The notes under the pieces: generated by a model
What the model saw: the letters and a program-made list of their open reading frames with translations, nothing else
Databases searched by the model: none
What the model was told of the DNA's origin: nothing
Made by a program: the position numbers and the translations under genes
Part shown: one piece after another, positions 1-32,000 of the stretch
How positions within the stretch are numbered: position 1 is the stretch's first letter
Layout of the letters: each line of letters starts with the position of its first letter
Source of the DNA: a bacterium
GTDB lineage: Bacteria; Zixibacteria; MSB-5A5; GN15; FEB-12
Reading direction: 5' to 3'
Assembly (NCBI GenBank): GCA_020444475.1
Contig: JAHLKV010000005.1
Coordinates: 299,080 to 331,079, forward strand
Length of the DNA: 32,000 nt

Positions 1-438
1 GTACCAACTTCCGAACTCGCTTGGATGACTTGCAGATAAGTTCCCCGTATTGGACGAACTGTGCAGGAGCCTCTCGGATCCTCGCACGAAGCTGATAGCC
101 TCTCAACTACATGAACTGATGAAGGGTTAGGCGAGACTCGTTCAGTGATTTGCACCTGTGGTTCTCCGGACTTAGCAATGCAGATGCGCGGGATCACGTA
201 TCGGTGGAAACAGGACGAGTACCGAGGCAAGGAGTTCGACGACCACACGCACCTGGGTTCCGTTGTGAAGCGTTCGAAGAAGTGAACGGGGTCAGGTACC
301 ATCTGGTATCCTGTGACTACCTGGGTTTCGCACCCAAGCTCATCGTGGAAACATAGAATGCTCTTTGTGGTTGTTCAGACGCGCAGTATATTCGGTCAGA
401 AACGTTAGGAATCCCCTTTTCCGGGCCTGAATCGCCAC

Positions 439-543
439 ATGACTTCAGACACTGATTCATCGACTCAGCCGACTCAGAATCGCCAGATTCGAGTCTTTGT
501 CTCCGTCACCTTCTTGTTTGAGGAGATACACCGGATTGTCTGA
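439..543 (+). pseudogene. 34-codon relic resembling the first strand/helix of a DUF4062-type domain
   Basis: ATG439..TGA543 reads MTSDTDSSTQPTQNRQIRVFVSVTFLFEEIHRIV*. The IRVFVSVTF core parallels IRLFVSSTFTDFKHER at the N-terminus of the 3561..7508 gene. It is far too short to form a domain. Confidence 0.25.
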
Positions 544-655
544 AGACGTACAAACAACCCAAGAGCTACGCTCGTCAGTTGCCGGTCATGTTTGGCACTA
601 GGCGTCATGGAAATCAGAATGATGCAACATTTACGTTCTGATGTAGGAGGTGTAC

Positions 656-2248
656 ATGCTCCCGACTGCAGTTGTGCTCAGCAGGATAAGTCGCCCACCC
701 ACCCGTTCGGATGTACTCCACTGCAAGCAAGTCCGCTTGGAGTTGCTTGGCAATGAGGAACGGGACTACTTCGAGCGGATGTTCCCTCGTTTCTTTGAGG
801 ATGCTCAGGAGCATCCGCGGAGGAGACAAGCAGAAAGACTCGGCCTACGTTGCGAGGAGCCCTACAATGAACGGCGGTTTGGCGTTCGCGGTTTGCCCCG
901 TGGCAATTACTACACTCTCTGCTCACCAGAAACAGGCTTCTCCCAGCAGACGTTGGCTATGGAGCTTCTGGCGTACGCGATAGTACCCCGTGACTTTGTG
1001 GTGGAGGCTATCGACGTTGCCGACCCCGCGGCAGCGGAACTCTTGAGCAGTATCGACAGCGAGATTGCATCGCGCTGCAAGCACTATCAGAATCGCTGCA
1101 TTGTTGTCGTGGAGCGGCAACTTCAGCCAAATGCTGGCGGGTTAGGTAGTCCGAGGGGGATGGTGATCCCTTACCGGATTGCGGGCTTGAATAGGCAGAT
1201 GGTTCTTGATCTTAGACAGAGGGACGCGATGGAATGGCTTCTGCGGATTCTCTGGGAGTATTTCCCCGGGACGCTGTTCCTGAATGTGGAGACTAATCCG
1301 CCGCGGGAGCTTGGCGACCGAAATCTGGGCTCCGCTCTTCCTCCCGTAAGATTCATGGGCGATCCTCGGCAACTGGAGAGAGTGATAAACAGCTCCGAGG
1401 CCGGGAAATTCGACATCAGGAATTGCGGACTCGGAGCAATCTTCGGCAACCGTCATCCGTTCCTAACGCTGCTTCAACTCATCCTGAACCCGGCTCTTGG
1501 CGGGACATCCGTCGACGACATAATTGGGGAGCTTCTTGTTGCCGTTGGCGTGGACTGTCTCGTCTATCCCTCGGCGCGACACGACTGCGGTGCATACTAT
1601 GACGGTAGTGACCTAGTCGCTCATATTGGTTGGCACGCGGTCGATTACAGCAGCTTTGGTTCTTCACCCAACCATCTGGGTACGTACATGATCGATGATC
1701 TTGAATCTTATCTCAACATTCTTGGGAGCATCGAGTTCTTCCCCAGCCGACACGCAGAAGACCCGTGCAGTGTGGATAGTTGGCACCTGCACGGCACAGC
1801 CGCGGCCACTAGGGCTGCGGTTCTCCGTCGAGCATGGCAGTCGAAAATAGAACTGGAAAGTACGGACTTCTCTCTTGAACCCAACGTCATGGTTGAACGC
1901 ACTCCTTGGTTGTCGTACACGCATGGCAACATGAATCGAAAACCGAGAGTGTTTGAGAATTGGTTTGATGTTAGGTTGGCCATTATCACGAAGGAGATCA
2001 ACTTAAAATCATTCCTCCTGAACAAGGATCGGGAACGAACTTCGATCATGGTGGGGGATTTCTTAGTTGCGCTGTCGCAGAATCACGATCTTTGGGGTTC
2101 TGGAATCACTGCAACAGGCTTTGACGAGGACGATTCGTTTCTAACGCAGAACAACGGCGACATTATCTGTCCGGCATGCGGAGATCTTGACAGACAGCTT
2201 ACCCTGTTACGCATGAGACGCTGTTTGCGTTGTGGATTTCCGGAGTGA
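656..2248 (+). CDS. Hypothetical protein with RES-like motifs and a C-terminal CxxC..CxxC zinc ribbon
   Basis: Long ORF. AGGAGG at 645-650 lies 5 nt before ATG656, so ATG656 is preferred over the track's GTG650. Motifs: RRFGVRGLPRGNYYTLCSPE..AMELLAY and VDCLVYPSARHD. C-terminus: CPACGDLDRQLTLLRMRRCLRCG. Confidence 0.8.
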   Translation: MLPTAVVLSRISRPPTRSDVLHCKQVRLELLGNEERDYFERMFPRFFEDAQEHPRRRQAERLGLRCEEPYNERRFGVRGLPRGNYYTLCSPETGFSQQTLAMELLAYAIVPRDFVVEAIDVADPAAAELLSSIDSEIASRCKHYQNRCIVVVERQLQPNAGGLGSPRGMVIPYRIAGLNRQMVLDLRQRDAMEWLLRILWEYFPGTLFLNVETNPPRELGDRNLGSALPPVRFMGDPRQLERVINSSEAGKFDIRNCGLGAIFGNRHPFLTLLQLILNPALGGTSVDDIIGELLVAVGVDCLVYPSARHDCGAYYDGSDLVAHIGWHAVDYSSFGSSPNHLGTYMIDDLESYLNILGSIEFFPSRHAEDPCSVDSWHLHGTAAATRAAVLRRAWQSKIELESTDFSLEPNVMVERTPWLSYTHGNMNRKPRVFENWFDVRLAIITKEINLKSFLLNKDRERTSIMVGDFLVALSQNHDLWGSGITATGFDEDDSFLTQNNGDIICPACGDLDRQLTLLRMRRCLRCGFPE

Positions 2249-2312
2249 ATCCACTTCGAGGTCACTCTTGTTTTGGGGGATACAGGATTGCGATCAACAA
2301 GCGAATGCAGTA

Positions 2313-2334
2313 GAACGTCCCTGATGAGACGTTC
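2313..2334 (+). other. Perfect 7-bp stem hairpin (GAACGTC-CCTGATGA-GACGTTC)
   Basis: Read directly from the sequence. It sits 65 nt after the stop at 2248 and 49 nt before ATG2383. No U-tract follows, so it is not a canonical intrinsic terminator. Confidence 0.3.
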
Positions 2335-2382
2335 CCGATCCACAGCGTTCGGCATCAATGACTTCACGAAAAGGACACGCCT

Positions 2383-2547
2383 ATGGAAGTTCTTGACAAG
2401 TTGTTCGGCAATCGTGGAAATCACTGTGCCCGTTGCGGAAGGTCGATGTCACTGGTTCAAGGCATGATGAGGACGTCGGATTTCATGTCGCGGATTCAGA
2501 GATGTTACCGGTGTCAGGCTTGTGGAAGGCTTACTGTCTACGATTGA
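2383..2547 (+). CDS. 54-aa zinc-ribbon mini-protein (below the ORF-track size cut-off)
   Basis: ATG2383..TGA2547 translates MEVLDKLFGNRGNHCARCGRSMSLVQGMMRTSDFMSRIQRCYRCQACGRLTVYD. It has two CxxC pairs. AAGGA at 2371-2375 lies 7 nt upstream of the ATG. Confidence 0.4.
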   Translation: MEVLDKLFGNRGNHCARCGRSMSLVQGMMRTSDFMSRIQRCYRCQACGRLTVYD

Positions 2548-2752
2548 AGTGATAGTTGAGAACCTTGTTGTTGCTGTGCGCGGCAGTGGTCGGAGCGAAC
2601 CTACTTGGTGTGGTGATGAGCACCTGATTGGGTAAGACTATATGCCCATGCACAAACTGCAATCGCAGCATAGGGTATCACAGACACGGCTCTTTGAGCC
2701 GGCCAAACGAGCCGCTGTCGCGGCACCTCCGGCCGCCTCGCCCGGTGCACGA

Positions 2753-3313
2753 TTAGCCCAACACCCGGCTCCGCCAGCCGCGCTTCTCAACGGCCCTGAC
2801 GTTCTCCACTGGTCCGAGCACTTCCAGATACTTCAGAAGCAAACGAAGCTCATCATCCGCCGGATCCCCCTCAAACGGTCTGACGATTACGCCATTGCCA
2901 TAGTTCTTGGCCAGCTTCTCCGGGGAATCATCAATCATGATAATACGCTCTCTCTGAAACCCCTTACGCGTGAGCTTCTTCAGGTCCTTGCCGGACACGG
3001 GCACTCCGGCTTCCGGGTCATACCGTCGCGCACAGTTGGACGCCGACCAGACAAACGCCAACCGCTCCGGTCCCCCCAGCAACTGCCTCACTACTGCGTC
3101 GGCGTATAAAACGCCTGAAGATGACCAGACACCCACCGCAAACCAGTCCAGGCAGGTCTGGAGAAACTCATCAACTCCCGGTCGCTTGTAAACGTAGTAG
3201 TCGAAAACGCGGAAGTCCCACCTGTTCGGCAGGGGCGTCTCCACGGCATGAATCAGCGTCTCATCGAGGTCAAGTACTAACAGTTTGTCGAATCGTGGCA
3301 TGAGGTGATCCAT
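2753..3313 (-). CDS. HAD-superfamily phosphatase of the FCP1/SCP (NIF, NLI-interacting-factor-like) type
   Basis: LVLDLDETLIH (DxDx(T/V) with the FCP1-type DLDETL context), followed by YVYKRPGVDEFL and MIDDSP. The start is uncertain: ATG3313, ATG3301, or the track's GTG3382. Confidence 0.85.
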   Translation of the reverse strand: MDHLMPRFDKLLVLDLDETLIHAVETPLPNRWDFRVFDYYVYKRPGVDEFLQTCLDWFAVGVWSSSGVLYADAVVRQLLGGPERLAFVWSASNCARRYDPEAGVPVSGKDLKKLTRKGFQRERIIMIDDSPEKLAKNYGNGVIVRPFEGDPADDELRLLLKYLEVLGPVENVRAVEKRGWRSRVLG

Positions 3314-3560
3314 CAACGAGTCCGCCTGCTTCGCAGTTATATACGCAGAGGCGCGGTCGGGGTCAAGTCTATCACATGGCACGGGCGCGTTTGATGACAG
3401 CAGAGAATCCTTGACGAATGGCTACATATTTGTCTATGTTTCGGTATCGTTGCGGCGCGCTACCTGGTCAGTTCCCCGGGCCGTAACGCAGGGGTATCCA
3501 CTGCAGCTGGGCGGGCAAGGGCGCGGGTCAATCAAACTGCTCATAAGAGATCATACGATC

Positions 3561-6500
3561 ATGACGGACAACCAAGTACTCCCTCGCCATCGCCCCATCA
3601 TCCGGCTCTTCGTCAGTTCGACGTTTACTGACTTCAAGCATGAGCGCGATGTTCTTCAGCGCGAAGTCTTCCTGAAGCTGGAACGACACTGCGCAAAACG
3701 GCAGTTTCAGTTTCATGCGGTCGATCTGCGCTGGGGTGTTCCTACCGAGGCCAATAAAGACCACCGCACCATGCGCATCTGTTTTGAGGAACTCCGTCGG
3801 TCGCAGGAGATCTCGCCTCAACCTAATTTCTTGATCCTGATGGGTAACCGCTACGGCTGGCAACCCCTGCCCGAAGAGATCTCTGAGGACGAGTTCAACC
3901 AACTCCATCGGGTAGCCTTGCCGGATCGGGAGAGAACGATACTTGGAGAGTGGTACAATCGGGACGACAACGCCCTCCCCCCTGTCTACATCCTTCAATC
4001 CCGCAAGATCAAGCGTAATGACGGCCGGGACTACACCGATGACGAGGTGTGGAAGGGAATCCAAAGTACACTATGGGATATTATCAATCGCGCCTATCCG
4101 GATAACGGACTCGCCGAGCGTTTCGCCCATCACGTGGCACTCGACCAGCCGCTGCCGTCAGTCGTGCGCTTCCAGGCGTCCGCCACCGAGCAGGAAATCT
4201 GGCGCGGTGCCCTCGGAGCGCCAAACACCAAAGAACATGTGCTGGCCTTTATCCGTGAGATTGAGAACCTGGCCGACTTTCCGCAAGCCGACCAGATCGG
4301 CCAGTTTGTCGATGTCGAAAAGCATGAGGTCAACGCGGTTTCGCAGACTGCCCTGAATGATCTCAAGACCGAAGTCATCAAGAGGCTTGGAGACGGCAAC
4401 ATAATCACGAGCGATCCGGTGCGACTGCTGTTGGCGACAGACAGGGATGGCAGACCATCGGCTGACGTTTCCACCGAGCACCTGCCGGAGATGTGCACCC
4501 GCATCTATACCGCTCTGGAGAGCATCATCGACCGGCAGATGAATGAATACTGGGACACCGAAGGTACCGATGTGGCTCCCTCGCGATTACTCGAGCTGGA
4601 ACGCAACGAGCACCGGCTTTTTGGCCGGGAGCGGGCGCCGATTGAGTCCTTTGTCGGGCGGCAGCGGCCTCTTGAGACTATCGGCGACTATATCAACAAC
4701 CAAACTCAGGGGCTGCTGGTGATTCATGGAGCCTCCGGCTGCGGCAAGACGGCGCTATTGGCCCGCGCCGCACAGGAGGTTGCCCCGGAGCGGCATCCGA
4801 TTGTTCGGTTCATTGGTGTGACACCTCACACGTCCGATATCCGCTCATTGCTCAGCAGTCTATGCCAGGAACTGCGGGAGCGCCATCCTATCGACAGCCC
4901 GCTACCCACAGAGTACCAGCCGCTGGCGCAGGAGCTGTTGCAGCATTTAAACGCCGCTACGGCCGAAGAGCCGGTGATCCTATTCTTAGATGCCCTGGAC
5001 CAGCTGGCCGACTCCGATGACGGCCGCTCCCTGCACTGGCTGCCGACCGATCTCTTGCCTGAACATGCGAAAGTGATCGTCTCTTGTCTCTCCGAGCGCG
5101 CCCCCGAGGATCCGGCCGGACGGCCGTATGCCGCACTCAGGGAGCGCGTACTCTCGGACAAGAACTTCATTGATCTTGACGCGCTGGCTCCCGAGGAAGC
5201 CCGGGAACTTCTTTTTGATCGTTGGCTTCCGCAGGCGGGACGACGGCTCGATGCCGAGCAGTCCGAAACTGTCGCCAGGCAGATGGAAAAGCAAAGCTGT
5301 CGGGCGCCTCTCTATTTGAAGATTCTTTTCGAAGAGGCCCGCCTGTGGCGCTCATCTGAACCTGTGCCAGAACTGGGAGACGATGTCCCGGCACTGCTTG
5401 GTGATTTGCTTGATCGTCTCGGCGATTCTTCCAACCACGGGATAACGGTAGAACGCGCGCTCGGCTATATCGCGTCGGCGCGTCGGGGCCTGGCGGAATT
5501 GGAGATTCTGGAGGTCCTTTATCGCGATCCGGAATACAGGTCATTCCTCGACCGAGTCACAGAAAAGACCGGTCATACCCTGCCGGACATTCCGCCTCGG
5601 ATACCGATTGCCATCTGGGCACGACTTCGTTCTGATCTGGCGCCGTATCTGTCCGAGCAGGCCGCGCCCGGCGCCACCGTGCTGAACTTCTACCACCGCC
5701 AGATGTCTGAAACGGTGCGGGGAAGGTTTCTCAAAGGTGAGAAGAGATGCCGGCATTTTCACACGTCGTTAAGTGAGTATTTCGATAGCAGGAATCTGGA
5801 TTCGCGCAAAGTTGATGAACTCCCCTGGCAGCTGGCTGATGGGACAGCCTGGCAGAGGCTGTATGAGCTGCTGTCCGATGCGGACTTTCTTAGGGCTATA
5901 TGGATTTATAGTGGTTATGATGTCAAAACTTATTGGGCACGCATTGAAGAGTCCTCGAACCTGACACAGCTCAACGGCTATAGAGATGCCATAGAGTGTC
6001 CAGAATCAGAGCCCGACAAGAAATTCCTCGGGACGATAGCACTGCTGCTTTTCGACACGGGTCATCTTGACGAATCGTTCGAACTCGCACAGCACCTAAT
6101 AGAATACCATCGGCAGGCTTATGACGCTCGCAGATTCTTGGCATGCCTTACTCTGCAATCGAACATACTTCAGTTGCGCGGACGGTTCATAGAGGCCCTC
6201 CAGTCGCTACAGGAGGCAGAACAGTTTTCTCGGCAAATAGGAGACAAGACAGCCATAATGATCAGCATAGGCAACCAAGCCCCGATCTATTTGTCGCAGG
6301 GCAATCTTGACTGCGCCATGGAGAAGAGCCAACAGCAAGAACTTATTAGCCGGGAACTTGGTAGCATGAGCGGACTTCAGGCCAGTTTGGGAAACCAAGG
6401 GATGGTCCTGTATCGTCGTCGCGACTTTGACGCTGCTATGGCGAAGTTCAAGAACCAGACATCGATCTGCCGAGAATCGGGTAACATGACCGGGCTCTCA

Positions 6501-7508
6501 ACTAGCCTCAACAATCAGGCTTTGGTCCACATGGCTCAGGGAAATCGGGATGTGGCGCTCAGACTGCATGAAGAAGCAGCGCGCATCTGCCTTGCACTAG
6601 GTGACAAGGATGGTCTGCAGGCGAGTCTGGGGAACCAAGCCGAGATTCACGGAGCACGAGGGGATCCCGACAAGGCGATATCACTGTTGTCCCACCAAGA
6701 GTTGCTATGTCGGGAACTAGGAAACAAGGGCGGCTTACAGGTCAGCCTTGCGAACCAAGCGAGTCTACACTATAACCGCAACAACCTTGAGAAGGCGATG
6801 TCCGTACTAAAGGAGCAGGAACAGATCTGCAGTGAACTTGGAAGCAAAAAGGACCTTCAGGCTTGTATTGGCAGACAGGCTGCTATAGCCTCGAAGCAAG
6901 GTAACCCTGATCGCTCATTGATGTTACTCATGGAAGAGGAGCAGCTTTGCCGTACACTTAATGATAGACACAACCTACAGTCCAGCTTAGGCAATCAAGT
7001 CTTGATGCTGTACGAGATAGGAGATTTCTGCGGCGCCATGACGAGATTAAAGGAGCAAGAAACACTGTGCCGCGAACTGGGGGAACAGAAAGCACTGCGA
7101 GATAACCTTGCCAGGCAGGCCGGAGTTCACTATGCGCTTGGTGATCTCAATAGCGCTATGGATGTGCTTGAAGAAGATGAGCAACTGTGTGTTGAGCTAC
7201 AGGACATGGAAGGACTCCAAGAGAGTCTTGGACATCAGGCAAAGATTCTCCATGAATGGGGAGAACTTGATACGGCGATGATGGCATATGGGGCGCAAGA
7301 GAGTATTTGCCGTAGGTTGGAGAAGTTAGATAGCTTGGCCAGATCCTTGAAACGTCAATCTGAGATACTGTGTGAAACTACGCAGTTCCATAAGGCTTCG
7401 AGGAAGGCGAGGGAAGCCTTCGAATTGGCCTCACGACACGGTTTTTCTGATCTTCGCTTGGAGATCGAGGCTGTTCTTAAAGAGATACGACAACAGATAG
7501 ACGAATGA
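3561..7508 (+). CDS. STAND NTPase: DUF4062-type N-terminal domain + P-loop NACHT-like module + 40-aa TPR-like repeat array
   Basis: N-terminus: IRLFVSSTFTDFKHERDVL. Walker A GASGCGKT at 4728-4751. Walker B ILFLDALDQ near 4977-5003. Ten in-register 40-aa repeats plus a cap follow. ATG3561 is preferred; the track start at 3411 is a TTG that only adds non-domain residues. Confidence 0.9.
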   Translation: MTDNQVLPRHRPIIRLFVSSTFTDFKHERDVLQREVFLKLERHCAKRQFQFHAVDLRWGVPTEANKDHRTMRICFEELRRSQEISPQPNFLILMGNRYGWQPLPEEISEDEFNQLHRVALPDRERTILGEWYNRDDNALPPVYILQSRKIKRNDGRDYTDDEVWKGIQSTLWDIINRAYPDNGLAERFAHHVALDQPLPSVVRFQASATEQEIWRGALGAPNTKEHVLAFIREIENLADFPQADQIGQFVDVEKHEVNAVSQTALNDLKTEVIKRLGDGNIITSDPVRLLLATDRDGRPSADVSTEHLPEMCTRIYTALESIIDRQMNEYWDTEGTDVAPSRLLELERNEHRLFGRERAPIESFVGRQRPLETIGDYINNQTQGLLVIHGASGCGKTALLARAAQEVAPERHPIVRFIGVTPHTSDIRSLLSSLCQELRERHPIDSPLPTEYQPLAQELLQHLNAATAEEPVILFLDALDQLADSDDGRSLHWLPTDLLPEHAKVIVSCLSERAPEDPAGRPYAALRERVLSDKNFIDLDALAPEEARELLFDRWLPQAGRRLDAEQSETVARQMEKQSCRAPLYLKILFEEARLWRSSEPVPELGDDVPALLGDLLDRLGDSSNHGITVERALGYIASARRGLAELEILEVLYRDPEYRSFLDRVTEKTGHTLPDIPPRIPIAIWARLRSDLAPYLSEQAAPGATVLNFYHRQMSETVRGRFLKGEKRCRHFHTSLSEYFDSRNLDSRKVDELPWQLADGTAWQRLYELLSDADFLRAIWIYSGYDVKTYWARIEESSNLTQLNGYRDAIECPESEPDKKFLGTIALLLFDTGHLDESFELAQHLIEYHRQAYDARRFLACLTLQSNILQLRGRFIEALQSLQEAEQFSRQIGDKTAIMISIGNQAPIYLSQGNLDCAMEKSQQQELISRELGSMSGLQASLGNQGMVLYRRRDFDAAMAKFKNQTSICRESGNMTGLSTSLNNQALVHMAQGNRDVALRLHEEAARICLALGDKDGLQASLGNQAEIHGARGDPDKAISLLSHQELLCRELGNKGGLQVSLANQASLHYNRNNLEKAMSVLKEQEQICSELGSKKDLQACIGRQAAIASKQGNPDRSLMLLMEEEQLCRTLNDRHNLQSSLGNQVLMLYEIGDFCGAMTRLKEQETLCRELGEQKALRDNLARQAGVHYALGDLNSAMDVLEEDEQLCVELQDMEGLQESLGHQAKILHEWGELDTAMMAYGAQESICRRLEKLDSLARSLKRQSEILCETTQFHKASRKAREAFELASRHGFSDLRLEIEAVLKEIRQQIDE
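6135..7334 (+). repeat. 10 tandem in-frame 120-bp (40-aa) coding repeats
   Basis: Units follow the pattern LQxSLGNQAxxxxxxGxxxxAMxxxxxQExICRELGxxxG and stay exactly in register. A divergent terminal cap occupies 7335-7505. Confidence 0.85.
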
Positions 7509-7551
7509 GAGGCTCCGATTCCGGCAAGCCGCAAACAATCAGGACCCTAGT

Positions 7552-7848
7552 ATGGAGCATTGTAGCCAAGCAAATGATCTTTTTAGTTCTCGCAATAATT
7601 ACGGGGCGATGGCGCCTCTGAAAGAACAAGAGAGGATCTGCCGCCAGCTGGGGAATGTGAAGGGCGTGGCAATATCGCTTGCCAATCAGTCCATCATCCT
7701 GGCCAAAGCGGGTCGGGTACAGGAAGGGTTGTCAAAGATAGAAGAAGCTCATCAGATGGCAGTCAAGTATGGTTACGCGGCTGTCGCGGCCCAAATCGAG
7801 CCAATGCTCTACGCCATCCGCCAGGCCGCGGAGGGGAGCAAACAGTGA
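7552..7848 (+). CDS. 98-aa stand-alone repeat/cap protein, paralogous to the C-terminus of the upstream STAND protein
   Basis: YGAMAPLKEQERICRQLGNVKGVAISLANQSIILAKAG.. follows the same 40-aa repeat grammar. The tail AAQIEPMLYAIRQAAE mirrors LRLEIEAVLKEIRQQIDE. AGGA lies 7 nt before ATG7552. Confidence 0.6.
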   Translation: MEHCSQANDLFSSRNNYGAMAPLKEQERICRQLGNVKGVAISLANQSIILAKAGRVQEGLSKIEEAHQMAVKYGYAAVAAQIEPMLYAIRQAAEGSKQ

Positions 7849-7999
7849 GGAGCCAACCGTACCCCAATCCCCGTCGCCAGAATAGACTCCATCCTGTATC
7901 TTTAGTGCAGGACCGGATGGTCACGCAAGATTCGTTGCGGATATGCGTGTGAGGCCAGAACCACAGTCCGGGCGTTGGCGCCCAGGAAGGAAATGATCG

Positions 8000-10900
8000 A
8001 TGGCAATCTATCAGAATAAAAACGCTAACCAGGTAGTCGTGGCTGGCGACATCTGTCTCGACATTCTGGCCGTCCCCAGACCGCCCCGCAAGCCGACCGA
8101 CAAGGTCGTCGATAACTGGCGTCTCACCGGCGAGATGCGCACGCACCACATGCTCGGAGGGGCCTGCCTGCTCGCGGACTTTGTGGAGTGCGCCATACAA
8201 ACGGCCAGGGATGAGGCTGAAGCCAAGGCTAAGGCCGAAGCTGAGGCTGCAGATAAGGCTGAGACCAAAGAGAAGGAAAAGGGAAAAGAAAGGGAAAAAG
8301 AAAAGGCTGTAATCATCACCGGCCCGGTGAGCAAACCGGTCATCGGATATCCGGACGATTTGGCTGACGTCGGGGGAGCCCAAGATCCGCTATCGAGCGA
8401 CCGTCTGGCCAGGCTGAACCGCAATGAAGTGGTCCATTCCATGCTGGAACTGTGCGAGGAGCCTGACGAAAAGGACAAAAAGAAGAAGATCTGGCGGGTG
8501 AGCCAGGCGCACGGCTTCTCCGGTCCGGACAACGGCAACCCCGTGCTTCGGCCCTGGATCGAGCACGACAACCCGGCGGCCGAACTTGTGATCCTCGACG
8601 ATACCGGCAATTCGTTCCGGAAGGACGAAAGCATGTGGCCGCGGGCGCTATCCACCCCCGGCAGCAAGCCGCTCGTTATCTATAAGCTGCATCGTCCTCT
8701 GCCTGGCTGCTGTGGACCCGCCGATGAGGTAATCGAGAACAAGCTCTGGGATCTGGTTGTGAGAGACCATCACGACCGCTGTGTCGTGGTTATCGACGTC
8801 AACGACCTGCGTGACCAGGGGGCGGTAATCAGCCGCGGACTCTCCTGGGAGAAGACCGCACTTGAGCTGGTCTGGCATCTACGTGGCGATGTTCGGTTCG
8901 CCGCGCTTCGGAATTGCCGCTATCTGATCGTGCGTTTCGGCTTGGACGGGGCGCTACTCTATCAGTATGACGGCAAGAATCCGCTGCCCGACATACAGCT
9001 CATCTATGACCCGAAGGAATCGGAGGACGGGTATCGCGGCAAACGCAAAGCCGGGATGGTGGGGACAGGCAGCGCTTTCACCGCCTGGCTGGCGGTCCAG
9101 TTCAACTCTCGGGTGAAGATGTTGAGTGGGATTTCGGGCGACGAATTGAACAAGAAGAAAACCGGGGCCTTGCTCTGGGCCGTCAAGGAAGGTCTCGCCG
9201 CATCGCGGACCGCCTTTGATGCCGGCTTTGGGGAGGTGTCGGAAGAAGATCCCAAGTACCCCGAACCGGCGCTCGCCGAATTGAAGAAGGCGGCAGGCGG
9301 ATTCAGGAGCATAGCCATTCCCCTGTTCAGGGACGCCTTCGATGCCGATCCGAAAAAGTGGACCGTGCTGGACGCCCTGTTCGCTCCCGGCAGCAGGCTG
9401 GAAGATACCGCGGAGCGGGCCCTCAGAGAGGCCGAAGTCACGGATCTGGACGCGGTTCCGCTCGGAGTCTTCAAAGACCTGCGTACGTACGATCGCTTCG
9501 AGATCGAAGGTTATCGTTCGATTTTCACCATCATGCATGAGTACATTCACAACCCCGGTCCGGAACGACCGCTGTCGATGGCCGTGTTTGGGCCTCCCGG
9601 GTCGGGCAAGTCTTTTGGCATCAAGCAGGTTGCAGAGTTGGTCAGAGGCGACGCCAAGCTGGATGTGCTGACGTTCAATCTCTCCCAGTTCACGGATACA
9701 GAGGAACTTGCCGCCGCGTTTCACCTCGTCCGCGACAGCTCGGTGCGAGGACGCATTCCGCTTGTGTTCTTTGATGAATTCGACACAGGAATGTCAGGTG
9801 AAAAGCTCTTCTGGTTGAAACACTTCCTGGCGCCGATGCAGGACGGCCTGTTCATGGACCGTGGCGCCGCTCACCCGATCGGCAAAGCGATCTTCGTGTT
9901 TGCAGGCGGGATCTATTCGAGCTTTGAGAAGTTCAATATCCAGCCGGAGAAGCCGGCTCAGCCTGGAAAAACGCAGGATCAGCCCCGGGTCGATGAGGCG
10001 GTCAAAGACACAGACCAGAGTCAGACTTCCGTGCAAACTGATGCCGCTGAGCCTCTCATCTATGGGGACTTCAAGGATGCCAAAGGCCCGGACTTTGTCA
10101 GTCGCCTCCGTGCGCTTCTGGACATCACAGGCATTGAACATGTGGGGTTGCCGACGGCCAGTGCACTGTTGCGGAGGGCATCGATTCTGCGCTTCCAACT
10201 GAAGAACAAAGCCAAAGGTGCGTTTGATGTTGACGGGGGTCTCCAGATAGACCCGAGCCTGGCGCGGGCGTTGCTGCAGGTGCCGAGATATCATCACGGT
10301 GTACGCTCGATGGAAGCCATCCTCGACATGAGTCGGATCGGCAGCTGTCGCCACCTCACGCCGTCCTGCCTGCCGCCGCAGGAGCAGATGGACCTTCATG
10401 TCGCATCAGAGGAGTTCTCCAATCTCCTCCGTGCGCCGCTGACATTTGGCAAGACGGACCTCGATATTATCGCCCGAGCTATTCATGAGGACTATCTTGC
10501 ACAACGAAAAAGCGACGGCACCTACGATGCGGCGGAGCCTACCCATAAGCGGTGGGAGGAATTCAATGAACTACTGGAGAAGGACAAGGAGACCATTGAC
10601 TCCAACCGCGAACAGGCGCGCATGATCCCCATCCGCCTGCGATCGATCGGCGCTTATGTGCGCAAGTCGGCCGCTGGCAGGCCGACCGAAGACGTTCCCC
10701 CACTTGCTGAGAAACACATTGAGTCTCTTGCGAAGCAAGAGCATGACCGGTGGATGGCGGAGAAGTTCCGGAAAGGCTGGATCTATGGCAAGCCACGCGA
10801 CAACGACCGTCGCATCCATCCGTGCCTGTTGCCGTGGGATCACGAGGACTTTCCCGAGTTCGAAAAGGATAAGGATCGGCGGACGATTCGCATGATACCG

Positions 10901-11155
10901 TCGTTTCTTGATGCCGCCGGCTGGGAGATCATCCCCCCGGATGAATCGGAGATTGGCAATCCGTCAGCAAAGGCAAAAACGACCAGGGCCGCAGCGGGGG
11001 AAAAGAGGCGCACGGCCGAAAAAACCGCTCGCAAGACCGTGCGGAAGTCAGCGCGAAAAGCAGTGCGCAAGACCTTGCGAAAGACTGGCGCCAAGCCCAC
11101 ACGCCCTCGCCCCAAAAAAGAGGCTTCCAAGGCGAAAAACAAGAGAAGGCCGTGA
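8000..11155 (+). CDS. Multidomain protein: divergent ribokinase/PfkB-like N-domain + AAA+ ATPase + two RyR-type repeats + Lys/Arg-rich tail
   Basis: VVVAGDICLD, LGGACLLA and MVGTGSAFTAWLA are PfkB-signature-like. Walker A GPPGSGKS at 9591-9614. Walker B FFDEFD at 9767-9784. RyR-like segments: IHEDYLAQRK.. and EHDRWMAEKFRKGWIYGKPRDNDRRIHPCLLPWD..EKDKDR (about 10465-10935). Tail: KTARKTVRKSARKAVRKTLRKTGAKPTRPRPKK. Confidence 0.85.
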   Translation: MAIYQNKNANQVVVAGDICLDILAVPRPPRKPTDKVVDNWRLTGEMRTHHMLGGACLLADFVECAIQTARDEAEAKAKAEAEAADKAETKEKEKGKEREKEKAVIITGPVSKPVIGYPDDLADVGGAQDPLSSDRLARLNRNEVVHSMLELCEEPDEKDKKKKIWRVSQAHGFSGPDNGNPVLRPWIEHDNPAAELVILDDTGNSFRKDESMWPRALSTPGSKPLVIYKLHRPLPGCCGPADEVIENKLWDLVVRDHHDRCVVVIDVNDLRDQGAVISRGLSWEKTALELVWHLRGDVRFAALRNCRYLIVRFGLDGALLYQYDGKNPLPDIQLIYDPKESEDGYRGKRKAGMVGTGSAFTAWLAVQFNSRVKMLSGISGDELNKKKTGALLWAVKEGLAASRTAFDAGFGEVSEEDPKYPEPALAELKKAAGGFRSIAIPLFRDAFDADPKKWTVLDALFAPGSRLEDTAERALREAEVTDLDAVPLGVFKDLRTYDRFEIEGYRSIFTIMHEYIHNPGPERPLSMAVFGPPGSGKSFGIKQVAELVRGDAKLDVLTFNLSQFTDTEELAAAFHLVRDSSVRGRIPLVFFDEFDTGMSGEKLFWLKHFLAPMQDGLFMDRGAAHPIGKAIFVFAGGIYSSFEKFNIQPEKPAQPGKTQDQPRVDEAVKDTDQSQTSVQTDAAEPLIYGDFKDAKGPDFVSRLRALLDITGIEHVGLPTASALLRRASILRFQLKNKAKGAFDVDGGLQIDPSLARALLQVPRYHHGVRSMEAILDMSRIGSCRHLTPSCLPPQEQMDLHVASEEFSNLLRAPLTFGKTDLDIIARAIHEDYLAQRKSDGTYDAAEPTHKRWEEFNELLEKDKETIDSNREQARMIPIRLRSIGAYVRKSAAGRPTEDVPPLAEKHIESLAKQEHDRWMAEKFRKGWIYGKPRDNDRRIHPCLLPWDHEDFPEFEKDKDRRTIRMIPSFLDAAGWEIIPPDESEIGNPSAKAKTTRAAAGEKRRTAEKTARKTVRKSARKAVRKTLRKTGAKPTRPRPKKEASKAKNKRRP
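8267..8306 (+). repeat. 40-nt uninterrupted homopurine tract inside a low-complexity coding insert
   Basis: aaagagaaggaaaagggaaaagaaagggaaaaagaaaagg contains only A and G. It encodes part of EAEAKAKAEAEAADKAETKEKEKGKEREKEKA (8211-8310). Confidence 0.9.
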
Positions 11156-11205
11156 TGGTGTCTCGTATCGATGTGAACTAATCGTGAGGCCAGGGAACAG
11201 AGACG

Positions 11206-14200
11206 ATGCCATATGATATCTTTGTCAGTTACTCACGGCGCGATAATAATCGTGGACAGGTATCTCAGCTCATCGGGCAGATTCGTGATGACTGCGAACA
11301 ACTGACCGGTGATGAACTCCGGTGTTTCTTCGATCTGGAAGAAATCCGGAGTATGGATGACTGGCGCCATCGCATTCTCGGCGGACTGCGCGAGTCAAAG
11401 ATCTTCCTGCTGATTCTGTCACCCGCCTATCTTGCCAGCGACTATTGTCAGTGGGAGATTGTCGAGTTCCTCAAATACGAGCACTCACGCGCCGTCCAGG
11501 GACAGGGGGTCGCCCAGATCTATTTCGTTGAAATTCCCGATCTCGATTCCCCGGACTCCCAGCAGGAAGCGACAGAGTGGCTGGCCGGCGTTCGAAGACG
11601 CAACCACATTGACCTGAGACCGTGGTACAATGACGGTGCCGCTGCCCTGGCACAGGATGACGTGCGCGAACGACTGGCCGATCTCGAACGCTCGATCTCA
11701 CACCGACTGACACGGTTAAAGCGTATCGTCAACGCTCCCGGCAACCTGCCGGCCCACAATCCCCGGTTTGTCGGTCGGGAAACGGAAATGGAACGGCTCC
11801 ATAGGGCGGCCGGGCTGGGCCAGTACGGTATCCTCACGGCTGTCCAGGGAGTCGGTGGTCTCGGTAAGACCGCGCTCGCCATACAATACGCCTACGCCTA
11901 CGCCGACTTCTATCCGGGCGGGAGATGGATGATCGGATGTGCCGGGCGGGACGATCTGGCCGGCGCTATTCGGAGCCTTGATGTCGACCTGGGGGTTCAG
12001 TTCACCGACGACGAGAAAACCGATGATACCCGGGCTGCCAGGCGCATCCTGGCCAACATGCGTGAGCGGGCAGAGAAGGGAGCCGCCGAGCGGGCCGCAG
12101 AACCAAACCCGCCCTCGGCGAGAGCGCTGATAATCCTGGACAATGTCGACGCCCCCGACATGCTCCGGCCGCCGCAGATCGATCTGGTCTCCGGTCAGAA
12201 CTGGCTCCACGTGATTGCGACCACCCGGCTTGATCCCGGTGAGACCGGCTGGGACACCGATCGCCACACCCACGTCCCGGTGGATGAGCTTCCCGATGAT
12301 GACGCCCTTCGCCTGATCGAAAGCCATCAGCCTGATGGCCGCTTTCAATCGGAGACGGAGCGCGACGCCGCCCGGGAGATTGTCGGTCTGCTGGGAGGTT
12401 TCACCCTGGCGGTCGAAGTGGTGGCGGTGCATCTCGGTGAGCGGCACGGCCGGCTGAGATGCGCGGATCTGCTGACGAGGCTTCGTCGCGACGGGGTCGA
12501 TGCAATCGCCAAAGAAACGAGGCGTTCGGTCAATCATGTTGAACGGCTGATGTCGGTCACGCTGGCGCCGACTTTGGAGCTGCTCAGTGAGCCTGAACTC
12601 GAGGTGCTCACGACCGCATCGCTCTGCCCGCCTGACAGTGTGGTGCTGCCGTGGTTGCGGGCGGTGGTGGCCGAACGGTATCCGGAGTTGGGACGCGATG
12701 CTGAACCGGGGTATGATGATCCCTGGTCAAGCCTGGTCAACCATCTGATAGGCCTGCGCCTGCTGCAGGTGATTGACTGGGCCGATGACACCATCACGCC
12801 TCGCATCTGCCGCATGCACCGAGTGGTGCTGTCGGCTGTCCGGCAGCGCGCGCAGGAGGAGATGACTGAAAGGAGAGACAGCCTTCTGCGGGTGGCGCTG
12901 GACCGTGCTGGATTCCTGAAGAGAGAGTGGCTTGAGTGGACCAACCGCTGGGAAATTGAACCACTGGCTCAGTTTGCTGAGCACCTGTCGGAAGTGGATT
13001 CTGAGGATGCTTGTAGAATTAACAGACTCGCTGCCTTGTGCTTAGATAAGATTGGTCTTCATCGTGCTGCTGTGCCTATACTGCGGATGGTTTTAGAGTC
13101 GCGCGAGCAGTCACTCGGTTCGGATCATCCAGATACCCTGAGTATCGTGAATGATTTGGCCGCACAACTTGAAAAAAGCGGAGACTATACCTCGGCCGAA
13201 CCTCTTCTCCGACGGGCGCTGGCCGCACGGGAGAGGTTGTTCGGCCCCTATCATCGAGACACACTTACCACTGTCAATAATCTGGCGTTTTTGCTACAAA
13301 TCAAGTGCGATTTCCCCTCGGCCGAGTTACTGTACCGCCGGGCTCTGGCAGGGCGCGAGCAGTCTCTCGGTATTGATGATCCCGACACCTTGACCAGCCT
13401 TAACAATCTTGGTACACTCTTAGTGTCCAAAGGTGACCTTATCTCAGCCGAGCCTCTCCTCTGTCAGGCACTGAATGGACGTGAAAGGACACTTGGTCCT
13501 GAGCATCCAGAAACGCTGGTCGTTGCGAACAATCTGGCCGCCTTGTTCCGGCGCAGAGGTGATCTCGAATCGGCCGAAGCTCTGTATCGGCGTGCGTTTG
13601 AAGGAAGTGAGCGAGCACTCGGTTCTGATCACCCGATGACCCTGTCAAAGGCAAGCAATTTGGCCCTCTTGCTGGAGCGCAAAGGAGACCACAAGGCGGC
13701 CGCGTCCTTGCGTCAGCTAGCGCTGAAGGCAAGCGAGCGAGTACTCGGACCTGATCACCCAGATACTCTCACTTGCGTTAATTGCTTAGCTGATTCGCTG
13801 AAGAACGAGGGAGACGTCGAGTCGGCTCTGACTCTTTCTTGGCGTGTACTCAGAGGGCGTGAGCGAGTGTTAGGACCTGATCATCCTCACACCCTCGACA
13901 GTGCCAGCGCCGTCGCCTTGTTGCTCCAGAGAAAGGGCAGCTACGATCAATCTGAGGACCTAAACCGGCGGGCGTTGGAAGGGCGTGAGCGAGTGCTCGG
14001 TCGTGATCATCCGGATACTCTTACCAGCGTCAACAATCTTGCCTATGTGCTTCAATGCAAAAGGCATTACGACGCGGCCGAGCTACTCTTAAGACGGGGA
14101 TTGGCGGACAGTGAGCGGGTGCTGGGTCCTGATCACGCACATACCCTCACATTCGTTCACAATCTGGCCCATATGTTGCAAAGCAAGGGCGTATATGGGC

Positions 14201-15003
14201 TGGCGGAGTCCTTATATCGGCGCGCGGCGGAAGGACGCGGAAGGGTGCTGGGCGTTGATCATCCGGACACGCTCACCAGCGTCCACAATCTTGCCCATGT
14301 GCTTCAATATAGGGGCGAGCTTGATTCAGCCGAGCCGCTGTACCGGCGGGCGCTGGAAGGAAACGAGCGGGTGCTGGGTCCTGATCATCCGGATACCCAC
14401 ACCGTTGCCCAGAACTTTGCCGGTCTATTGGAGAAGATGGGAAGACACGCAGAGTCAACAGAACTCCGTCGAAAGCGAATCGCGATCCTGGCCGCGAAGC
14501 CTGAGACGCCTCCACTTACGCTTCGCCATCTTGCACTCGACAGTTACAAGGTGGAGGACTATGAGACGGCCGAGGGATTGCTCGTTCGTGTGCTCAATGC
14601 CGATTTCGAAGTACCCGGAACCCGATGCCATCTCGCCCGCGTGTGTCTGATAAACAACAACGATACAGAAGCGGCTCTGCATGCAGAAGAAGCCTGGCGG
14701 CGTGTGGCTGAGGCACCACCGTACATAGTGGGGCGTATTCTCTGGTTCAAGACGCTCTTCGCCTTGCTAAACAGCGCCCCCTCGGATCCGTTCGTAGGCA
14801 GGCTCAAGATGGTCATGCAATCCGACGATGCTCACTTGGGCTGGGACATGGCTCGAGTGCTGGAGCACCTCAAGCCCCGTCTGCCTGCTGACCAGCACGC
14901 CTTTCTCGCTGCCCTCATAGCAGCGTTGAGCGATCAGGCGAATGGTGGCGCGCTCGACCAATTCGAGTGGTGGCGCAACGCAATCCCACAACCTATCACA
15001 TGA
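11206..15003 (+). CDS. TIR - NB-ARC/STAND ATPase - TPR (TPR_10/12, kinesin-light-chain-like) protein
   Basis: N-terminus YDIFVSYSRRD, with SDYCQWEIVEF carrying the TIR Glu at 11455-11457. Walker A GVGGLGKT at 11848-11871. Walker B LIILDNVD at 12127-12150. Eleven LGPDHPDTLTSVNNLA-type 42-aa repeats follow. Confidence 0.95.
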   Translation: MPYDIFVSYSRRDNNRGQVSQLIGQIRDDCEQLTGDELRCFFDLEEIRSMDDWRHRILGGLRESKIFLLILSPAYLASDYCQWEIVEFLKYEHSRAVQGQGVAQIYFVEIPDLDSPDSQQEATEWLAGVRRRNHIDLRPWYNDGAAALAQDDVRERLADLERSISHRLTRLKRIVNAPGNLPAHNPRFVGRETEMERLHRAAGLGQYGILTAVQGVGGLGKTALAIQYAYAYADFYPGGRWMIGCAGRDDLAGAIRSLDVDLGVQFTDDEKTDDTRAARRILANMRERAEKGAAERAAEPNPPSARALIILDNVDAPDMLRPPQIDLVSGQNWLHVIATTRLDPGETGWDTDRHTHVPVDELPDDDALRLIESHQPDGRFQSETERDAAREIVGLLGGFTLAVEVVAVHLGERHGRLRCADLLTRLRRDGVDAIAKETRRSVNHVERLMSVTLAPTLELLSEPELEVLTTASLCPPDSVVLPWLRAVVAERYPELGRDAEPGYDDPWSSLVNHLIGLRLLQVIDWADDTITPRICRMHRVVLSAVRQRAQEEMTERRDSLLRVALDRAGFLKREWLEWTNRWEIEPLAQFAEHLSEVDSEDACRINRLAALCLDKIGLHRAAVPILRMVLESREQSLGSDHPDTLSIVNDLAAQLEKSGDYTSAEPLLRRALAARERLFGPYHRDTLTTVNNLAFLLQIKCDFPSAELLYRRALAGREQSLGIDDPDTLTSLNNLGTLLVSKGDLISAEPLLCQALNGRERTLGPEHPETLVVANNLAALFRRRGDLESAEALYRRAFEGSERALGSDHPMTLSKASNLALLLERKGDHKAAASLRQLALKASERVLGPDHPDTLTCVNCLADSLKNEGDVESALTLSWRVLRGRERVLGPDHPHTLDSASAVALLLQRKGSYDQSEDLNRRALEGRERVLGRDHPDTLTSVNNLAYVLQCKRHYDAAELLLRRGLADSERVLGPDHAHTLTFVHNLAHMLQSKGVYGLAESLYRRAAEGRGRVLGVDHPDTLTSVHNLAHVLQYRGELDSAEPLYRRALEGNERVLGPDHPDTHTVAQNFAGLLEKMGRHAESTELRRKRIAILAAKPETPPLTLRHLALDSYKVEDYETAEGLLVRVLNADFEVPGTRCHLARVCLINNNDTEAALHAEEAWRRVAEAPPYIVGRILWFKTLFALLNSAPSDPFVGRLKMVMQSDDAHLGWDMARVLEHLKPRLPADQHAFLAALIAALSDQANGGALDQFEWWRNAIPQPIT
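13114..14499 (+). repeat. 11 tandem in-frame 126-bp (42-aa) coding repeats, including a younger 252-bp two-unit duplication
   Basis: Units are in register from L637. Units 8 (13996) and 10 (14248) match at roughly 80-85% over their first ~60 nt by eye. Units 9 and 11 both open with gtgctgggtcctgatca. Confidence 0.85.
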
Positions 15004-15135
15004 GGATGTGACCTGGTGTCTGGCACTGCCATTCGAGCGTCCGGAAGAGTGCGGAGGATAGTTGGAGAACAATGAAACTGATTGCCCATAGTCCGAACAA
15101 TGTCCTTTGTCGTTCAAATACGGGGGAACCTCGCT

Positions 15136-15648
15136 ATGACTGAAGACGTACAGGTCGATCCGCATGGTCTTAGAGAGTTGCTCGACAATTACCTGTCCAG
15201 AGCAGAGGCCGCCTGGCCAGGCGGGCAGGCGGCTGACTGGGCTCGCGAGTTTCTCCGGCGTTTCAAGTTAGACCGCGCCGACGAAGTGTGCCTTCTGGGA
15301 GCCGCATGCATGAGGGAGTCATTGACCGACGGCAAACGTCACAGTACTGCAGTCGCAAACTCTGATATATTTGTGTCGATTTCCACTTTTCCCTGTGGAC
15401 TGGAGGAGGCGCGCACAGCCTACTTCGCAAACGGCTATTTCGATTACCTGAACTCGATTCTGCGCGTTGCATTGACGGATAATCCCCGAAACCACTTCGT
15501 CCACATACTATTCTTCTGTGACCGAAAGAACTGTTGGGCGCAATTCACATTATTTCCCAATAGAGATAATCTGGGCTTTGATCCCCTGTATAGTCTTCCG
15601 GATGAACTATTGAGTGAATCGGAGAGACGCCAGGTGGGTCTCGCTTAA
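15136..15648 (+). CDS. Hypothetical protein (no recognisable motif)
   Basis: ORF ending at TAA15646-15648. GGGGGA lies 8 nt before ATG15136. ATG15100 and the track's 15082 are alternative starts. Confidence 0.5.
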   Translation: MTEDVQVDPHGLRELLDNYLSRAEAAWPGGQAADWAREFLRRFKLDRADEVCLLGAACMRESLTDGKRHSTAVANSDIFVSISTFPCGLEEARTAYFANGYFDYLNSILRVALTDNPRNHFVHILFFCDRKNCWAQFTLFPNRDNLGFDPLYSLPDELLSESERRQVGLA

Positions 15649-15735
15649 CTCAGACGGGGAGATGCGTCTCCTGGCATCGCCAGTTGAAAATGCTCTTGGA
15701 TTGGAAATTTGTATCCGCGGGGGGGGTAGATTGCC

Positions 15736-16059
15736 TCACTCCCCTCGGCGCCAGCGGCGCCAATCGGCGGCATGCTTCTTGATCCAGTCCATTGCCGCCG
15801 AGTCACCAACATCCATACCTGCCTTCTCGGACTCGATCCACTTATGCTTCTCTATCTCGCGCCATTGTTCGGTCAGTTCCTTGCGTAGCCGTTCATGCCG
15901 CCACTTCGAAGCGTGATGCACCAGCCAGTGGGCGATGGCGTAGGCCATCCCCACGTCGCGACCGGCCTCCTTTGACAGAAAGTACTTGTGTGTCTCGATT
16001 GCCTTCCGTTCCTCGCGGGTGAGTTCATCTTCCGAGTATTGATCGATCCTGTCACACAT
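15736..16059 (-). CDS. Small (107-aa) helical protein with an internal tandem duplication
   Basis: It has two copies of one motif: ETHKYFLSKEAGRDVGMAYAIAHWLVHHASKWR and EKHKWIESEKAGMDVGDSAAMDWIKKHAADWR. ATG16059 overlaps the upstream stop by 8 nt (ATGTGTGA), so it is preferred over the track's 16140 start. Confidence 0.65.
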   Translation of the reverse strand: MCDRIDQYSEDELTREERKAIETHKYFLSKEAGRDVGMAYAIAHWLVHHASKWRHERLRKELTEQWREIEKHKWIESEKAGMDVGDSAAMDWIKKHAADWRRWRRGE

Positions 16060-18016
16060 GTTGTTCGACCTCCGCAGATAATGCCCGTTGCTGATTCCGC
16101 CATCGCCAAAACTCCATGTGATGCAGGCGGGTGCGGGCATAGTGCAGGTGTGATGCGAGTTCGTCCGGGGCGACCACTACAAACTGACGAAATGTCTTCG
16201 ACGCCGCATCGGTGTCCCCAAGCGCGTCTTCGGCCAGTGCCTTCCAGTACAACGCAGCCGGGTGGCGGGCATCGATCGTGGCAGCTCGCTCGTAGCATTC
16301 GCGAGCTTGGGTACAGTGCGGATGCTCCGGGTCAAGGCCGGCCCCCCTCAACCCGGCCCCCTTCTGTCGCGCCCCCTTTAACAGGGCCTCAGCCTTGAGC
16401 ACCAGAGCATCCACGTGTCGATCGTTCTTTTCCAACACTCGGTTACAGACGGCAACAGCTTGCTTGAGCGATCTGGAGTCACCCATCGCGATTAGCGCCA
16501 GCGCCTTAGCGCACAAGGGTTCCGGAATGGCCGGGCTCGATACGGCTTCCGTTTTGAACTTCTCAAGCGCGGTCCTTAAATCGCCGTCGTGATAAGCCTG
16601 CAAACCTGTGACGTAGTCGTCTGTTGTTCGCTGAGCCTCCGATAACTGGCAACAGCTCAGCAATTCACTCAGATGACGCCGACGCGCCGCCACCAGATCG
16701 GCCTCGAATCTGGTTCCTTTGAAAAGGCCACTGTCATGATTCGCCAGTATCTCCTGCAGGCGTCGCTGTGCGTATTCGCGCTGCGGCTCACACGATGGCA
16801 GGGAGTCCATGACCAACTTCGCGTACGGTCTTGCGGCTTCAAACCATCGGCGCATTTCATCTTCGATGAGCGCTCTGAAGTACACCAGCGCGGGATTGTG
16901 CGGGTTGTTTACCGACACCTTCTCGAGGCAACGGACGGCATCCTCATCGCGCCCGAGCATCAGCAACGCCTCGGCTTTGGTCTGAGCAGCTGTGTAGTAT
17001 TCTGGCTTCTGCAGCAGAATAGCATCGCAAATGTCCACCGCTTCGGCGTGGCGGCCGAGCTGATTTAGTGCGTGAGCCCGGTTGTTCCCAGCGGCGAGGT
17101 CACGAGGATTATCGGTTACAGCCCGTGTGAAGCAGATCAGAGCTTTGCTCCACTCTCCGCGGCGACCGTGCCGGGCACCCTTTGACGCTTCGGGACTGAT
17201 TGTCCCGCCTCCAGACACGAAATGCTGTGTGTAGAGCCGATCAAGTTCTTCATTTCGCCTCGCAAGCAGGAAAGCAGTCTCGGCGCTCCGGCCGTCGCTA
17301 TCCCGAAGTTTGTAGGCGGCCCGCGTCTGCAGTTGGGCATCTCCATCCCACAAAGGTGGGCGTTCGACCCCAATTCGGTAAGCGAACAGTGCACGGTCGG
17401 TCATCCCGTGCGAACTGTGGCGATTGCCAAGATTCAGCCAGGGACGTACACATCTGCTGTCGGTCTGGATAGCCTTCAGATAGGTCTTGATCGCACCGGG
17501 GGTATCGCCCAACGATGCCTGCGAGGCGCCTTTGCCATTAAGCGCCTGAGCCAGCGAGGGATCGAGCAAAACGGCTTGATCGGCCAGAAAGATTGCTTTT
17601 CGGAAAAACTCCCTTGTGCCGGTGCTCCAGTGGGCTATGGTTTCGTACAACAGCAGGAGAGCACGATCTTTGTTGCACAGGGGGACGGAGGAATCCTCAT
17701 GGAACTCAGATGCGATGCGGGAAAGTTTCTTCGCCCATTTGTCATTTCTCTTGAAATCCACTCTGACGATGCGGGCGATACGCTGCGAAGGGTCAGAACT
17801 GTCGTTGAGAAGCCGCAGAACCGCGAAGACCCCGTCCCCCTTGTCAAAGTAATGCATTCGTTTCAAGACAGCCCCATCCATGGCTCTGACCGATTCACTG
17901 TCCAATGAACAATTCTGGTCGACGATATGGGTGGCCCGAAAGCCCACGTCCTGTCTAAGCAGGTAGAGAAAGAGACGATCCTCGGATGTAAACTGAATAT
18001 CAGCCAACTGATTCAT
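16052..18016 (-). CDS. TPR-repeat protein with an unassigned ~150-aa N-terminal domain
   Basis: Classical 34-aa TPR grammar, for example GDTPGAIKTYLKAIQTDSRCVRPWLNLGN and GRHAEAVDICDAILLQKPEYYTA. GAGGA lies 5 nt before ATG18016. Confidence 0.85.
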   Translation of the reverse strand: MNQLADIQFTSEDRLFLYLLRQDVGFRATHIVDQNCSLDSESVRAMDGAVLKRMHYFDKGDGVFAVLRLLNDSSDPSQRIARIVRVDFKRNDKWAKKLSRIASEFHEDSSVPLCNKDRALLLLYETIAHWSTGTREFFRKAIFLADQAVLLDPSLAQALNGKGASQASLGDTPGAIKTYLKAIQTDSRCVRPWLNLGNRHSSHGMTDRALFAYRIGVERPPLWDGDAQLQTRAAYKLRDSDGRSAETAFLLARRNEELDRLYTQHFVSGGGTISPEASKGARHGRRGEWSKALICFTRAVTDNPRDLAAGNNRAHALNQLGRHAEAVDICDAILLQKPEYYTAAQTKAEALLMLGRDEDAVRCLEKVSVNNPHNPALVYFRALIEDEMRRWFEAARPYAKLVMDSLPSCEPQREYAQRRLQEILANHDSGLFKGTRFEADLVAARRRHLSELLSCCQLSEAQRTTDDYVTGLQAYHDGDLRTALEKFKTEAVSSPAIPEPLCAKALALIAMGDSRSLKQAVAVCNRVLEKNDRHVDALVLKAEALLKGARQKGAGLRGAGLDPEHPHCTQARECYERAATIDARHPAALYWKALAEDALGDTDAASKTFRQFVVVAPDELASHLHYARTRLHHMEFWRWRNQQRALSAEVEQHV

Positions 18017-18026
18017 ATGCTATCCT

Positions 18027-19178
18027 CTAATCGATTCCATCTGAAACGGTGGGTCGCAGACGGTTGACCGCTTCAATAATACTCCTGGCTTGCGACTCGA
18101 GCGCGGCCGCGGCGTCGCAGAGCGCATCGTCACCTTTCAGGCTTGGAACGACCATGTCAAGTCTGTACAGGTTTGCGAACAGCAGCTTATAGATTGGCAC
18201 CTTCTGAGGTGGACATGGATCGCACCGAAGTTCCAGCTCAAGGTCAGACTTTGACTCATGGGCAAGACCAAACCAGCCGTCGAATGCGACCTCTGTCTCG
18301 AGAAACTCACGGAATGCCCTATTCAACCGAACGAAAAGCCGCGTCGCTATCTGGGGCAGGTTGGTGAGTTCCTGTCCGTCTCTCTTCGGCAAACTGTCGA
18401 GTAGCGCAGCAACCGCCTGCTGAGGGTAAACATCCTCAAAGAACCGTTTCTCGACGGGGCTTGCATGCACTCTGAGCGTACACAGATCAGCGCTCAGACA
18501 GAGGTACAAGATCTCCACTGCGCTCATGAACTGCGGCAGTTTGAAGTGATGGGCTGCGACGACCGCCGGACGTTGATCTTCATGCCACATGGCCGAGAGG
18601 CAGTAATGTCCTATGTGTTGCAGAAGGTCATCGGCGCAGGATTCTGGATTCTCAACGCCAGCACACTGCGTCGTCATGACTTCTGTACGGAATTGTGACA
18701 TGCGGAGGTAGTACGTTTCGTGGCCCATGTACATGTATCTGGCAAATCGGCTATCCGCAAACGGAAAGCCGGGACTTAGATAGATGTCCTCCACAACCAG
18801 GCTGTACTCCGACCAGTAATCGTGGGCTATCCGGCTCAGGCTGTAAGCCGGCAATCCGCGCGACGTTCTTCGAACGTCCAGGAAGTAGTGGCCGCTACCC
18901 ACCATCGATACCAGGCTTCGGAGTCTGTCCGGGCTAGTGAGAGGTGCTTCCTCCGGTTTGTGTTTAAGGGGTATGGCAACCGGCTCTCGCAGGAAGGCCG
19001 TGATCTCCTCCAGATCGTCGAATTCCCCACCGTTATTCTCAAGTTCCCTCCGGAAATCGTCGTACTTTCTCAAGCGGTCCACTAGTGGTCCCAAGACCTG
19101 CTTATCGTCCCGAAGCCCCGATTCTCTGCTATCGCAGTCGTACGAGGCACGTGAGCTTGTGTAGTAGTTGGACGTCAT
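18027..19178 (-). CDS. Hypothetical 383-aa protein (no recognisable motif, no obvious TM segment)
   Basis: Long ORF running from ATG19178 to TAG18027. It is packed 10 nt from the downstream gene and 29 nt from the upstream gene in the same operon. Confidence 0.75.
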   Translation of the reverse strand: MTSNYYTSSRASYDCDSRESGLRDDKQVLGPLVDRLRKYDDFRRELENNGGEFDDLEEITAFLREPVAIPLKHKPEEAPLTSPDRLRSLVSMVGSGHYFLDVRRTSRGLPAYSLSRIAHDYWSEYSLVVEDIYLSPGFPFADSRFARYMYMGHETYYLRMSQFRTEVMTTQCAGVENPESCADDLLQHIGHYCLSAMWHEDQRPAVVAAHHFKLPQFMSAVEILYLCLSADLCTLRVHASPVEKRFFEDVYPQQAVAALLDSLPKRDGQELTNLPQIATRLFVRLNRAFREFLETEVAFDGWFGLAHESKSDLELELRCDPCPPQKVPIYKLLFANLYRLDMVVPSLKGDDALCDAAAALESQARSIIEAVNRLRPTVSDGID

Positions 19179-19207
19179 ATGATCTTACTTCCCAGTATCT
19201 CTTGCCG

Positions 19208-21346
19208 TTAGAGGATCAACTGGTGACGTCGCTCTGCCATGCAGGAAGCTACATAGCGGCCAATCTTGTCGGTCACGGCAGTTTCATCTTCCAACTCGGC
19301 GTCGCTCAGAGCGATAGTCTTGTCAACAAGGTGCTCAAGCCCGGTCTCATTTGCGACACCAAGCCCGACGGTGGTAATGTGCAAGTCGGGTATGTCGTTT
19401 CGCCATGATCTCAGCAGTGAATGCACCTCCTCCTCGCCGCCAATGCCGGTATCAAACGACTCGTTCCATTTGCAGTCTGTGAGGTGGATCAGGTAGATGG
19501 TTCCACTTGTCAGCCTCCGAGCCTCGTCCATAATGTATGCCAGGGAGAGGGCGTCTTGCTGGATGCCTGTTCCGGTGTTCGGTAGTGATACCAGTGCTCT
19601 GGCGGCATCCTGATTGCTGGTAGCGACAGTTCGTCGTGGATGGGCAACCCATTGCACGAGAGGTCCCACCAAGCCGGAGCGTATGGCACCGCTGTGGTAC
19701 AGGCCCGCCAGCACCTGTACGTCGGATCGAGCGGTCGCCACTAGCCAGCTGCACGTGAGAATCTTGAGCACCCGCATCTGGTTCGAATCAAGAGACCCTG
19801 ACCCGTCGCAGGCGACTACCAGCAATGCCCGGCCGCGACGGTCCGGCTGACGGATCATCCGACTCCGGCGGAAGACGGCGGAGGACATATCGCCCAAAGC
19901 CAGCCTCGCCGGGTCAAGAGTACCACTCGTGCATACTCTCTGAGTTACGGGAACCCGCTCGACGCTGGGATATAGTATCCTTCGGATTGCATCGATGGTC
20001 GGGCGGCTTGCCTCCAGTAGCTCCGCTAACGCCACAATATCTTCCGAAAGCGCCACCGTGCAATCGAACTGCTCGCCGGTAACGGTCTCATCCGTGTCGA
20101 GGTTGACTGAGACGAGGTGTCCATCGGTCGGATTCCCCTCGATCGGACCGGTCTCGAACGCCCCGGAGATAAGAACGAACTCGAGCAGATCAGATCTCAT
20201 GTCCTCCCATTGAGCCTGTCTCCCAGAAGCCTCCCTCACGGCATTGTTGAAGTTAGCCAATGTGCGAGCACGCCATTCCTCATCGGACTCCTCTCCGAGA
20301 TGCTTCCTCAGAGCCATCAAGTCTCGCTCAAACTCGGATACCGGTTCGTCCGCCTTCCGTCCCAGCAAGTCGCTGACGTCGACCGAATCAAACAACCCAG
20401 GCTTTTGAGGTACGTCGGCAGGTCGTATGGCCAAGTTGTCATGATCCGTGGATGATCCCACTGCTTGTTCCCTGTGCAGCACTGTGTCCGTGTCGTGCGT
20501 CGACTTCTCACCATCCGCTTTCACCGCTGAACTCTCCTGTTCATCGAATGTATGGATCGTATCGAGGACGTTCTCACACAGCGCCTTGACCCACTCGCAT
20601 CCAAGATCCAGGAGGAGATCTGATCGGGTTGAGGAGAGCCGTTGTGTGAAACGCCGACAAACAGCTGCTGTGCTCGTCGCGAACAGGAAGGCAAGTGGAT
20701 GTTTGTTCATTGACAGATCTGTGGGTAGCACGTCGCCATACAGAACCGCAGTCTGGACAATATCCAGAATCGTATTGACCGAAGTTCGGTCACAGTGTGC
20801 GGCTACAAAGAGCCTGTATGCTTCTACCGGCTCCAGTCCCGATGCTCGCGACAGGTCTTCAAGCAATAGCCTGGTCTGGACACACCGAGTAATGCGCTTC
20901 GTGAGTTCCTCGAATACCGAACGGTTGATTGACCGATCGGCCGCATCCCCTGTTACTCCAAGAACTTCTCCAACGAATCGTTCGAGTAGTCGCCGGCTCG
21001 ATAATTCTCGATACTCAAGAAAAGCCGTGAGTCCAATAGCTGCAGAAGCTGCCATGCGAGCTGGATACGACGTGTAGCATGGGCTGAGCTGAGCCTGCAC
21101 CTTCGGCATCCCAGGAGACTGAGAAGGAATGCCAGCGTGAGTCGCCACAGCCCGCTGTGCCTCTCTTATCGCACGGGTCAGCAGACTCAGTGCCGAGAGT
21201 CGAATTCTATAGTCATTGGCAAACCGGAACGCGTCTCCAAGTCCGATCCCTGCCCAATCGGAGCGCGACCGTTTGCGTTCGATTGAACCGATGTTCGTAT
21301 GGTAGGCCTTAGTCTCGGCCCCGCCATGTCTAGATGTATCCGTCAT
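19208..21346 (-). CDS. NorD/CbbO-like protein with a C-terminal von Willebrand A domain
   Basis: ALLVVACDGSGSL carries the MIDAS DxSxS motif (19793-19807). NTGTGIQQD supplies the Thr and IHLTDCKW the Asp. The pre-vWA segment GTLDPARLALGDMSSAVFRR is typical of NorD/CbbO adaptors. ATG21346 lies 7 nt after the upstream stop; the track's 21481 start would overlap that gene. Confidence 0.85.
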   Translation of the reverse strand: MTDTSRHGGAETKAYHTNIGSIERKRSRSDWAGIGLGDAFRFANDYRIRLSALSLLTRAIREAQRAVATHAGIPSQSPGMPKVQAQLSPCYTSYPARMAASAAIGLTAFLEYRELSSRRLLERFVGEVLGVTGDAADRSINRSVFEELTKRITRCVQTRLLLEDLSRASGLEPVEAYRLFVAAHCDRTSVNTILDIVQTAVLYGDVLPTDLSMNKHPLAFLFATSTAAVCRRFTQRLSSTRSDLLLDLGCEWVKALCENVLDTIHTFDEQESSAVKADGEKSTHDTDTVLHREQAVGSSTDHDNLAIRPADVPQKPGLFDSVDVSDLLGRKADEPVSEFERDLMALRKHLGEESDEEWRARTLANFNNAVREASGRQAQWEDMRSDLLEFVLISGAFETGPIEGNPTDGHLVSVNLDTDETVTGEQFDCTVALSEDIVALAELLEASRPTIDAIRRILYPSVERVPVTQRVCTSGTLDPARLALGDMSSAVFRRSRMIRQPDRRGRALLVVACDGSGSLDSNQMRVLKILTCSWLVATARSDVQVLAGLYHSGAIRSGLVGPLVQWVAHPRRTVATSNQDAARALVSLPNTGTGIQQDALSLAYIMDEARRLTSGTIYLIHLTDCKWNESFDTGIGGEEEVHSLLRSWRNDIPDLHITTVGLGVANETGLEHLVDKTIALSDAELEDETAVTDKIGRYVASCMAERRHQLIL

Positions 21347-21353
21347 ATGGTTC

Positions 21354-22364
21354 TCAGAATAGATTAGCCGTGAGTGTCTTGTCCTCTTCCGGATTGCGCA
21401 TGCCGAACACCTCCTGCATGACCGATGGCAGGAGCTCCTTGTCCTTGGTATCCGCATTCCCAAGAATGGTGGCTTGCGCAACTTGCTGATGGGTCATGCC
21501 CGGCATGCTGTGCGCCTTTCGCAGGAAGGACAGATACCCGTGGATTGTCGGCGGCACCAGAGACTGGAGATTTCCTTCGCTCCGATGGCGACGAATGAGT
21601 CGGCCCAGCAGCACTATCTGGTTCACCAGTTCGGATTCAACGCCGATCTGCAGCGACTGTTCCGCCAGGCTCTGCAGTACCACCGATTCCAGCTCACTTG
21701 GCAGGTAGTCGATCGTAAGGTTGGAGCCGAACCGACGGCGCAGAGCATCATCAAGCGTCACCAATGTGTGGGTGGAGTCGTGTGCTGCCTGGTAATTGCT
21801 GTCCGCGATCCACGCTATTCCGTGACCGCTAATCCGTCTTCCGTCGGGCAGAACAATGTCGTCGTGCGTCATGAGGTCCAGTAGTCCTCCCTGGACGCTG
21901 GCAGCGTGTACCCGGCCCATTTCCCTCAGCCATACTACATTGTATGAGTCCTCGGGCGCGTCGGCCGCCTCGGTCAAGGACTGGACGAGTTGACTTGGTT
22001 CGTCAAATGTCGTGCCGTTCCTGATCGCGCGCCGCTGATACAACTCTCCGGGGGTTTCGTACACAGCCATCTCGACGGGGAAGAGCCGCACGGGCTTGAC
22101 CCGGTGACCGAGTTCCGAGCAGATTGCTTCGAAGTTTGCCGGAACCGTGCAGACGGCCTCGATCAGGCTGCTCTTTGCGGACCCGGTTGGACCGCTGACG
22201 TGTATGAACTCGTGAGCAACAATATCGTCCACCAGAGATTGGAGGTGCCACTTCAGCATATACAGCGGATGGCCATGCGTCGTGGGCAGAAGCTGCACGA
22301 GATCGGTTGGTCCCGCCTTGCGATACTCATCCTCGTTATCGACTCGAAAAACCTGGGCTGTCAT
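21354..22364 (-). CDS. AAA_5 (MoxR/CbbQ/NorQ-like) ATPase
   Basis: Walker A GPTGSAKS at 22170-22193. The Walker B position reads VVWLRE (21921-21938). LLDLMTHDDIVLPDGRRISGHGIAWIADSNY fits the AAA_5 core. AAGGGGA precedes ATG22364. Confidence 0.9.
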   Translation of the reverse strand: MTAQVFRVDNEDEYRKAGPTDLVQLLPTTHGHPLYMLKWHLQSLVDDIVAHEFIHVSGPTGSAKSSLIEAVCTVPANFEAICSELGHRVKPVRLFPVEMAVYETPGELYQRRAIRNGTTFDEPSQLVQSLTEAADAPEDSYNVVWLREMGRVHAASVQGGLLDLMTHDDIVLPDGRRISGHGIAWIADSNYQAAHDSTHTLVTLDDALRRRFGSNLTIDYLPSELESVVLQSLAEQSLQIGVESELVNQIVLLGRLIRRHRSEGNLQSLVPPTIHGYLSFLRKAHSMPGMTHQQVAQATILGNADTKDKELLPSVMQEVFGMRNPEEDKTLTANLF

Positions 22365-22383
22365 TCTGCAATCCCCTTCTCAG

Positions 22384-24645
22384 TTACTTGTGTAGAGTCA
22401 ATGCCAGTTTCGTGGTATCCGCAAATCCCACGTCCAGAGTTGACCCGGTGCATTCTGCGAGTTCGCTGCGAATCGTCAGCAGGGCCTGCGTGACCAGCAA
22501 ACGGGTCTGTTCAGCAACAACCCGGGCACCGTGGCTTATGAGACCAGATCCCAGTGACGCTACGACTTTCTCTCCGGTCTCGGGCGAAATTGTGATATGC
22601 GGAACAGAGACGCCAAGCACCCGCAGACCTCTCTTGAGCGATGTCAACAGTTCCCGTTCGGCTATCATTGCCAGATCCGATCCGGTGAGCGGAGCAAACA
22701 GAATTGGCCGTCCCACGCGGCTAAGGAATGCGTTCGAAAACAGTGACTTGATCTCTGCCTCGATGTTCTGCTGCAGCACAGCGCCCGATGGTGTTCCGCT
22801 AAAGCCTATGCTTCGCCGGAGTCGTTCATCCCGTCCTTCGGGGAGGTTGATGGTGAAGGCGAAAATCAGATTCGCACACGAGAACATCGCTCCCGTCGCG
22901 CTTTGCGCCTCACCTGTATCCAGTAACTGCAGGAATAAGTCAGCCAGGTGACTCCGTACAGCGACCGGAGCGTGGTCCAGGTCACTGACTTCGACTATGG
23001 CCCCAACTGAGTGTTTGGCTGCCTTTTCCAGGCGACCGGCCTCGTAAGAACCCACGATCCCCCGACCGGATCCCAGCAACTGGGCGCTCGCCGTGTGGTA
23101 ATCGGGCTGACTTGCCGCATCTATGTTGATGTGCGGAATCTTGAGGTAGCGAGCCAGCAAGGCCGCACTTTCGGACTTTCCAGTGCCCGGCGTCCCTTGG
23201 GCACAATAGCGTATCGGTTGATGGTCGGCGCGCGTGAGGCACTCTGTCTGAAGTCGACCGACCAGTTGCGAGAGAGCCTCGTCTTGCGCATACAAGTGCG
23301 CTGACAGGAATACCAGCAGGTCGGACGCGAGCAATCCTCGCACGAAATTCTCGTGAACCTGCGGCTTCCTTCTGCCGCGCGGTTTGTCGTGAATGCCGGC
23401 CAGCGTTTCTTGTTTACCGATCAGTCTATTGACAAACGCGGCAATCGACTCTCCATTCACCGCCATCTCTGAGTCGTCATGCCTCGTTACCCTTGCCGCA
23501 ATAACGGGAAGCATTCGCTGCCGCTCTGTCTCGGCCAGGGGGCGAAGTGCATCCAGCGCAGTCTCGTAAGCCCGCTCGACCCTTGCCCCCGATACTCCCC
23601 CTGATTGTCGGGCCGCAGATTCAACCGCGAACCGCGCCAATACATCGAATGGTATATCGGGCACGTAAGAAACCACCGGCAGCAGCGGATCACTCACTCC
23701 GCCCTGACCGCCATGAAAAACTGCCTGCAATTGCCGATAGTGCCCTGTGAATACCACCGGCTTATCCGATGACGACAGGATAGAAAGCAAACTCTGCAGT
23801 TGGTCGCCAAGTTCGTATGGACTCGTTGCTAGTGCGACACGACTTGCCGGCACCACCAGCCGGCCTGGTGCCTGCCTGGCCAGTTCAACGATATTCTTCG
23901 CACTGAGAGCAGGTGCCAGTACCATGCCAAGAGTCACACCACGGGTCTCTGCTGATCGTGCTAGTGATGCCATCGCAATATCCAGTATGATTGGCGATTC
24001 CGCGGCGACCGCCACGTTCAATGAACTTTCGAGCAAGTCCATGACCTCGCATGCCCAGGAACCCAGAGTCACTATGGAGTCATCATTTGTTTGATCCAGT
24101 GGCCACACCGGGCTCAGAACCTGGCCAAAATCAGCATACAGGCGCTCGAGTTCAGCAGCACTGTGCTGACGCGGTAACTCCGATTGAACCCATCGTGCGA
24201 AATTGTCGATCGCTTCCAACTCCGCCATCAGAACTGCCTCACGCGACATACTCAGGGGAGAGGTCGCCTTTACCTTCAGGCCGAGCCAGTACGTGGTCGT
24301 CTTCTTGACTGCGTTCGAGGTCGGCGGCAGCGAACGAACACCTTCACTGAGGCCAGACATATGTTTCCAGAGCGATGCCAGCGGAGGTTTGACCTCAGTA
24401 GGAGCTTCCAGACACTCGAGTTTCATCCATAGAATCGGCCCCTCGTGTAGTCGTGCGACTACGGACCTCACCCCTTGTCGCTCGCTTGTCGGTTCGGCTG
24501 TCCGAAACGACCGCCCATCGGGCAGCTTCATGATCTCGAAGCCGTAGACTCTCTTTACCAGTTCACTGACCTGCCACAGCACATCCGCAGCGCCCACATC
24601 TGCCGCTGTTGGTTGACACGCGGGGTTGGTTTGAGATTCTGTCAT
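22384..24645 (-). CDS. ClpA/ClpB-NBD2-like AAA+ protein with a ~470-aa unassigned N-terminal region
   Basis: QDEALSQLVGRL..IRYCAQGTPGTGKSESAALLARYL has its Walker A at 23173-23196. LLGSGRGIVGSYEAGRLEKAAK parallels Clp's LIGAPPGYVGYEEGGQLTE. IVEVSDLDHA (22975-22998) sits at the Walker B position. FLSRVGRPILFAPL parallels Clp's FLNRIDxIIxFxPL. Confidence 0.85.
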   Translation of the reverse strand: MTESQTNPACQPTAADVGAADVLWQVSELVKRVYGFEIMKLPDGRSFRTAEPTSERQGVRSVVARLHEGPILWMKLECLEAPTEVKPPLASLWKHMSGLSEGVRSLPPTSNAVKKTTTYWLGLKVKATSPLSMSREAVLMAELEAIDNFARWVQSELPRQHSAAELERLYADFGQVLSPVWPLDQTNDDSIVTLGSWACEVMDLLESSLNVAVAAESPIILDIAMASLARSAETRGVTLGMVLAPALSAKNIVELARQAPGRLVVPASRVALATSPYELGDQLQSLLSILSSSDKPVVFTGHYRQLQAVFHGGQGGVSDPLLPVVSYVPDIPFDVLARFAVESAARQSGGVSGARVERAYETALDALRPLAETERQRMLPVIAARVTRHDDSEMAVNGESIAAFVNRLIGKQETLAGIHDKPRGRRKPQVHENFVRGLLASDLLVFLSAHLYAQDEALSQLVGRLQTECLTRADHQPIRYCAQGTPGTGKSESAALLARYLKIPHINIDAASQPDYHTASAQLLGSGRGIVGSYEAGRLEKAAKHSVGAIVEVSDLDHAPVAVRSHLADLFLQLLDTGEAQSATGAMFSCANLIFAFTINLPEGRDERLRRSIGFSGTPSGAVLQQNIEAEIKSLFSNAFLSRVGRPILFAPLTGSDLAMIAERELLTSLKRGLRVLGVSVPHITISPETGEKVVASLGSGLISHGARVVAEQTRLLVTQALLTIRSELAECTGSTLDVGFADTTKLALTLHK

Positions 24646-24715
24646 TGGTCCATGCCGAGGTTTGTCGGCGCCCCGTTAAGATTGTTGATTGCACATTTCG
24701 GTGACACTCTTCCAT

Positions 24716-24731
24716 TGCACACTCCGTGCCT
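24716..24731 (-). promoter_or_regulatory. Candidate sigma54 (-24/-12) promoter for the minus-strand operon
   Basis: The minus strand reads AGGCACGGAGTGTGCAAT, against the consensus TGGCACG-N4-TTGCW. GG and GC are separated by exactly 10 nt. The site is intergenic, about 70 nt upstream of ATG24645, and divergent from a sigma54-activator-type gene. Confidence 0.5.
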
Positions 24732-24811
24732 GCGCGAAACACGAACCTGGATCCGCTTGTAAGACAGTCCGTTATCCAGTCGTGCGGTTTCCTGCGGGAT
24801 CATGACATCCG

Positions 24812-24840
24812 TTGACTTGGGATTGCCCCGATGTTATCTT
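24812..24840 (+). promoter_or_regulatory. Candidate sigma70-type promoter for the activator-like gene
   Basis: TTGACT (24812-24817), a 17-nt spacer, then TATCTT (24835-24840). It lies about 80 nt upstream of ATG24920. Confidence 0.35.
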
Positions 24841-24919
24841 GTATTGATTTGCCCATGATCCTGTTGAGTTGTGTGGGTAACCCTTCCCGGGGCAGCACCG
24901 ATTTACGGAGACACGAGCC

Positions 24920-26614
24920 ATGCAGATAGACACCATTCGATTTTATGGGTATCCGTCCGCCAACTCACCTTCCCCCTATATTCTCGCTTTCGAAACGGCT
25001 GACGACCTGAAAAGAGCTCGTGAGAACATCCGCCTTGGCGCATTGCTCATGCGAAACGATGATCTCGAAGAACTCTGTGAATACGAAACCGTCATCCGCG
25101 ATCGTGGGAAGAAACACCCCGCCAGGAGTCTCCTTAGCTATTTCCTTCACGGGAAGCGGACCCGCTCCGATACCCGCATGCCGATTCTTCGCTGTGAGTA
25201 CATCGAAGCGGGGCGGTTGATAGCGAGTGTCGCGGGCTTGCTTGACCATGCAGCAGACCGGGGAGTACGCAACACCTACATCCTGGGGGTTCAGCCAGAC
25301 ATCTTCGAGGAGTGCTTGAGAAGTATCGAGGGCGATTCGGCAGGGTATGGCGGTGCCCATTGTGCTGCCTCGAAGGCAGAACTGACGGATCGCCCAGTAG
25401 CGGAAGAGATGCTGGATATTCTGACCATCAGGGAGGTTCCGGAAGCAGTCTCTTCGCTGTACCTCGGTACTTCGAAAGAGGTACAGCTGGTGCATCAGCT
25501 TATCCTGCGTACGGCCGAAATCACCGATCCGGTCCTCATCGTTGGAGAGAGTGGCACAGGAAAGGAACTGGTTGCCCGCTCGATACATGAGCAGAGTACA
25601 AGACGAACGGGGCCGTTTCGGGCGGTCAACTGCGGCGCCATTCCCACCGAACTCTTTGAATCGGAACTATTCGGAACCACGAAGAGCGCATTTACGAATT
25701 CTGCCGAGAGGGAGGGCCTCTGGGCGCAGGCGAATGGCGGCACGCTGTTTCTCGATGAAATCGGCGATCTGTCGCTTCTCCATCAAGTAAAGATTTTGCG
25801 CGCTCTGGAAGACGGTTACGTGCGTCGGGTCGGCGGCAACATCGATGAGCCGATCGATGCCAGGATTGTCAGCGCGACCAATCGGGATTTGGCCGTCATG
25901 GTCAAGGAGGGTCAATTCCGGGAGGATCTTTATTATCGGATTCACGGCATCGTGATCTATACGCCGGCGCTGCGAAACCACCCGGACGATATTCCACAAA
26001 TGGCGATCAGTTTCTGGTCGAAGATCGCGGGGAAGAAGACGAAGGCTCTGTCGACGGCGGTGTTGGAGGATCTCAAGGCCCGACGCTGGCTCGGCAACGG
26101 TCGGGAGTTGAGGATGTTCCTTTCGTCTCTGCACGGGCTCTTCAGAAACGAGACGATCACGCCTCACCACCTGCGGGTGGTCGACATGCTTTCCGGGTTT
26201 CGGTCGCGGAAGGGTTCGCAGGCGCAGTACGAAAAGAACCTCCGCAAGGTTGATCAGTTACGGCACTACCGGAGAATCATGGAAGTACTCTCTTCGCTCC
26301 GTACCTCGCTTCGTCCCGTGCTGATCGAGAACCTGACCGACCTTCGCACGGTTACCCTCGCGCGAGTGGTCATCAACAGCTATGCGGAGAAACTCGACTC
26401 ACTCGCCGATGAACCCGAGTACTTCAGCAGTATCGCCTCGCGCCGGGTGGTGATTGAACTGGCCGATGCTCTGCGTGACTTCTCGAAATTTCTCGAGACC
26501 GGCGCCGGACAGGTAAGGGAGTACTGGCAGCGCAATGTGCAGTCGCGCTACCAGAATGTCGACTCCGGCTGCTTCACCGAAATCCAGACCCTCCTCGACG
26601 AGGTCGAGAAATGA
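24920..26614 (+). CDS. Sigma54-interaction-domain (NtrC-type, bEBP-like) AAA+ protein with a variant GAFTGA loop and no recognisable HTH
   Basis: Central-domain motifs present: GESGTGKELVARSIH (25544-25567), ESELFGTTKSAFTNS (loop at 25682-25702), GGTLFLDEIGDL, DARIVSATNRDL, FREDLYYRI, PALRNHPDDI, GNGRELR. The ~190-aa N-terminal and ~150-aa C-terminal regions match nothing I recognise. Confidence 0.9.
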   Translation: MQIDTIRFYGYPSANSPSPYILAFETADDLKRARENIRLGALLMRNDDLEELCEYETVIRDRGKKHPARSLLSYFLHGKRTRSDTRMPILRCEYIEAGRLIASVAGLLDHAADRGVRNTYILGVQPDIFEECLRSIEGDSAGYGGAHCAASKAELTDRPVAEEMLDILTIREVPEAVSSLYLGTSKEVQLVHQLILRTAEITDPVLIVGESGTGKELVARSIHEQSTRRTGPFRAVNCGAIPTELFESELFGTTKSAFTNSAEREGLWAQANGGTLFLDEIGDLSLLHQVKILRALEDGYVRRVGGNIDEPIDARIVSATNRDLAVMVKEGQFREDLYYRIHGIVIYTPALRNHPDDIPQMAISFWSKIAGKKTKALSTAVLEDLKARRWLGNGRELRMFLSSLHGLFRNETITPHHLRVVDMLSGFRSRKGSQAQYEKNLRKVDQLRHYRRIMEVLSSLRTSLRPVLIENLTDLRTVTLARVVINSYAEKLDSLADEPEYFSSIASRRVVIELADALRDFSKFLETGAGQVREYWQRNVQSRYQNVDSGCFTEIQTLLDEVEK

Positions 26615-28797
26615 CAGCGGCGAAACCGCTTCGCGTATTCCTCAGCTACGGGCATGATGCCAATGAGGAACTGGTTCTTCGCATCCATGCCGACCTGGAG
26701 AATCGTGGTCACGATGTCTGGATCGACAAGAAGGAGATCAGACCGGGCGACGATTGGCGGCGTGAGATCACCGAGGGCATTCTCAACAGCCACCAGGTAC
26801 TGTCATTTCTCTCAAAGCACTCCACCCGCGATCCCGGCGTCTGTCGCGACGAGATTGCCATCGCCCTCGGCGTGAAGGGTGGCAACATCCAGACCATACT
26901 GGTCGAAAGCGAAACTGACGTCCAACCGCCTGTGAACATCAGTCATGTTCAATGGCTCGATATGCACGACTGGAAGGACGGGCATGGTGTTGTGCACATC
27001 GTGAAAGGCGAACCCGCTGCCGGTGATACAACCTGGGAAGAATGGTACCAGACCAGGTTCGCCGAAATTGTCCGGGTGGTGGAAAGCGAACCCAGCGTCC
27101 GCTTTGCCGGCGAGATAGAAACGCTCAACGGTTATCTGAAACCAATCCAGTCGGAAGCCCGCATATTCGAGCTACTCAGAAAAGGCTACGTTGGGCGCGA
27201 GTGGCTCTTTGAGGCCATAGAGCAGTGGCGGCAGGACAAGGCAGGCAAGTCACGACTCTTCTGGATCATGGGTGAGCCCGGGGTCGGCAAGAGCGCCTTT
27301 GCCGCCCAGTTAACTCACACGCGGGGCGATACCGTTATCGCAGCCCAGTTTGTCGAATGGGACAAGCCGGATCACAGGAGTCCTGAGCGCGTCGTCCGCA
27401 GTATTGCCTTCCAGCTCGCTACCCGGCTTCCGGATTATCGCAAGCTATTGCTGACTCTGCCGGAGATTGCGAAACTGGACGGGAAGAACGCGGCGGATCT
27501 GTTTGACTACCTTCTGGCTCACCGGCTGAAGTCGGCTATTGGTGGCGGGCGCGAGCGGTATCTGGTCGTGATAGATGCCCTCGATGAAGCAGGCGATCAT
27601 GGGCGCAACCCGTTAGCGGAAATGCTTGCACGTCACGTCGGGCGTCTGCCCGATTGGCTGGGAATTGTCGTGACCAGCCGCTCCGAGTTTGATGTCAAGA
27701 CTCCGTTCCAGGCGTTGAATCCCATTCCATTCGATACTCAGTCTGAGTCCAACCGTACCGATCTCTGCTACTACCTTCAACAAAGGCTCGCTCCGCAACT
27801 CGATAACCGCTCCGACGCCGATCACCTCCTCGACCAAATCATAGACAAGAGTGAAGGCGTGTTCCTCTATGTTGAGCGGTTCTGTGACGATGTGCAACAG
27901 GACCATCTTTCACTGGACCACCCGGACCAGTTCCCGCAAGGCCTCGGTGGCATCTACTACCAGTGGTTTCAGCGGCAATTCCCCGATCCTGAGCAATTCG
28001 AGCAAACGATTGAACCGATGCTCGGCGCAATCCTCGCCGCTCGAGAGCCGTTGCCAATCGAGGTATTGCAGGGGCTGTTCGGTTGGCGCGAACCCGAGCT
28101 TCGCAAATGGCTTCGCATACTCGGCTCTCTCTTTCCGGTCAACGACGGATCCCAGGGTCAGGTTATCAGACCGTACCACAAGTCATTTGCTGACTGGCTG
28201 ACCGACGCGGAAAAGGCGGGACAGTTCTTGGTTAGCCGATCAGAAGGCTGCCGCCTGCTAGCCTGTCGCGGAATGAGCGAGTTTCGTCAACGTGCTCAGA
28301 CTATGCCGAGATATTGGGTGGCTCACTTGGCAGATCACCTCGTCGAACAACAAGAATCAGATGATCTCGAAGAACTACTCTGTTCATTCGAATTCCTGAG
28401 AGAGTATTCGAAGTATATTGGTCTTTCGTACACACCAGGGAATGAGTTTGCTGCCCGCGTTCAGCAATTCCTGGATACTCTTATTGAGCAAGACCGTCCG
28501 GCGGATCAGAAGCTGGAAGGATTATGCGCGCACATTACAGAGCTTGCAGCAGGATTAGACCTATGGGCGGTCCGCTATGTTGGAGGTCCAGATCCTAAAG
28601 CAGTCTGCAGAAACTGTGGTCAAGCTGGGATCATCCACGGTCACGTCGATCTAGGTGGCGTTGACTACTATGACAATTACTTTGCGTTCTGTACAAACTG
28701 CTTTTGGGCTTTTTTCACGGAACAGTACGCAATGTGGGGTTCGGAGGAAGCCGTTTGGGACTTTGACTATGCGACGAATACGTATCATTGGCCGTGA
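26611..28797 (+). CDS. TIR - NACHT/STAND P-loop NTPase with an unassigned C-terminal module ending in a CxxC..CxxC motif
   Basis: LRVFLSYGHD and GVCRDEIAIAL, with the TIR Glu at 26851-26853. Walker A GEPGVGKS at 27271-27294. Walker B LVVIDALDEA. CRNCGQ..FCTNC at about 28605-28708. ATG26611 overlaps the upstream TGA (ATGA). Confidence 0.9.
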   Translation: MTAAKPLRVFLSYGHDANEELVLRIHADLENRGHDVWIDKKEIRPGDDWRREITEGILNSHQVLSFLSKHSTRDPGVCRDEIAIALGVKGGNIQTILVESETDVQPPVNISHVQWLDMHDWKDGHGVVHIVKGEPAAGDTTWEEWYQTRFAEIVRVVESEPSVRFAGEIETLNGYLKPIQSEARIFELLRKGYVGREWLFEAIEQWRQDKAGKSRLFWIMGEPGVGKSAFAAQLTHTRGDTVIAAQFVEWDKPDHRSPERVVRSIAFQLATRLPDYRKLLLTLPEIAKLDGKNAADLFDYLLAHRLKSAIGGGRERYLVVIDALDEAGDHGRNPLAEMLARHVGRLPDWLGIVVTSRSEFDVKTPFQALNPIPFDTQSESNRTDLCYYLQQRLAPQLDNRSDADHLLDQIIDKSEGVFLYVERFCDDVQQDHLSLDHPDQFPQGLGGIYYQWFQRQFPDPEQFEQTIEPMLGAILAAREPLPIEVLQGLFGWREPELRKWLRILGSLFPVNDGSQGQVIRPYHKSFADWLTDAEKAGQFLVSRSEGCRLLACRGMSEFRQRAQTMPRYWVAHLADHLVEQQESDDLEELLCSFEFLREYSKYIGLSYTPGNEFAARVQQFLDTLIEQDRPADQKLEGLCAHITELAAGLDLWAVRYVGGPDPKAVCRNCGQAGIIHGHVDLGGVDYYDNYFAFCTNCFWAFFTEQYAMWGSEEAVWDFDYATNTYHWP

Positions 28798-28798
28798 T

Positions 28799-28820
28799 AC
28801 GCGATAAACCGCGTTGTTTT
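28799..28820 (+). terminator. Weak candidate intrinsic terminator
   Basis: ACGCG-ATAAAC-CGCGT forms a 5-bp stem, followed by TGTTTT, immediately after the stop at 28797. Confidence 0.3.
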
Positions 28821-28967
28821 AGATGCCCTTGCAACAGAATGAAAGGCAGGCTGACATTTGGGACAGAAGGTACTGGACCGACTATGGGTTGGTCTTGAGA
28901 ACTGGTGAGTAAATAGAGGTGTTGCGCATGATGGAGTCTCAACGAGGCACACGTAACAGGTGAACAA

Positions 28968-29162
28968 GTGACTGGAGCAGGTGTGAGAGATCGCGTGTTT
29001 ATAAGCAACAGCCACAAAGATCGTACGTGGTTGGGGCGGCTTCGTGTCGAGCTGGAACCCGGAATCAGTGAGAAACGGGACGATTGCTGGGACGACTCCG
29101 ACTCTTGGCTTCATGCAAGTGCTGTGTTCGAGAGGACGAGAGCGGGAGGCGGAGCCGAGTGA
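28968..29162 (+). pseudogene. 64-codon TIR N-terminal fragment (relic or mini-ORF)
   Basis: RVFISNSHKDRTWLGRLRVELEPGISEKRDDCWDDS matches the opening of bacterial TIR_2-type domains, then the similarity ends. None of the three frames continues a TIR. The stop TGA overlaps GTG29159 of the next gene. Confidence 0.45.
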
Positions 29163-29935
29163 ACGCGAAACAGGGCAGTTCAAAGACCGGCGCATGGATT
29201 TTCGTCTCCCACTCGCATCGAGATCTGGGGCAAGTCCGCCAAATCCGCAATGAGCTCGAGAAGCTTGGCCATAATCCGCTGCTCTTTTTCCTCAAATGCC
29301 TGAGCAGCGACGATGCCCGCCTGCCCCAACTCATTCGCGACGAGATTGAAGCCCGCGAATGGTTCATCCTCTGCGATAGCCCCAACGCCAGGCGCTCCGG
29401 CTGGGTGCAGCAGGAGAGGAAGTTGATCAAGGCGATGACGGGAAAGGTCATCGAGACGATAGATTTGAGCAAGGATCCCCAAACCGAACTTCACAAACTG
29501 ATCCGTCTTTCCAAACGTGCCACGGTCTTTCTTTCCTATGCCCGGCAAGACCGCGAAATCGCAGAGCGGATACGACGCGCTCTGCTTGAGCATGATTTCG
29601 GCGTTTGGTTCGATGCGTCGGTCCCAGCGGGGCAGGATTGGGCGGTGGCCATCCAGTCGGCGATTGATGACGCGGTCGCCCGTGGTTTCGTGCTTGTCCT
29701 GTTGAGTCCGGCATCACTGGCAAGCCAGTTTTGCAAGCATGAAACAGAGTATGCTCTCCAGCTCGCTGTACGCTCGCAACGTAGTAACGTCATCCCGGTT
29801 GTGGTCGCTCCGTGTGCGCACGAGGCGTTGCCGGTGCCGCTTGGGAACATCCAATTGTTCGACCTGACAACCGGCCCGTTTGACGAACGTATGAGCTCGC
29901 TCATTCACAACCTGAAGACTCGCAAAATGGAGTGA
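29159..29935 (+). CDS. Tandem TIR-TIR protein
   Basis: TIR 1: WIFVSHSHRD..SGWVQQERKL, with Glu at 29414-29416. TIR 2: VFLSYARQD..SQFCKHETEYA, with Glu at 29741-29743. GGGAGG at 29144-29149 lies 9 nt before GTG29159, so GTG29159 is preferred over the track's TTG29084. Confidence 0.85.
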   Translation: MNAKQGSSKTGAWIFVSHSHRDLGQVRQIRNELEKLGHNPLLFFLKCLSSDDARLPQLIRDEIEAREWFILCDSPNARRSGWVQQERKLIKAMTGKVIETIDLSKDPQTELHKLIRLSKRATVFLSYARQDREIAERIRRALLEHDFGVWFDASVPAGQDWAVAIQSAIDDAVARGFVLVLLSPASLASQFCKHETEYALQLAVRSQRSNVIPVVVAPCAHEALPVPLGNIQLFDLTTGPFDERMSSLIHNLKTRKME

Positions 29936-29938
29936 CGC

Positions 29939-31120
29939 GTGAGTGAATCGCCAATCAAGACACCTCGGACAAGAAAAGCCCCGCGCTCCGAGGCTCGTGA
30001 ATACTGTTTTGTCATCATGTCCTACCGACCGCGGTCGCAGTACGATCGAGTCTATCAACAGCTTTGCCAACTAATCGAAAGCAACTGCGGCCTGCGCTGT
30101 GTCCGTGCTGACCGCGAACCAGAACCAGGGCGCGACTTGCTGGGCAAGGTGCATGAGAAGATTCTTGGCTCTAGCGTCGTTGTTGCTGACGTAACAGAGT
30201 ATAGTCCAAACGTCTATTACGAATATGGTTACGCCAGCGCTCACGATCGCCTGCCGATTCTCATTGCGAAGCGCGGAGCGAGACTTCCCACGGATCTGGT
30301 CGGGAAGGAGGTATTGCGTTATAAGGGAACACCGGCAGTTGACAGGAAGTTTTCAAAGGACCTTATAGACTGTGTCAACCGGGAGTTGTGCTCGCCACTG
30401 CCCGAGCAGCGGAGAATGCTCGCAAGCGCACGTCCGTTTCCTGCTTATCTTGCCACCGCACCGCGCGTGCCGGGTGCGGGTTCGAAACACTGGTGGCACC
30501 CGGATGAAGGACAGACTTTTGGTGACATGCTTGGAGTCGCGGGCATCCTTACGGCCTACGGAAATCTTTTCGGAACGCGGAAGATTCCGCACCTACTGCA
30601 TGCGCAATGCGTCCACGCTGATGTGCTGGCACTACCTGCGTCCTTCTTCTGTATAGGTTCTCCAAAAGTGAACAAGGTTACCGGACACTTTCTTCCCTGG
30701 GTGCAGAGAGGACTTGTACCATTCTGGGAGATGCCAAGACTTGGGCGAAAGCCCGACAGGCGCGTCGTGATCAAGGGGGATCCGGATCTGGATGACCTAT
30801 TGAAACTACCGGTTGAGAAAAAGCGAGATGGCTCAATTAGTGATTACGGGCTGATAATTCGTGCGCCCCATCCATTGGATTCCCAGCACTTGGTCTTGAT
30901 TATGGCCGGCCGGCACAGCATTGGAACTCACGCCGCATGCATGATGGTAACCAGGCAGGAACTAATCAGCGCTCTTGAGCTGCGCCTCAAGAGACTTGGG
31001 GTATCGCTACGCGAAACTGCGCAGCCGTTCTGGGGTGTCGTAAGAGGAACACTGCTGTCCCAGGGAGAGATGCTATCGGAGGTTGAGATCGTCAAGGTGG
31101 GTGGGTACGTTCCCGGTTGA
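29939..31120 (+). CDS. Protein with an N-terminal TIR/nucleoside-2-deoxyribosyltransferase-like Rossmannoid domain and an unassigned C-terminal domain
   Basis: CFVIMSYRPRS..VVVADVTEYSPNVYYEYGYASAHDRLPILIAK fits the FVIMPF..aDlt..npNVfyElGyA pattern of NDT/TIR-like modules. GGAG lies 6 nt before GTG29939, which is 3 nt after the upstream stop. Confidence 0.75.
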   Translation: MSESPIKTPRTRKAPRSEAREYCFVIMSYRPRSQYDRVYQQLCQLIESNCGLRCVRADREPEPGRDLLGKVHEKILGSSVVVADVTEYSPNVYYEYGYASAHDRLPILIAKRGARLPTDLVGKEVLRYKGTPAVDRKFSKDLIDCVNRELCSPLPEQRRMLASARPFPAYLATAPRVPGAGSKHWWHPDEGQTFGDMLGVAGILTAYGNLFGTRKIPHLLHAQCVHADVLALPASFFCIGSPKVNKVTGHFLPWVQRGLVPFWEMPRLGRKPDRRVVIKGDPDLDDLLKLPVEKKRDGSISDYGLIIRAPHPLDSQHLVLIMAGRHSIGTHAACMMVTRQELISALELRLKRLGVSLRETAQPFWGVVRGTLLSQGEMLSEVEIVKVGGYVPG

Positions 31121-31267
31121 TTTCTTAATCTTGCGAGTCGCCACGTGGTTGCGGTACGGGATTATCTGATCGTCTGTTTGTATTCGGGCACTCCGACTTG
31201 AACTAATGAGCATATCCGCTGAACGAAGTCGCCCAGGTCTGACGAGGGGGGACGAGGAGATTATACC

Positions 31268-32000
31268 CTACAGCCGCGGCACTTCCAGGGGCCGGGCGCG
31301 GTGCATGATCAGCCAGGCGCCGTGCTCTGCCAGCGCCTCCTGCCCGAGTGTGACCAGGACCTCCCGCATGTCGTCCCACCGATGGAGATTCCGCAATTCA
31401 ACCAGCGTCAGATTCGCCAGACCAAACACGTTTTCCATCCGTGCGTACTGATGTGTCTGTTCGGCCCACGCCAGCATCTCGGCAAATCCGTGCCTGGCCG
31501 CGGCGACCGCCAGCAGCGCTGCTGCCAGCATGGCCATTCCTTTTCCAACCCACATCTGCCATCCATGCACTGAGGACAGCGGCGAGAAAAAAGGCACACA
31601 CAGAACAAGCGCAATACCGCCGCTCGCTGCCAGTAGTGTGCCACCGATCTTGGTCGCACGCTTTACGGAATGGGAGTTGATCCGGTTCTTCCTATGATAG
31701 AACTCCATCTGTCCTTCAACCCATTGAGTTCGGATAAACTCCAGTTCAGATGCCGCCGCCACTCTCGACTTATTGATGAAGGGATGTACGAAACCAAAAA
31801 GAGCGATTCTAATCCAGGAAAGCTCACCGATTTGCTTCGGGATGCAGTGGTCTATGACTGATTCGGAGACACCCGCAATCTGCCAGGCTATCTGAACCCG
31901 CAACGCTTCTGCCAGCACCCGGTAGTCCTCGTGCTTCTGGTCATAGCGTCCCCTTTTCGCGCGGGCATACAGGTAGATTACCGCTGCAATGAGAACAACA
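31268..32000 (-). CDS. Membrane protein, 5' end beyond the window (possible SLATT-like 2TM-type module)
   Basis: The frame stays open to nt 32000 (..VVLIAAVIYLYARAKRGRYDQKHEDYRVLAEALRVQ..). Hydrophobic segments: IGGTLLAASGGIALVLCVPFF and GKGMAMLAAALLAVAAA. The QMEFYHRKNR helix preceding a TM pair is reminiscent of SLATT proteins. The family call is tentative. Confidence 0.7.
   Translation of the reverse strand, partial: VVLIAAVIYLYARAKRGRYDQKHEDYRVLAEALRVQIAWQIAGVSESVIDHCIPKQIGELSWIRIALFGFVHPFINKSRVAAASELEFIRTQWVEGQMEFYHRKNRINSHSVKRATKIGGTLLAASGGIALVLCVPFFSPLSSVHGWQMWVGKGMAMLAAALLAVAAARHGFAEMLAWAEQTHQYARMENVFGLANLTLVELRNLHRWDDMREVLVTLGQEALAEHGAWLIMHRARPLEVPRL

What the first reader, a model, noticed from the sequence alone, without database searches (positions are those of the whole stretch)
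1..32000. Exceptional density of NAD+/nucleotide-directed and NTPase-switch domains in one 32-kb stretch
By my reading the window contains:
- five complete TIR domains in three genes, plus one TIR fragment
- one DUF4062-type domain, plus one fragment
- one NDT/TIR-like domain
- one protein with RES-like motifs
- three STAND NTPases
- four AAA+ modules
- a vWA domain
- three long TPR-like arrays

I see no mobile-element genes, tRNA or repeats marking island borders. The arrangement resembles the multi-component STAND / vWA-MoxR / TIR conflict loci proposed for developmentally complex bacteria. The presence of relics (439-543, 28968-29162) and of compositionally shifted sensor modules points to active turnover.
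Basis: partly seen in the sequence, partly recalled or inferred. Interest (0 to 1): 0.6.

Follow-up and report, generated by a model that had tools for sequence, protein, structure and literature searches.

The report
tRNA-linked defence island with sigma-54 module
The window is most of a horizontally acquired, roughly 42-kb anti-invader gene island inserted beside a tRNA-Asn gene, and its centre is a sigma-54-switched AAA+/MoxR/vWA gene cassette that keeps the same kinds of TIR, STAND and RyR neighbours in many unrelated bacteria.

Summary
Most motif calls hold. Profile searches confirm four TIR_2 domains in three genes, with a fifth divergent TIR-like domain in g16. They also confirm one DUF4062, three STAND NTPases, four AAA+ modules and three TPR arrays. 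The vWA domain was invisible to Pfam but confirmed by fold, with NorD as best match. The RES-like call and both "relics" remain motif-level only.

The clustering is real: 5 of the genome's 6 TIR_2 hits lie within 23 kb.

tRNA-Asn lies 9.8 kb past the window end, and a degenerate copy of its 3' flank lies at window 18-46. No integrase is present. The island DNA is missing from two same-genus genomes, and the vWA gene was not found in 150 genomes of the same phylum.

The island is not a pure mosaic. The cassette g12-g9 recurs in 44 loci across phyla. It usually carries the same DNA-binding-domain-less sigma-54 activator and a -24/-12 promoter, and it repeatedly sits beside RyR, STAND/TIR, RelA-SpoT and SLOG-SLATT genes. 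One metagenome contig carries eleven of the same families.

The closest described kinds are the MoxR-vWA "FtsH ternary" systems and Thoeris types III/VII. No link to developmentally complex bacteria is shown. Earlier notes of this scan flagged parts of this window.

The parts
18..46 (+). Left border: degenerate copy of the 3' flank and 3' end of tRNA-Asn (att-like direct repeat)
   Evidence: Best non-self match in the whole genome to repeat unit B beside the tRNA: 29 nt, 83% identity, same orientation, E 0.023. It lies in the 770-nt gap between the TonB receptor gene and g2.
439..543 (+). Claimed DUF4062 relic (unconfirmed)
   Evidence: No Pfam hit. The best BLAST hits are the first ~20 residues of DUF4062-STAND proteins, at E 0.01-0.02 in a small database. 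Nothing found by blastx.
650..2248 (+). g2, 532 aa, rare orphan family with RES-like R/E/S motifs
   Evidence: No family hit. Only 7 homologues found. R82, E103 and S306 ('YPSARxD') are invariant. The PDB profile search found nothing.
2753..3382 (-). g3, NIF/FCP1-like HAD phosphatase, divergent from g4
   Evidence: Pfam NIF E 1.6e-33. An 84%-identical copy again lies divergent from a DUF4062-STAND gene in AMWB02163660.1.
3411..7508 (+). g4, DUF4062 - STAND NTPase - MalT-type TPR sensor
   Evidence: DUF4062 E 5e-9, AAA_16 E 2e-12, TPR_MalT E 1.7e-20. Walker A GASGCGKT at residue 440. GC3 falls from 0.67 to 0.53, rank 3 of 347 long ORFs.
7552..7848 (+). TPR remnant ORF after the g4 stop codon (possibly the old 3' end of the sensor)
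   Evidence: blastx E 6e-13 to the TPRs of the L031 DUF4062-STAND and E 7e-8 to g4's own TPRs. Reading frame shown.
8000..11155 (+). g5, N-terminal domain of unknown kind + AAA+ + RyR repeats + basic tail
   Evidence: RyR E 1.1e-14, AAA E 8e-5. PDB RyR repeat hit E 1.9e-20. It carries the only RyR domain in the genome. Orthologues or RyR proteins lie beside the cassette in about half of the full-length loci.
11206..15003 (+). g6, TIR - NB-ARC STAND - TPR_10/12 array
   Evidence: TIR_2 E 4e-13, NB-ARC E 3e-7, TPR_10 E 3e-101. FxSxx_TPR 391 bits. The putative catalytic Glu motif CQWE is present.
15082..15648 (+). g7, 188 aa, unknown
   Evidence: No hit in Pfam, PADLOC or NCBIfam.
15736..16059 (-). 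Small DUF4032 gene, last gene of the minus-strand operon
   Evidence: Pfam DUF4032 E 5.6e-8. Coordinates. The same position is occupied in AMWB02163660.1.
16052..18016 (-). g8, TPR protein
   Evidence: TPR_1, TPR_2 and TPR_16 at E about 1e-17. 50% identical copy in AMWB02163660.1.
18027..19178 (-). g9, 383 aa, unknown; fourth conserved cassette gene
   Evidence: No family hit. A homologue follows the vWA gene in 43 of 46 related loci.
19208..21346 (-). g10, all-alpha N-terminal domain + divergent vWA (probable start at M46 of the long ORF)
   Evidence: 96 homologues of about 705 aa, none with a Pfam domain. MIDAS motif is invariant. AF2 model pLDDT 77. Foldseek best match NorD VWA 9qhd_G at E 6.9e-8; the MDN1 MIDAS domain also matches.
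21354..22364 (-). g11, MoxR-type AAA+ (AAA_5)
   Evidence: AAA_5 E 2.4e-5. Walker A reads GPTGSAKS; I recall this as MoxR-typical, not tested. 78% identical to the AMWB02163660.1 copy.
22384..24645 (-). g12, 753 aa: P-loop-less N-terminal half + Clp-D2-like AAA+
   Evidence: AAA_2 E 4e-10. ClpA model E 1e-18 over residues 447-675. A single Walker A at residue 484.
24716..24731 (-). Sigma-54 type -24/-12 promoter (AGGCACGGAGTGTGCA), 71 nt upstream of g12
   Evidence: Equivalent sites scoring >=17 (background 4% per 430 nt) lie 25-209 nt (12 of them 25-74 nt) upstream of the g12 homologue in 14 of 34 related loci. It is the only well-placed intergenic site in the island.
24920..26614 (+). g13, sigma-54 activator (bEBP): receiver-like N-domain, AAA+, four-helix C-terminus, no HTH
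   Evidence: Sigma54_activat E 2e-59, no HTH_8 hit. AF2 model pLDDT 85. Foldseek aligns about 380-420 columns to receiver+AAA chains of NtrC1, NtrX and LuxO. Full-length homologues lie divergent from the cassette in at least 20 loci.
26611..28797 (+). g14, TIR - NPHP3_N/TANC1-type STAND - divergent C-terminus; start overlaps the g13 stop by 4 nt
   Evidence: TIR_2 E 3e-24, NPHP3_N E 2e-22. GC3 falls from 0.67 to 0.47, rank 1 of 347 long ORFs. The AMWB02163660.1 copy is 65% identical over residues 4-576 only.
28968..29162 (+). Claimed TIR relic (unconfirmed)
   Evidence: No Pfam hit. Best BLAST hit is g15 TIR-1, 33 residues, E 0.011 in a small database.
29084..29935 (+). g15, tandem TIR-TIR protein (ThsB-like)
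   Evidence: TIR_2 E 4e-38 in two stretches. Several PADLOC ThsB models at E 6e-11.
29939..31120 (+). g16, divergent TIR/NDT-like N-domain + unknown C-domain
   Evidence: PADLOC TIR-effector model E 1.9e-8 over residues 46-136. Pfam TIR_2 E 0.079.
31268..32000 (-). g17, C-terminal SLATT part of a 587-aa SLOG-SLATT protein (the gene runs on to C3:332110)
   Evidence: DUF4231 E 1.4e-4, YAcAr E 2.4e-3. ShosA E 6.5e-5. Homologues carry PF14015, PF18181, PF10686 or PF02481, and one UniRef name reads 'SMODS and SLOG-associating 2TM effector'.

Best explanation
The window is about three quarters of a ~41.8-kb horizontally acquired defence island (C3:299.1-340.9 kb). It sits at the 3' side of a tRNA-Asn gene and has lost its integrase. 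It holds at least five modules.

(1) g3-g4: an NIF phosphatase gene divergent from a DUF4062-STAND-TPR receptor gene. g2, a RES-like orphan, lies beside them.

(2) g5-g7: an AAA+-RyR protein, a TIR-NB-ARC-TPR receptor and an unknown protein.

(3) A sigma-54-dependent operon, g12 to the DUF4032 gene. It encodes a Clp-like AAA+, a MoxR AAA+, a NorD-like vWA protein, an unknown conserved protein, a TPR protein and DUF4032.

(4) g13-g14: the operon's divergent activator, which lacks a DNA-binding domain, translationally coupled to a TIR-STAND receptor.

(5) A Thoeris-like cluster: three TIR proteins (g15, g16, g18) around a SLOG-SLATT membrane effector (g17).

A sixth group (g19-g22) lies beyond the window. 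It includes a ZorA/MotA-like gene and a CAAX protease gene, and I did not characterise it.

SHOWN: the domain content, the borders, absence from relatives, and recurrence of the cassette with its activator, promoter and RyR/STAND neighbours in other phyla.

INFERRED MECHANISM: The STAND receptors use their fast-changing C-terminal repeats to bind invader proteins and oligomerise. This switches on their TIR or DUF4062 heads, which consume NAD+ or make ADP-ribose-derived signals. SLOG-SLATT reads such a signal and breaches the membrane. In parallel, the activator senses infection through protein contacts at its receiver-like domain. It then fires the sigma-54 promoter, so the AAA+/MoxR/vWA remodelling machine is made only on alarm. 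That machine would act with the RyR-domain proteins on an effector or on a target complex.
For: DOMAINS.

CLUSTERING: 5 of 6 TIR_2 hits and the only RyR domain of the genome lie here. The median TIR_2 count in 40 genomes of the same family is 0.

BORDERS
- pstSCAB-phoU, TetR and a TonB receptor lie on the left.
- PDZ, HprK and SurA lie on the right.
- tRNA-Asn is at L002:9764-9837.
- An att-like repeat lies at window 18-46.

ACCESSORY STATUS
- Island DNA is not found in two same-genus genomes, although HprK is 90% identical there.
- g10 was not found in 150 other genomes of the phylum.

CASSETTE
- g12-g11-g10-g9 is conserved in 44 loci of many phyla.
- A full-length g13-type activator is adjacent in at least 20 of them.
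- -24/-12 sites occur in 14 of 34 loci against a 4% background.
- rpoN is present in the genome.

GUILD
- Among 103 large neighbour proteins within 10 kb: RyR 12, AAA_16 11, NPHP3_N 8, RelA_SpoT 6, NACHT 5, TIR_2 3, DUF4062 3, SLOG 3.
- In 4 of 5 genomes tested, every RyR hit lies on the contig that carries the cassette.
- AMWB02163660.1 carries eleven of the same families within 35 kb in a different order.

SENSOR TURNOVER.

TIR ACTIVE SITE: a Glu at the expected catalytic position is present in all TIRs (its catalytic role is from my own knowledge of TIR enzymes).

PRECEDENTS: Thoeris type III (multi-TIR + SLOG effector) and type VII (TIR + SLATT effector) are described in bioRxiv 10.64898/2025.12.03.692087.
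Against: - No PADLOC model calls a complete known system here. The hits are domain-level only.
- No integrase is present. The att-like repeat is short and degenerate (E 0.023).
- The left boundary is uncertain, because the TonB receptor gene itself is not conserved in same-genus genomes.
- About half of the cassette loci elsewhere have ordinary metabolic neighbours, so partner genes are not obligatory.
- Sharing of the guild with AMWB02163660.1 could reflect common descent of one mobile island rather than functional coupling.
- g17 is on the opposite strand to the TIR genes, so the Thoeris-like cluster is not one operon.
- The activator's GAFTGA loop reads SAFTNS in this genome, against a family consensus of GAFTxA.
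Confidence: 0.72

Rival explanations
1. Pure mosaic. The island is a sink where unrelated, independently acting defence systems have piled up at a tRNA hot spot. The modules do not talk to each other, and the activator controls only its own four- to six-gene operon.
For: - Defence islands with 6-7 TIR proteins and several effectors are already documented.
- Only one well-placed intergenic sigma-54 site exists in the island.
- Gene order differs between this genome and AMWB02163660.1.
- g2, g6, g7, g15, g16 and g18-g22 have no counterpart in AMWB02163660.1.
- Two extra degenerate tRNA-like units beside tRNA-Asn suggest repeated integration events.
Against: - RyR proteins follow the cassette across phyla. 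In 4 of 5 genomes tested they occur nowhere else.
- The gene after the activator is, time and again, a nucleotide-directed enzyme: TIR-STAND here and in AMWB02163660.1, and RelA_SpoT-RyR in L036, L037, L043 and L051.
- The 4-nt g13/g14 overlap is kept in AMWB02163660.1.
Confidence: 0.4
2. The central cassette is not immune at all. It is a stress- or maturation-type chaperone system, like NorQD or CbbQO, which insert cofactors or remodel enzymes. It is switched on by a sigma-54 activator and merely lies next to defence genes.
For: - The best structural match of g10 is NorD, in NorQD complexes.
- MoxR-vWA pairs are known maturation factors (established knowledge; also discussed in PMC7159879).
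- Many cassette loci have metabolic neighbours.
- No PADLOC hit for g9, g10 or g11.
Against: - No candidate client enzyme is conserved next to the cassette.
- Distribution is patchy and HGT-like: 0 of 150 other genomes of the phylum, yet many phyla overall.
- Neighbours are enriched in STAND, TIR, RyR, RelA_SpoT, SLOG and CHAT domains.
- The architecture fits a class already predicted to be a conflict system.
Confidence: 0.2
3. Assembly or binning artefact. The island is foreign DNA wrongly joined into this metagenome-assembled genome.
For: - The genome is a 79%-complete, 6-contig assembly.
- The island GC (about 0.56) is slightly below the genome value of 0.58.
- In the same-genus genome G001 the contig breaks 1.4 kb past the PDZ gene.
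Against: - The island lies inside a 351-kb contig, with core genes on both sides.
- It ends exactly at a tRNA gene, with a matching repeat at the other end.
- The exact flanking proteins are recorded on several independent contigs in the public collection.
Confidence: 0.04

Closest known systems
MoxR-vWA 'FtsH ternary systems', simple type (Kaur, Burroughs, Iyer, Aravind 2020, eLife 9:e52696, PMC7159879)
   Same: - An adjacent MoxR AAA+ and divergent vWA pair.
- The vWA is fused to a large all-alpha N-terminal domain.
- A third protein has a P-loop-less N-terminal half and an active C-terminal AAA+ domain.
- A standalone uncharacterised protein follows.
- It is found in deltaproteobacterial and planctomycete lineages.
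- It was predicted to be a conflict system.
   Different: - Pfam and NCBIfam class the active AAA+ domain as Clp-D2-like, not FtsH-like.
- None of the Pfam families from that work hits any window protein over cut-off.
- The paper's main text has no occurrence of sigma-54, RyR or DUF4062; NtrC-like activators appear only once, in the Introduction.
- The dedicated activator, the -24/-12 promoter and the RyR, STAND and RelA_SpoT partners are therefore additions.
Thoeris type III (several TIR proteins + SLOG effector) and type VII (TIR + SLATT effector ThsH, signal cADPR), bioRxiv 10.64898/2025.12.03.692087
   Same: ThsB-like TIR proteins g15 and g18, and TIR-like g16, surround a SLOG-SLATT protein (g17). 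All TIRs keep a Glu at the expected catalytic position.
   Different: - The effector combines SLOG and SLATT in one chain and lies on the opposite strand.
- NCBIfam type III ThcB4 scores are far below cut-off: 28-31 bits against 220.
- No signal molecule or defence phenotype has been tested.
Antiviral STAND / bacterial NLR-like receptors (Avs, bNACHT)
   Same: g4, g6 and g14 share the tripartite plan of effector head, NTPase and repeat sensor. They have intact P-loops and fast-changing sensors.
   Different: No PADLOC Avs model matches. The heads are DUF4062 or TIR. One receptor (g14) is translationally coupled to a sigma-54 activator.
Sigma-54 activators without a DNA-binding domain (for example Helicobacter FlgR and Chlamydia CtcC; from my own knowledge)
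   Same: A complete sigma-54 AAA+ core, a receiver-like N-domain and no HTH.
   Different: There is a family-specific four-helix C-terminal domain. No Asp is invariant in the N-domain across the 21 aligned family members. The gene is paired with a conflict-type operon rather than flagellar or developmental genes.
NorQ-NorD and CbbQ-CbbO (MoxR-vWA maturation factors)
   Same: The best structural match of the g10 vWA is NorD in NorQD complexes. The MoxR partner is encoded directly upstream.
   Different: No nitric-oxide reductase or Rubisco client lies nearby. Extra Clp-like AAA+ and g9 components are present, and the genomic setting is a defence island.

Membership tests
tRNA-linked genomic (defence) island | Bounded by conserved core genes and missing from close relatives | tested here: met
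   pst-phoU lies on the left and PDZ/HprK/SurA on the right. Window DNA is not found in G001 or G002, although HprK is 90% identical there. g10 was not found in 150 genomes of the phylum.
tRNA-linked genomic (defence) island | tRNA gene at one end and a direct repeat of its 3' part at the other end | tested here: met
   tRNA-Asn(GTT) at C3:340843-340916. Window 18-46 is the best genome-wide match to the repeat unit beside it, in the same orientation. The repeat is weak: 29 nt, 83% identity.
tRNA-linked genomic (defence) island | Integrase or other mobility gene inside the island | tested here: not met
   The four Phage_integrase hits of the genome are on contigs C1 and C4. No transposase-like domain appeared.
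MoxR-vWA FtsH-type ternary system (Kaur et al. 2020) | Adjacent MoxR AAA+ and vWA co-chaperone genes | tested here: met
   g11 is AAA_5. g10 has a vWA fold with a MIDAS motif.
MoxR-vWA FtsH-type ternary system (Kaur et al. 2020) | Third component with two FtsH-type AAA+ domains, the N-terminal one inactive | tested here: inconclusive
   g12 has a single Walker A at residue 484 and an N-terminal half of about 450 residues without a P-loop. The active domain scores as AAA_2/ClpA-like, not FtsH.
MoxR-vWA FtsH-type ternary system (Kaur et al. 2020) | vWA fused to a large all-alpha N-terminal domain (simple type) | tested here: met
   In the AF2 model, residues 1-300 are all helices and residues 313-615 are alpha/beta.
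MoxR-vWA FtsH-type ternary system (Kaur et al. 2020) | Standalone NEFF1 or radical-SAM effector | not tested
   g9 has no Pfam hit. No NEFF1 model or sequence was available to me.
VMAP / iSTAND ternary systems (Kaur et al. 2020) | VMAP-C/VMAP-M, iSTAND or EAD domains | tested here: not met
   No such Pfam family hit any window protein. The exception is iSTAND at 20.9 bits in g4, below its cut-off of 24.
Thoeris | ThsB-type TIR protein with a catalytic Glu | tested here: met
   PADLOC ThsB models hit g15 at E 6e-11 and g18 at E 2.4e-16. The Glu motifs are present.
Thoeris | Adjacent effector with a signal-binding domain (SLOG, Macro, SLATT and so on) in the same operon | tested here: inconclusive
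   g17 is SLOG-SLATT by weak profile hits and by the annotation of its homologues. It is adjacent but on the opposite strand.
Thoeris | Phage-triggered production of an ADPR-derived signal that activates the effector | not testable with these tools
   This needs LC-MS and phage assays.
Antiviral STAND (Avs-like) | Effector head + STAND NTPase with intact P-loop + repeat sensor | tested here: met
   g4, g6 and g14.
Antiviral STAND (Avs-like) | Match to a curated Avs family model | tested here: not met
   PADLOC gave only TPR, mad8, PDC-S27, PDC-S66 and TIR-domain hits.
Sigma-54 enhancer-binding protein | Sigma54_activat AAA+ core with a GAFTGA-type loop | tested here: met
   Pfam E 2e-59. The loop reads KSAFTNS here, against a family consensus of KGAFTxA.
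Sigma-54 enhancer-binding protein | C-terminal HTH DNA-binding domain | tested here: not met
   No HTH_8 hit. The AF2 model shows four long helices over residues 434-563.
Sigma-54 enhancer-binding protein | rpoN in the genome and a -24/-12 promoter at the target operon | tested here: met
   rpoN at C5:492028. Promoter at window 24716-24731, and conserved equivalents in related loci.
RES toxin | Match to the RES domain profile | tested here: not met
   No Pfam hit for g2 even at E<=5. The PDB profile search found no RES protein. Only the R/E/S motifs are conserved.

The most novel reading that the evidence does not exclude
The cassette (P-loop-less/Clp-like AAA+, MoxR, NorD-like vWA, g9), its dedicated sigma-54 activator without a DNA-binding domain, and the RyR-domain proteins that follow it across phyla would together form an undescribed, transcriptionally gated immune system. 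In it, the gene slot behind the activator is filled interchangeably by nucleotide-directed enzymes: TIR-STAND here, RelA/SpoT-RyR elsewhere. An alarm raised by these enzymes or receptors would be converted, through the activator's receiver-like domain, into a sigma-54 burst of the remodelling machine. That would make it a bacterial analogue of inducible second-layer immunity.
Probability: 0.3. Interest if true: 0.8.

Novelty: new variant of a known kind. Interest (0 to 1): 0.55.

Why it matters
The density of TIR and STAND genes is not unprecedented in itself. Islands with 6-7 TIR proteins are already on record.

What is worth following is the island's conserved centre. A MoxR-vWA-AAA+ cassette, of a class so far known only from computational prediction, turns out to have three regular companions:
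- its own sigma-54 activator;
- a conserved -24/-12 promoter;
- RyR-domain proteins, which in four of the five genomes checked occur on no other contig.

This yields a directly testable hypothesis: some bacterial immune modules are transcriptionally gated by sigma-54 and work together with nucleotide-directed enzymes. It also offers a bacterial setting in which to ask what RyR repeats bind.

Comparison with the AMWB02163660.1 copy documents sensor-module replacement in STAND receptors. Both signatures are visible: a compositional shift, and a leftover TPR fragment after the g4 stop codon.

Tried and rejected
- Rfam scan of the window: no hit.
- PDB sequence and profile searches for g10, g2 and the g5 N-domain. 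They gave nothing, or only RyR hits.
- PADLOC: no complete known system. g12's match to PDC-M37B covers only the AAA+ core. g19's match to ZorA is weak, E 7e-4.
- The TonB receptor gene as a left synteny anchor. It is itself not conserved in same-genus genomes.
- Synteny in G001. Its contig ends 1.4 kb past the PDZ gene, so the empty site could not be read.
- Exact direct repeats of 11 nt or more between the two junctions: none. The repeat is found only with a sensitive search.
- Taxonomy by name. Names are withheld for this genome. AMWB is an electrogenic-biofilm metagenome, which does not help.
- Additional sigma-54 promoters before other island operons. None is convincing; one weak site lies 403 nt upstream of g17.
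- CARF-type or other nucleotide-sensing domain in the activator: rejected, because the N-domain aligns with receiver domains.
- Literature searches for a sigma-54-linked MoxR/vWA defence system found no prior description in the held library.
No read-level or expression evidence could be obtained.
- One paper search failed on a disallowed term and was repeated.

Full report
**1. What is in the window**

ORF listing together with Pfam, PADLOC and NCBIfam scans gives 17 genes.

Plus strand:
- g2 (650-2248): no family hit.
- g4 (3411-7508): DUF4062 + STAND + MalT-type TPR.
- g5 (8000-11155): AAA+ + RyR.
- g6 (11206-15003): TIR + NB-ARC + TPR_10/12.
- g7: unknown.
- g13 (24920-26614): sigma-54 activator.
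- g14 (26611-28797): TIR + NPHP3_N/TANC1-type STAND.
- g15 (29084-29935): TIR-TIR.
- g16 (29939-31120): divergent TIR-like N-domain.

Minus strand:
- g3 (2753-3382): NIF/FCP1-like phosphatase.
- An operon comprising g12 (AAA_2), g11 (AAA_5, MoxR-type), g10, g9, g8 (TPR) and a small DUF4032 gene (15736-16059).
- The 3' part of g17.

No tRNA and no Rfam family lie in the window.

**2. Check of the individual calls**

Pfam confirms four TIR_2 domains in three genes. A fifth is seen only by a PADLOC TIR-effector model (g16, E 1.9e-8). All TIRs keep a Glu at the expected catalytic position.

Three STAND NTPases with intact P-loops, four AAA+ modules, one DUF4062 and three TPR arrays are confirmed.

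The vWA call could not be confirmed by any sequence profile. Three other lines support it:
- The g10 family (96 homologues, none with a Pfam domain) has invariant DxSxS...T...D residues.
- An AlphaFold model (pLDDT 77) has an all-alpha N-terminal half and an alpha/beta C-terminal half.
- The best PDB matches of that half are NorD VWA domains in NorQD complexes (E 6.9e-8), then the MDN1 MIDAS domain and classical vWF A domains.

g2 stays unproven as RES. It has no profile hit and only 7 homologues in the large protein collection. However, R82, E103 and S306 within RES-like motifs are invariant.

The two relics have no Pfam hit. Their best BLAST hits do fall on the first residues of DUF4062 or TIR domains, but only at E about 0.01 in a tiny database, and blastx finds nothing.

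The SLOG domain of g17 lies outside the window.

**3. Is the density more than chance?**

- Genome-wide there are 6 TIR_2 hits, and 5 lie within C3:310297-332965.
- By gene, 4 of 5 TIR genes lie in 1.2% of the assembly. My rough binomial estimate is about 1e-7, which overstates significance because neighbouring genes are not independent.
- The only RyR domain of the genome is g5.
- Of seven AAA_16 hits over cut-off, two are here, and g6 adds an NB-ARC STAND.
- In 40 other genomes of the same family, the median TIR_2 count is 0. Most genomes with any have 1-3. One genome has 14, scattered over many contigs.

The clustering is therefore real and unusual for the lineage. It is not unprecedented in bacteria, since defence islands with six or seven ThsB proteins are reported.

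**4. Borders and origin**

The window is G000:C3:299080-331079.

- To the left lie a histidine kinase, a porin, pstSCAB-phoU, a TetR gene and a TonB receptor gene.
- To the right the island continues: g17 (SLOG-SLATT, 587 aa), g18 (ThsB-like TIR, 400 aa), g19 (MotA/ZorA-like), g20 (CAAX protease), g21 (He_PIG) and g22.
- PDZ, HprK and two SurA genes follow.
- tRNA-Asn(GTT) sits at C3:340843-340916 with its 3' end facing the island.
- Beside it are two degenerate tRNA-like units.
- The best genome-wide non-self match of one unit is window 18-46, in the same orientation, inside the left junction.

This gives an island of about 41.8 kb. No integrase lies in it.

The window DNA is missing from the two same-genus genomes, although HprK is 90% identical there. 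The vWA gene g10 was not found in any of 150 other genomes of the phylum, 149 of them of high quality. The island is therefore accessory and horizontally acquired. The 'would refute' condition, that the genes lie scattered in core contexts in relatives, is not met. rpoN is present.

**5. The conserved centre**

A scan of species-representative genomes with the g10 alignment returned 44 loci. They come from Acidobacteriota, Thermodesulfobacteriota and other deltaproteobacterial lineages, Planctomycetota, Nitrospirota, Kiritimatiellae, Hydrogenedentota and others.

- g12-g11-g10-g9 are kept together in nearly all of them.
- A full-length homologue of g13 lies divergent from g12 in at least 20 loci. 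It has the same N-terminal and C-terminal domains (33-60% identity over 85-100% of its length).
- A -24/-12 site scoring 17 or more, against a background of 4% per 430 nt, lies 25-209 nt upstream of the g12 homologue in 14 of 34 loci; 12 of those sites lie within 25-74 nt.
- In the window, such a site lies 71 nt upstream of g12.

The activator has no HTH. Its model (pLDDT 85) ends in four long helices. Its N-domain aligns with the receiver domains of NtrC1, NtrX and LuxO (about 380-420 aligned columns). No Asp is invariant in that domain across the family, so I read it as a pseudo-receiver. This last step is inference.

**6. Is the rest of the island linked to the centre?**

I scanned 103 large proteins (450 aa or more) that lie within 10 kb of the cassette in the related loci. 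The domain counts were:
- RyR 12
- AAA_16 11
- NPHP3_N 8
- RelA_SpoT 6
- NACHT 5
- TIR_2 3
- DUF4062 3
- prokaryotic SLOG 3
- CHAT 2

Further points:
- The ~850-aa proteins encoded just behind the activator in L036, L037, L043 and L051 combine RelA_SpoT with C-terminal RyR repeats.
- RyR is rare. In four of five genomes checked, every RyR hit lies on the contig that carries the cassette.
- One metagenome contig, AMWB02163660.1, carries eleven of the same families within 35 kb, in another order. These are DUF4062-STAND, NIF phosphatase (84% identical to g3), a second DUF4062-STAND, SLOG-SLATT (54%), TIR-STAND (65%), activator (60%), the cassette (56-78%), TPR (50%), DUF4032, a third DUF4062-STAND, and AAA-RyR.

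So the window is not only a random pile. A guild of families travels with the cassette. Common descent of one mobile island can explain the AMWB02163660.1 case. It explains the cross-phylum RyR, STAND and activator association less well.

**7. Turnover**

- The N-to-C fall in GC3 ranks g14 first and g4 third among 347 ORFs of 650 aa or more in the genome.
- Homology to the AMWB02163660.1 copies stops at residue 576 of g14 and residue 846 of g4, where the sensors begin.
- A 98-codon TPR ORF that resembles g4's own C-terminus lies just after the g4 stop codon.

Together these support replacement of sensor modules by recombination.

**8. Comparison with known systems**

- The cassette fits the 'FtsH ternary system, simple type' of Kaur et al. 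2020 in four features. It is unclear in one, because the active AAA+ scores as Clp-like.
- That paper's main text has no occurrence of sigma-54, RyR or DUF4062. My literature searches found no description of such a link.
- The g15-g18 cluster resembles Thoeris type III (several TIRs + SLOG effector) and type VII (TIR + SLATT effector, signal cADPR). It is not one operon, and it scores far below the curated cut-offs.
- The STAND genes are Avs-like in plan but match no curated Avs model.

**9. Limits**

- The left boundary rests on a weak repeat.
- The neighbour tally has no matched random control apart from the genome-wide RyR counts.

**10. Verdict**

This is a tRNA-linked defence island of a known kind. 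Its centre is a sigma-54-gated variant of a computationally predicted MoxR-vWA conflict system, with a recurrent set of nucleotide-directed partners. That centre is the part worth experiments.

Noticed in passing
window 7552-7848 (+): A 98-codon ORF just after the g4 stop codon encodes TPR repeats. They resemble g4's own C-terminus and the TPRs of a DUF4062-STAND in L031. This is probably the left-over 3' end of an earlier sensor.
   Followed up: partly
L002:9595-9733 (C3:340674-340812): Two degenerate tRNA-like units lie in tandem beside tRNA-Asn, on its 3' side. They suggest several past integration events at this site.
   Followed up: partly
window 15755-16019: This is the only stretch of the window with a DNA match in relatives (72-73% identity in G001:C4 and G017:C1). 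It lies inside the small DUF4032 gene, so that gene family exists elsewhere in the lineage although the island does not.
   Followed up: no
window 2753-3410 and L065:3638-4456: An NIF/FCP1-like phosphatase gene lies divergent from a DUF4062-STAND gene both here and in AMWB02163660.1 (84% identity). This possible receptor-phosphatase pair is not described in the sources I read.
   Followed up: partly
L002:1518-5924: Beyond the window lie a ThsB-like TIR protein with an unknown 280-aa C-terminal part, then a 683-aa MotA/ZorA-like protein and a CAAX (Rce1-like) membrane protease whose gene overlaps it by 4 nt. This may be a further module.
   Followed up: no
G000:C4:317975-320641 and C4:748056-752462: Other AAA_16/STAND-type genes cluster at two places on contig C4. 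These may be further defence loci of this genome.
   Followed up: no
L036, L037, L043, L051 (about 1-4 kb in each locus): Proteins of about 850 aa combine a RelA/SpoT-type nucleotide pyrophosphokinase domain with C-terminal RyR repeats. They are encoded directly behind the cassette's sigma-54 activator.
   Followed up: partly
L018:4701-6296: In Desulfosarcina ovata the cassette has no activator gene next to it. It is preceded instead by NACHT, HEAT and a 532-aa protein without a family. Similar 531-532-aa ORFs occur in L038, L040, L044 and L049.
   Followed up: no
G061 (same family): One related genome carries 14 TIR_2 hits spread over many contigs, so TIR expansion happens elsewhere in the family in a dispersed form.
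   Followed up: no

What the first reader, a model, noticed from the sequence alone, without database searches (positions are those of the whole stretch)
3561..15003. Two differently armed STAND NTPases bracket a PfkB-like/AAA+/RyR gene in one co-directional block
Gene order is: DUF4062-NACHT-repeat, mini-cap protein, PfkB-like/AAA+/RyR, TIR-NB-ARC-TPR. All are on the plus strand, with gaps of 43, 151 and 50 nt. Stand-alone bacterial STAND (Avs/NLR-like) genes normally act alone. Here two of them flank a third NTPase whose N-domain looks like a ribose/nucleoside-binding fold.

One testable idea follows. TIR-generated ADP-ribose-type signals could be read by the PfkB-like domain and passed to the AAA+/RyR/DNA-binding-tail part. 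That is inference only.
Basis: inference. Interest (0 to 1): 0.65.

Follow-up and report, generated by a model that had tools for sequence, protein, structure and literature searches.

The report
NADase-armed STANDs flank an RyR-domain ATPase
Two NLR-like immune sensors, each carrying an NAD+-cleaving head, flank a previously undescribed ATPase whose tail is a ryanodine-receptor "Repeat12" domain, a fold recently shown to bind cyclic ADP-ribose immune signals; the same pairing recurs across many bacterial and archaeal phyla, which points to a new signal-relay immune module.

Summary
There are four co-directional genes with gaps of 43, 151 and 50 nt:
- DUF4062–STAND–TPR
- a 98-aa copy of that protein's last repeat
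- a 1051-aa three-module protein
- TIR–NB-ARC–TPR

The middle protein has three parts:
- an N-domain with a ribokinase/PfkB fold, seen only at fold level, with Ser where the GAGD motif appears to place the catalytic Asp
- an intact ClpB-D2-like AAA+ ATPase
- a complete two-repeat RyR Repeat12 (R12) domain

Preprints from 2026 change how this block reads. DUF4062 ("NIR") is a TIR-like NADase. Phage RyR-domain proteins bind or cleave 2'/3'cADPR. The phage ligand residues H75, W78, H100 and D117 correspond to H915, W918, H940 and D959 here.

The middle protein belongs to a large uncharacterised cellular family of about 1,900 50%-identity clusters. In all 8 distinct contexts examined for relatives ≥50% identical, it sits within 4 genes of a TIR- or DUF4062-carrying gene, in seven of them a STAND. 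Other RyR-domain enzymes and NUDIX are often nearby. TIR–AAA+–RyR fusions also exist. The exact four-gene order is not conserved, because the partners swap.

Best reading (confidence about 0.5): the STAND heads make ADPR-type products, and the R12 domain, not the PfkB-like domain, senses them and switches the AAA+/N-domain output. The main rival is a defence island of independent genes. All evidence is in silico.

The parts
3561..7508 (+). Gene 1 (1315 aa): an Avs/NLR-like STAND NTPase with an N-terminal DUF4062 ('NIR') TIR-like NADase head and a C-terminal array of about 40-residue TPR-like repeats.
   Evidence: Pfam hits to DUF4062, AAA_16, NACHT, nSTAND1 and TPR_MalT. The same gene is called on the source contig.
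3603..3887 (+). DUF4062/NIR domain of gene 1 (residues 15-109). The candidate catalytic Glu is E77, in the motif 'ICFEEL'.
   Evidence: Pfam PF13271 over residues 15-109. phmmer hit to the human TEP1 fragment in PDB 11gz, E 2.9e-14, with 'riCFeEl' aligned to 'evCLgEv'. NADase activity of this domain family is taken from the papers 10.64898/2026.05.01.722283 and 10.64898/2026.09.04.749371.
4644..5312 (+). STAND P-loop NTPase core of gene 1 (residues about 362-584).
   Evidence: AAA_16 364-486, NACHT 386-516 and nSTAND1 362-584.
6039..7505 (+). TPR-like repeat array of gene 1 (residues about 827-1315), the presumed sensor.
   Evidence: TPR_MalT and TPR_12 hits. The internal approximately 40-aa repeats are visible in the self-comparison with gene 2.
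7552..7848 (+). Gene 2 (98 aa): a free-standing paralogue of the last repeat plus C-terminal cap of gene 1.
   Evidence: BLASTP to gene 1 residues 1239-1311, 36% identity, E 3e-11. It is 85% identical in the closest relative L082, with the same 151-nt gap to the next gene. It is absent from more distant loci.
8000..11155 (+). Gene 3 (1051 aa): a ribokinase-fold N-domain, an AAA+ ATPase and a two-repeat RyR Repeat12 domain. It belongs to a large uncharacterised cellular family.
   Evidence: The family has 1,931 50%-identity clusters at E<=1e-30, at least 508 loci in GTDB genomes and only 1 relative in IMG/VR.
8000..9394 (+). N-domain of gene 3 (residues 1-465): a PfkB/ribokinase-like fold. Invariant residues are D17, G53, D201, K229, R271, S282-W283-E284 and E342. 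The GAGD-equivalent motif reads G355-T-G-S358. There is a copy-specific low-complexity insert at residues 69-103.
   Evidence: AlphaFold model with pLDDT 90.9. The top 50 Foldseek hits are all PfkB-family kinases. Residue conservation comes from a 71-sequence alignment. The motif alignment to 'GAGC' of 7l07 is marginal, E 0.13.
9455..10399 (+). AAA+ ATPase module plus lid of gene 3 (residues about 486-800). Walker A is GPPGSGKS (K537) and Walker B is LVFFDEFD (D592/E593). Arg702, Arg725 and Arg726 are invariant. An invariant N-L-S-Q-F/Y motif sits at the pore-loop-1 position.
   Evidence: Pfam AAA. Model with pLDDT 88.5. Foldseek matches to ClpB NBD2 and Skd3/CLPB. Invariance. The profile alignment to Mpa/Rpt1 places NLSQF opposite 'NKFVG'.
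10445..10930 (+). RyR Repeat12-like domain of gene 3: repeat 1 (residues 816-884, diverged) and repeat 2 (904-977), which carries the ligand tetrad H915, W918, H940 and D959.
   Evidence: Pfam RyR, 54.9 bits. PDB sequence hits to RyR1-3 R12 and the Bacteroides RyR-like protein. Foldseek aligns about 195 columns to the whole human RyR3 R12 domain, TMt 0.59-0.65. Two repeats are found by a local HMM. Direct alignment to RyDEP gp78 maps H75/W78/H100 to H915/W918/H940.
10952..11152 (+). Basic low-complexity tail of gene 3 (residues 985-1051). It is not conserved.
   Evidence: It is absent from the 87%-identical P0002 (959 aa). Nucleotide identity with L082 stops at window position 10887.
11206..15003 (+). 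Gene 4 (1265 aa): a TIR-NB-ARC-TPR STAND NTPase.
   Evidence: Pfam hits to TIR_2, NB-ARC, TPR_10 (E 3e-101) and TPR_12. NCBIfam hit to FxSxx_TPR.
11206..11640 (+). TIR domain of gene 4 (residues 1-145), with the catalytic-position Glu (E84, 'YCQWEIVE') retained.
   Evidence: TIR_2 over residues 5-143. The alignment to plant SNC1 TIR puts 'ycqwEiVE' opposite 'wClnElVE'.
11764..12558 (+). NB-ARC NTPase core of gene 4 (residues about 187-451).
   Evidence: Pfam NB-ARC 205-451 and AAA_16 187-315.
12973..14505 (+). TPR_10/TPR_12 repeat array of gene 4 (residues about 590-1100), the presumed sensor.
   Evidence: Pfam TPR_10 (10 stretches), TPR_12 (9 stretches) and TPR_NPHP3.

Best explanation
The block is one version of a recurrent, modular immune locus. 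Its constant element is a signal-sensing ATPase (gene 3). Its exchangeable elements are NLR-like STAND sensors whose N-terminal heads cleave NAD+.

Proposed sequence of events:
1. The TPR arrays of genes 1 and 4 recognise invader components and the STAND cores oligomerise. This is inferred from the known behaviour of Avs and NLR proteins.
2. The clustered DUF4062/NIR and TIR heads cleave NAD+ to ADP-ribose and/or cyclic ADPR isomers. Enzyme activity of both domain families is shown in the literature, and the catalytic Glu is retained here. The product of these particular proteins is unknown.
3. The product binds the C-terminal RyR Repeat12 domain of gene 3, in the pocket formed by H915, W918, H940 and D959. 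Binding or cleavage of 2'/3'cADPR and ADPR by phage R12 domains is shown in the literature. Here it is inferred from residue conservation.
4. Ligand binding switches assembly and ATP turnover of the ClpB-D2-like AAA+ module. This in turn activates the ribokinase-fold N-domain or uses it as an output. This step is inference, and the output chemistry is unknown. The canonical kinase Asp appears to be replaced by Ser, but a different set of polar residues is invariant.

Gene 3 would then be to NADase-armed STANDs what ThsA-type effectors are to ThsB in Thoeris, or what helper proteins are to plant TIR-NLRs. Gene 2 is a recent repeat/cap duplicate of uncertain role.
For: **Linkage across loci**
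- Gene 3 homologues have a TIR- or DUF4062-carrying gene at +1 in 10 of 69 GTDB loci, and within 3 genes in 18 of 70.
- In all 8 distinct contexts examined for homologues >=50% identical (L002, L082, L083/L084, L085, L086, L087, L089, L090), such a gene lies within 4 genes. In seven of them it is a STAND.
- Most are on the same strand with short gaps: 11, -4, 57, 14, 43 and 50 nt.
- Both head types occur together with gene 3 in at least 8 other loci: L087, L085, L008, L010, L003, L058, L025 and L086.

**Partner swapping**
- The 87%-identical copy L082 keeps gene 2 and gene 3. It has a DUF4062-STAND where the window has the TIR-STAND.

**Gene fusions**
- TIR-AAA+-RyR proteins exist (P0053, P0054, P0081). 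One of them lies directly beside a gene 3 homologue in L025.

**A shared sensor with varied effectors**
- Neighbouring genes encode RelA/SpoT-SLOG-RyR, TrkA_N-RyR and DSP-phosphatase-RyR proteins.
- Stand-alone RyR, NUDIX and SLATT-like proteins are also present.

**R12 chemistry**
- RyDEP and phage homologues cleave or bind 2'/3'cADPR at nanomolar affinity, using H75, W78, H100 and D117 (PMC13232231).
- These residues align to H915, W918 and H940 (blastp E 2e-4). D117 aligns to D959 by motif.

**Correlation with the ligand site**
- All 18 loci with a TIR/NIR neighbour keep Asp at position 959.
- None of the 33 loci with a hydrophobic residue there has such a neighbour (Fisher P = 8e-7). This is confounded by clade.

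**Competent enzymes**
- Walker A, Walker B and the Arg residues are invariant in 71 of 71 sequences.
- The TIR and DUF4062 catalytic-position Glu residues are present.
- DUF4062 NADase activity is shown in 10.64898/2026.05.01.722283 and 10.64898/2026.09.04.749371.

**Cellular, not viral**
- There are at least 508 genome loci against 1 IMG/VR contig.
Against: - Everything is comparative. No binding, activity or phenotype data exist for any member of the gene 3 family.
- TIR and DUF4062 heads on Avs-type STANDs are so far described as self-sufficient NAD+-depleting effectors, not signal generators (10.64898/2026.09.04.749371). The Thoeris survey deliberately excluded Avs TIRs.
- TIR/NIR genes are also somewhat frequent five or more genes away in the same loci (about 2.7%). 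So part of the signal is island clustering.
- About half of the family, mostly Firmicutes, has no TIR/NIR neighbour and lacks D959. The family as a whole therefore does not depend on these partners.
- The D959 correlation is not phylogeny-corrected.
- The exact four-gene order is found nowhere else.
- The output activity of the N-domain is unknown, and sequence profiles do not connect it to PfkB kinases.
- Sequence cannot say whether the R12 domain senses, sequesters or hydrolyses the ligand. RyDEP sponge and enzyme forms share the same residues.
- Co-transcription is not shown. The only support is the absence of terminator-like sites in the gaps.
Confidence: 0.5

Rival explanations
1. This is a defence island of independent single-gene systems. 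Gene 1 is an Avs-like NIR NADase and gene 4 a TIR-STAND NADase, and each senses and kills on its own by NAD+ depletion. Gene 3 is an unrelated defence or stress gene that lands in the same islands.
For: - PsAvs2 (DUF4062-STAND-TPR) works as a single gene (10.64898/2026.09.04.749371).
- The window is packed with other conflict-type genes, including a second TIR cluster and AAA+ clusters.
- TIR/NIR genes also occur five or more genes from gene 3 homologues at about 2.7%.
- Firmicutes homologues stand alone.
- Partner identity and order vary from locus to locus.
Against: - The enrichment peaks at the immediately adjacent position (14% at +1). These neighbours are mostly on the same strand with gaps from -23 to 60 nt.
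- All 8 contexts examined for the closest homologues have a TIR- or DUF4062-carrying gene within 4 genes.
- TIR-AAA+-RyR fusions exist.
- Co-resident RyR, SLOG and NUDIX genes all point to the same ligand class.
- Retention of D959 tracks the presence of the neighbours.
Confidence: 0.25
2. Gene 3 is a brake or recycler, not an effector. Its R12 domain hydrolyses or sequesters cADPR/ADPR leaking from the NADase heads, as a host-side RyDEP would. The ribokinase-fold domain and nearby NUDIX genes feed the ribose or ADPR back into metabolism. This prevents autoimmunity or resets the system.
For: - RyDEP is a glycosidase with the same H/D dyad, and it sits inside an NAD+-resynthesis operon.
- NUDIX genes accompany gene 3 homologues in L002, L032, L083/84, L089 and L090.
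- The ribokinase fold suggests ribose or nucleoside handling.
Against: - A simple hydrolase would not need an invariant AAA+ ATPase.
- The same R12 module is fused to toxin-like outputs (RelA/SpoT, TIR). That pattern fits a sensor better than a scavenger.
- The GAGD-equivalent position carries Ser, not Asp, in 57 of 71 sequences (motif alignment only marginal).
Confidence: 0.13
3. The PfkB-like N-domain is the receptor for TIR-made ADPR-type signals, and it passes the signal to the AAA+/RyR/basic-tail part, which acts on DNA.
For: - The N-domain has a ribokinase fold, which typically binds ribose or nucleosides.
- It has an invariant polar site but appears to lack the kinase catalytic Asp, as expected for a binding domain.
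Against: - The basic tail is absent from the 87%-identical copy and from most of the family.
- The R12 domain has direct experimental precedent as the (c)ADPR binder.
- In the TIR-AAA+-RyR fusions the N-position is occupied by an enzyme, not a sensor.
Confidence: 0.07

Closest known systems
Thoeris (ThsB TIR signal generator plus a ThsA-type effector carrying a ligand-sensing domain)
   Same: - A TIR-domain protein with the catalytic Glu lies next to a protein with a domain known to bind 2'/3'cADPR.
- One sensor domain is fused to many different outputs in related loci.
- NUDIX, SLOG and SLATT components are nearby.
   Different: - The TIR (or DUF4062) is the head of a large STAND/NLR-like protein rather than a small ThsB.
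- The putative receptor is an RyR Repeat12 domain. It is not SLOG or Macro, and RyR is not mentioned in the main text of the 29-type survey (10.64898/2025.12.03.692087).
- The effector is an AAA+ ATPase with a ribokinase-fold domain.
- No signal has been demonstrated.
Avs/AVAST and bNACHT anti-phage STAND NTPases, including NIR(DUF4062)-Avs2 (PsAvs2)
   Same: Genes 1 and 4 have the tripartite layout of effector head, STAND NTPase and repeat sensor. Gene 1 has the same DUF4062-STAND-TPR layout as PsAvs2.
   Different: - Known Avs proteins act as single genes. Here, and in many related loci, they are tightly linked to the gene 3 family.
- No PADLOC Avs model matches either protein.
[quoted passage not shown]
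   Same: - The same Pfam family (PF02026).
- The same two-fold R12 fold. In gene 3 it is formed within one chain, as in RyR3.
- The same H/W/H/D pocket residues.
   Different: - Gene 3 is cellular, not viral (1 IMG/VR hit).
- It is fused to AAA+ and a ribokinase-fold domain.
- It is linked to the NADase genes themselves, which suggests host-side sensing rather than evasion.
- Activity is untested.
Plant TIR-NLR to EDS1 to helper-NLR signalling
   Same: An NLR-like sensor with a TIR head is proposed to make a small NAD+-derived molecule, which is read by a separate downstream NTPase-containing protein.
   Different: There is no homology between the downstream components (AAA+ and R12 against EDS1 lipase-like and CC_R-NLR). 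This is an analogy only.
PfkB/ribokinase carbohydrate and nucleoside kinases
   Same: The overall fold of the N-domain. An N-terminal G-D...D motif and a GG-like motif are in the expected places.
   Different: - No profile-level sequence similarity.
- The GAGD-equivalent position is Ser in the window protein.
- There are large insertions (TM-score only 0.45-0.58).
NTP-dependent conflict systems of multicellular prokaryotes (Kaur, Burroughs, Iyer and Aravind 2020, PMC7159879)
   Same: Islands rich in STAND, AAA+, TPR, WD40 and TIR genes, with modular swapping of effector heads.
   Different: That paper mentions neither RyR, DUF4062 nor ribokinase-like domains.

Membership tests
RyR Repeat12 / RyDEP family (Pfam PF02026) | Match to the PF02026 profile above the gathering score | tested here: met
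   54.9 bits against a cut-off of 27.4, residues 901-977. PDB RyR1-3 R12 hits reach E 1.9e-20.
RyR Repeat12 / RyDEP family (Pfam PF02026) | Two-fold symmetric globular domain built from two repeats | tested here: met
   A local HMM finds two repeats, at 816-884 and 904-977. Foldseek aligns about 195 columns to the whole human RyR3 R12 domain (9ls7, 6uhi; TMt 0.59-0.65).
RyR Repeat12 / RyDEP family (Pfam PF02026) | Ligand-pocket residues equivalent to RyDEP H75, W78, H100 and D117 | tested here: met
   H915, W918 and H940 align directly (blastp 75-105 against 915-945, E 2e-4). D959 matches D117 by the K-D motif, although the automatic alignment is off by one residue. All four are invariant in the 15- and 47-sequence alignments.
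RyR Repeat12 / RyDEP family (Pfam PF02026) | Binds or cleaves 2'cADPR/3'cADPR | not testable with these tools
   This needs biochemistry.
PfkB/ribokinase kinase family | Ribokinase-like alpha/beta fold | tested here: met
   Model pLDDT 90.9. All top 50 Foldseek PDB hits are PfkB-family kinases, probability 1.0, E 5e-8 to 1e-5.
PfkB/ribokinase kinase family | Profile-level sequence membership (Pfam PF00294 or similarity to a bona fide member) | tested here: not met
   No Pfam hit even at E<=1. There is no PDB sequence or profile hit apart from a marginal 7l07 at E 0.13. hhalign against E. coli RbsK gives probability 0.08.
PfkB/ribokinase kinase family | GAGD anion-hole motif with the catalytic Asp | tested here: inconclusive
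   The topologically equivalent motif reads G355-T-G-S358-A-F at the N-terminus of helix 356-373. Position 358 is Ser in 57 of 71 sequences and Asp in 6 of 71. The equivalence rests on a marginal alignment and the model topology.
AAA+ ATPases (ClpB-D2/HCLR-like) | Walker A GxxxxGK[ST] and Walker B hhhhDE | tested here: met
   GPPGSGKS (K537) and LVFFDEFD (D592/E593) are invariant in 71 of 71 sequences.
AAA+ ATPases (ClpB-D2/HCLR-like) | AAA+ alpha/beta core plus helical lid fold | tested here: met
   Foldseek matches to ClpB NBD2 (4d2x, 4lj4), Skd3/CLPB (7ttr, 7xbk), ClpA, ClpX, RFC and Cdc6, all at probability 1.0.
AAA+ ATPases (ClpB-D2/HCLR-like) | Aromatic-hydrophobic-Gly pore loop 1, as needed for substrate threading | tested here: not met
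   The profile alignment to Mpa/Rpt1 places an invariant N-L-S-Q-F/Y motif opposite 'NKFVG', and the V-G is missing. This argues for a switch or assembly ATPase rather than an unfoldase, but it rests on a weak alignment.
Thoeris | TIR protein with the catalytic Glu, encoded next to the effector | tested here: met
   Gene 4 TIR_2 (E 4e-13) with E84 at the catalytic position. The gap to gene 3 is 50 nt.
Thoeris | Effector belonging to a described ThsA-to-ThsL type | tested here: not met
   Gene 3 has no PADLOC hit. The main text of the survey of 29 types mentions no RyR, ATPase or kinase; its effector table was not read.
Thoeris | The TIR produces a diffusible signal that activates the effector | not testable with these tools
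   This needs lysate transfer, LC-MS and effector assays.
Avs/AVAST-type STAND defence proteins | Tripartite layout: effector head, STAND NTPase, repeat sensor | tested here: met
   Genes 1 and 4.
Avs/AVAST-type STAND defence proteins | Sequence membership in the described Avs1-5 or bNACHT families | tested here: not met
   PADLOC gives only weak generic hits: TPR, mad8, PDC-S27 and PDC-S66.
Avs/AVAST-type STAND defence proteins | A single gene is sufficient for defence | not testable with these tools
   This needs phage-challenge assays.
DUF4062 / NIR TIR-like NADases | PF13271 match and conserved catalytic Glu | tested here: met
   36.7 bits against a cut-off of 24.7. Hit to the TEP1 fragment in PDB 11gz, E 2.9e-14, with E77 opposite the Glu of 'CLGE'.

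The most novel reading that the evidence does not exclude
NLR-like STAND proteins with TIR or DUF4062/NIR heads do not only deplete NAD+. They also act as signal generators for a dedicated class of RyR Repeat12-domain receptors fused to diverse outputs: the ribokinase-fold-AAA+ protein, RelA/SpoT-SLOG, TrkA_N, a phosphatase and TIR. This would be a prokaryotic 'sensor NLR, small molecule, helper ATPase' pathway. It would also be genetic evidence that the R12 domain is an ancestral (c)ADPR receptor, which bears directly on the long-disputed question of whether cADPR acts on animal ryanodine receptors through this domain.
Probability: 0.35. Interest if true: 0.9.

Novelty: new variant of a known kind. 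Interest (0 to 1): 0.72.

Why it matters
If the reading is correct, four things follow.
- It adds a new receptor domain (RyR R12) and a new effector class (ribokinase-fold AAA+ ATPase) to NAD+-derived immune signalling.
- It shows that Avs/NLR-type TIR and NIR heads can feed downstream partners rather than acting alone.
- It gives the roughly 1,900-cluster 'RyR domain-containing hypothetical protein' family a testable function.
- It ties together three findings from 2026: RyDEP cleaves or binds cADPR isomers, DUF4062/NIR is an NADase also present in human TEP1, NWD1 and NPHP3, and Thoeris signalling is diverse.

It also offers a tractable bacterial system for asking whether R12 domains, including those of animal ryanodine receptors, are true ADPR/cADPR sensors.

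Tried and rejected
- **PADLOC scan of the four proteins.** No known defence-system model matches gene 3, and only weak generic hits match the STANDs.
- **Sequence-level tests of the PfkB idea.** Pfam at E<=1, NCBIfam, phmmer and profile searches against PDB, and hhalign against E. coli RbsK all failed. Only the fold search supports it.
- **Exact four-gene order.** It was sought in 80 GTDB loci and 9 metagenome contigs and found in none. Only the closest relative (87%) keeps gene 2 and gene 3, and its downstream STAND is of a different type.
- **Gene 2 as a conserved adaptor.** Rejected. The small ORFs upstream of 52%-identical homologues are an unrelated Cys-rich 109-aa protein.
- **Basic C-terminal tail as a conserved DNA-binding module.** Rejected, because it is copy-specific.
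- **Gene 3 as a viral counter-defence gene.** Rejected. There is 1 relative in 2.9 million IMG/VR contigs.
- **Terminator and promoter scan.** Counts are not above shuffles and no terminator-like site lies in the three gaps. This is uninformative for operon structure.
- **tRNA and Rfam scans for island borders.** Nothing found.
- **Literature searches.** No host-side RyR-domain protein was found linked to TIR or STAND. The only relevant paper concerns phage RyDEP.

Full report
**1. Checking the observation**

The window holds four co-directional ORFs at 3561-7508, 7552-7848, 8000-11155 and 11206-15003. The gaps are 43, 151 and 50 nt, exactly as described. The window comes from a 99-kb contig of a Logan assembly (SRR14069906), and an independent gene call there gives the same four genes.

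Pfam confirms the following:
- Gene 1: DUF4062, then AAA_16/NACHT/nSTAND1, then TPR.
- Gene 3: AAA plus RyR (54.9 bits against a cut-off of 27.4).
- Gene 4: TIR_2, NB-ARC and TPR_10/12.
- Gene 2: no family.

Gene 2 is a paralogue of the last repeat and C-terminal cap of gene 1 (36% identity, E 3e-11).

No terminator-like site lies in the three gaps. That scan is no better than shuffled sequence, so co-transcription remains untested.

**2. Anatomy of the middle protein**

*N-domain.* It matches nothing by sequence. Searches with Pfam at E<=1, NCBIfam, PDB phmmer, PDB profile search and hhalign against E. coli ribokinase all failed.
- A model built on 47 homologues is confident (pLDDT 90.9, pTM 0.92).
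- Its 50 best PDB matches are all PfkB/ribokinase-family kinases, including pseudouridine kinase, LacC, ribokinase and HldA (probability 1.0, E from 5e-8, TM 0.45-0.58, 10-12% identity).
- The motif that sits where GAGD should be reads G-T-G-S358-A-F, at the N-terminus of a helix. A marginal profile hit aligns it to the 'GAGC' of 7l07.
- Across 71 family members position 358 is Ser in 57 and Asp in 6.
- A different set of polar residues is invariant: D17, D201, K229, R271, S282-W283-E284 and E342.
- I read this as a conserved site that is probably not a canonical kinase. That reading is an inference.

*AAA+ module and C-terminus.* The second model covers residues 471-1000 (pLDDT 88.5).
- The AAA+ module is closest to ClpB NBD2 and Skd3/CLPB.
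- Walker A, Walker B and several arginines are invariant in 71 of 71 sequences.
- The pore-loop-1 position carries an invariant N-L-S-Q-F/Y instead of aromatic-hydrophobic-Gly.
- The C-terminal 195 or so residues superpose on the whole human RyR3 Repeat12 domain (TM 0.59-0.65).
- They consist of two RyR repeats, at 816-884 and 904-977.

*Basic tail.* Residues 985-1051 are missing from the 87%-identical homologue and from most of the family.

**3. What recent literature adds**

- A May 2026 preprint (PMC13232231) shows that the mycobacteriophage RyR-domain protein RyDEP is a glycosidase. It opens 2'cADPR and 3'cADPR to ADPR. Other phage RyR-domain proteins are nanomolar sponges for the same signals. 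The pocket residues H75, W78, H100 and D117 are shared with animal RyR R12 domains.
- I retrieved RyDEP (MN234187, gene 78) and aligned it. H75, W78 and H100 fall on H915, W918 and H940 of gene 3 (blastp E 2e-4). D117 corresponds to D959 by the K-D motif, although MAFFT is off by one residue there. All four are invariant among the closer homologues.
- Three 2026 preprints show that DUF4062 ('NIR') is a TIR-like NADase giving ADPR plus nicotinamide. It is the effector head of an Avs2-type DUF4062-STAND-TPR protein, and it is present in human TEP1.
- Gene 1's DUF4062 aligns to the TEP1 fragment in PDB 11gz (E 2.9e-14) and keeps the Glu. Gene 4's TIR keeps the catalytic-position Glu.
- Both flanking STANDs therefore carry NAD+-cleaving heads, and the middle gene carries a domain with experimental precedent for binding the products.

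**4. Is the linkage real?**

*Size of the family.* The gene 3 family is large and cellular.
- It has 1,931 50%-identity clusters at E<=1e-30.
- There are at least 508 loci in GTDB species genomes from many bacterial phyla and methanogens.
- Only 1 relative occurs in IMG/VR.

*GTDB loci.* I called ORFs in 80 GTDB loci, clustered them and searched with locally built TIR, DUF4062 and RyR profiles.
- The commonest neighbour cluster is the DUF4062-STAND family of gene 1, with 22 proteins in 15 loci.
- A TIR or DUF4062 gene is at +1 in 10 of 69 loci. The binomial P is 2e-9 against a 1% background and 1.6e-5 against the 2.7% seen five or more genes away in the same loci.

*Closest relatives.* For homologues >=50% identical I examined 8 distinct contexts. 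In every one a TIR- or DUF4062-carrying gene lies within four genes, and in seven it is a STAND.

| Locus | Gene order |
|---|---|
| L087 | DUF4062-STAND / TrkA_N-RyR / 109 aa / gene 3 / TIR-STAND-WD40 |
| L085 | RelA_SpoT-SLOG-RyR / 150 aa / TrkA_N-RyR / 109 aa / gene 3 / TIR-NB-ARC-TPR / TIR-TPR / 39 aa / DUF4062 protein |
| L083 (also L084) | RelA_SpoT-RyR / gene 3 / NUDIX / DUF4062-STAND |
| L089 | RelA_SpoT-SLOG-RyR / DUF4062-STAND / NUDIX / gene 3 |
| L090 | gene 3 ... DUF4062-STAND (opposite strand) / NUDIX / RelA_SpoT-RyR |
| L002 | two DUF4062-STANDs, a RelA_SpoT-SLOG-RyR gene and NUDIX upstream of gene 3 |
| L086 | PFK-family gene / gene 3 / 66 aa / TIR protein; small DUF4062 proteins and a further TIR protein nearby; no STAND annotated |
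| L082 (87% identical) | gene 2 / gene 3 / DUF4062-STAND in place of the TIR-STAND |

*Further points.*
- Both head types accompany gene 3 in at least eight other loci.
- Most of these neighbours are on the same strand with short gaps.
- TIR-AAA+-RyR fusion proteins exist (P0053, P0054, P0081). One lies directly beside a gene 3 homologue.
- All 18 loci with a TIR/NIR neighbour keep Asp at position 959. None of the 33 with a hydrophobic residue there has one (P = 8e-7). This is largely a split between Firmicutes and the rest, so it is confounded by phylogeny.

*Caveats.*
- The exact four-gene order is found nowhere else.
- The Firmicutes half of the family has no conserved neighbours.
- The window itself is an island with further TIR and AAA+ clusters.

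**5. Most likely mechanism**

The pattern is one small-molecule-binding domain (R12) fused to many different enzymes, encoded beside NAD+-cleaving proteins and NUDIX. This is the signature of signal-based immune systems such as Thoeris, CBASS and type III CRISPR.

I therefore favour the following model:
1. The STANDs detect the invader.
2. Their TIR/NIR heads convert NAD+ to ADPR or cADPR-type molecules.
3. The R12 domain of gene 3 binds them.
4. The AAA+ module switches.
5. The ribokinase-fold domain delivers an as yet unknown output.

The layout of gene 3 (output, NTPase, sensor) mirrors that of the STANDs themselves, with a ligand-binding domain in place of the repeat array. The status of each step differs:
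- The domain identities, the conserved residues and the linkage are shown here.
- The enzymology of the TIR, NIR and R12 families is shown in the literature.
- Which product is made, whether R12 senses rather than degrades it, and what the N-domain does are all inferred.

I give this model a confidence of about 0.5.

Rival explanations:
- Independent genes in a defence island (0.25).
- Gene 3 as a brake or recycler, a host-side RyDEP (0.13).
This is weakened by the non-conserved tail and by the TIR-for-PfkB domain replacement in the fusions.

**6. Comparison with known systems and novelty**

- Genes 1 and 4 are Avs/NLR-like in architecture. Gene 1 has the same layout as PsAvs2. Neither gene matches any PADLOC Avs model.
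- The locus works most like Thoeris, but it fails membership. The TIR is part of a STAND, a class that the systematic Thoeris survey explicitly excluded. The main text of that survey mentions no RyR, ATPase or kinase.
- The RyDEP paper treats only viral R12 proteins.
- The 2020 survey of NTP-dependent conflict systems mentions neither RyR nor DUF4062.
- Within the literature I could search, the ribokinase-fold-AAA+-R12 family and its linkage to NADase-armed STANDs are undescribed.

I rate this a new variant of a known kind, namely NAD+-derived immune signalling. Interest is 0.72. It is high because it would link NLR-type TIR/NIR enzymes to RyR-domain receptors, and because it bears on the cADPR-RyR question. 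It is tempered because every step beyond architecture and linkage is inference.

Noticed in passing
window 24920-31120 (+): A second TIR-rich cluster. A sigma-54-type AAA+ activator (RtcR/PspF-like, PADLOC E 4e-82 over the AAA part) has a stop codon that overlaps the start of a TIR-NPHP3_N-TANC1-WH STAND (26611-28797). After these come a tandem-TIR ThsB-like protein (29084-29935) and a TIR-like 393-aa protein (29939-31120).
   Followed up: partly
window 16052-24645 (-): A minus-strand run of five genes: a 654-aa TPR protein, 383-aa and 757-aa proteins with no Pfam hit, a MoxR-like AAA_5 ATPase (336 aa) and a ClpB-D2-like AAA_2 ATPase (753 aa, weak PADLOC PDC-M37B hit). This may be another NTPase-centred conflict system.
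   Followed up: partly
window 2753-3382 (-): A NIF/CTD-like phosphatase (PF03031, E 1.6e-33) lies directly upstream of gene 1 and is transcribed divergently from it. Its relation to the block is unknown.
   Followed up: no
window 8204-8308 and 10952-11152: Gene 3 of this window has a low-complexity KAEAEA/KEKEK insert (residues 69-103) and a Lys/Arg-rich tail (985-1051). Both are missing from the 87%-identical homologue P0002, so they are recent copy-specific additions.
   Followed up: yes
L085 9594-9923 and L087 9594-9923: A conserved Cys-rich 109-aa ORF lies immediately upstream of the 52%-identical gene 3 homologues. It is unrelated to gene 2 and may be a small zinc-binding partner.
   Followed up: partly
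L086 2459-4513; L085 1-1939: Unusually long phosphofructokinase-family (PF00365) genes of 684-721 aa lie next to or near gene 3 homologues. Together with the ribokinase fold, this is a second sugar-kinase-like fold in these loci.
   Followed up: no
P0131: A fungal protein (Hortaea werneckii, 869 aa, annotated as RyR domain-containing) matches the AAA+-RyR module at E 3e-58. This suggests transfer of the family into fungi.
   Followed up: no
L016 7619-8659; L002 3465-6014; L016 2394-4205; L025 12499-14481: The R12/RyR domain is fused to many other N-terminal enzymes in the neighbouring genes: DSP/PTP phosphatase, RelA/SpoT plus SLOG, TrkA_N Rossmann domain and TIR-AAA+. In TrkA_N-RyR and TIR-AAA+-RyR the residue equivalent to H100 is Ser, which may indicate a different ligand preference.
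   Followed up: partly
P0137, P0139, P0144, P0145: Some relatives of the AAA+ module carry PF25199 instead of a RyR domain at the C-terminus. This may be a sensor-domain swap within the same ATPase family.
   Followed up: no
window 15136-15648 (+): A 170-aa ORF lies 132 nt downstream of gene 4. It has no family hit and no homologue in any related locus.
   Followed up: partly

Follow-up and report, generated by a model that had tools for sequence, protein, structure and literature searches.

What does a bacterial protein do that joins a ribokinase-like fold, an AAA+ ATPase and two RyR repeats in one chain, and why does its gene stand among genes of large NAD-degrading sensors? The gene that raises this question, ORF 8000-11155 on the + strand of the window (the whole 32,000-nucleotide stretch of DNA that was analysed), is a real one; its ATG is preceded by a ribosome-binding-like site, AGGAAGGAA, and its 1051-aa product is identical to an NCBI record named 'AAA family ATPase [bacterium]'. 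The architecture proposed in the earlier note, a PfkB-like domain followed by AAA+ and two RyR repeats, was confirmed by profiles, structure prediction, Foldseek and hhalign, and the motifs quoted there lie where it had placed them (VVVAGDICLD at aa 12-21, GG at aa 53-54, GTGSAF at aa 355-360, as well as GPPGSGKS and FFDEFD of the AAA+ module). The gene product consists of three conserved modules, i.e., a ribokinase-fold domain, a ClpB-NBD2-like AAA+ module and a two-repeat RyR/Repeat12 domain, and its full-length AF2 model reaches pLDDT 85.3 and pTM 0.85. A literature search found no paper describing this combination, in line with the earlier remark that no described system of this kind was known. 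The features of the gene and its neighbours are the following:

3561..7508, + strand: upstream partner, a 1315-aa Avs-like DUF4062(NIR)-STAND-TPR protein (Pfam DUF4062, AAA_16, NPHP3_N, NACHT, TPR)
7552..7848, + strand: 98-aa ORF between the upstream partner and the 1051-aa gene (ORF list; gene call)
8000..11155, + strand: whole gene of the 1051-aa ribokinase-like/AAA+/RyR(Repeat12) protein (ORF list; about 50 full-length homolog clusters; full-length AF2 model)
8027..9340, + strand: N-terminal ribokinase-fold (PfkB-like) domain with β-lid, about aa 10-447 (AF2 model; Foldseek)
8195..8314, + strand: lineage-specific Glu/Ala/Lys-rich low-complexity insert in helix α1, aa 66-105 (length against the family)
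8801..8812, + strand: N268-D269-L270-R271, probably at the PfkB NxxE position, with Arg271 in place of the Mg-binding Glu (secondary-structure order against RbsK)
9005..9061, + strand: insertion of about 16 aa before the GxGS helix, with YDPxxxE and the near-invariant Glu342 (16-residue gap relative to RbsK in hhalign)
9062..9079, + strand: G355-T-G-S358-A-F, counterpart of the PfkB GAGD motif (hhalign alignment; a helix N-terminus begins here in the models)
9452..10399, + strand: ClpB-NBD2-like AAA+ ATPase module with lid, without the GYVG pore loop, about aa 485-800 (Pfam AAA; Foldseek; MAFFT alignment)
9590..9613, + strand: Walker A, GPPGSGKS, aa 531-538 (sequence; G531, G536, K537 and S538 kept in 80/80 members)
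9767..9784, + strand: Walker B, FFDEFD, aa 590-595 (D592, E593 and D595 kept in 80/80 members)
9962..10045, + strand: disordered, non-conserved insert in the AAA+ module, aa 655-682 (pLDDT < 50 in the full-length model)
10094..10111, + strand: PDFVSRLR-type arginine-finger segment with invariant R702 (aligned with ClpB PEFINR; 80/80 members)
10304-10306, + strand: sensor-2 R769 (GVRSM opposite ClpB GARPL; kept in 80/80 members)
10442..10684, + strand: divergent RyR repeat 1, aa 815-895, with H829-x-x-Y832, W852 and N869 (hhalign against repeat 2)
10694..10954, + strand: canonical RyR repeat 2, aa 899-985, with H915-x-x-W918, H940 and D959 (Pfam PF02026; PDB Repeat12 chains)
10952..11152, + strand: lineage-specific Lys/Arg-rich C-terminal tail, aa 985-1051 (40% K+R; low pLDDT in the model)
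11206..15003, + strand: downstream partner, a TIR-NB-ARC-TPR protein starting 50 nt past the stop codon (Pfam TIR_2, NB-ARC, TPR_10/12)

The central module matches Pfam PF00004 (E = 8e-5), and its Foldseek matches are ClpA, ClpB and Skd3, with whose NBD2-type modules it shares Walker A and B, a LLQVLDDGRLTD-like segment, a PEFINR-like arginine finger and a GARP-like sensor 2. The term 'canonical AAA+ module' used before holds for the ATPase motifs, all of which are intact (none of the 80 genome members departs from Walker A, Walker B, R702 or R769), but not for the pore loop, since the MAFFT alignment with E. coli ClpB NBD2 has a 12-aa gap opposite VGAPPGYVGYEE. In contrast to ClpB, ClpA and Skd3, the 1051-aa protein has neither the GYVG segment nor a second nucleotide-binding domain and carries a disordered insert, which makes polypeptide threading unlikely.

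The assignment of the N-terminal domain to the ribokinase fold stands at the structural level. The AF2 model of aa 8-447 has pLDDT 90.4 and pTM 0.92, and among the 50 Foldseek PDB matches listed all are PfkB-family kinases (E down to 5e-8; TM 0.45-0.58 normalised to the target); yet no sequence profile detects it, as no Pfam or NCBIfam profile matches the domain and the family profile matches no PDB sequence. With the PfkB/ribokinase kinases (PF00294; RbsK, HldA, LacC, pseudouridine kinase) it shares the α/β fold with β-lid, the Asp ending strand 1, the GG motif, the GxxG loop and G-x-G-x-A-F at a helix N-terminus, where the AF2 model places GxGS just as in PfkB. It differs from them in the replaced catalytic Asp, the putative Arg at the NxxE Glu, the insertion with Glu342 and the fusion to AAA+ and RyR. 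Among the top 150 matches, nearly all of those whose length allows a judgement (about 850-950 aa) carry the domain at the N-terminus. The region of the Glu/Ala/Lys-rich insert is 45 aa long in the 1051-aa protein, the family median being 5.5 aa; the insert is unique to this protein and is no family feature.

That a Ser occupies the position of the catalytic Asp was borne out by hhalign against five E. coli PfkB kinases, a weak match (probability 19.6%, P = 1.2e-3) in which G-M-V-G-T-G-S358-A-F is aligned with RbsK D-T-I-A-A-G-D255-T-F. At position 358 the 184 representatives have S111/T22/A12/C9/N9/D5, so that about 97% are non-Asp, and a few family members still have G-x-x-D-A-F. The mapping of R271 to the NxxE Glu comes from topology, i.e., the order of secondary-structure elements relative to RbsK; R271 itself is kept in 80/80 genome members and 182/184 representatives, and E342 in 80/80 and 180/184, respectively. 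The segment GGACLLA, formerly read as the anion-hole motif, was mislabelled and is the N-terminal GG motif region, not the NxxE/anion-hole one. The cleft contains near-invariant charged residues (D17, D200, D201, K229, D269, R271, E284, E342), which fit altered catalysis as well as binding. Of the description as a ligand-binding pseudo-kinase, the absence of the canonical PfkB catalytic residues stands, with the Glu-to-Arg change at NxxE as a probable one, while ligand binding is only one possibility. No metabolic (sugar/nucleoside) kinase operon was found in the surveyed neighbourhoods. On the reading favoured below, the protein would not be a sugar kinase.

Both RyR repeats of the earlier description were recovered. 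Repeat 2 matches Pfam PF02026 above the curated threshold (E = 1e-14 and 4e-15); repeat 1 alone gives no match in a Pfam search, and was recognised by profile-to-profile comparison with repeat 2 (hhalign probability 95.7%, E = 9e-9). PDB chains of RyR Repeat12 match the domain with E = 2e-20, the full-length model and Repeat12 of human RyR3, a domain of 206 residues, align over about 196 columns, and RyR3 Repeat12 structures with bound ATP or AMP-PCP align with the model as well. As modelled, the two repeats form what is a complete Repeat12-like domain. It was reported that phage RyR-domain proteins bind or cleave 2'/3'cADPR through H75, W78, H100 and D117 (2026 preprint, PMC13232231), and the spacing of these RyDEP residues is matched by H915, W918 (+3), H940 (+25) and D959 (+44); H915 is kept in 77/80 members and W918 in 72/80. 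D959 is kept in 36/36 members with a signalling-type neighbour against 13/44 without, a correlation confounded by phylogeny. Judged by these alignments, the domain keeps the probable counterparts of the residues with which RyDEP and human RyR3 hold adenine-nucleotide or ADP-ribose ligands. Its closest known counterparts are RyDEP and other RyR/Repeat12-domain proteins (PF02026), among them human RyR3 Repeat12 and a Bacteroides thetaiotaomicron RyR-like protein, to which the two-repeat pseudo-dimer and the equally spaced H-x-x-W, H and D link it. RyDEP itself is small and of phage origin, pairs single repeats into a homodimer and counters host immunity, whereas here two unequal repeats, the first with Tyr where Trp and Asn where Asp would stand, close the chain of a large AAA+ protein of cellular genomes, in which ligand binding or cleavage is putative. 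RyR/Repeat12 is a better-evidenced candidate for the ligand sensor than the PfkB-like domain (PMC13232231).

Where could such a ligand come from? A search of the neighbourhoods for STAND and TIR partners, as the earlier note had proposed, found both. TIR domains are published NADases. DUF4062 is a NADase as well (10.64898/2026.05.01.722283; 10.64898/2026.09.04.749371), and the partner TIR and DUF4062 domains retain the catalytic-position Glu, in the upstream protein of the window within a C-x-E-E motif. In the subfamily of the 1051-aa protein the cassette with DUF4062(NIR)-STAND and TIR-NB-ARC-TPR genes is conserved across phyla: orthologous partners at 31-50% identity occur in MAGs of Alphaproteobacteria, Terriglobales and Planctomycetota (L073, L040, L011), where orthologs of the upstream protein adjoin family homologs in L011 (45%) and L073 (31%) and those of the downstream one directly follow them in L040 (50%) and L073 (46%). 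The 98-aa ORF has no significant Pfam match; by eye only, it resembles the TPR repeats of the upstream protein and may be a remnant of them. Across the family, a TIR protein is encoded at a distance of up to 520 nt in 13 loci, and a DUF4062 protein at up to 900 nt in 17; a TIR or DUF4062 gene is the immediate neighbour 23/49 times against 10.7 expected (P = 8e-5), in 20/73 loci. In all, 17 loci encode a SLOG-like protein (about 190 aa), which in 7 loci lies ≤25 nt downstream. Start and stop codons of family genes overlap with, or come very close to, those of neighbours of the STAND or SLOG-like type. Recurrent neighbours are also RelA/SpoT-TPR-SLOG proteins (with an added RyR domain in L006) and TM-TrkA_N-RyR proteins. 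There are also paralogs with the order TIR-AAA+-RyR, one of them immediately behind a family gene in L017, and TIR in place of the PfkB-like domain on a common AAA+-RyR chassis puts the latter in the effector slot.

As in Thoeris (TIR producer plus effector with SLOG or Macro sensor, e.g., ThsA), a TIR gene adjoins a gene with a domain for which binding of cADPR-type molecules is known, and SLOG-like proteins share the neighbourhood. The TIR/DUF4062 partners are large STAND proteins (NB-ARC/NACHT-TPR/WD40), not ThsB-like, the putative sensor would be the RyR domain and the putative output the ribokinase-fold domain with AAA+; a systematic TIR-system survey lists no ribokinase-fold/AAA+/RyR effector. 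With the adjacent Avs-like/NLR-like STAND proteins the 1051-aa protein shares the logic of the layout (N-terminal enzymatic module, central oligomerising NTPase, C-terminal sensing module), but its NTPase is an HCLR-type AAA+ and not STAND, and where those proteins have TPR or WD40 repeats it has a Repeat12 domain, a putative binder of small ligands. Tentatively, and with somewhat less than even confidence, we favour a reading in which the protein serves NADase-type immune sensors as a signal-responsive accessory or effector: the RyR domain would sense an NAD-derived product, the AAA+ module would switch, and the output would come from the ribokinase-like domain.

One may ask if the protein instead clears the signal, as a recycling guard in which Repeat12, a RyDEP-like glycosidase, opens stray 2'/3'cADPR to ADPR and the ribokinase-like domain binds or phosphorylates the ribose end for recycling; it would then restrain or reset the NADase sensors and execute no response. 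In rebuilding NAD+, RyDEP has a kinase-type partner, the enzyme Adps (PMC13232231), the ribokinase fold handles ribose and keeps the substrate-side Asp21 and GG motif, and both equivalents of the RyDEP catalytic dyad, H915 and D959, are kept, D959 in all 36 partner-associated members. However, non-cleaving sponge-type homologs are reported to be highly conserved in sequence with RyDEP (PMC13232231), so residue conservation is no proof of catalysis; the canonical kinase base and NxxE Glu are gone, and a simple recycling enzyme needs no AAA+ module with fully intact ATPase motifs, which leaves this explanation rather unlikely. Improbable, too, is the model built on the earlier note, in which the PfkB-like domain has lost catalysis, senses a ligand and controls AAA+, with the RyR repeats and basic tail as output or targeting, e.g., nucleic-acid binding. 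Loss of the catalytic Asp and NxxE Glu, retention of D21 and GG, and the tolerance of S/T/A/C/N/D at 358, as expected where catalysis is not needed, agree with it; but the near-invariant acidic and basic cleft residues resemble an active site more than a passive pocket, RyR domains are demonstrated ligand binders, and in the paralogs the enzymatic effector TIR stands where the PfkB-like domain would. The tail is present as described, yet in 1/80 members, the 1051-aa protein only, and being lineage-specific it cannot belong to the family mechanism.

The family itself is large and uncharacterised, with a fixed three-module plan: 1975 representative clusters (50% identity clusters) at E ≤ 1e-3 from bacteria, archaea and one fungus, almost entirely cellular and with no functional annotation. 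In about half of the genomic loci sampled, chiefly those of Clostridia, no partner is conserved and the neighbours are ordinary ones (ABC transporters, MCPs, histidine kinases), thus a defence role is not universal. That the protein is a general nucleotide-responsive regulator (e.g., of metabolism or stress), placed beside STAND NADases in some lineages by island hitch-hiking where genomes abound in such genes, would fit the standalone genes of many cultured Clostridium species, the lack of any PADLOC model matching the 1051-aa protein and the little sign of mobility (1 relative in 2.9 million viral contigs, few on plasmids), but we consider it improbable given immediate adjacency enriched even within loci, orthologous partners across phyla, touching or overlapping start/stop codons and the fusion of TIR to the same AAA+-RyR chassis.

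TIR-STAND and DUF4062-STAND proteins are regarded as sensor and effector in one, with killing through NAD+ depletion, so the need for a downstream receptor is not obvious, which speaks against the favoured accessory/effector reading. In that reading, the neighbouring STAND sensors would fire and convert NAD+ to ADP-ribose or cyclic ADP-ribose isomers, the Repeat12 domain would bind the NAD-derived product, and the bound ligand would switch the AAA+ assembly or ATPase cycle. The ribokinase-like domain, in the slot held by TIR in the paralogs, would then give the output, in which a ribose-containing metabolite may be bound or chemically altered. The conserved place of the gene between two genes of NAD-degrading immune sensors suggests that its product reads or processes what these sensors produce.

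The gene under study, an ORF at 8000-11155 on the forward strand, is real and encodes a protein of 1051 aa. A ribosome-binding-like AGGAAGGAA is located ahead of its ATG, the base composition of the region is unremarkable, and the identical NCBI record is named 'AAA family ATPase [bacterium]'. Antisense ORFs of up to 256 aa within the same coordinates were read as shadows of the strongly conserved forward-strand gene. The gene belongs to a co-directional array, in which no convincing forward-strand terminator was found between the genes:

3561-7508, forward strand: DUF4062-STAND-TPR protein
7552-7848, forward strand: ORF of 98 aa
8000-11155, forward strand: the studied gene
11206-15003, forward strand: TIR-NB-ARC-TPR protein, beginning 50 nt after the studied gene

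The 98-aa ORF gave no significant match in Pfam. By eye it looks like the TPR units at the C-terminus of the protein encoded upstream, and it could be a remnant or split C-terminus of that DUF4062-STAND protein. The downstream TIR-NB-ARC-TPR protein matches the NCBIfam model 'FxSxx-COOH system tetratricopeptide repeat protein' (391 bits vs a cut-off of 300), probably because of its TPR_10/12 repeats, and shows a weak FxsC N-terminal TIR-like match. Elsewhere in the window, a sigma-54 activator gene (24920-26614, forward strand) overlaps by 4 nt a TIR-NPHP3_N/NACHT-HTH_TANC1 gene (26611-28797, forward strand), which is directly followed by a gene for a 283-aa protein with two tandem TIR_2 domains (29084-29935, forward strand; Pfam E = 4e-38, two stretches). 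At two sampled loci of other genomes (L003 and L004) a family homologue is flanked by a divergent upstream TIR-NACHT gene and by a sigma-54 activator 300 nt downstream. The reverse strand carries at 16052-24645 an array composed of a TPR protein (654 aa), two proteins without Pfam match (383 and 757 aa), an AAA_5 protein (336 aa) and an AAA_2/Clp-like protein (753 aa), which may be another conflict-type system.

The full-length AlphaFold2 model of the studied protein (pLDDT 85.3, pTM 0.85) and the domain searches give the following layout:

aa 10-447 (approximate): ribokinase-like domain, from AlphaFold2 and Foldseek
aa 66-105: EAK insert
aa 485-800 (approximate): AAA+ module, Pfam AAA at E = 8e-5
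aa 815-895: RyR repeat 1
aa 899-985: RyR repeat 2
aa 985-1051: K/R tail, 40% K+R

All motifs quoted in the earlier note are where it had put them, including GTGSAF at aa 355-360 (nt 9062-9079). The basic tail that it described is present too, but it is irrelevant to the family, since among the 80 aligned genome members it occurs in the studied protein only. The EAK insert is likewise confined to this protein, so that both were dropped as family features and are lineage-specific decorations.

The PfkB-like nature of the N-terminal domain, claimed from motifs, was borne out at the level of fold and not at the level of sequence profiles. Pfam gave no match of the studied protein to PF00294 at E <= 0.1, no NCBIfam kinase model matched the domain, and a profile of 32 family sequences picked out no PfkB chain from the PDB sequences at E <= 10; its sole match there, an E2 enzyme at E of about 1, was judged to be chance. 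The AlphaFold2 model of the domain, built on the 32-sequence family alignment (pLDDT 90.4, pTM 0.92), has the ribokinase-like alpha/beta fold with a beta-lid, and all 50 PDB matches listed by Foldseek are PfkB-family kinases (E from 5e-8 to 2.5e-4; target-normalised TM 0.45-0.58), namely pseudouridine kinase, ribokinase, ketohexokinase, tagatose-6-P kinase, HldA and nucleoside kinases. The same result was obtained with the full-length model. The assignment to the ribokinase fold therefore rests on structure.

The catalytic motifs were compared by hhalign in local mode with five E. coli PfkB kinases (RbsK, YeiI, PsuK, FruK and PfkB); global mode gave meaningless end-to-end alignments and was replaced by local mode and MAFFT. 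The local alignment is weak and in register (probability 19.6%, P = 1.2e-3) and pairs G-M-V-G-T-G-S358-A-F, after a 16-residue insertion, with D-T-I-A-A-G-D255-T-F of RbsK. In the models, as in PfkB, the motif is found at the N-terminal end of a helix. The proposed serine at the position of the catalytic Asp is thus upheld by this alignment, with Ser358 opposite RbsK Asp255 and the DTxGAGD aspartate absent. Among 184 diverse representatives the position is occupied by Ser in 111, Thr in 22, Ala in 12, Cys and Asn in 9 each and Asp in 5; such variability shows that the canonical base is dispensable, and the occurrence of G-x-x-D-A-F in a few members speaks for homology with GAGD. The NxxE motif of PfkB kinases serves Mg/phosphate binding. 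From the order of secondary-structure elements we infer that V-N268-D-L-R271 occupies the place of P-N187-E-T-E190 of RbsK, and at this topologically mapped site NxxE is not kept; R271 stands there, conserved in 80/80 genome members and 182/184 representatives. Near-invariant among the 184 are also S282 and W283 (183 each), E342 (180), D201 (179) and K229 (176), and the GG motif is kept as G53 in 77/80 and G54 in 54/80 members. By the topology of the model, the invariant charged residues would all lie at C-terminal strand ends, in the canonical cleft, which therefore appears to be under strong selection with changed chemistry. The domain may be dead, or it may be an enzyme that would use E342, R271, K229 and the pair D200/D201; with its cleft still strongly conserved, it is a candidate for a new type of reaction on metabolites that contain ribose.

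The AAA+ module retains Walker A (K537), Walker B (D592/E593), the Arg finger R702 and the sensor-2 residue R769 in 80/80 genome members, and sensor-1 T638 in 76/80, with Ile in the studied protein. It was first read by eye as 'classical AAA', a class that was dropped in favour of ClpB-NBD2-like on the basis of a MAFFT alignment with E. coli ClpB NBD2 and of a beta-hairpin that precedes sensor 1 in the model. Foldseek matches of the region include ClpA, ClpB and Skd3.

Table. Motifs of the AAA+ module in the MAFFT alignment (ClpB NBD2; studied protein).
Walker A: GPTGVGKT; GPPGSGKS
Walker B: VILLDEVEKA; LVFFDEFDTG
Segment after Walker B: LLQVLDDGRLTD; FLAPMQDGLFMD
Arg finger: PEFINR; PDFVSR
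Sensor 2: GARPL; GVRSM

In HCLR-type (Clp/Hsp100 NBD2-like) AAA+ proteins an aromatic-hydrophobic-Gly pore loop serves substrate threading. No such loop was found in this alignment, where a 12-residue gap stands opposite VGAPPGYVGYEE of ClpB. Judged from these motifs, the module looks like an active ATPase, and polypeptide threading is unlikely.

Two RyR repeats had been proposed for the C-terminal part, and both were recovered. Repeat 2 matches PF02026 at E = 1e-14 (54.9 bits vs a cut-off of 27.4, aa 901-977; 56.2 bits for the isolated segment) and PDB chains of RyR Repeat12 at E = 2e-20. Repeat 1 has no RyR match with Pfam alone, and the profile-profile comparison of the two repeats by hhalign gave a probability of 95.7% (E = 9e-9). 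The full-length model aligns by Foldseek over about 196 columns with human RyR3 Repeat12, including its ATP- and AMP-PCP-bound forms (TM 0.55-0.67), and the pair of repeats makes up a pseudo-symmetric, Repeat12-like domain. A phage RyR-domain protein, RyDEP, was described in a 2026 preprint to bind 2'/3'cADPR and cleave it to ADPR by a dyad of H75 and D117, W78 being placed on the adenine and H100 on the phosphates; homologs are reported there to act as high-affinity sponges, and throughout PF02026, human RyR3 Repeat12 included, the ligand residues are conserved (PMC13232231). Counterparts of H75, W78, H100 and D117 in repeat 2, placed by spacing and PDB alignment rather than by direct alignment with RyDEP, are H915, W918 (+3), H940 (+25) and D959 (+44), kept in 77, 72, 44 and 49 of the 80 members. 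That the studied protein is a guard which clears or recycles a signal is an unlikely reading. By analogy with RyDEP the RyR domain, as a putative ligand binder, is the likelier sensor. The earlier note had given that role to the PfkB-like domain as a pseudo-kinase; this interpretation is supported in part, a pseudo-kinase being plausible, and the model as a whole is quite improbable.

The family is large. A first search gave about 50 full-length clusters, a scan of one genome per species at least 413 relatives, and an exhaustive search with the N-terminal-domain profile 1975 representative clusters (1577 at E <= 1e-10), i.e., a family of about 2000 clusters at 50% identity; among the best 150 of the 1975 the domain is N-terminal in nearly all hits of sufficient length to be judged (about 850-950 aa). 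Relatives are found in cultured Clostridium, Desulfosporosinus and Pelotomaculum, in many Acidobacteriota, Verrucomicrobiota, Planctomycetota, Chloroflexota and Chlorobiaceae, and in archaeal MAGs, under the names 'Ryanodine receptor Ryr', 'RyR domain-containing protein', 'AAA family ATPase' or 'hypothetical protein'. A fungal cluster (P0278; Hortaea werneckii, 869 aa, 35 member sequences, 'Ryanodine receptor Ryr domain-containing protein') suggests transfer of a family gene into a eukaryote. The family is cellular: a phage origin was ruled out, since 2.9 million viral contigs held 1 relative and the sole match in a phage collection spans the RyR repeat only. Three members are on plasmids; one, on the Methylobacterium plasmid NZ_CP107533.1 (L090), lies near a SIR2-family protein of > 2000 aa and a transposase. 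A Bacteroidetes member (L022:9992-13111) has a 163-aa C-terminal extension with an apparent extra RyR-like repeat (IHEDY...SxxxREANYDNAR).

STAND or TIR partners, which the earlier note had proposed to look for around homologues, do recur. ORFs were called and clustered in 82 distinct loci and recurrent neighbours were searched with Pfam; among the recurrent types are DUF4062-STAND-TPR/WD40 and TIR-STAND proteins, with TIR proteins <= 520 nt from the family gene in 13 loci and DUF4062 proteins <= 900 nt in 17. In a within-locus test TIR or DUF4062 genes stood immediately next to the family gene 23/49 times vs 10.7 expected (P = 8e-5, 20/73 loci).

Table. Partner arrangements in three loci, with identity to the window proteins.
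L073, Alphaproteobacteria: DUF4062-STAND (31%), family gene (31%), TIR-NB-ARC-TPR (46%)
L040, Terriglobales: family gene (36%), TIR-NB-ARC-TPR (50%)
L011, Planctomycetota: family gene (38%), DUF4062-STAND (45%)

Judged by sequence, the partner genes are orthologous across phyla, and their TIR and DUF4062 domains keep the Glu of the catalytic position. DUF4062 has been shown to be a TIR-like NADase that makes ADPR and that acts at the N-terminus of Avs-type STAND proteins as their effector (10.64898/2026.05.01.722283; 10.64898/2026.09.04.749371). The partner-associated subfamily retains D959 in 36/36 members, R207 in 35/36 and D21, the substrate-binding Asp position at the end of strand 1 (47/80 overall), in 34/36, against 13-14/44 of the remaining members, a difference confounded by phylogeny. 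About half of the family is partnerless, including Clostridia and some other loci; a conserved partner in Clostridia was ruled out, the recurrent neighbours there being ABC transporters, MCPs, SDRs, flavodoxin-like/HxlR proteins and histidine kinases. A non-immune regulator with coincidental neighbours is quite improbable.

Other neighbours recur as well. A protein of about 190 aa, tentatively 'SLOG-like', occurs in 17 loci and in 7 of them (L055, L057, L059, L067, L069, L078 and L082) lies <= 25 nt downstream of the family gene, its start overlapping or nearly touching the family stop codon. It carries the motifs GVTGHR, LAEGADR and GGTG, is TM-fused in L003:4089-5831, and gave weak single-member matches to the SLOG families YpsA, YAcAr and DprA and no PDB match. 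RelA/SpoT-TPR-SLOG(LSDAT) neighbours are encoded at L006:3465-6014, with a RyR domain, and at L071:12731-14797, without a Pfam RyR match, and TM-TrkA_N-RyRx2 neighbours at L080:3293-5086 and L032:15223-16971. On the AAA+(-RyR) chassis TIR replaces the ribokinase-like domain in two proteins adjoining a family gene (L017:12499-14481 and L014:2347-3906), and in further protein clusters (P0202, P0229, P0264 and P0276). Among such neighbours, a TIR-AAA+-RyR protein of an archaeal MAG is encoded directly after the family gene, and a TIR-AAA+ protein of Desulfomonile directly before it.

In the model that we favour, the Repeat12 domain would bind a product made from NAD by the TIR or DUF4062 domains of the neighbouring proteins and, once ligand-bound, would gate the AAA+ module; the ribokinase-like domain, placed as the output since it sits where TIR sits in the paralogs, would act on or hold a ribose-containing metabolite. 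As a whole, this chain from RyR sensing to ribokinase-like output falls slightly short of an even chance. A wider proposal is tentative and on the doubtful side: cellular RyR/Repeat12 domains may be receptors for ADP-ribose-family molecules made by TIR or DUF4062(NIR) domains of NLR-like sensors, the family being signal-gated AAA+ effectors with a re-purposed ribokinase-fold output, and the RelA/SpoT-SLOG-RyR and TM-TrkA_N-RyR proteins being sister effectors that share the sensor.

All modules belong to known superfamilies, and in its logic the protein is similar to nucleotide-signal effectors already known. A comparison with Thoeris and other TIR-signal systems, where a TIR producer of the signal neighbours an effector able to bind it, cuts both ways: adjacency of the family gene to TIR or DUF4062 genes is enriched and syntenic, and RyR is a cADPR-binding domain type (PMC13232231), but the partners are STAND-type and about half of the family lacks them. 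No PADLOC model matches the studied protein. The combination had been put forward as undescribed, and the literature searched holds no account of a bacterial PfkB-like/AAA+/RyR protein or of a RyR-domain defence effector; the RyDEP and DUF4062 papers, a systematic TIR-system survey and a 2020 conflict-systems paper mention no RyR, AAA+ or ribokinase-like partner. Nor did the literature searched yield a description of the module combination, of the altered ribokinase cleft or of the tie of cellular RyR to NADase-STAND sensors. A large unannotated family gains a lead, a link to NAD+-derived immune chemistry via a domain whose phage representatives were recently shown to bind cADPR signals and to cleave them. 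If the wider proposal is true, RyR would join SLOG and Macro as a third type of sensor, and should the link hold, depletion of NAD+ may not be all that TIR-NB-ARC and DUF4062/NIR-STAND proteins do: they may feed a downstream receptor as well.

What the first reader, a model, noticed from the sequence alone, without database searches (positions are those of the whole stretch)
15736..24645. Main candidate system: six-gene operon of ClpB-NBD2-like AAA+ / MoxR-like AAA_5 / NorD-like vWA / unknown / TPR / mini-protein
All six genes are on the minus strand, with junctions of 19, 7, 29, 10 and -8 nt, and ribosome-binding sites (AAGGGGA, GAGGA) where I read the junctions. They therefore form one transcription unit.

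AAA_5 + vWA pairs (CbbQ/CbbO, NorQ/NorD) are known protein-remodelling chaperone pairs, and vWA-MoxR modules have also been proposed as thresholding switches in conflict systems. Here the pair is joined to three further parts: a second, Clp-type AAA+ with a large unassigned N-terminal region; a 383-aa protein with no recognisable motif; and a TPR scaffold.

The operon is wedged between TIR-STAND genes and lacks any metabolic client gene (no Rubisco, NOR, Cox or chelatase). I do not recognise this composition as a named defence or chaperone system.
Basis: partly seen in the sequence, partly recalled or inferred. Interest (0 to 1): 0.85.

Follow-up and report, generated by a model that had tools for sequence, protein, structure and literature searches.

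The report
Sigma-54-gated Clp–MoxR–vWA gene module
The six-gene operon is real, but its conserved heart is a rare, unnamed five-gene module (a sigma-54 activator, a ClpA-like unfoldase, a MoxR-type ATPase, a vWA adaptor and a protein of unknown fold) found in many bacterial phyla, usually beside immune-type genes, so it is probably an inducible protein-remodelling or protein-degrading conflict system.

Summary
Six minus-strand genes (15736-24645) have junctions of 19, 7, 29, 10 and -8 nt and the stated ribosome-binding sites.

Only four of the six genes (753, 336, 712 and 383 aa) are conserved, together with the divergent sigma-54 activator. This set occurs in about 47 species genomes across at least 8 phyla. 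The TPR and mini-protein genes are add-ons found only in the closest relatives.

- **753-aa protein:** ClpA/ClpC-like rather than ClpB-like. It has a novel N-domain, a dead first ATPase tier, and a live second tier that keeps an invariant [I/F/M/L]-G-F at ClpA's ClpP-docking loop.
- **336-aa protein:** CobS/MoxR-like.
- **712-aa protein:** gets no Pfam hit, but has an in-register MIDAS motif (weak hhalign match to ViaA).
- **383-aa protein:** an orphan family with no fold match.
- **Promoter:** a -24/-12 promoter lies upstream of the first gene in 15 of 38 loci, against 1.5% of control windows.
- **Neighbours:** RyR-domain, TIR, STAND, RelA/SpoT-SLOG and NUDIX proteins. No metabolic client gene is linked.

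PADLOC v2 has no matching named system. The closest description is the "FtsH-type" vWA-MoxR ternary system of Kaur et al. 2020, but here the third ATPase is Clp-type.

Verdict: a new variant of a known kind. Function is inferred, not shown.

The parts
24920..26614 (+). Divergent sigma-54 enhancer-binding protein (bEBP, 564 aa). It has a family-specific N-domain (~135 aa), a sigma-54-interaction AAA+ domain (GAFTGA loop reads SAFTNS here; family consensus GAFTxA), and a family-specific helical C-domain with no detectable Fis-type HTH.
   Evidence: Pfam Sigma54_activat 2.2e-59. NCBIfam bEBP families about 1e-70. Orthologues lie next to the module in 31 of 37 loci that have enough upstream DNA, and about 25 of these are divergent and adjacent. 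Alignment. The N- and C-domains give no significant Pfam or PDB hit.
24716..24731 (-). Candidate sigma-54 promoter AGGCACGGAGTGTGCA (GG-N10-GC), 86 nt upstream of the first gene's ATG.
   Evidence: The -24 GGCA and -12 TGC elements are conserved in the alignment with L005 and L002. A site scoring at least 10 of 12 lies 32-89 nt upstream of the first gene in 15 of 38 related loci, against 1.5% of 3000 random 380-nt windows from the same loci.
24810..24840 (.). Conserved intergenic element (CGTTGACTT on the + strand, invariant in window, L005 and L002). It overlaps a sigma-70-like TTGACT-17-TATCTT promoter that faces the bEBP gene. It is either the activator's own promoter or an upstream activator site.
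   Evidence: The assignment is inferred.
22384..24645 (-). g1: ClpA/ClpC-like two-tier AAA+ protein (753 aa). It has a private alpha+beta N-domain (aa ~14-156), a P-loop-less pseudo-ATPase tier (aa ~189-390) and an active D2 tier (aa ~447-753).
   Evidence: Pfam AAA_2 4e-10 (26 of 26 family members). NCBIfam ClpA 1.1e-18. AlphaFold2 model pLDDT 83. Foldseek matches ClpA/ClpC/ClpB chains at E ~1e-21 over 610-730 columns. hhalign to ClpA gives 98.6% probability, to FtsH 63.6%. The first tier is supported by the structure model only; hhalign finds no sequence match to ClpA D1.
22801..22809 (-). Codons for I613-G614-F615 of g1. This tripeptide aligns with the IGL ClpP-docking loop of ClpA.
   Evidence: BLASTP and hhalign both place RRSIGFSG opposite ClpA RKSIGLIQ. 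G and F are invariant in 26 of 26 family members and position 613 is I/F/M/L. The loop has low pLDDT between two helices.
23173..23196 (-). g1 D2 Walker A, GTPGTGKS (aa 484-491). Other D2 features: the Walker B region reads E-V-S-D-L-D-H (SD in place of DE) and pore loop 1 reads G-R-G-I-V-G-S (Ile in place of ClpA's Tyr).
   Evidence: Column counts; alignment to ClpA.
21354..22364 (-). g2: MoxR/CobS-class AAA_5 ATPase (336 aa). Its P-loop variant is GPTG[ST]AKS and its Walker B reads hhWLRE.
   Evidence: Pfam AAA_5 in 21 of 22 members. Family profile against PDB: CobS 1.3e-7, MoxR-like 2r44 1.5e-5. Motif counts.
19208..21346 (-). g3: 712-aa protein with a long N-terminal region of unknown fold and a C-terminal vWA-like domain (aa ~500-712).
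   Evidence: No Pfam, NCBIfam or PDB profile hit. The C-terminal profile gives hhalign against the E. coli ViaA vWA domain of E 4.5e-4, probability 33%, over 165 columns, with DxSxS, T and D in register. About 100 full-length homologues.
19793..19807 (-). Codons for the MIDAS D514-G-S516-G-S518 of g3. The further MIDAS residues T593 and D624 are conserved.
   Evidence: Invariant and near-invariant columns; in register with ViaA VDTSGSM.
18027..19178 (-). g4: 383-aa orphan protein. It is always the fourth gene, always standalone, and has many conserved Arg/Asp/Glu/Trp positions.
   Evidence: 251 representative clusters among 1.84 billion, all 330-400 aa. No Pfam hit in 73 members. AlphaFold2 pLDDT 77. 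No Foldseek match in PDB or BFVD (best E 0.7 and 0.17). Present in 43 loci.
16052..18016 (-). g5: TPR protein (654 aa), a lineage-specific accessory gene.
   Evidence: Pfam TPR families. Found only in the window and in L002/L003, L005 and L006.
15736..16059 (-). g6: 107-aa protein with two copies of a DUF4032-type motif. It overlaps g5 by 8 nt and has its own GGAGG. A lineage-specific accessory gene.
   Evidence: Pfam DUF4032 5.6e-8. Sequence. Found only in the closest relatives, where it is 83-93% identical.

Best explanation
The unit is a conserved, horizontally scattered five-gene module: a dedicated sigma-54 activator plus g1-g4.

Proposed mechanism:
- The module stays transcriptionally silent until the activator is switched on through its private N-domain. 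The signal is unknown.
- The activator then drives a -24/-12 promoter in front of g1.
- The products form a two-motor protein-remodelling machine. The vWA protein (g3) captures a target peptide or acidic residue through its MIDAS site. The MoxR/CobS-like ring (g2) pulls on it.
- The ClpA-like hexamer (g1) recognises the target or an adaptor through its private N-domain and threads it through the single live ATPase tier.
- g1 keeps the ClpA-type docking tripeptide, so it probably hands substrates to the cell's own ClpP. This would make the response proteolytic.
- g4 is either the specificity factor or the latent effector or substrate that the machine acts on.

The genomic company (RyR-domain, TIR, STAND, RelA/SpoT-SLOG and NUDIX proteins) and the rare, patchy distribution point to a biological-conflict (immune or abortive) role rather than a metabolic one.

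Shown here: gene order and its conservation, the domain identities, promoter conservation and neighbour content.

Inferred: complex formation, ClpP coupling, the trigger, the target and the defence role.
For: - **Gene order:** g1-g2-g3-g4 are kept in the same order in about 40-49 loci from Acidobacteriota, Desulfobacterota, Nitrospirota, Planctomycetota, Lentisphaerota/Kiritimatiellia, Hydrogenedentota, Myxococcota and Pseudomonadales.
- **Activator:** a bEBP lies next to the module in 31 of 37 informative loci.
- **Promoter:** a sigma-54 promoter is enriched upstream of g1, in 15 of 38 loci against 1.5% of controls.
- **g1:** ClpA-type D2 with an invariant [IFML]-G-F at the IGL loop and a dead first tier.
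- **g2:** closest to CobS/MoxR.
- **g3:** MIDAS motif in register with ViaA.
- **Neighbours:** among the 104 nearest neighbours the commonest domains are RyR (8), TIR_2 (6), RelA_SpoT (4), STAND AAA_16 (4) and NUDIX (3). No Rubisco, NOR, Cox or chelatase appears among the 25 commonest neighbour domains. RyR-domain proteins occur in 18 of 49 loci.
- **Rarity:** 47 loci among 185,579 species genomes.
- **Precedent:** the architecture parallels the predicted FtsH-type vWA-MoxR conflict systems, including the GxxxTAKS-type MoxR P-loop.
Against: - No recognisable toxin or effector domain is present.
- g4 is a fixed one-to-one orthologue, not a swappable or hypervariable effector as is typical of conflict systems.
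- Both ATPases carry non-canonical Walker B motifs (SD in g1, RE in g2), so their ATPase cycles may be unusual.
- The g1 pore loop lacks the aromatic residue.
- No ClpP gene is linked, and the tripeptide alone does not prove docking.
- The vWA assignment rests on a weak profile match (33% probability).
- Six of 37 loci, and the cultured Desulfosarcina ovata locus, lack an adjacent bEBP.
- About half of the loci show no good -24/-12 site under my simple scoring.
- STAND and TIR genes are common in these large genomes, so part of the neighbour signal could be background.
- There are no experimental data at all.
Confidence: 0.5

Rival explanations
1. The module is a maturation or proteostasis chaperone set for an endogenous client, working like CobS/CobT, NorQ/NorD or CbbQ/CbbO. 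On this reading g4 is a conserved enzyme or complex subunit that g2/g3 activate and g1 recycles, under sigma-54 stress or nutritional control.
For: Characterised AAA_5 + vWA pairs are mostly maturation factors (established knowledge; summarised in PMC7159879 section 8). The nearest solved relative of g2 is CobS. g4 is an invariant one-to-one partner with many conserved polar residues, as an enzyme would have. Sigma-54 regulons are often metabolic.
Against: No metabolic or respiratory gene is recurrently linked in 38 non-redundant loci. g4 has no detectable relative outside the module. The module is present in only about 0.03% of species genomes, with a phylum-hopping distribution. The recurrent neighbours are RyR, TIR, STAND and nucleotide-signalling proteins.
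Confidence: 0.22
2. The module is already catalogued. It would be the 'simple' subtype of the FtsH-type vWA-MoxR ternary conflict systems of Kaur et al. 2020, with g4 corresponding to their standalone effector (NEFF1), so nothing here is new.
For: The published description fits closely: MoxR with a GxxxTAKS P-loop, a highly divergent vWA behind a long N-terminal region, a third protein with an inactive N-terminal AAA+ domain, an active C-terminal one and a private N-domain, and standalone effectors. Those systems were found in deltaproteobacteria and planctomycetes. PF00004 (classical AAA) also hits 25 of 26 g1 relatives, though more weakly than AAA_2.
Against: The g1 active domain is Clp-D2 type: hhalign gives 98.6% (E 7.5e-16) to ClpA against 63.6% (E 6.8e-5) to FtsH, a GAR motif sits where I read ClpA's sensor-2 (read by eye, not aligned), and an IGF loop is present. 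That paper never mentions sigma-54 or RyR, and mentions NtrC only once, in its introduction, although these are the module's commonest partners. No radical-SAM, Ubl-ligase or caspase genes appear among the 25 commonest neighbour domains. g4 relatives are all standalone and confined to this module, whereas NEFF1 is said to be shared with VMAP systems. The paper's accession lists were not available to me.
Confidence: 0.18
3. The core is not a self-contained system. It would be the regulated output arm of a larger RyR-domain network: neighbouring RyR proteins (RelA/SpoT-SLOG-RyR with NUDIX, TrkA_N-RyR, AAA-RyR) make or sense a nucleotide signal, and are the clients or triggers of the g1-g4 machine.
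For: RyR-domain proteins with three different head modules flank the module in 18 of 49 loci and are its most frequent neighbour domain. In several loci they abut g4 or the bEBP directly.
Against: More than half of the loci have no RyR gene within 10 kb. No core protein contains a cryptic RyR domain that could mediate homotypic contact (hhalign probabilities below 1%). No background frequency of RyR genes was computed.
Confidence: 0.1

Closest known systems
FtsH-type vWA-MoxR ternary conflict systems (Kaur, Burroughs, Iyer & Aravind 2020, eLife 9:e52696; computational prediction)
   Same: MoxR-class ATPase with the unusual GxxxTAKS-type P-loop; a highly divergent vWA protein with a long N-terminal extension; a third protein made of an inactive AAA+ domain, an active AAA+ domain and a private N-terminal domain; standalone extra proteins; occurrence in deltaproteobacteria and planctomycetes.
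   Different: Here the third ATPase is ClpA/ClpC-D2 type, with a ClpP-docking-type tripeptide, rather than FtsH type. A dedicated sigma-54 activator and promoter are part of the unit. None of the Ubl-ligase, caspase, radical-SAM or peptide-processing partners appears among the 25 commonest neighbour domains. RyR-domain neighbours are not described for that system.
ClpA / ClpC (class I Hsp100 unfoldases that dock on ClpP)
   Same: Two-tier fold (Foldseek E ~1e-21). D2 has Walker A and sensor-1, plus an Arg finger and a GAR sensor-2 motif that I read by eye. A [LIVMF]-G-F tripeptide sits at the position of ClpA's IGL loop.
   Different: The first tier has lost Walker A and B. There is no Clp_N domain; instead there is a private alpha+beta N-domain. 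The pore-loop Tyr is replaced by Ile, and Walker B DE by SD. The family is discrete: the next-best sequence hits drop from E 1e-108 to 1e-6.
CobS/CobT, NorQ/NorD, CbbQ/CbbO, RavA/ViaA (AAA_5 + vWA chaperone pairs)
   Same: A ~330-aa AAA_5 ATPase followed by a ~600-750-aa partner whose C-terminus is a MIDAS-bearing vWA domain. CobS is the nearest solved relative of g2, and ViaA aligns in register with the g3 C-terminus.
   Different: No client enzyme genes are linked. g3 is not recognised by CobT, NorD or VWA profiles. Walker B reads RE. Two further obligatory partners (g1, g4) are present.
RtcR-type bEBPs (sensor domain + sigma-54 AAA+ domain controlling a stress or immune-linked operon)
   Same: A divergent sigma-54 activator with an N-terminal non-receiver sensor-like domain controls an adjacent operon. 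PADLOC's RtcR_PspF2 model matches the AAA+ part at 4.3e-82.
   Different: The N-domain is not recognisable as CARF, and the C-terminus has no detectable HTH. The controlled genes are unrelated to RtcAB.

Membership tests
vWA-MoxR ternary conflict systems, FtsH subtype (Kaur et al. 2020) | Adjacent MoxR-clade AAA+ gene and vWA gene | tested here: met
   g2 hits AAA_5 in 21 of 22 members and CobS/MoxR in the PDB. The g3 C-terminus has a MIDAS motif in register with ViaA, though the profile match is weak.
vWA-MoxR ternary conflict systems, FtsH subtype (Kaur et al. 2020) | MoxR P-loop variant GxxxTAKS | tested here: met
   GPTG[ST]AKS, with Ala in 21 of 22 members and Lys in 22 of 22. The feature is quoted.
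vWA-MoxR ternary conflict systems, FtsH subtype (Kaur et al. 2020) | Third protein with an inactive N-terminal AAA+ domain and an active C-terminal AAA+ domain | tested here: met
   In the AlphaFold2 model, aa 189-390 form an alpha/beta tier without Walker A or B, and aa 447-753 form an intact tier. Foldseek aligns it to two-tier Clp chains. The first tier is supported by the model only.
vWA-MoxR ternary conflict systems, FtsH subtype (Kaur et al. 2020) | The active domain is FtsH-type (classical AAA clade) | tested here: not met
   hhalign gives ClpA 98.6% (E 7.5e-16) against FtsH 63.6% (E 6.8e-5). Pfam AAA_2 scores better than PF00004. A GAR sensor-2-type motif (read by eye) and an IGF loop are present.
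vWA-MoxR ternary conflict systems, FtsH subtype (Kaur et al. 2020) | Partner effectors: NEFF1, radical SAM, or Ubl tri-ligase plus caspase | tested here: inconclusive
   No radical-SAM, E1/E2/JAB or caspase family is among the 25 commonest domains of the 104 nearest neighbours. I could not test whether g4 equals NEFF1, because no NEFF1 sequence or model was at hand.
Metabolic AAA_5 + vWA chaperone pairs (CbbQO, NorQD, CobST, CoxDE) | Linkage to the client enzyme genes (Rubisco, NOR, CobN, CO dehydrogenase) | tested here: not met
   The Pfam census of the two nearest genes on each side in 38 loci shows none among the 25 commonest domains. The window itself has none.
Metabolic AAA_5 + vWA chaperone pairs (CbbQO, NorQD, CobST, CoxDE) | vWA partner recognised by the family's profiles (CobT_C, VWA_CoxE, VWA and similar) | tested here: not met
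   No Pfam hit in 23 g3 relatives even at E up to 1. No NCBIfam hit.
ClpA/ClpC class I Hsp100 | Two AAA+ tiers, both nucleotide-binding | tested here: not met
   The first tier lacks a P-loop, and Walker B is replaced by F-T-G.
ClpA/ClpC class I Hsp100 | Clp_N N-terminal domain | tested here: not met
   No Clp_N hit in 26 members at E up to 1. hhalign of the N-domain against ClpA gives 0.5%.
ClpA/ClpC class I Hsp100 | [LIV]-G-[FL] ClpP-docking loop in D2 | tested here: met
   The sequence motif is aligned to ClpA IGL, with G-F in 26 of 26 members. Actual ClpP binding cannot be tested with these tools.
ClpA/ClpC class I Hsp100 | Aromatic pore-loop-1 residue (GYVG) | tested here: not met
   G-I-V-G, with Ile in 23 of 26 and Leu or Val in the rest.
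Bacterial enhancer-binding proteins (sigma-54 activators) | Sigma-54 interaction AAA+ domain with a GAFTGA-type loop, and a cognate -24/-12 promoter | tested here: met
   PF00158 2.2e-59. Consensus GAFTxA, SAFTNS in the window. Promoter enrichment.
Bacterial enhancer-binding proteins (sigma-54 activators) | C-terminal Fis-type HTH DNA-binding domain | tested here: not met
   No HTH_8 or other HTH hit in Pfam or the PDB for the C-terminal 140 aa. There is only a weak winged-helix-like hit in the N-domain (E 0.036).
Named or candidate defence systems in PADLOC-DB v2.0.0 | Component HMM matches | tested here: not met
   The only hit is a generic AAA+ match of g1 to PDC-M37B (1.3e-7). g2, g3, g4 and g6 have none.

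The most novel reading that the evidence does not exclude
This would be a previously unrecognised class of inducible bacterial immune machine. A sigma-54 activator senses a signal, possibly a nucleotide made by the neighbouring TIR or RelA/SpoT-SLOG-RyR proteins. It switches on a MoxR-vWA 'grabber' and a one-motor ClpA-like unfoldase that commandeers the housekeeping ClpP. The machine then destroys a defined set of host or invader proteins, with the orphan-fold g4 as specificity factor or pro-effector and RyR-domain proteins as dedicated partners.
Probability: 0.22. Interest if true: 0.85.

Novelty: new variant of a known kind. Interest (0 to 1): 0.66.

Why it matters
If the inference holds, this is a compact module present across many phyla that joins three AAA+ engines of different clades (bEBP, MoxR and Clp) into one regulated unit.

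It would be the first vWA-MoxR 'thresholding' system with an explicit transcriptional gate and a plausible proteolytic output through ClpP.

It also offers three further leads:
- a handle on bacterial RyR-domain proteins, whose function is unknown;
- two protein families (g4 and the g1 N-domain) with no detectable relatives, g4 also having no fold match;
- a natural single-motor ClpA variant (dead D1, Ile pore loop, SD Walker B), which is of interest to people who study AAA+ mechanism.

One cultured carrier exists (Desulfosarcina ovata subsp. sediminis, AP021876.1), so the idea can be tested.

Tried and rejected
- **g4:** Pfam on the window protein and on 73 relatives, NCBIfam, PADLOC, Foldseek against PDB and BFVD, and a full-library HMMER profile search. 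None links it to a known family. I considered an HD-phosphohydrolase-like reading of the GHE...WH[ED]DQR motifs and dropped it: the His residues are not among the positions conserved in at least 90% of the 73-sequence alignment, and no fold match appeared.
- **g3:** the full-length and C-terminal profiles found nothing against PDB sequences. Only the direct hhalign to ViaA gave a weak, in-register match.
- **g1 first tier:** I thought by eye that it resembled the ClpA D1 'GGQ' segment. hhalign does not support this (0.1%), so the claim is withdrawn.
- **Cryptic RyR domain in core proteins:** rejected.
- **bEBP N-domain as CARF, and C-domain as HTH:** no support.
- **Phage carriage:** no relative of g3 in 2.9 million viral contigs.
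- **The 532-aa gene upstream of the D. ovata module:** unrelated to the window's 532-aa ORF and to the bEBP.
- **Literature:** searches for sigma-54 with anti-phage terms, MoxR/vWA/ClpA, and RyR/SLOG found no description of this module.
- **Kaur et al. accession lists:** the supplement held as text contains only the multicellularity table, so the lists could not be compared.

Full report
**1. Observation**

| Gene | Coordinates | Length |
|---|---|---|
| g1 | 22384-24645 | 753 aa |
| g2 | 21354-22364 | 336 aa |
| g3 | 19208-21346 | 712 aa |
| g4 | 18027-19178 | 383 aa |
| g5 | 16052-18016 | 654 aa |
| g6 | 15736-16059 | 107 aa |

- The junctions are 19, 7, 29, 10 and -8 nt.
g6 has GGAGG.
- Within the operon, neither sigma-70-like promoters nor terminators exceed the number found in shuffled sequence.
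- An independent gene call on the same contig gives the same lengths.
- NCBI's own annotation of this MAG shortens g1 to 658 aa and g3 to 615 aa. Homologue lengths of 753 and 709-712 aa support the longer calls.

**2. What is conserved**

g4 looked almost unique in a word-indexed search, with 9 clusters. Every one of those sat behind g3.

A scan of one genome per species (185,579 species) with a g3 profile returned 47 loci. They come from Acidobacteriota, Desulfobacterota, Nitrospirota, Brocadiia and Pirellulales, Lentisphaerota, Kiritimatiellia and Victivallales, Hydrogenedentota, Myxococcota and Pseudomonadales.

I called ORFs locally, ran BLASTP and clustered the results. Counts of loci holding each gene:

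| Gene | Loci |
|---|---|
| g3 | 49 |
| g4 | 43 |
| g1 | 42 |
| g2 | 40 |

- Shortfalls are mostly due to contig ends.
- The order is nearly always g1-g2-g3-g4.
- The TPR gene g5 occurs in only 4 loci, and g6 only in the closest relatives.
- A homologue of the divergent sigma-54 activator is present in 31 of 37 loci with enough upstream DNA. About 25 of these are divergent and adjacent.

So the evolutionary unit is the bEBP plus g1-g4. The window's g5 and g6 are local additions.

**3. Regulation**

The activator (24920-26614) has a strong sigma-54 interaction domain (2.2e-59). Its N-domain (~135 aa) and C-domain (~140 aa) are specific to this family and match nothing significantly. No Fis-type HTH is detectable.

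On the minus strand, 86 nt upstream of g1, lies AGGCACGGAGTGTGCA, a GG-N10-GC site. On its own this is not significant: the window has 22 two-mismatch matches against 16 expected. Two comparisons strengthen it:
- The -24 and -12 elements are conserved in alignments with relatives that are 60-70% identical.
- A site scoring at least 10 of 12 lies 32-89 nt upstream of g1 in 15 of 38 loci, against 1.5% of 3000 random windows from the same loci.

The operon is therefore very probably sigma-54 dependent and controlled by its neighbour.

In the window and in L002 the bEBP gene overlaps the start of a TIR-STAND gene (ATGA at 26611-26614). The two genes are probably co-transcribed.

**4. The proteins**

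*g1 (753 aa).*
- Sequence profiles see only a Clp-D2 domain: AAA_2 at 4e-10 and ClpA at 1.1e-18.
- The family is discrete. About 88 full-length relatives reach E 1e-108 or better, then hits drop to ClpA at 1e-6.
- An AlphaFold2 model (26 sequences, pLDDT 83) shows three parts: an alpha+beta N-domain (aa 14-156), a second alpha/beta tier (aa 189-390) and the D2 tier.
- Foldseek aligns 610-730 columns to two-tier ClpA, ClpC and ClpB chains at E ~1e-21.
- The first tier has no P-loop, and F-T-G sits where Walker B would be. Its identity rests on the model only.
- D2 keeps Walker A (26 of 26) and sensor-1. By eye I also read the Arg finger and a GAR motif where ClpA has sensor-2.
- Both BLASTP and hhalign place RRSIGFSG opposite ClpA's RKSIGLIQ. 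That is the IGL loop which docks ClpA on ClpP and which ClpB lacks (established knowledge). G-F is invariant and the preceding residue is I, F, M or L.
- Two deviations are also family-wide. Walker B DE is replaced by SD, and the pore-loop Tyr by Ile.
- Against FtsH the profile scores only 63.6%, compared with 98.6% for ClpA.

*g2 (336 aa).*
- It is a divergent AAA_5 ATPase.
- CobS (1.3e-7) and a MoxR-like protein (1.5e-5) are its nearest solved relatives.
- Its P-loop is GPTG[ST]AKS and its Walker B reads hhWLRE.

*g3 (712 aa).*
- No profile recognises it.
- Its C-terminal 210 aa carry near-invariant D514-x-S-x-S, T593 and D624.
- hhalign to the vWA domain of E. coli ViaA puts all three motifs in register. 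The match is weak: E 4.5e-4 and 33% probability over 165 columns.
- I accept a vWA/MIDAS domain as likely, but not proven.

*g4 (383 aa).*
- It has 251 representative clusters among 1.84 billion. All are standalone and 330-400 aa long.
- It has no Pfam family.
- Its AlphaFold2 model (pLDDT 77) has no Foldseek match in the PDB or in BFVD.

*Conservation within the families* (mean pairwise identity):

| Region | Identity |
|---|---|
| g1 D2 | 66% |
| g3 vWA | 54% |
| g2 | 53% |
| g1 N-domain | 29% |
| g4 | 27-38% |

**5. Company**

I scanned the two nearest genes on each side of the module in 38 non-redundant loci, 104 proteins in all. The commonest Pfam domains were:

| Domain | Proteins |
|---|---|
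| RyR | 8 |
| TIR_2 | 6 |
| RelA_SpoT | 4 |
| STAND AAA_16 | 4 |
| NUDIX | 3 |

WD40 and TPR arrays were also common. No Rubisco, nitric-oxide reductase, CO dehydrogenase or chelatase was among the 25 commonest domains.

RyR-domain proteins occur in 18 of 49 loci, with three kinds of head: RelA/SpoT-SLOG (with an adjacent NUDIX gene), TrkA_N, and a MoxR-like AAA domain. None of the core proteins hides a RyR domain.

The window itself carries:
- a DUF4062-STAND gene;
- a RyR-AAA gene;
- a TIR-NB-ARC-TPR gene;
- a TIR-STAND gene;
- a tandem-TIR ThsB-like pair.

g3 has no relative in viral contigs.

**6. Mechanism**

I propose an inducible, two-motor protein-remodelling or protein-degradation module used in biological conflict.

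- Shown here: the conserved gene set, the sigma-54 gate, the Clp-, MoxR- and (weakly) vWA-type identities, the docking-type tripeptide, and the immune-type neighbourhood.
- Inferred from established MoxR-vWA and ClpAP biology:
  - g3 captures a target through its MIDAS site.
  - The g2 ring remodels it.
  - g1 threads it through D2 and, via the IGF loops, into the cell's own ClpP.
  - g4 is the specificity factor or the latent effector or substrate.
- Unknown: the trigger, the target and the outcome.

Points against the model:
- There is no recognisable toxin.
- g4 is fixed rather than variable.
- Both ATPases have odd Walker B motifs.
- No ClpP gene is linked.
- Some loci lack a bEBP, including the cultured Desulfosarcina ovata.

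**7. Comparison with what is known**

PADLOC-DB v2 has no matching system, and literature searches found none.

The closest description is the FtsH-type vWA-MoxR ternary system of Kaur et al. 2020. It has the same architecture and the same odd MoxR P-loop. This locus differs in four ways:
- The third ATPase is Clp-D2 type.
- It has a dedicated bEBP and promoter.
- It has RyR neighbours.
- It shows none of the Ubl-ligase, caspase or radical-SAM partners among its commonest neighbour domains.

That paper never mentions sigma-54 or RyR, and mentions NtrC only once, in its introduction. I could not compare accession lists, so I leave about 18% that the family was already included there.

The module works like, but is not a member of, the CobST, NorQD and CbbQO pairs, because no client gene is linked. 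Likewise it works like, but is not a member of, ClpA/ClpC, because D1 is dead, there is no Clp_N domain and the pore loop is non-aromatic.

**8. Verdict**

Corrections: the unit is five genes including the activator, the Clp protein is ClpA-like rather than ClpB-like, and there is a described analogue.

This is a new variant of a known kind (vWA-MoxR conflict systems). It has several unusual parts and a testable ClpP hypothesis. Function remains inferred.

Noticed in passing
L013, L015, L016, L018, L026, L029, L035, L040, L045 (e.g. L016:8868-9602 and 9599-9901): In about nine independent loci the MoxR gene g2 is split into two ORFs of ~240 aa (alpha/beta core) and ~100 aa (lid domain). The second ORF has its own GGAGG and ATG, and often an ATGA overlap with the first. 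In the eight junctions I read, this looks like a natural gene fission rather than a sequencing error.
   Followed up: partly
window 8000-11155 (+); L030:1799-4333 and 4281-4721; L027:13291-15108; L023:13485-16274: RyR-domain proteins with interchangeable heads (MoxR-like AAA, RelA/SpoT + SLOG with an adjacent NUDIX gene, TrkA_N) are the module's most frequent neighbours, in 18 of 49 loci. The function of bacterial RyR domains is unknown, and this association may be a handle on it.
   Followed up: partly
window 26611-26614: The stop codon of the bEBP gene overlaps the start of a 728-aa TIR-STAND gene (ATGA). The same arrangement is seen in L002. The activator and a TIR-STAND sensor therefore seem to be co-transcribed.
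   Followed up: no
window 15736-16059 (g6): The 107-aa DUF4032-like mini-protein is the most conserved gene among close relatives, at 83-93% identity against 56-78% for g1, g3 and g4 (g2 reaches 78-91%). It contains two copies of a K[WY]xxSExAGxDVG...W motif. It is absent from all distant loci.
   Followed up: no
window 24688-24700 and 24714-24726: A 13-nt direct repeat (ATTGCACATTTCG / ATTGCACACTCCG) with 26-nt spacing. The second copy is the -12 half of the sigma-54 promoter. The first looks like a degenerate second -12 element with GT in place of GG at -24.
   Followed up: no
window 29084-29935 and 29939-31120 (+): A 283-aa protein with two TIR domains (ThsB-like in PADLOC), followed 3 nt later by a 393-aa protein with a TIR 'effector' match. 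This is a separate Thoeris-like or TIR pair in the same island.
   Followed up: no
window 7552-7848 (+): A 98-aa ORF that is 36% identical to part of the neighbouring DUF4062-STAND protein. It is probably a gene fragment or remnant of a duplicated STAND gene.
   Followed up: no
L045:1254-5551; L014:254-3055; L029:1398-3473: Some loci carry a second, distant g1-like Clp protein (23-27% identity where measured, in L029 and L045). In L045 it sits directly behind its own bEBP-like gene and upstream of the regular module.
   Followed up: no
L042:8907-15549: Permuted gene order, g2-g3-g4-g1, in a Victivallales genome with no bEBP within 10 kb. This shows that the four genes stay together even when rearranged.
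   Followed up: no
window 19208-21346 and 22384-24645: The NCBI annotation of the source MAG (locus tags KQH82_...) calls truncated versions of g3 (615 aa) and g1 (658 aa). Homologue lengths show that the 712-aa and 753-aa starts are right.
   Followed up: yes

Follow-up and report, generated by a model that had tools for sequence, protein, structure and literature searches.

The present locus raises the question of whether a short −24/−12-like element, which lies between a five-gene operon and a divergently encoded gene for an AAA+ protein of the sigma-54 activator type, is a genuine sigma-54 promoter, and, if so, what kind of module it marks. Sigma-54 promoters are essentially silent without an activator. 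The element was analysed within the window, i.e. the whole stretch of 32,000 nucleotides, and across related loci, which are designated here by L and a number.

The element and the operon it faces

By direct reading, the minus strand from 24731 to 24716 is AGGCACG-GAGT-GTGCA (AGGCACGGAGTGTGCA), exactly as claimed in the initial annotation. GG occupies 24730/24729 (−25/−24) and GC occupies 24718/24717 (−13/−12), and the gap of 10 nt between them is the canonical sigma-54 spacing. The two mismatches to TGGCACG-N4-TTGCW fall at positions −26 and −15; since −15 proved variable in all orthologues of the site alignment, the G found there in the window is no defect. From the last base of the 16-mer to the ATG at 24645, which opens a 753-aa ORF, 71 nt were counted, agreeing with the ∼70 nt given before, and standard sigma-54 numbering (C of GC as −12) predicts a transcription start at 24705 on the minus strand and a leader of ∼59 nt. 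The element is oriented away from the plus-strand gene at 24920–26614, whose product had been described as a sigma-54-activator-type AAA+ protein and does match the Pfam family Sigma54_activat (PF00158) with an E-value of 2.2e-59.

Five minus-strand genes make up the operon. The first, g1 (22384–24645), encodes a 753-aa Clp/Cdc48-like protein with an AAA_2 domain at residues 483–644; g2 (21354–22364) encodes a 336-aa MoxR-like AAA_5 ATPase, for which the AAA_5 match is weak (2.4e-5); g3 (19208–21481) encodes a conserved protein of ∼710–757 aa, the true start of which is probably near 21345, because homology begins only at residue 46–69 of the listed ORF; g4 (18027–19178) encodes a conserved 383-aa protein; and g5 (16052–18016), the last gene, encodes a 654-aa TPR-repeat protein. 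The g3 and g4 proteins had no Pfam match at E ≤ 1 in four loci, and the g1 family is rare, comprising 88 clusters among 5.8 billion proteins and bearing no functional name.

Score of the element against the window background

Five sites with at most two mismatches to TGGCACG-N4-TTGCW were found in the window versus 5.5 expected from shuffles, and by mismatch count alone, within the window only, the element is no better than chance. The core GGCAC-N6-TGCA occurs a single time in the window, with 0.21 occurrences expected. The positions were also scored with a 16-position weight matrix, which was written from the published consensus and is approximate, not a curated PromScan matrix; by this approximate matrix the site at 24731–24716 reached 13.9 bits, ranked second among 63,970 window positions and was the sole good match in the intergenic DNA of the window. 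The top-ranking site, 23929–23914, lies inside g1, where it codes for a conserved Leu-Gly-Met-Val (LGMV) peptide, and was present in no orthologue; it is a coding by-product. The initial annotation had further stated that other TGGCAC hexamers in the window lack a correctly spaced GC, which was not borne out, as 3 of the 18 hexamers (1781 and 4135 on the plus strand and 31643 on the minus strand) carry GC at the right spacing. Only the best-scoring of these three, 31643–31628 (12.2 bits), scores well, and it was rejected as a promoter for its position within a coding region that runs past the window end.

Taken by itself, the window provides weak evidence for the promoter. The near-chance number of two-mismatch sites and the higher-scoring site inside g1 would both suit an explanation in which the element matches by chance or is a conserved site bound by a factor that is not sigma-54, with a sigma-70-type promoter driving the operon instead. 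A scan of 24400–25100, however, revealed no sigma-70-like site on the minus strand, and the comparison of related loci weighs further against such an explanation.

Conservation of the element upstream of g1

As the query for this comparison g1 was chosen, being specific to the system; a single-sequence g1 search of genome contigs returned nothing, and an alignment-based search was needed. The exact protein sequence of the window activator matched no contig. The closest relatives of the activator, 77, 60 and 51% identical, have the same gene arrangement as the window, with a divergent gap of 255–275 bp between the activator gene and g1, and alignment of four intergenic regions revealed an invariant GGCA[CT]-N7-TGC[AT] among neighbouring bases that have diverged. 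Scoring every position on both strands of each g1 locus with the approximate sigma-54 matrix yielded a site of rank 1–3, located 13–139 nt upstream of g1 and on the right strand, in 15 of 18 distinct g1-leading loci. Among the 17 g1-fetched loci with g1 at the head of the operon and with upstream DNA available, a rank 1–3 site lies 40–139 nt upstream of g1 in 14 and takes rank 1 in 12; under a simple positional null, the probability of a site upstream of g1 is p = 0.004–0.02 per locus.

Three loci fetched later without reference to the promoter provided a blind test, and the site was present in all three (L023 of Acidobacteriota, L024 of Thermodesulfobacteriota, and L025). It was likewise present in the 106-bp gap of L027, a locus picked via the activator. 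GG and TGC are invariant in 17 of 17 sites while the spacer and flanks vary, giving the consensus T-GG-C-A-Y-G-N4-n-TGC-W, and the orthologous loci that keep GG-N10-GC and TGC encode proteins of 37–77% identity. A number of loci differ in detail, L006 and L008 acting as negative controls. L006 has the order g2-g3-g4-g1 and no sigma-54 site before g1, which, not being the first gene, needs no promoter of its own there; L020 and L022 have a g1 fragment upstream; in L007 the best site lies in the activator–g1 gap, ∼500 nt upstream; L008 has neither a sigma-54 site nor an upstream repeat copy (see below); and the site of L010 is weak, lies 13 nt ahead of the estimated g1 start and is accompanied by a single repeat copy. 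Named relatives belong to Acidobacteriota and Thermodesulfobacteriota. Across bacteria, bEBP genes are most numerous in Thermodesulfobacteriota, and Actinomycetota alone are effectively without rpoN (PMC12316311).

Invariant GG and TGC at a fixed spacing, with a variable spacer between them, is exactly the conservation pattern of sigma-54, and the rank 1–3 match recurs at the orthologous place in 15 of the 18 loci, whereas the higher-scoring site within g1 is not conserved; a chance match or the site of another factor is, with this pattern at hand, hardly credible. The −24/−12 promoter that had been proposed for the minus-strand operon is thus upheld by its footprint across loci and by the upstream repeat array kept along with it. 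On the basis of direct reading, matrix rank and conserved orthologous position, the promoter is placed at 24716–24731 on the minus strand, where it is very probably functional and the main start of the operon g1–g5 (24645 to 16052), and we infer that its activity depends on sigma-54 in vivo.

Enhancer-like repeats and a divergent sigma-70-type promoter

Upstream of the promoter a second conserved element was identified, i.e. copies of A-N-TCAA-Y with the core aA(C/G)TCAAC. Three minus-strand copies are found in the window, CAAGTCAAC (24811–24819), CAAATCAAT (24843–24851) and CAACTCAAC (24863–24871), at about −112, −144 and −164 relative to the promoter, respectively. The same three positions hold for L001 and L025, and similar ones for L002, L004, L012 and L017. 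Copy by copy, one at −110 to −116 occurs in eight loci; the −144 copy is at the same place in L001 and L025 and at −141/−142 in L012 and L004; and the −164 copy is at the same place in L001, L025 and L002 (−162 in the last). A-N-TCAA-Y was counted five times in the window versus 1.9 expected, three of the five falling within this 60-nt upstream stretch, and in related loci it is ∼6- to 60-fold denser upstream of g1 than elsewhere. The spacings between copies, 32 and 20 nt, are near three and two helical turns. The aA(C/G)TCAAC array looks like an enhancer, and its geometry is the one that an enhancer used by a sigma-54 activator has.

On the opposite strand, scanning placed a sigma-70-type promoter for the activator/TIR operon, TTGACT-N17-TATCTT, at 24812–24840 (plus strand), 79 nt before the ATG at 24920. 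Its −35, TTGACT, is the reverse complement of the −112 repeat copy. Identical hexamers, spacing and distance were found in L001, L002, L004 and L025, and a distant clade has a TTGAGT version. Because the −112 copy overlaps the activator −35, a protein occupying the repeats would presumably influence how strongly the activator is expressed. Across loci, the repeats follow the activator family: repeat arrays flank the activator gene in L026, which has no g1 operon near; two further small genes in L027 are each preceded by repeat copies plus a −24/−12-like element; and L028, in which the activator loop lacks Phe-Thr, has neither repeats nor sigma-54 sites. Both the enhancer-like array and the promoter of the divergent activator gene were identified in the present analysis.

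The second octamer in the leader

The initial annotation had pointed to an octamer duplicated 26 bp apart, and ATTGCACA was indeed found exactly twice in the window, at 24714–24721, where it holds the −12 element, and at 24688–24695 (TGTGCAAT on the minus strand), which corresponds to +11 to +18 of the predicted leader and lies within GAAATGTGCAA, a word shared with L009 alone. With its flanking bases, the pair forms a direct repeat of 11/13 matches, ATTGCACAyTyCG, spaced by 26 nt. Window-wide, two copies of ATTGCACA versus 0.87 expected are unremarkable; the recurrence of any octamer of the 16-mer within 60 nt is modestly unusual locally (P ∼0.015).

Two roles had been suggested for the second copy, a defective −12-like site or an operator. 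The former is contradicted by the absence of a GG 12 nt upstream, and as a second sigma-54 site the copy was rejected on this ground and for being missing in the nearest relatives. As an operator, the second ATTGCACA copy and the adjacent AATCAAC would bind a protein, perhaps identical with the one on the upstream repeats, and this protein would block or modulate transcription after initiation. We regard such a functional leader operator as rather unlikely. In its favour are the modestly improbable local recurrence; the presence of GAAATGTGCAA and CTTAACGG, at an unchanged offset, in L009, of which g1 is only ∼49% identical; and the extra repeat copy AATCAAC at 24684–24690 (minus strand, leader ∼+15), which overlaps the octamer by 3 nt and has a comparable leader copy in L024 only, at +23. 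However, among the aligned loci the second octamer is missing in L001, L002, L004 and L025 and in the L013 clade, and folding of the leader RNA revealed no unusual structure (z = 0.04). What had been suggested thus does not stand as a conserved operator, and the second octamer would be a clade-limited leader element at most, outside the core mechanism.

An atypical bEBP-like protein encoded divergently from g1

Pfam, profile and structure-model evidence identify the product of 24920–26614 (plus strand) as an atypical bEBP-like activator of 564 aa, which consists of an alpha/beta N-terminal domain (1–141), an AAA+ core (∼180–425) and a C-terminal domain that the structure model resolves into four long helices (434–563). 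In addition to the PF00158 match, profile comparison gave E-values of ∼1e-96 to FleQ and NtrC, and the full model (pLDDT 86) superposes on NtrC1, FleQ, ZraR and PspF at ∼2 Å with a target TM of ∼0.9 (Foldseek); the AAA+ core is unmistakably bEBP-like. In place of the GAFTGA loop it has SAFTNS, the first Gly and last Ala both being Ser and the second Gly being Asn. A-F-T is kept in the g1-linked clade, the loops of which read SAFTNS, HAFTNA, SAFTGA, NAFTDA and NAFTGA, and some members of the wider activator family are without the Phe-Thr pair. NorR variants in which the second Gly of GAFTGA is replaced by Asn, Asp, Ser, Gln, Cys or Met still form open complexes and are constitutive (PMC2941729), so that, by analogy, the Asn in SAFTNS would be compatible with function.

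The remaining domains are less familiar. The N-terminal domain, modelled alone with a pLDDT of 86 and a pTM of 0.74, had no Pfam match at E ≤ 5 in five orthologues, no PDB sequence match at E ≤ 10 and, in the PDB fold search, nothing beyond E = 0.4 or TM 0.3, and the C-terminal domain gave a weak match only, at 0.046 to a DUF. No Fis-type HTH (PF02954) was detected in the activator or in the ∼100 full-length family members listed, which are ∼560 aa each. A Fis-type HTH occurs in most bEBPs, not in all, and FlgR of Helicobacter and CtcC of Chlamydia are bona fide bEBPs without a DNA-binding domain.

In 12 loci (the window, L001, L002, L004, L007, L013, L015, L021, L023, L024, L025 and L027), the activator gene is divergent from g1, and we infer that the 564-aa protein is the cognate activator of the promoter. 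A different explanation is that the promoter is real and sigma-54-dependent, and that the neighbouring protein is an AAA+ remodeller of the TIR-STAND protein or other proteins, the repeats being bound by a canonical bEBP encoded elsewhere. This is improbable in our view. The missing HTH, the C-terminus of four long helices and the non-canonical loop would all suit it, and so would four loci (L009, L012, L017 and L019) that keep the promoter and repeats and whose upstream DNA, ≤4 kb in general and <1 kb in L009, yielded no activator gene, as well as the family members that have no g1 operon nearby (L026, L028) or no Phe-Thr. Yet the divergent pairing with g1 extends over distant lineages, A-F-T is retained in the g1-linked clade, the activator gene of L026 has repeat arrays around it despite the lack of g1 there, and the one locus of these in which Phe-Thr is lost, L028, has no repeats and no sigma-54 sites either; nor is a missing DNA-binding domain foreign to bona fide bEBPs, as FlgR and CtcC exemplify.

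The TIR partner and the defence-island setting

Directly after the activator, a TIR-NACHT/STAND protein of 728 aa is encoded at 26611–28797 (plus strand), with its start overlapping the activator stop codon (ATGA). A TIR gene also follows the activator in L001, L002, L004, L024 and L025, and it overlaps the activator stop in the closest relatives. Inspected by eye, the TIR partner appears to keep the catalytic glutamate (GVCRDEIAIAL), the structure alignment having ended before the catalytic region. STAND, TIR, DUF4062 and RyR genes crowd the remainder of the window, and the related loci are alike in this respect. As for the operon, g2–g5 had no PADLOC match and g1 had weak AAA+-core matches to candidate models, e.g. 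PDC-M37B; none of g1–g5 matches a named defence family in PADLOC.

A model for the control of the operon

In the mechanism that we propose, E-sigma-54 would bind GG (−24) and TGC (−12) as a closed complex and remain silent until remodelled by an AAA+ activator, the most likely candidate for which is the bEBP-like protein of 564 aa encoded divergently. This protein would probably assemble on, or be recruited near, the aA(C/G)TCAAC repeats, the three copies of which are predicted to lie on one helix face, and by the overlap of the −112 copy with the −35 of TTGACT-N17-TATCTT, repeat occupancy would feed back on activator synthesis. The activator and the TIR-STAND protein, its translationally coupled partner, would both be expressed from that sigma-70 promoter. 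The operon would be off by default and turned on only when the novel N-terminal domain of the activator receives a signal, which may plausibly be tied to the TIR-STAND partner. What the analysis shows is the elements themselves, conserved and in a fixed geometry, the fold of the bEBP core and the linkage of the genes; autoregulation, the protein on the repeats and the kind of signal are put forward as parts of this model.

Given that a sigma-54 promoter hardly fires unless its activator is at work, the proteins of the operon are probably toxic or expensive to make, and produced on signal only, which is the logic expected for an inducible immune effector. It is conceivable, though doubtful, that the locus is the transcriptional arm of a TIR/STAND immunity, running from a TIR-STAND sensor via the activator to the five-gene effector operon; an invader would be sensed by the TIR-STAND protein, and either an NAD-derived product or direct contact would switch the activator on. 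If this is true, aA(C/G)TCAAC repeats would mark a defence regulon that is inducible and enhancer-dependent and is spread over Acidobacteriota, Thermodesulfobacteriota, a Victivallales MAG and unclassified MAGs. The regulon would have sigma-54 activators of a family not described before, in which a novel sensor fold at the N-terminus is combined with a variant of the GAFTGA loop and an HTH is missing, and its effectors would be a Clp-like AAA+ protein, a MoxR-like AAA+ protein, two proteins with no match in Pfam or the defence library, and a TPR protein.

The promoter itself is of a textbook kind, and the interest lies in what module it marks: a five-gene AAA+/TPR operon is joined to activators of a distinct family and to genes for TIR or TIR-STAND proteins in one conserved module. 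In the literature searched, this combination of unusual activators, a TIR partner and an uncharacterized operon in defence islands is undescribed, and no paper was found on an operon under sigma-54 control that is linked to TIR genes. The combined signature of promoter and repeats offers a sequence handle for finding further regulon members, with two more candidate targets in L027 already, and allows reporter assays for the inducing signal.

Comparison with known systems

Like norR-norVW, pspF-pspABCDE and NtrC at glnAp1/glnAp2, the window has a −24/−12 promoter of the GG-N10-GC form and a divergent activator gene with a PF00158 AAA+ core. Common to the classical bEBP modules and the window are also several upstream sites, set whole helical turns apart at a distance of ∼100–160 bp from the promoter, and the position of one site over the sigma-70 promoter of the activator, the usual basis of autoregulation. 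Unlike the classical modules, the window encodes an activator with no Fis-type HTH or known sensor domain and with SAFTNS where the classical bEBPs have GAFTGA; its repeats are short direct or mixed-orientation 7–9-mers instead of the usual dyads; and whereas the classical modules serve metabolism and envelope stress, here an operon and a TIR-STAND partner stand in a defence island.

A resemblance to FleQ was noted at the DNA and the protein level. The binding-site consensus of FleQ is GTCaNTAAAtTGAC, a half-site of which the repeat core GTCAA/TTGAC appears to resemble, and the AAA+ domain of FleQ ranks with the best PDB matches of the activator. Unlike FleQ, which binds DNA through a C-terminal HTH, the window activator has no HTH, and the repeats do not follow the dyad layout of FleQ sites.

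To our knowledge, few defence-related systems are under a dedicated bEBP, and RtcR is the main example. The RtcR-rtcBA system, in which a CARF-domain bEBP activates an RNA-repair operon, and the window both have a dedicated bEBP encoded divergently from a sigma-54-type operon, and both are linked to conflict or stress. RtcR models are moreover the best PADLOC matches to the activator, covering the AAA+ core only (residues ∼179–420). The N-terminal ligand-sensing domain of RtcR is believed to gate the AAA+ ring (PMC7790460). In RtcR this domain is a CARF domain, whereas the N-terminal domain of the window activator has no CARF or other PDB fold match; the activator also differs from RtcR in having no HTH, and the operon targets are unrelated to RtcA and RtcB. 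With PADLOC matches confined to the core and no CARF in the N-terminal domain, the activator was rejected as an RtcR-type CARF-bEBP.

For the operon, the closest parallels were found in the MoxR-vWA ternary conflict systems. These systems share with the window operon a MoxR-like AAA_5 ATPase, a further classical AAA+ protein and a TPR protein, and they too lie amid STAND, TIR, DUF4062 and RyR genes. They differ in the vWA partner: no vWA match was detected by sequence search in g3 or g4 even at the relaxed threshold of E ≤ 1 in four loci, and the operon was for this reason rejected as a MoxR-vWA ternary system. The paper on these systems, as far as it was searched, describes neither sigma-54 promoters nor the present activator family; in a passing remark there, Kaur, Burroughs, Iyer and Aravind (2020) consider that NtrC-like ATPases could set control thresholds (PMC7159879). 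MoxR-vWA conflict systems are thus the nearest described theme for the target operon.

Repeat copies and -24/-12-like elements at further genes

In the related locus L027, copies of the repeat (ACTCAAC/GTTGAGT) and a -24/-12-like element were found (at 9379-9399 and 12433-12511) before each of two further small genes, which encode proteins of 128 aa and 134 aa; the elements read AGGTACGAGACTTGCA and TGGCACAGAATTTGTA, the latter with GT at -12. This arrangement suggests that the g1 operon is not the only target and that the repeat is the signature of a small regulon. Repeat arrays were also observed on both sides of the activator-family gene of L026 (5594-5928 and 7663-7711), each comprising three to four ACTCAAC copies, and one of them is located directly 3′ of the stop codon with a regular 15-18-nt spacing; neither a g1 operon nor a good sigma-54 site lies near this gene.

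In two other loci that retain the promoter and the repeats, the gene transcribed divergently encodes something other than an activator. That of L019 (2243-3622) encodes a protein of 459 aa whose C-terminus is SorC-type sugar-binding-like, and is followed by a TIR-STAND gene, and that of L017 (288-3728) encodes a DUF4062-NACHT-TPR protein.

Leader of g1

The leader of g1, the first gene of the minus-strand operon, contains two words, GAAATGTGCAA and CTTAACGG (24668-24702, minus strand), which are identical in L009 (887-912) and lie at an equal offset from the -12 element in both loci, despite the g1 proteins of the two being only ~49% identical. Both words are missing from closer relatives. Between them, an 8-nt insertion in the window (tcaacaat) makes a copy of the repeat motif. 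Immediately 5′ of the g1 ribosome-binding site, a short hairpin was found (GCCGA-caaacc-TCGGC, 24650-24665), the counterpart of which in L001 is GCCGA-gtgatt-TCGGC, and leaders of a distant clade (L013, L015 and L021) hold a hairpin of other sequence at a similar place (agccgccg...cagcggct versus agccggcg...aaccggct). The fold of the whole g1 leader was not significant.

Proteins of the operon and surrounding genes

The public NCBI protein for g1 (P0121) has 658 aa and spans 87% of the 753-aa ORF (22384-24645). The g1 orthologues measure 740-765 aa, with conservation beginning already at residue 1 (M1, Q5, D21-V26), which probably puts the deposited start ~95 codons too far downstream; such a misplacement would mask the link between promoter and gene. 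The conserved operon proteins g3 and g4 (~710-757 aa and 383 aa; 18027-21481) were searched against Pfam in four loci, where nothing reached E ≤ 1, and PADLOC gave no match either. Homology of g3 begins only at residue 46-69 of the listed ORF, so the listed start is probably too early.

Genes of conflict type form a dense island across the entire window (1-15650 and 29084-32000), encoding a DUF4062-STAND-TPR protein (3411-7508), an AAA-RyR protein (8000-11155) and a TIR-NB-ARC-TPR protein (11206-15003) on one side, and a double-TIR protein (29084-29935), a weakly TIR-like 393-aa protein (29939-31120) and a membrane-protein-like ORF continuing past the right end on the other. No Pfam match was obtained for the ORFs at 650-2248, 2642-3109 and 15082-15648.

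Activator family and its N-terminal domain

At the activator gene of the window, a perfect 8-nt inverted repeat, GGATCATG/CATGATCC (24797-24804 and 24854-24861, 49 nt between the arms), encloses the sigma-70 promoter plus two repeat copies. L028 holds an activator-family member (6001-7671) that has the loop GSHSTA, with Phe-Thr lost, and whose operon also includes RyR-domain, WD40, ThiF and JAB-like genes; neither repeats nor sigma-54 sites were found in L028, and this member may represent a branch no longer acting through sigma-54.

The alpha/beta N-terminal domain of the activator (residues 1-141, 24920-25342) was modelled confidently (pLDDT 86, pTM 0.74), and in its DRGxKH motif R62, G63 and K65 are fully or nearly invariant across the family. 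The domain matched neither Pfam, nor PDB sequences, nor PDB folds (best E = 0.4, TM < 0.3). It could represent a sensor domain not described before.

What the first reader, a model, noticed from the sequence alone, without database searches (positions are those of the whole stretch)
24920..26614. Sigma54-activator-type AAA+ lacking a DNA-binding domain, with a KSAFTNS loop, translationally coupled to a TIR-NACHT gene
The central domain is complete: Walker A and B, DARIVSATN, FREDLYYRI and GNGRELR. The sigma54-contacting GAFTGA loop reads SAFTNS (25682-25702), keeping the Phe-Thr core. No Fis-type HTH is visible at the C-terminus, and the N-terminal ~190 aa are not a receiver, GAF or PAS domain I can recognise. 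The stop codon overlaps the ATG of the TIR-NACHT gene (ATGA at 26611-26614).

An enhancer-binding-type ATPase co-translated with an immune-type STAND protein, and divergent from a sigma54-promoter operon, suggests a circuit in which threat sensing is wired to sigma54-dependent induction. Alternatively, the AAA+ module may have been recruited for a non-transcriptional role.
Basis: partly seen in the sequence, partly recalled or inferred. Interest (0 to 1): 0.75.

Follow-up and report, generated by a model that had tools for sequence, protein, structure and literature searches.

The report
New sigma-54 activator guarding immune-type operon
This gene encodes a member of a widespread, undescribed subfamily of sigma-54 transcription activators with two novel end domains and no classical DNA-binding motif; it most likely switches on a neighbouring MoxR/vWA "conflict-system" operon from a conserved enhancer and promoter, and is co-encoded with a TIR-NACHT immune-type sensor.

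Summary
The 564-aa ORF has a complete sigma-54-type AAA+ core. Its L1 loop reads SAFTNS, it has no HTH, and its stop codon overlaps the TIR-NACHT start codon in an ATGA.

It belongs to a family of about 390 clusters at 50% identity. Members share a confidently modelled N-terminal alpha/beta domain with no known fold relative, and a C-terminal four-helix bundle where the Fis-type HTH normally sits.

In 16 of 17 distinct loci where this family flanks a ClpA-like/MoxR-like/vWA-like operon, a -24/-12 promoter lies 25-74 bp upstream of the first operon gene. Three loci with a different EBP at that position also have the promoter. Four loci with no EBP lack it (Fisher p = 5e-4). An AACTCAAC-type repeat 65-140 bp upstream of the promoter is the most enriched word (p about 3e-14). 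It also flanks a family member that has no such operon.

The best reading is a genuine sigma-54 activator that probably binds DNA through an unrecognised domain. The 4-bp overlap with a TIR gene holds in all five close relatives. More distant members pair with other STAND, RelA/SpoT or NUDIX genes. How the signal enters is unknown.

This is a new variant of a known kind, of moderate to high interest.

The parts
24920..26614 (+). Gene for the 564-aa sigma-54-EBP-type AAA+ protein (new subfamily)
   Evidence: ORF. Sigma54_activat 2e-59 plus AAA_lid_14. About 50% identity to the FleQ/NtrC1 cores with all catalytic motifs. Full-length homologues at 34-77% identity, none with HTH_8.
24920..25342 (+). 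N-terminal alpha/beta domain (aa 1-141) specific to the family, followed by a low-confidence linker (aa 142-159). Conserved basic motif DRGKKHPARSLLSYFL at 25100-25147, with K65 invariant.
   Evidence: AF2 model pLDDT 86. No PDB or viral fold match. No Pfam or PDB sequence hit. 392 clusters at 50% identity, always N-terminal. It is the fastest-evolving domain: 58% identity against 79% for the core and 96% for the C-domain in the closest relative.
25466..26176 (+). AAA+ core (aa 183-346) plus lid (aa 352-419): Walker A 25544-25567, Walker B 25745-25765, R-finger/sensor I region 25856-25882, sensor II 26093-26113
25682..25702 (+). L1 loop KSAFTNS, the equivalent of GAFTGA. The F-T core is kept; positions 1, 5 and 6 are substituted.
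   Evidence: Aligns with EKGAFTGA of FleQ. Family loop statistics. Natural functional variants GAFTDA, GAFTHA and GAYTGS are listed in PMC4641369.
26210..26608 (+). C-terminal four-helix bundle (aa 431-563) in the place of the Fis-type HTH. Conserved LRHYRR at 26258-26275.
   Evidence: AF2 model pLDDT 85 with four long helices. Only generic 4HB fold matches: MCP2201 ligand-binding domain TM 0.57, E 0.3. No Pfam or PDB sequence hit.
26611..28797 (+). TIR-NACHT-winged-helix STAND gene whose start overlaps the EBP stop (ATGA 26611-26614). TIR VCRDEI motif at 26839-26856; NACHT Walker A at 27271-27294.
   Evidence: It is 88% identical to the L038 partner over aa 1-577, after which the C-terminus is unrelated.
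24716..24731 (-). Sigma-54 (-24/-12) promoter AGGCACGGAGTGTGCA, 71 bp upstream of the ATG of the divergent operon
   Evidence: Invariant GGCA-N7-TGC columns in the four-locus alignment. Recurs 25-74 bp upstream of the first operon gene in 16 of 17 distinct loci with the family EBP.
24811..24870 (-). Enhancer-like array of three direct repeats: AACTCAAC 24863-24870, AAATCAAT 24843-24850, AAGTCAAC 24811-24818. Spacing is 20 and 32 bp, and the last copy starts 88 bp upstream of the GG of the -24 element.
   Evidence: Same positions and spacing in L001, L003 and L038. ACTCAAC is the top enriched 7-mer: 10 of 16 intergenic regions against 73 of 4054 background windows, p=3e-14. Arrays also flank the family EBP in L005.
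24812..24840 (+). Candidate sigma-70-type promoter (TTGACT-17-TATCTT with TG) for the EBP/TIR-NACHT operon. It overlaps repeat 3.
   Evidence: The count of such sites is at chance level, so this is weak and positional only.
28799..28824 (+). Terminator-like hairpin plus T-run starting 2 bp after the TIR-NACHT stop codon. It would close a bicistronic operon.
   Evidence: The count of such sites is at chance level, so the evidence is positional only.
22384..24645 (-). First gene of the divergent target operon: a 753-aa double-AAA+ protein whose C-terminal module is ClpA-D2/AAA_2-like
   Evidence: Conserved in 25 or more loci.
21354..22364 (-). MoxR-like AAA+ (336 aa) with the variant P-loop GPTGSAKS
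   Evidence: AAA_5 at 2.4e-5. Alignment A4. 26 genome loci. P-loop. The variant is described in PMC7159879.
19208..21346 (-). Protein of about 712 aa with a helical N-terminus and a divergent vWA-like C-terminus (DGSGS MIDAS-like motif). The likely true start is M46 at 21346, not the TTG at 21481.
   Evidence: No Pfam hit. The vWA assignment is inferred from the motif and from PMC7159879.
16052..19178 (-). Distal operon genes: a conserved 383-aa protein of unknown function (18027-19178) and a 654-aa TPR protein (16052-18016)

Best explanation
The gene encodes a genuine sigma-54-dependent transcriptional activator of a previously undescribed architectural subfamily: a novel alpha/beta N-domain, a clade-6 AAA+ core, and a four-helix bundle in place of the HTH.

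Proposed mechanism, with the basis for each step:
1. The activator and the TIR-NACHT protein are made together from one bicistronic, translationally coupled operon. The overlap is shown; the operon's promoter and terminator are only weakly indicated.
2. The activator binds the three AAGTCAAC/AACTCAAC direct repeats at 24811-24870 through its N- or C-terminal domain. This is inferred from the co-occurrence of the motif with the family.
3. On an unknown signal it assembles into an ATP-hydrolysing ring. The catalytic motifs are intact (shown).
4. Its SAFTNS L1 loop remodels the sigma-54 holoenzyme held at the -24/-12 promoter at 24716-24731 (inferred).
5. This switches on the otherwise silent divergent operon that encodes a double-AAA+/MoxR-like/vWA-like conflict-type machine.

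The strict activator dependence of sigma-54 promoters would act as a safety catch on a potentially harmful effector system. The signal probably enters through the fast-evolving N-domain and/or through the co-translated STAND partner. That step is speculative.
For: (1) The AAA+ core is intact, with all ATPase and R-finger motifs, and the F-T loop core is retained.

(2) The -24/-12 element is invariant in a four-locus alignment of otherwise diverged intergenic regions. It lies 25-74 bp upstream of the first operon gene in 16 of 17 distinct loci carrying the family EBP, from Acidobacteriota, Desulfobacterota, Planctomycetota, Lentisphaerota and other phyla. The chance expectation is about 0.013 per region for a consensus score of 10 or more.

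(3) The promoter is present if and only if an EBP gene is adjacent. It is found in 19 of 20 loci with an EBP, including three in which a different Sigma54_activat protein occupies the same position. It is found in 0 of 4 loci without one. Fisher p=4.7e-4.

(4) The ACTCAAC repeat is the most enriched word in these intergenic regions (p=3e-14). It lies 65-140 bp upstream of the -24 element, and the 20/32-bp spacing is conserved in the close clade. Ten exact copies flank the family EBP gene in L005, which has no MoxR operon.

(5) Substitutions at loop positions 5 and 6 have natural precedents regarded as functional: GAFTDA, GAFTHA and GAYTGS (PMC4641369).

(6) The tripartite architecture is conserved over about 390 clusters.
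Against: - No recognisable DNA-binding fold is present. The C-domain is a generic four-helix bundle and the N-domain matches nothing.
- The G-to-S change at loop position 1 has no documented functional precedent. The review PMC7175178 states that most GAFTGA mutants cannot activate transcription.
- Across the family the loop is unusually variable. Only 15 of 74 members have G[AS]FTGA, 10 have H-S/N in place of F-T, and some loops are fully degenerate.
- The sigma-54 promoter persists next to members with H-S or degenerate loops: L008, L018, L031 and L033. An intact loop and the promoter therefore do not co-vary as a simple model predicts.
- The window's own promoter deviates from consensus at two positions and is not significant on its own.
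- The presence of rpoN in the source genome could not be checked.
- No experiment exists.
Confidence: 0.6

Rival explanations
1. It is a sigma-54 activator that works from solution without binding DNA, as the D-domain-less FlgR and CtcC do. The AACTCAAC repeats would be bound by another factor or have another role. The C-terminal bundle would serve oligomerisation or partner binding.
For: No known DNA-binding fold is present. bEBPs without a D domain are an accepted group (PMC7175178). Three family loci with a sigma-54 promoter lack the repeat: L022, L028 and L032.
Against: The repeat co-occurs with the family EBP. It is absent where another EBP or no EBP flanks the operon. In L005 the only gene shared with the other repeat-bearing loci is the family EBP, which the arrays flank on both sides. 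No other conserved candidate DNA-binding gene is present in these loci.
Confidence: 0.15
2. The AAA+ module has been recruited for a non-transcriptional job. For example, it could act as an ATP-driven remodeller or chaperone of the co-translated TIR-NACHT protein or of the MoxR/vWA complex. The sigma-54 promoter would then be served by another activator.
For: The translational coupling suggests a stoichiometric complex with the STAND protein. L1 loops in the family are far more variable than in canonical bEBPs, including fully degenerate ones next to intact promoters. There is no HTH.
Against: The promoter is present only when an EBP gene is adjacent, and unrelated EBPs replace the family at the same position. 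The enhancer-like repeats track the family. The window protein keeps the F-T core. The downstream partner is not conserved across the family, whereas the promoter is.
Confidence: 0.08
3. It is a DNA-binding regulator that acts independently of sigma-54. It could be a repressor or sigma-70-type regulator in the manner of TyrR, VpsR or the repressor mode of FleQ, or an anti-activator. By sitting on the repeats that overlap its own -35-like element, it would mainly autoregulate the EBP/TIR-NACHT operon.
For: Repeat 3 overlaps a sigma-70-like -35 hexamer on the EBP strand. Three of the six loop positions are non-canonical. FleQ is the closest solved core; its dual sigma-54/sigma-70 roles are cited from my own knowledge, not from a tool result.
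Against: The sigma-70-like site is at chance level. The conserved element at the correct distance from the repeats is a -24/-12 promoter. The ATPase motifs and the F-T core are kept, which would be unnecessary for a pure repressor.
Confidence: 0.1

Closest known systems
Canonical bacterial enhancer-binding proteins (NtrC, NtrC1, FleQ, PspF, NifA; Pfam PF00158)
   Same: A clade-6 AAA+ core about 50% identical to FleQ and NtrC1, with Walker A/B, R-fingers, sensor II and an L1 loop that keeps the F-T pair. It is encoded divergently from a -24/-12 promoter that has upstream repeats at enhancer distance.
   Different: There is no HTH_8 D domain; a 145-aa four-helix bundle takes its place. The N-domain is not a receiver, PAS, GAF, V4R or ACT domain and has no fold relative. 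The loop reads SAFTNS, and the loop is highly variable across the family. The family fits none of the five architectural groups of PMC7175178.
D-domain-less bEBPs (FlgR of Helicobacter, CtcC of Chlamydia, FleT)
   Same: It lacks the Fis-type HTH (groups as in PMC7175178).
   Different: Those proteins end after the AAA+ domain and, except for FleT, carry a receiver domain. This family has a conserved extra C-terminal domain, a novel N-domain and an associated repeat array that implies DNA binding.
RtcR-type CARF-AAA+-HTH regulators (PADLOC PDLC01995; NCBIfam NF038308)
   Same: This is the best PADLOC hit (4e-82). The concept is also similar: a sigma-54 activator that couples a stress or defence signal to induction of an adjacent operon.
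   Different: The match covers only the AAA+ core (profile positions 167-412 of 481). Neither the CARF nor the HTH part aligns. The N-domain model finds none of the CARF structures that the PDB holds (the presence of CARF entries in the PDB is from my own knowledge).
MoxR-vWA 'FtsH-type' ternary conflict systems (Kaur, Burroughs, Iyer, Aravind 2020, PMC7159879), for the target operon
   Same: The operon has a MoxR-like ATPase with the unusual G-x-x-x-[ST]-A-K-S P-loop. It has a protein with a helical N-terminus and a divergent vWA-like C-terminus. It has a two-module AAA+ protein whose N-terminal module lacks a P-loop. It sits in a STAND/TIR-rich island.
   Different: The active AAA+ module scores as ClpA-D2/AAA_2, not FtsH. 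The vWA assignment rests on a motif only. That paper reports no sigma-54 promoter or EBP for these systems.
Bacterial TIR-STAND / NLR-related (bNACHT, Avs-like) immune sensors, for the co-translated partner
   Same: The partner has a TIR_2 domain with a VCRDEI glutamate motif, a NACHT/NPHP3_N NTPase and a winged helix. Its C-terminal sensor region is swapped between close relatives.
   Different: Characterised bNACHT and Avs proteins act as single-gene systems (this statement is from my own knowledge). Here the gene is translationally coupled to a sigma-54 activator and sits next to a multi-gene ATPase operon.

Membership tests
Bacterial enhancer-binding proteins (sigma-54 activators) | Clade-6 AAA+ domain (PF00158) with Walker A/B, R-fingers and sensor II | tested here: met
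   Sigma54_activat at 2e-59, far above the gathering score. About 50% identity to the FleQ core with all motifs. The motifs are conserved family-wide.
Bacterial enhancer-binding proteins (sigma-54 activators) | GAFTGA L1 loop that contacts sigma-54 | tested here: inconclusive
   The loop reads SAFTNS. F and T are kept and positions 1, 5 and 6 are changed. Variants at positions 5 and 6 have natural precedents (PMC4641369). G1S has none that I found.
Bacterial enhancer-binding proteins (sigma-54 activators) | A cognate -24/-12 promoter at a linked target operon | tested here: met
   A conserved promoter lies 25-74 bp upstream of the divergent operon in 16 of 17 distinct family loci. It is present only where an EBP is adjacent, p=4.7e-4.
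Bacterial enhancer-binding proteins (sigma-54 activators) | C-terminal Fis-type HTH (HTH_8) that binds upstream activating sequences | tested here: not met
   No HTH_8 even at E<=5. The C-terminus models as four long helices. Enhancer-like repeats do exist, but which domain binds them is unknown. This feature is not universal among accepted bEBPs.
Bacterial enhancer-binding proteins (sigma-54 activators) | ATP-dependent conversion of the sigma-54 holoenzyme closed complex to an open complex; rpoN present in the genome | not testable with these tools
   This needs in vitro transcription or a reporter assay.
RtcR-type CARF-AAA+-HTH regulators | N-terminal CARF domain | tested here: not met
   The PADLOC models align only to profile positions 167-412. 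The N-domain model (pLDDT 86) has no PDB fold hit better than E 0.09 with TM below 0.3.
RtcR-type CARF-AAA+-HTH regulators | C-terminal HTH | tested here: not met
D-domain-less response-regulator bEBPs (FlgR/CtcC group) | N-terminal receiver domain, with the protein ending after the AAA+ lid | tested here: not met
   No Response_reg hit. A conserved 145-aa C-terminal domain is present.
MoxR-vWA FtsH-type ternary conflict system (divergent operon) | MoxR-clade AAA+ with the variant P-loop GXXXTAKS | tested here: met
   AAA_5 at 2.4e-5. The P-loop GPTGSAKS is invariant in four orthologues. The criterion comes from PMC7159879.
MoxR-vWA FtsH-type ternary conflict system (divergent operon) | Divergent vWA protein with a large helical N-terminal domain | tested here: inconclusive
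   No Pfam hit even at E<=5. Only a DGSGS MIDAS-like motif at aa 559 supports the assignment.
MoxR-vWA FtsH-type ternary conflict system (divergent operon) | Third component with two FtsH-type AAA+ modules, the N-terminal one inactive | tested here: inconclusive
   There is one active module at aa 483-644, and it scores as AAA_2/ClpA-D2 rather than FtsH. The N-terminal half has no P-loop. The FtsH affinity was not confirmed.
TIR-STAND (bacterial NLR-related) sensors (downstream gene) | N-terminal TIR plus a central NACHT-type STAND NTPase with intact Walker motifs | tested here: met
   TIR_2 at 3e-24, NPHP3_N at 2e-22, NACHT, and the winged-helix HTH_TANC1. GEPGVGKS, VVIDALDEA and the VCRDEI motif are present. 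Anti-phage activity cannot be tested here.

The most novel reading that the evidence does not exclude
The novel N-terminal domain would be a receptor for a nucleotide-derived second messenger made, or destroyed, by the variable gene that follows the activator: TIR in this clade, RelA/SpoT-like synthetase or NUDIX hydrolase in others. A STAND/TIR sensor that detects an invader would then signal through a small molecule to a dedicated sigma-54 activator. The activator would bind a new type of enhancer through a non-HTH fold and induce a MoxR/vWA/AAA+ effector machine. This would be a transcriptional output arm of bacterial TIR immunity, with sigma-54's strict activator dependence as its safety catch.
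Probability: 0.15. Interest if true: 0.85.

Novelty: new variant of a known kind. Interest (0 to 1): 0.62.

Why it matters
There are four reasons.

First, it defines a large bEBP subfamily (about 390 clusters at 50% identity, found in many phyla) that falls outside the five textbook bEBP architectures. The family has two uncharacterised domains and a conserved candidate enhancer motif. It is therefore a concrete system for finding a new DNA-binding or signal-input module.

Second, it gives the computationally predicted MoxR-vWA ternary conflict systems their first proposed regulatory logic: a silent sigma-54 promoter opened by a dedicated activator.

Third, it physically links a TIR-STAND immune-type sensor to a transcription activator. 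This suggests that some bacterial immune modules are induced rather than constitutive. A reporter, a loop mutant and a gel-shift would test this directly.

Fourth, the natural spectrum of L1 loops next to intact promoters (F-T, Y-T, H-S, A-T and degenerate) is a ready-made experiment on what the GAFTGA motif really requires.

Tried and rejected
- Hidden HTH or known sensor domain. Pfam at E<=5, NCBIfam, PADLOC, profile searches against PDB sequences, and Foldseek on confident domain models all found nothing for the N-domain. For the C-domain they found only generic four-helix-bundle similarity.
- CARF identity of the N-domain, suggested by the PADLOC RtcR hit. Rejected because the match is restricted to the AAA+ core and there is no CARF fold hit.
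- Judging the sigma-54 site by window statistics alone. It is at chance level, so I relied on cross-genome conservation instead.
- Co-loss test: do degenerate loops coincide with loss of the promoter? The result was negative. L031 and L033 keep the promoter, so the test neither supports nor cleanly refutes loop function.
- Sigma-54 promoters and AACTCAAC arrays in the other family contexts. In the ThiF/JAB/Pup-ligase and STAND-island loci L006, L007, L009, L010 and L011, only L009 has a plausible promoter. L005 has the arrays but no recognisable -24/-12 element.
- Assigning the DNA-binding role by charge or conservation. Both domains have a median pI of 9.1 and conserved basic residues, so this was inconclusive.
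- Technical failures:
  - The search for homologous proteins with the N-domain alignment returned no scored hits, not even the family itself, and was treated as uninformative.
  - The window's own contig could not be retrieved.
- Literature searches found no paper linking sigma-54 EBPs to these STAND/TIR/MoxR systems.
Full report
OBSERVATION

The ORF at 24920..26614 (+, 564 aa) exists as described. Pfam assigns Sigma54_activat to aa 183-346 (E 2e-59) and the AAA+ lid to aa 352-419. NCBIfam matches every major bEBP model, but only over the core and far below each model's own cut-off.

KSAFTNS is at 25682-25702. The core is about 50% identical to the FleQ, NtrC1 and PspF AAA+ domains, and the loop aligns exactly with EKGAFTGA.

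Nothing in Pfam (even at E<=5), NCBIfam or PADLOC covers aa 1-180 or aa 420-564. The stop codon overlaps the ATG of a TIR_2 / NPHP3_N-NACHT / winged-helix gene in an ATGA at 26611-26614. The sigma-54-like site is on the minus strand at 24716-24731. On window statistics alone it is not distinguishable from chance.

A CONSERVED FAMILY WITH TWO NEW DOMAINS

A search of 5.8 billion proteins returned about 90 proteins of 540-590 aa that match over the full length at 34-77% identity. None carries HTH_8, whereas the canonical response-regulator bEBPs lower in the list do. Both terminal regions are conserved across the family at 20-27% identity with few gaps.

AlphaFold2 models built from family alignments are confident. 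The N-domain (pLDDT 86) is an alpha/beta fold of six strands and five helices, followed by a disordered linker. The C-domain (pLDDT 85) is a bundle of four long helices.

Fold searches gave the following:
- N-domain against the PDB: nothing significant, with best E 0.09 and TM below 0.3.
- N-domain against viral models: nothing.
- C-domain against the PDB: only generic four-helix bundles, such as chemoreceptor ligand-binding domains (TM 0.57, E 0.3).
- Profile searches against PDB sequences: nothing.

An exhaustive HMMER search with the N-domain profile found 392 clusters at 50% identity. The domain is always at the extreme N-terminus and almost always in proteins of this length. It is therefore a dedicated module of this architecture, not a promiscuous domain.

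The best PADLOC hit, an RtcR/PspF 'CARF_AAA_HTH' model, covers only the AAA+ core. The protein is therefore not an RtcR-type regulator.

THE DIVERGENT OPERON AND ITS PROMOTER

Upstream on the minus strand lie five genes:
- a 753-aa double-AAA+ protein whose active module is ClpA-D2-like
- a 336-aa MoxR-like ATPase with the unusual P-loop GPTGSAKS
- a protein of about 712 aa with a DGSGS MIDAS-like motif
- a 383-aa protein of unknown function
- a TPR protein

This resembles the 'FtsH-type' MoxR-vWA ternary conflict systems predicted by Kaur et al. 2020 (PMC7159879). The FtsH and vWA criteria were not confirmed here.

The same operon sits divergently from family members at 60%, 51% and 34% identity. 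When the four intergenic regions are aligned, the columns GGCA-N7-TGC are invariant while the surrounding sequence has diverged.

I then ran the reverse test. A scan of GTDB species genomes with the MoxR-like protein returned 26 loci from Acidobacteriota, Desulfobacterota, Planctomycetota, Lentisphaerota, Chloroflexota, Myxococcota and other phyla. I annotated these with HMMs built here. Near-identical loci were collapsed, and only loci with enough upstream sequence were counted.

| Neighbour of the operon | Distinct loci | With a -24/-12 promoter |
|---|---|---|
| Family EBP | 17 | 16 |
| A different Sigma54_activat protein (L020, L035, L036) | 3 | 3 |
| No EBP within reach (L014, L025, L029, L030) | 4 | 0 |

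In the 16 family loci the promoter lies 25-74 bp upstream of the first operon gene. The three replacement EBPs were confirmed as Sigma54_activat proteins. The association between promoter and adjacent EBP gives Fisher p=4.7e-4. The background frequency of matches of that quality is about 0.013 per upstream region.

This is strong comparative evidence that the operon is sigma-54-dependent. It also indicates that the adjacent EBP, whichever kind it is, is its activator.

AN ENHANCER-LIKE REPEAT THAT TRAVELS WITH THE FAMILY

In the window, three direct repeats (AACTCAAC, AAATCAAT, AAGTCAAC; 24811-24870, minus strand) are spaced 20 and 32 bp apart. The last one starts 88 bp upstream of the GG of the -24 element. 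L001, L003 and L038 have the same layout.

An unbiased 7-mer enrichment over 16 intergenic regions picks ACTCAAC as the top word. It occurs in 10 of 16 regions against 73 of 4054 background windows, p=3e-14. The motif is absent where another EBP or no EBP flanks the operon.

In L005 a family member sits in a STAND island with no MoxR operon. Ten exact AACTCAAC copies form arrays immediately upstream and downstream of the EBP gene. The only gene common to all these places is the family EBP.

By parsimony, the family binds this motif, so 'no DNA-binding domain' probably means 'no recognisable one'. Which domain does it is unresolved. Both domains carry conserved basic residues and a median pI of 9.1. 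Between the window protein and its closest relative the C-domain is 96% identical and the N-domain only 58%. That pattern fits a conserved output or DNA-binding role for the C-domain and a fast-evolving input role for the N-domain, but it is only a hint.

THE LOOP

Among 74 full-length family members:

| Loop core | Members |
|---|---|
| F/Y-T | 49 |
| F-S | 6 |
| H-S/N | 10 |
| A-T | 5 |
| other | 4 |

Only 15 have G[AS]FTGA, against 21 of 21 canonical hits from the same search. The ATPase motifs are uniformly conserved.

Kazakov et al. 2015 (PMC4641369) list GAFTDA, GAFTHA, GAYTGS and GAFSGA as variants that maintain the ability to activate. They predict that even GVATGV works at sigma-54 promoters. 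The N at position 5 and the S at position 6 of SAFTNS therefore have precedents, while the S at position 1 does not.

The sigma-54 promoter also persists next to H-S loops (L008, L018) and next to fully degenerate loops (L031, L033). This remains unexplained. Possible reasons are that these loops still work, that another EBP acts in trans, or that those members have changed role.

THE TIR-NACHT PARTNER

All five members of the close clade (51-100% identity) have a downstream gene that overlaps by 4 bp. All four whose downstream product could be annotated start with a TIR domain. What follows the TIR differs: NACHT alone, NACHT-TPR, or a short protein followed by a SLATT gene.

The window's partner is 88% identical to that of L038 over aa 1-577 and then becomes unrelated. 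This is the modular swapping of the sensor region that is typical of STAND immune proteins.

More distant family members are followed by other genes:
- NACHT-WD40
- DUF4062-NACHT
- RelA/SpoT-RyR proteins
- a NUDIX hydrolase
- unknown small proteins

Another set lies beside a ThiF/JAB/AAA/Pup-ligase cluster.

The EBP is thus a regulator module shared among several conflict-type systems. The TIR coupling is a clade-level feature. The recurrence of nucleotide-signalling enzymes (TIR, RelA/SpoT, NUDIX) is suggestive of a small-molecule input, but it is not evidence.

MECHANISM AND RIVALS

I commit, at about 0.6, to a genuine sigma-54 activator that binds the AACTCAAC-type repeats and opens the promoter at 24716-24731. 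This would induce the MoxR/vWA/AAA+ operon. The activator and the TIR-NACHT sensor would be produced together from their own operon. A sigma-70-like site and a terminator-like hairpin delimit that operon, but both are at chance-level counts.

The rivals are:
- The same activator acting from solution, without binding DNA (0.15).
- A sigma-54-independent regulator or anti-activator (0.1).
- A non-transcriptional remodeller of the STAND protein (0.08).

How the signal enters is unknown.

COMPARISON WITH WHAT IS KNOWN, AND NOVELTY

The protein passes the core bEBP criteria: the AAA+ domain and a linked promoter. It fails the HTH criterion, which is not universal. The loop criterion is inconclusive.

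It is not an RtcR/CARF regulator and not a FlgR/CtcC-type protein. It fits none of the five architectural groups in the 2020 review PMC7175178.

I found no paper that links sigma-54 EBPs to STAND/TIR or MoxR-vWA conflict systems, in the full-text library or in the held supplement of Kaur et al..

I rate it a new variant of a known kind, with interest 0.62.

Noticed in passing
window 3411-15003 and 29084-31120: The window is an island of STAND/TIR-type genes: DUF4062-NACHT-TPR (3411-7508), AAA-RyR (8000-11155), TIR-NB-ARC-TPR (11206-15003), a double-TIR protein (29084-29935), and a 393-aa protein with a weak TIR-like N-terminus that hits a PADLOC 'Effector' TIR model at 2e-8 (29939-31120).
   Followed up: partly
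window 8000-11155; L005 14905-17808; L007 4739-6787 and 19051-21695; L009 4999-7656 and 8226-10004; L021 2440-5031; L023 2343-5012; protein P0073: RyR-domain proteins recur next to family EBPs as AAA-RyR, TrkA_N-RyR, TIR-RyR and RelA/SpoT-RyR. One family member (P0073, 645 aa) has a RyR domain fused to the EBP itself. The meaning of this link is unknown.
   Followed up: no
L006 1547-9166; L009 14690-21671; L010 11929-21620: A second recurrent neighbourhood of the family is a ThiF(E1)/JAB/proteasomal-type AAA/two Pup-ligase cluster. L009 has a plausible sigma-54 promoter (TGGCACCGGGCTCGCT, 13451-13466) 70 bp upstream of that operon. L006 and L010 have none that I could recognise.
   Followed up: partly
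L005 9857-9934 and 11657-11712: Tandem arrays of GGTTGAGTT(TGA), the complement of AACTCAACC, occur here. Three copies lie upstream of the family EBP gene, and four to five copies at 15-18 bp spacing start right after its stop codon. No recognisable -24/-12 element is nearby.
   Followed up: partly
L008, L018 (loops GAHSRA, GTHSEA); L031, L033 (degenerate loops): A recurrent G-x-H-[SN]-x-A version of the GAFTGA loop occurs in 10 of 74 family members, and a few loops are fully degenerate. These variants sit next to good sigma-54 promoters, so loop and promoter do not co-vary.
   Followed up: partly
window 19208-21481 (-): The mechanical ORF starts at a TTG that overlaps the MoxR-like gene by 128 bp. 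Homologues are 712-719 aa, so the true start is probably the ATG at 21346 (M46), 8 bp after the MoxR-like stop codon.
   Followed up: yes
window 28342-28797 vs L038 5301-6344: The TIR-NACHT proteins of the window and its closest relative are 88% identical up to aa 577. After that they are unrelated: a Cys-rich tail of about 150 aa here (CRNCGQ...CTNCFW) against TPR repeats there. This is a swap of the sensor region.
   Followed up: partly
L020 1135-3762 (-): In one genome the family EBP is replaced at the same position by an 876-aa protein. It combines a metallo-beta-lactamase-fold domain with a Sigma54_activat AAA+ domain (loop GAYTGA) and also has no HTH_8 hit.
   Followed up: no
L015 5841-7459; L026/L027 7642-9982; L031 9992-13178: Several MAG loci show the EBP, AAA2, MoxR-like or vWA genes split over two or three frames. 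These may be assembly errors or real pseudogenisation; I did not distinguish between the two.
   Followed up: no
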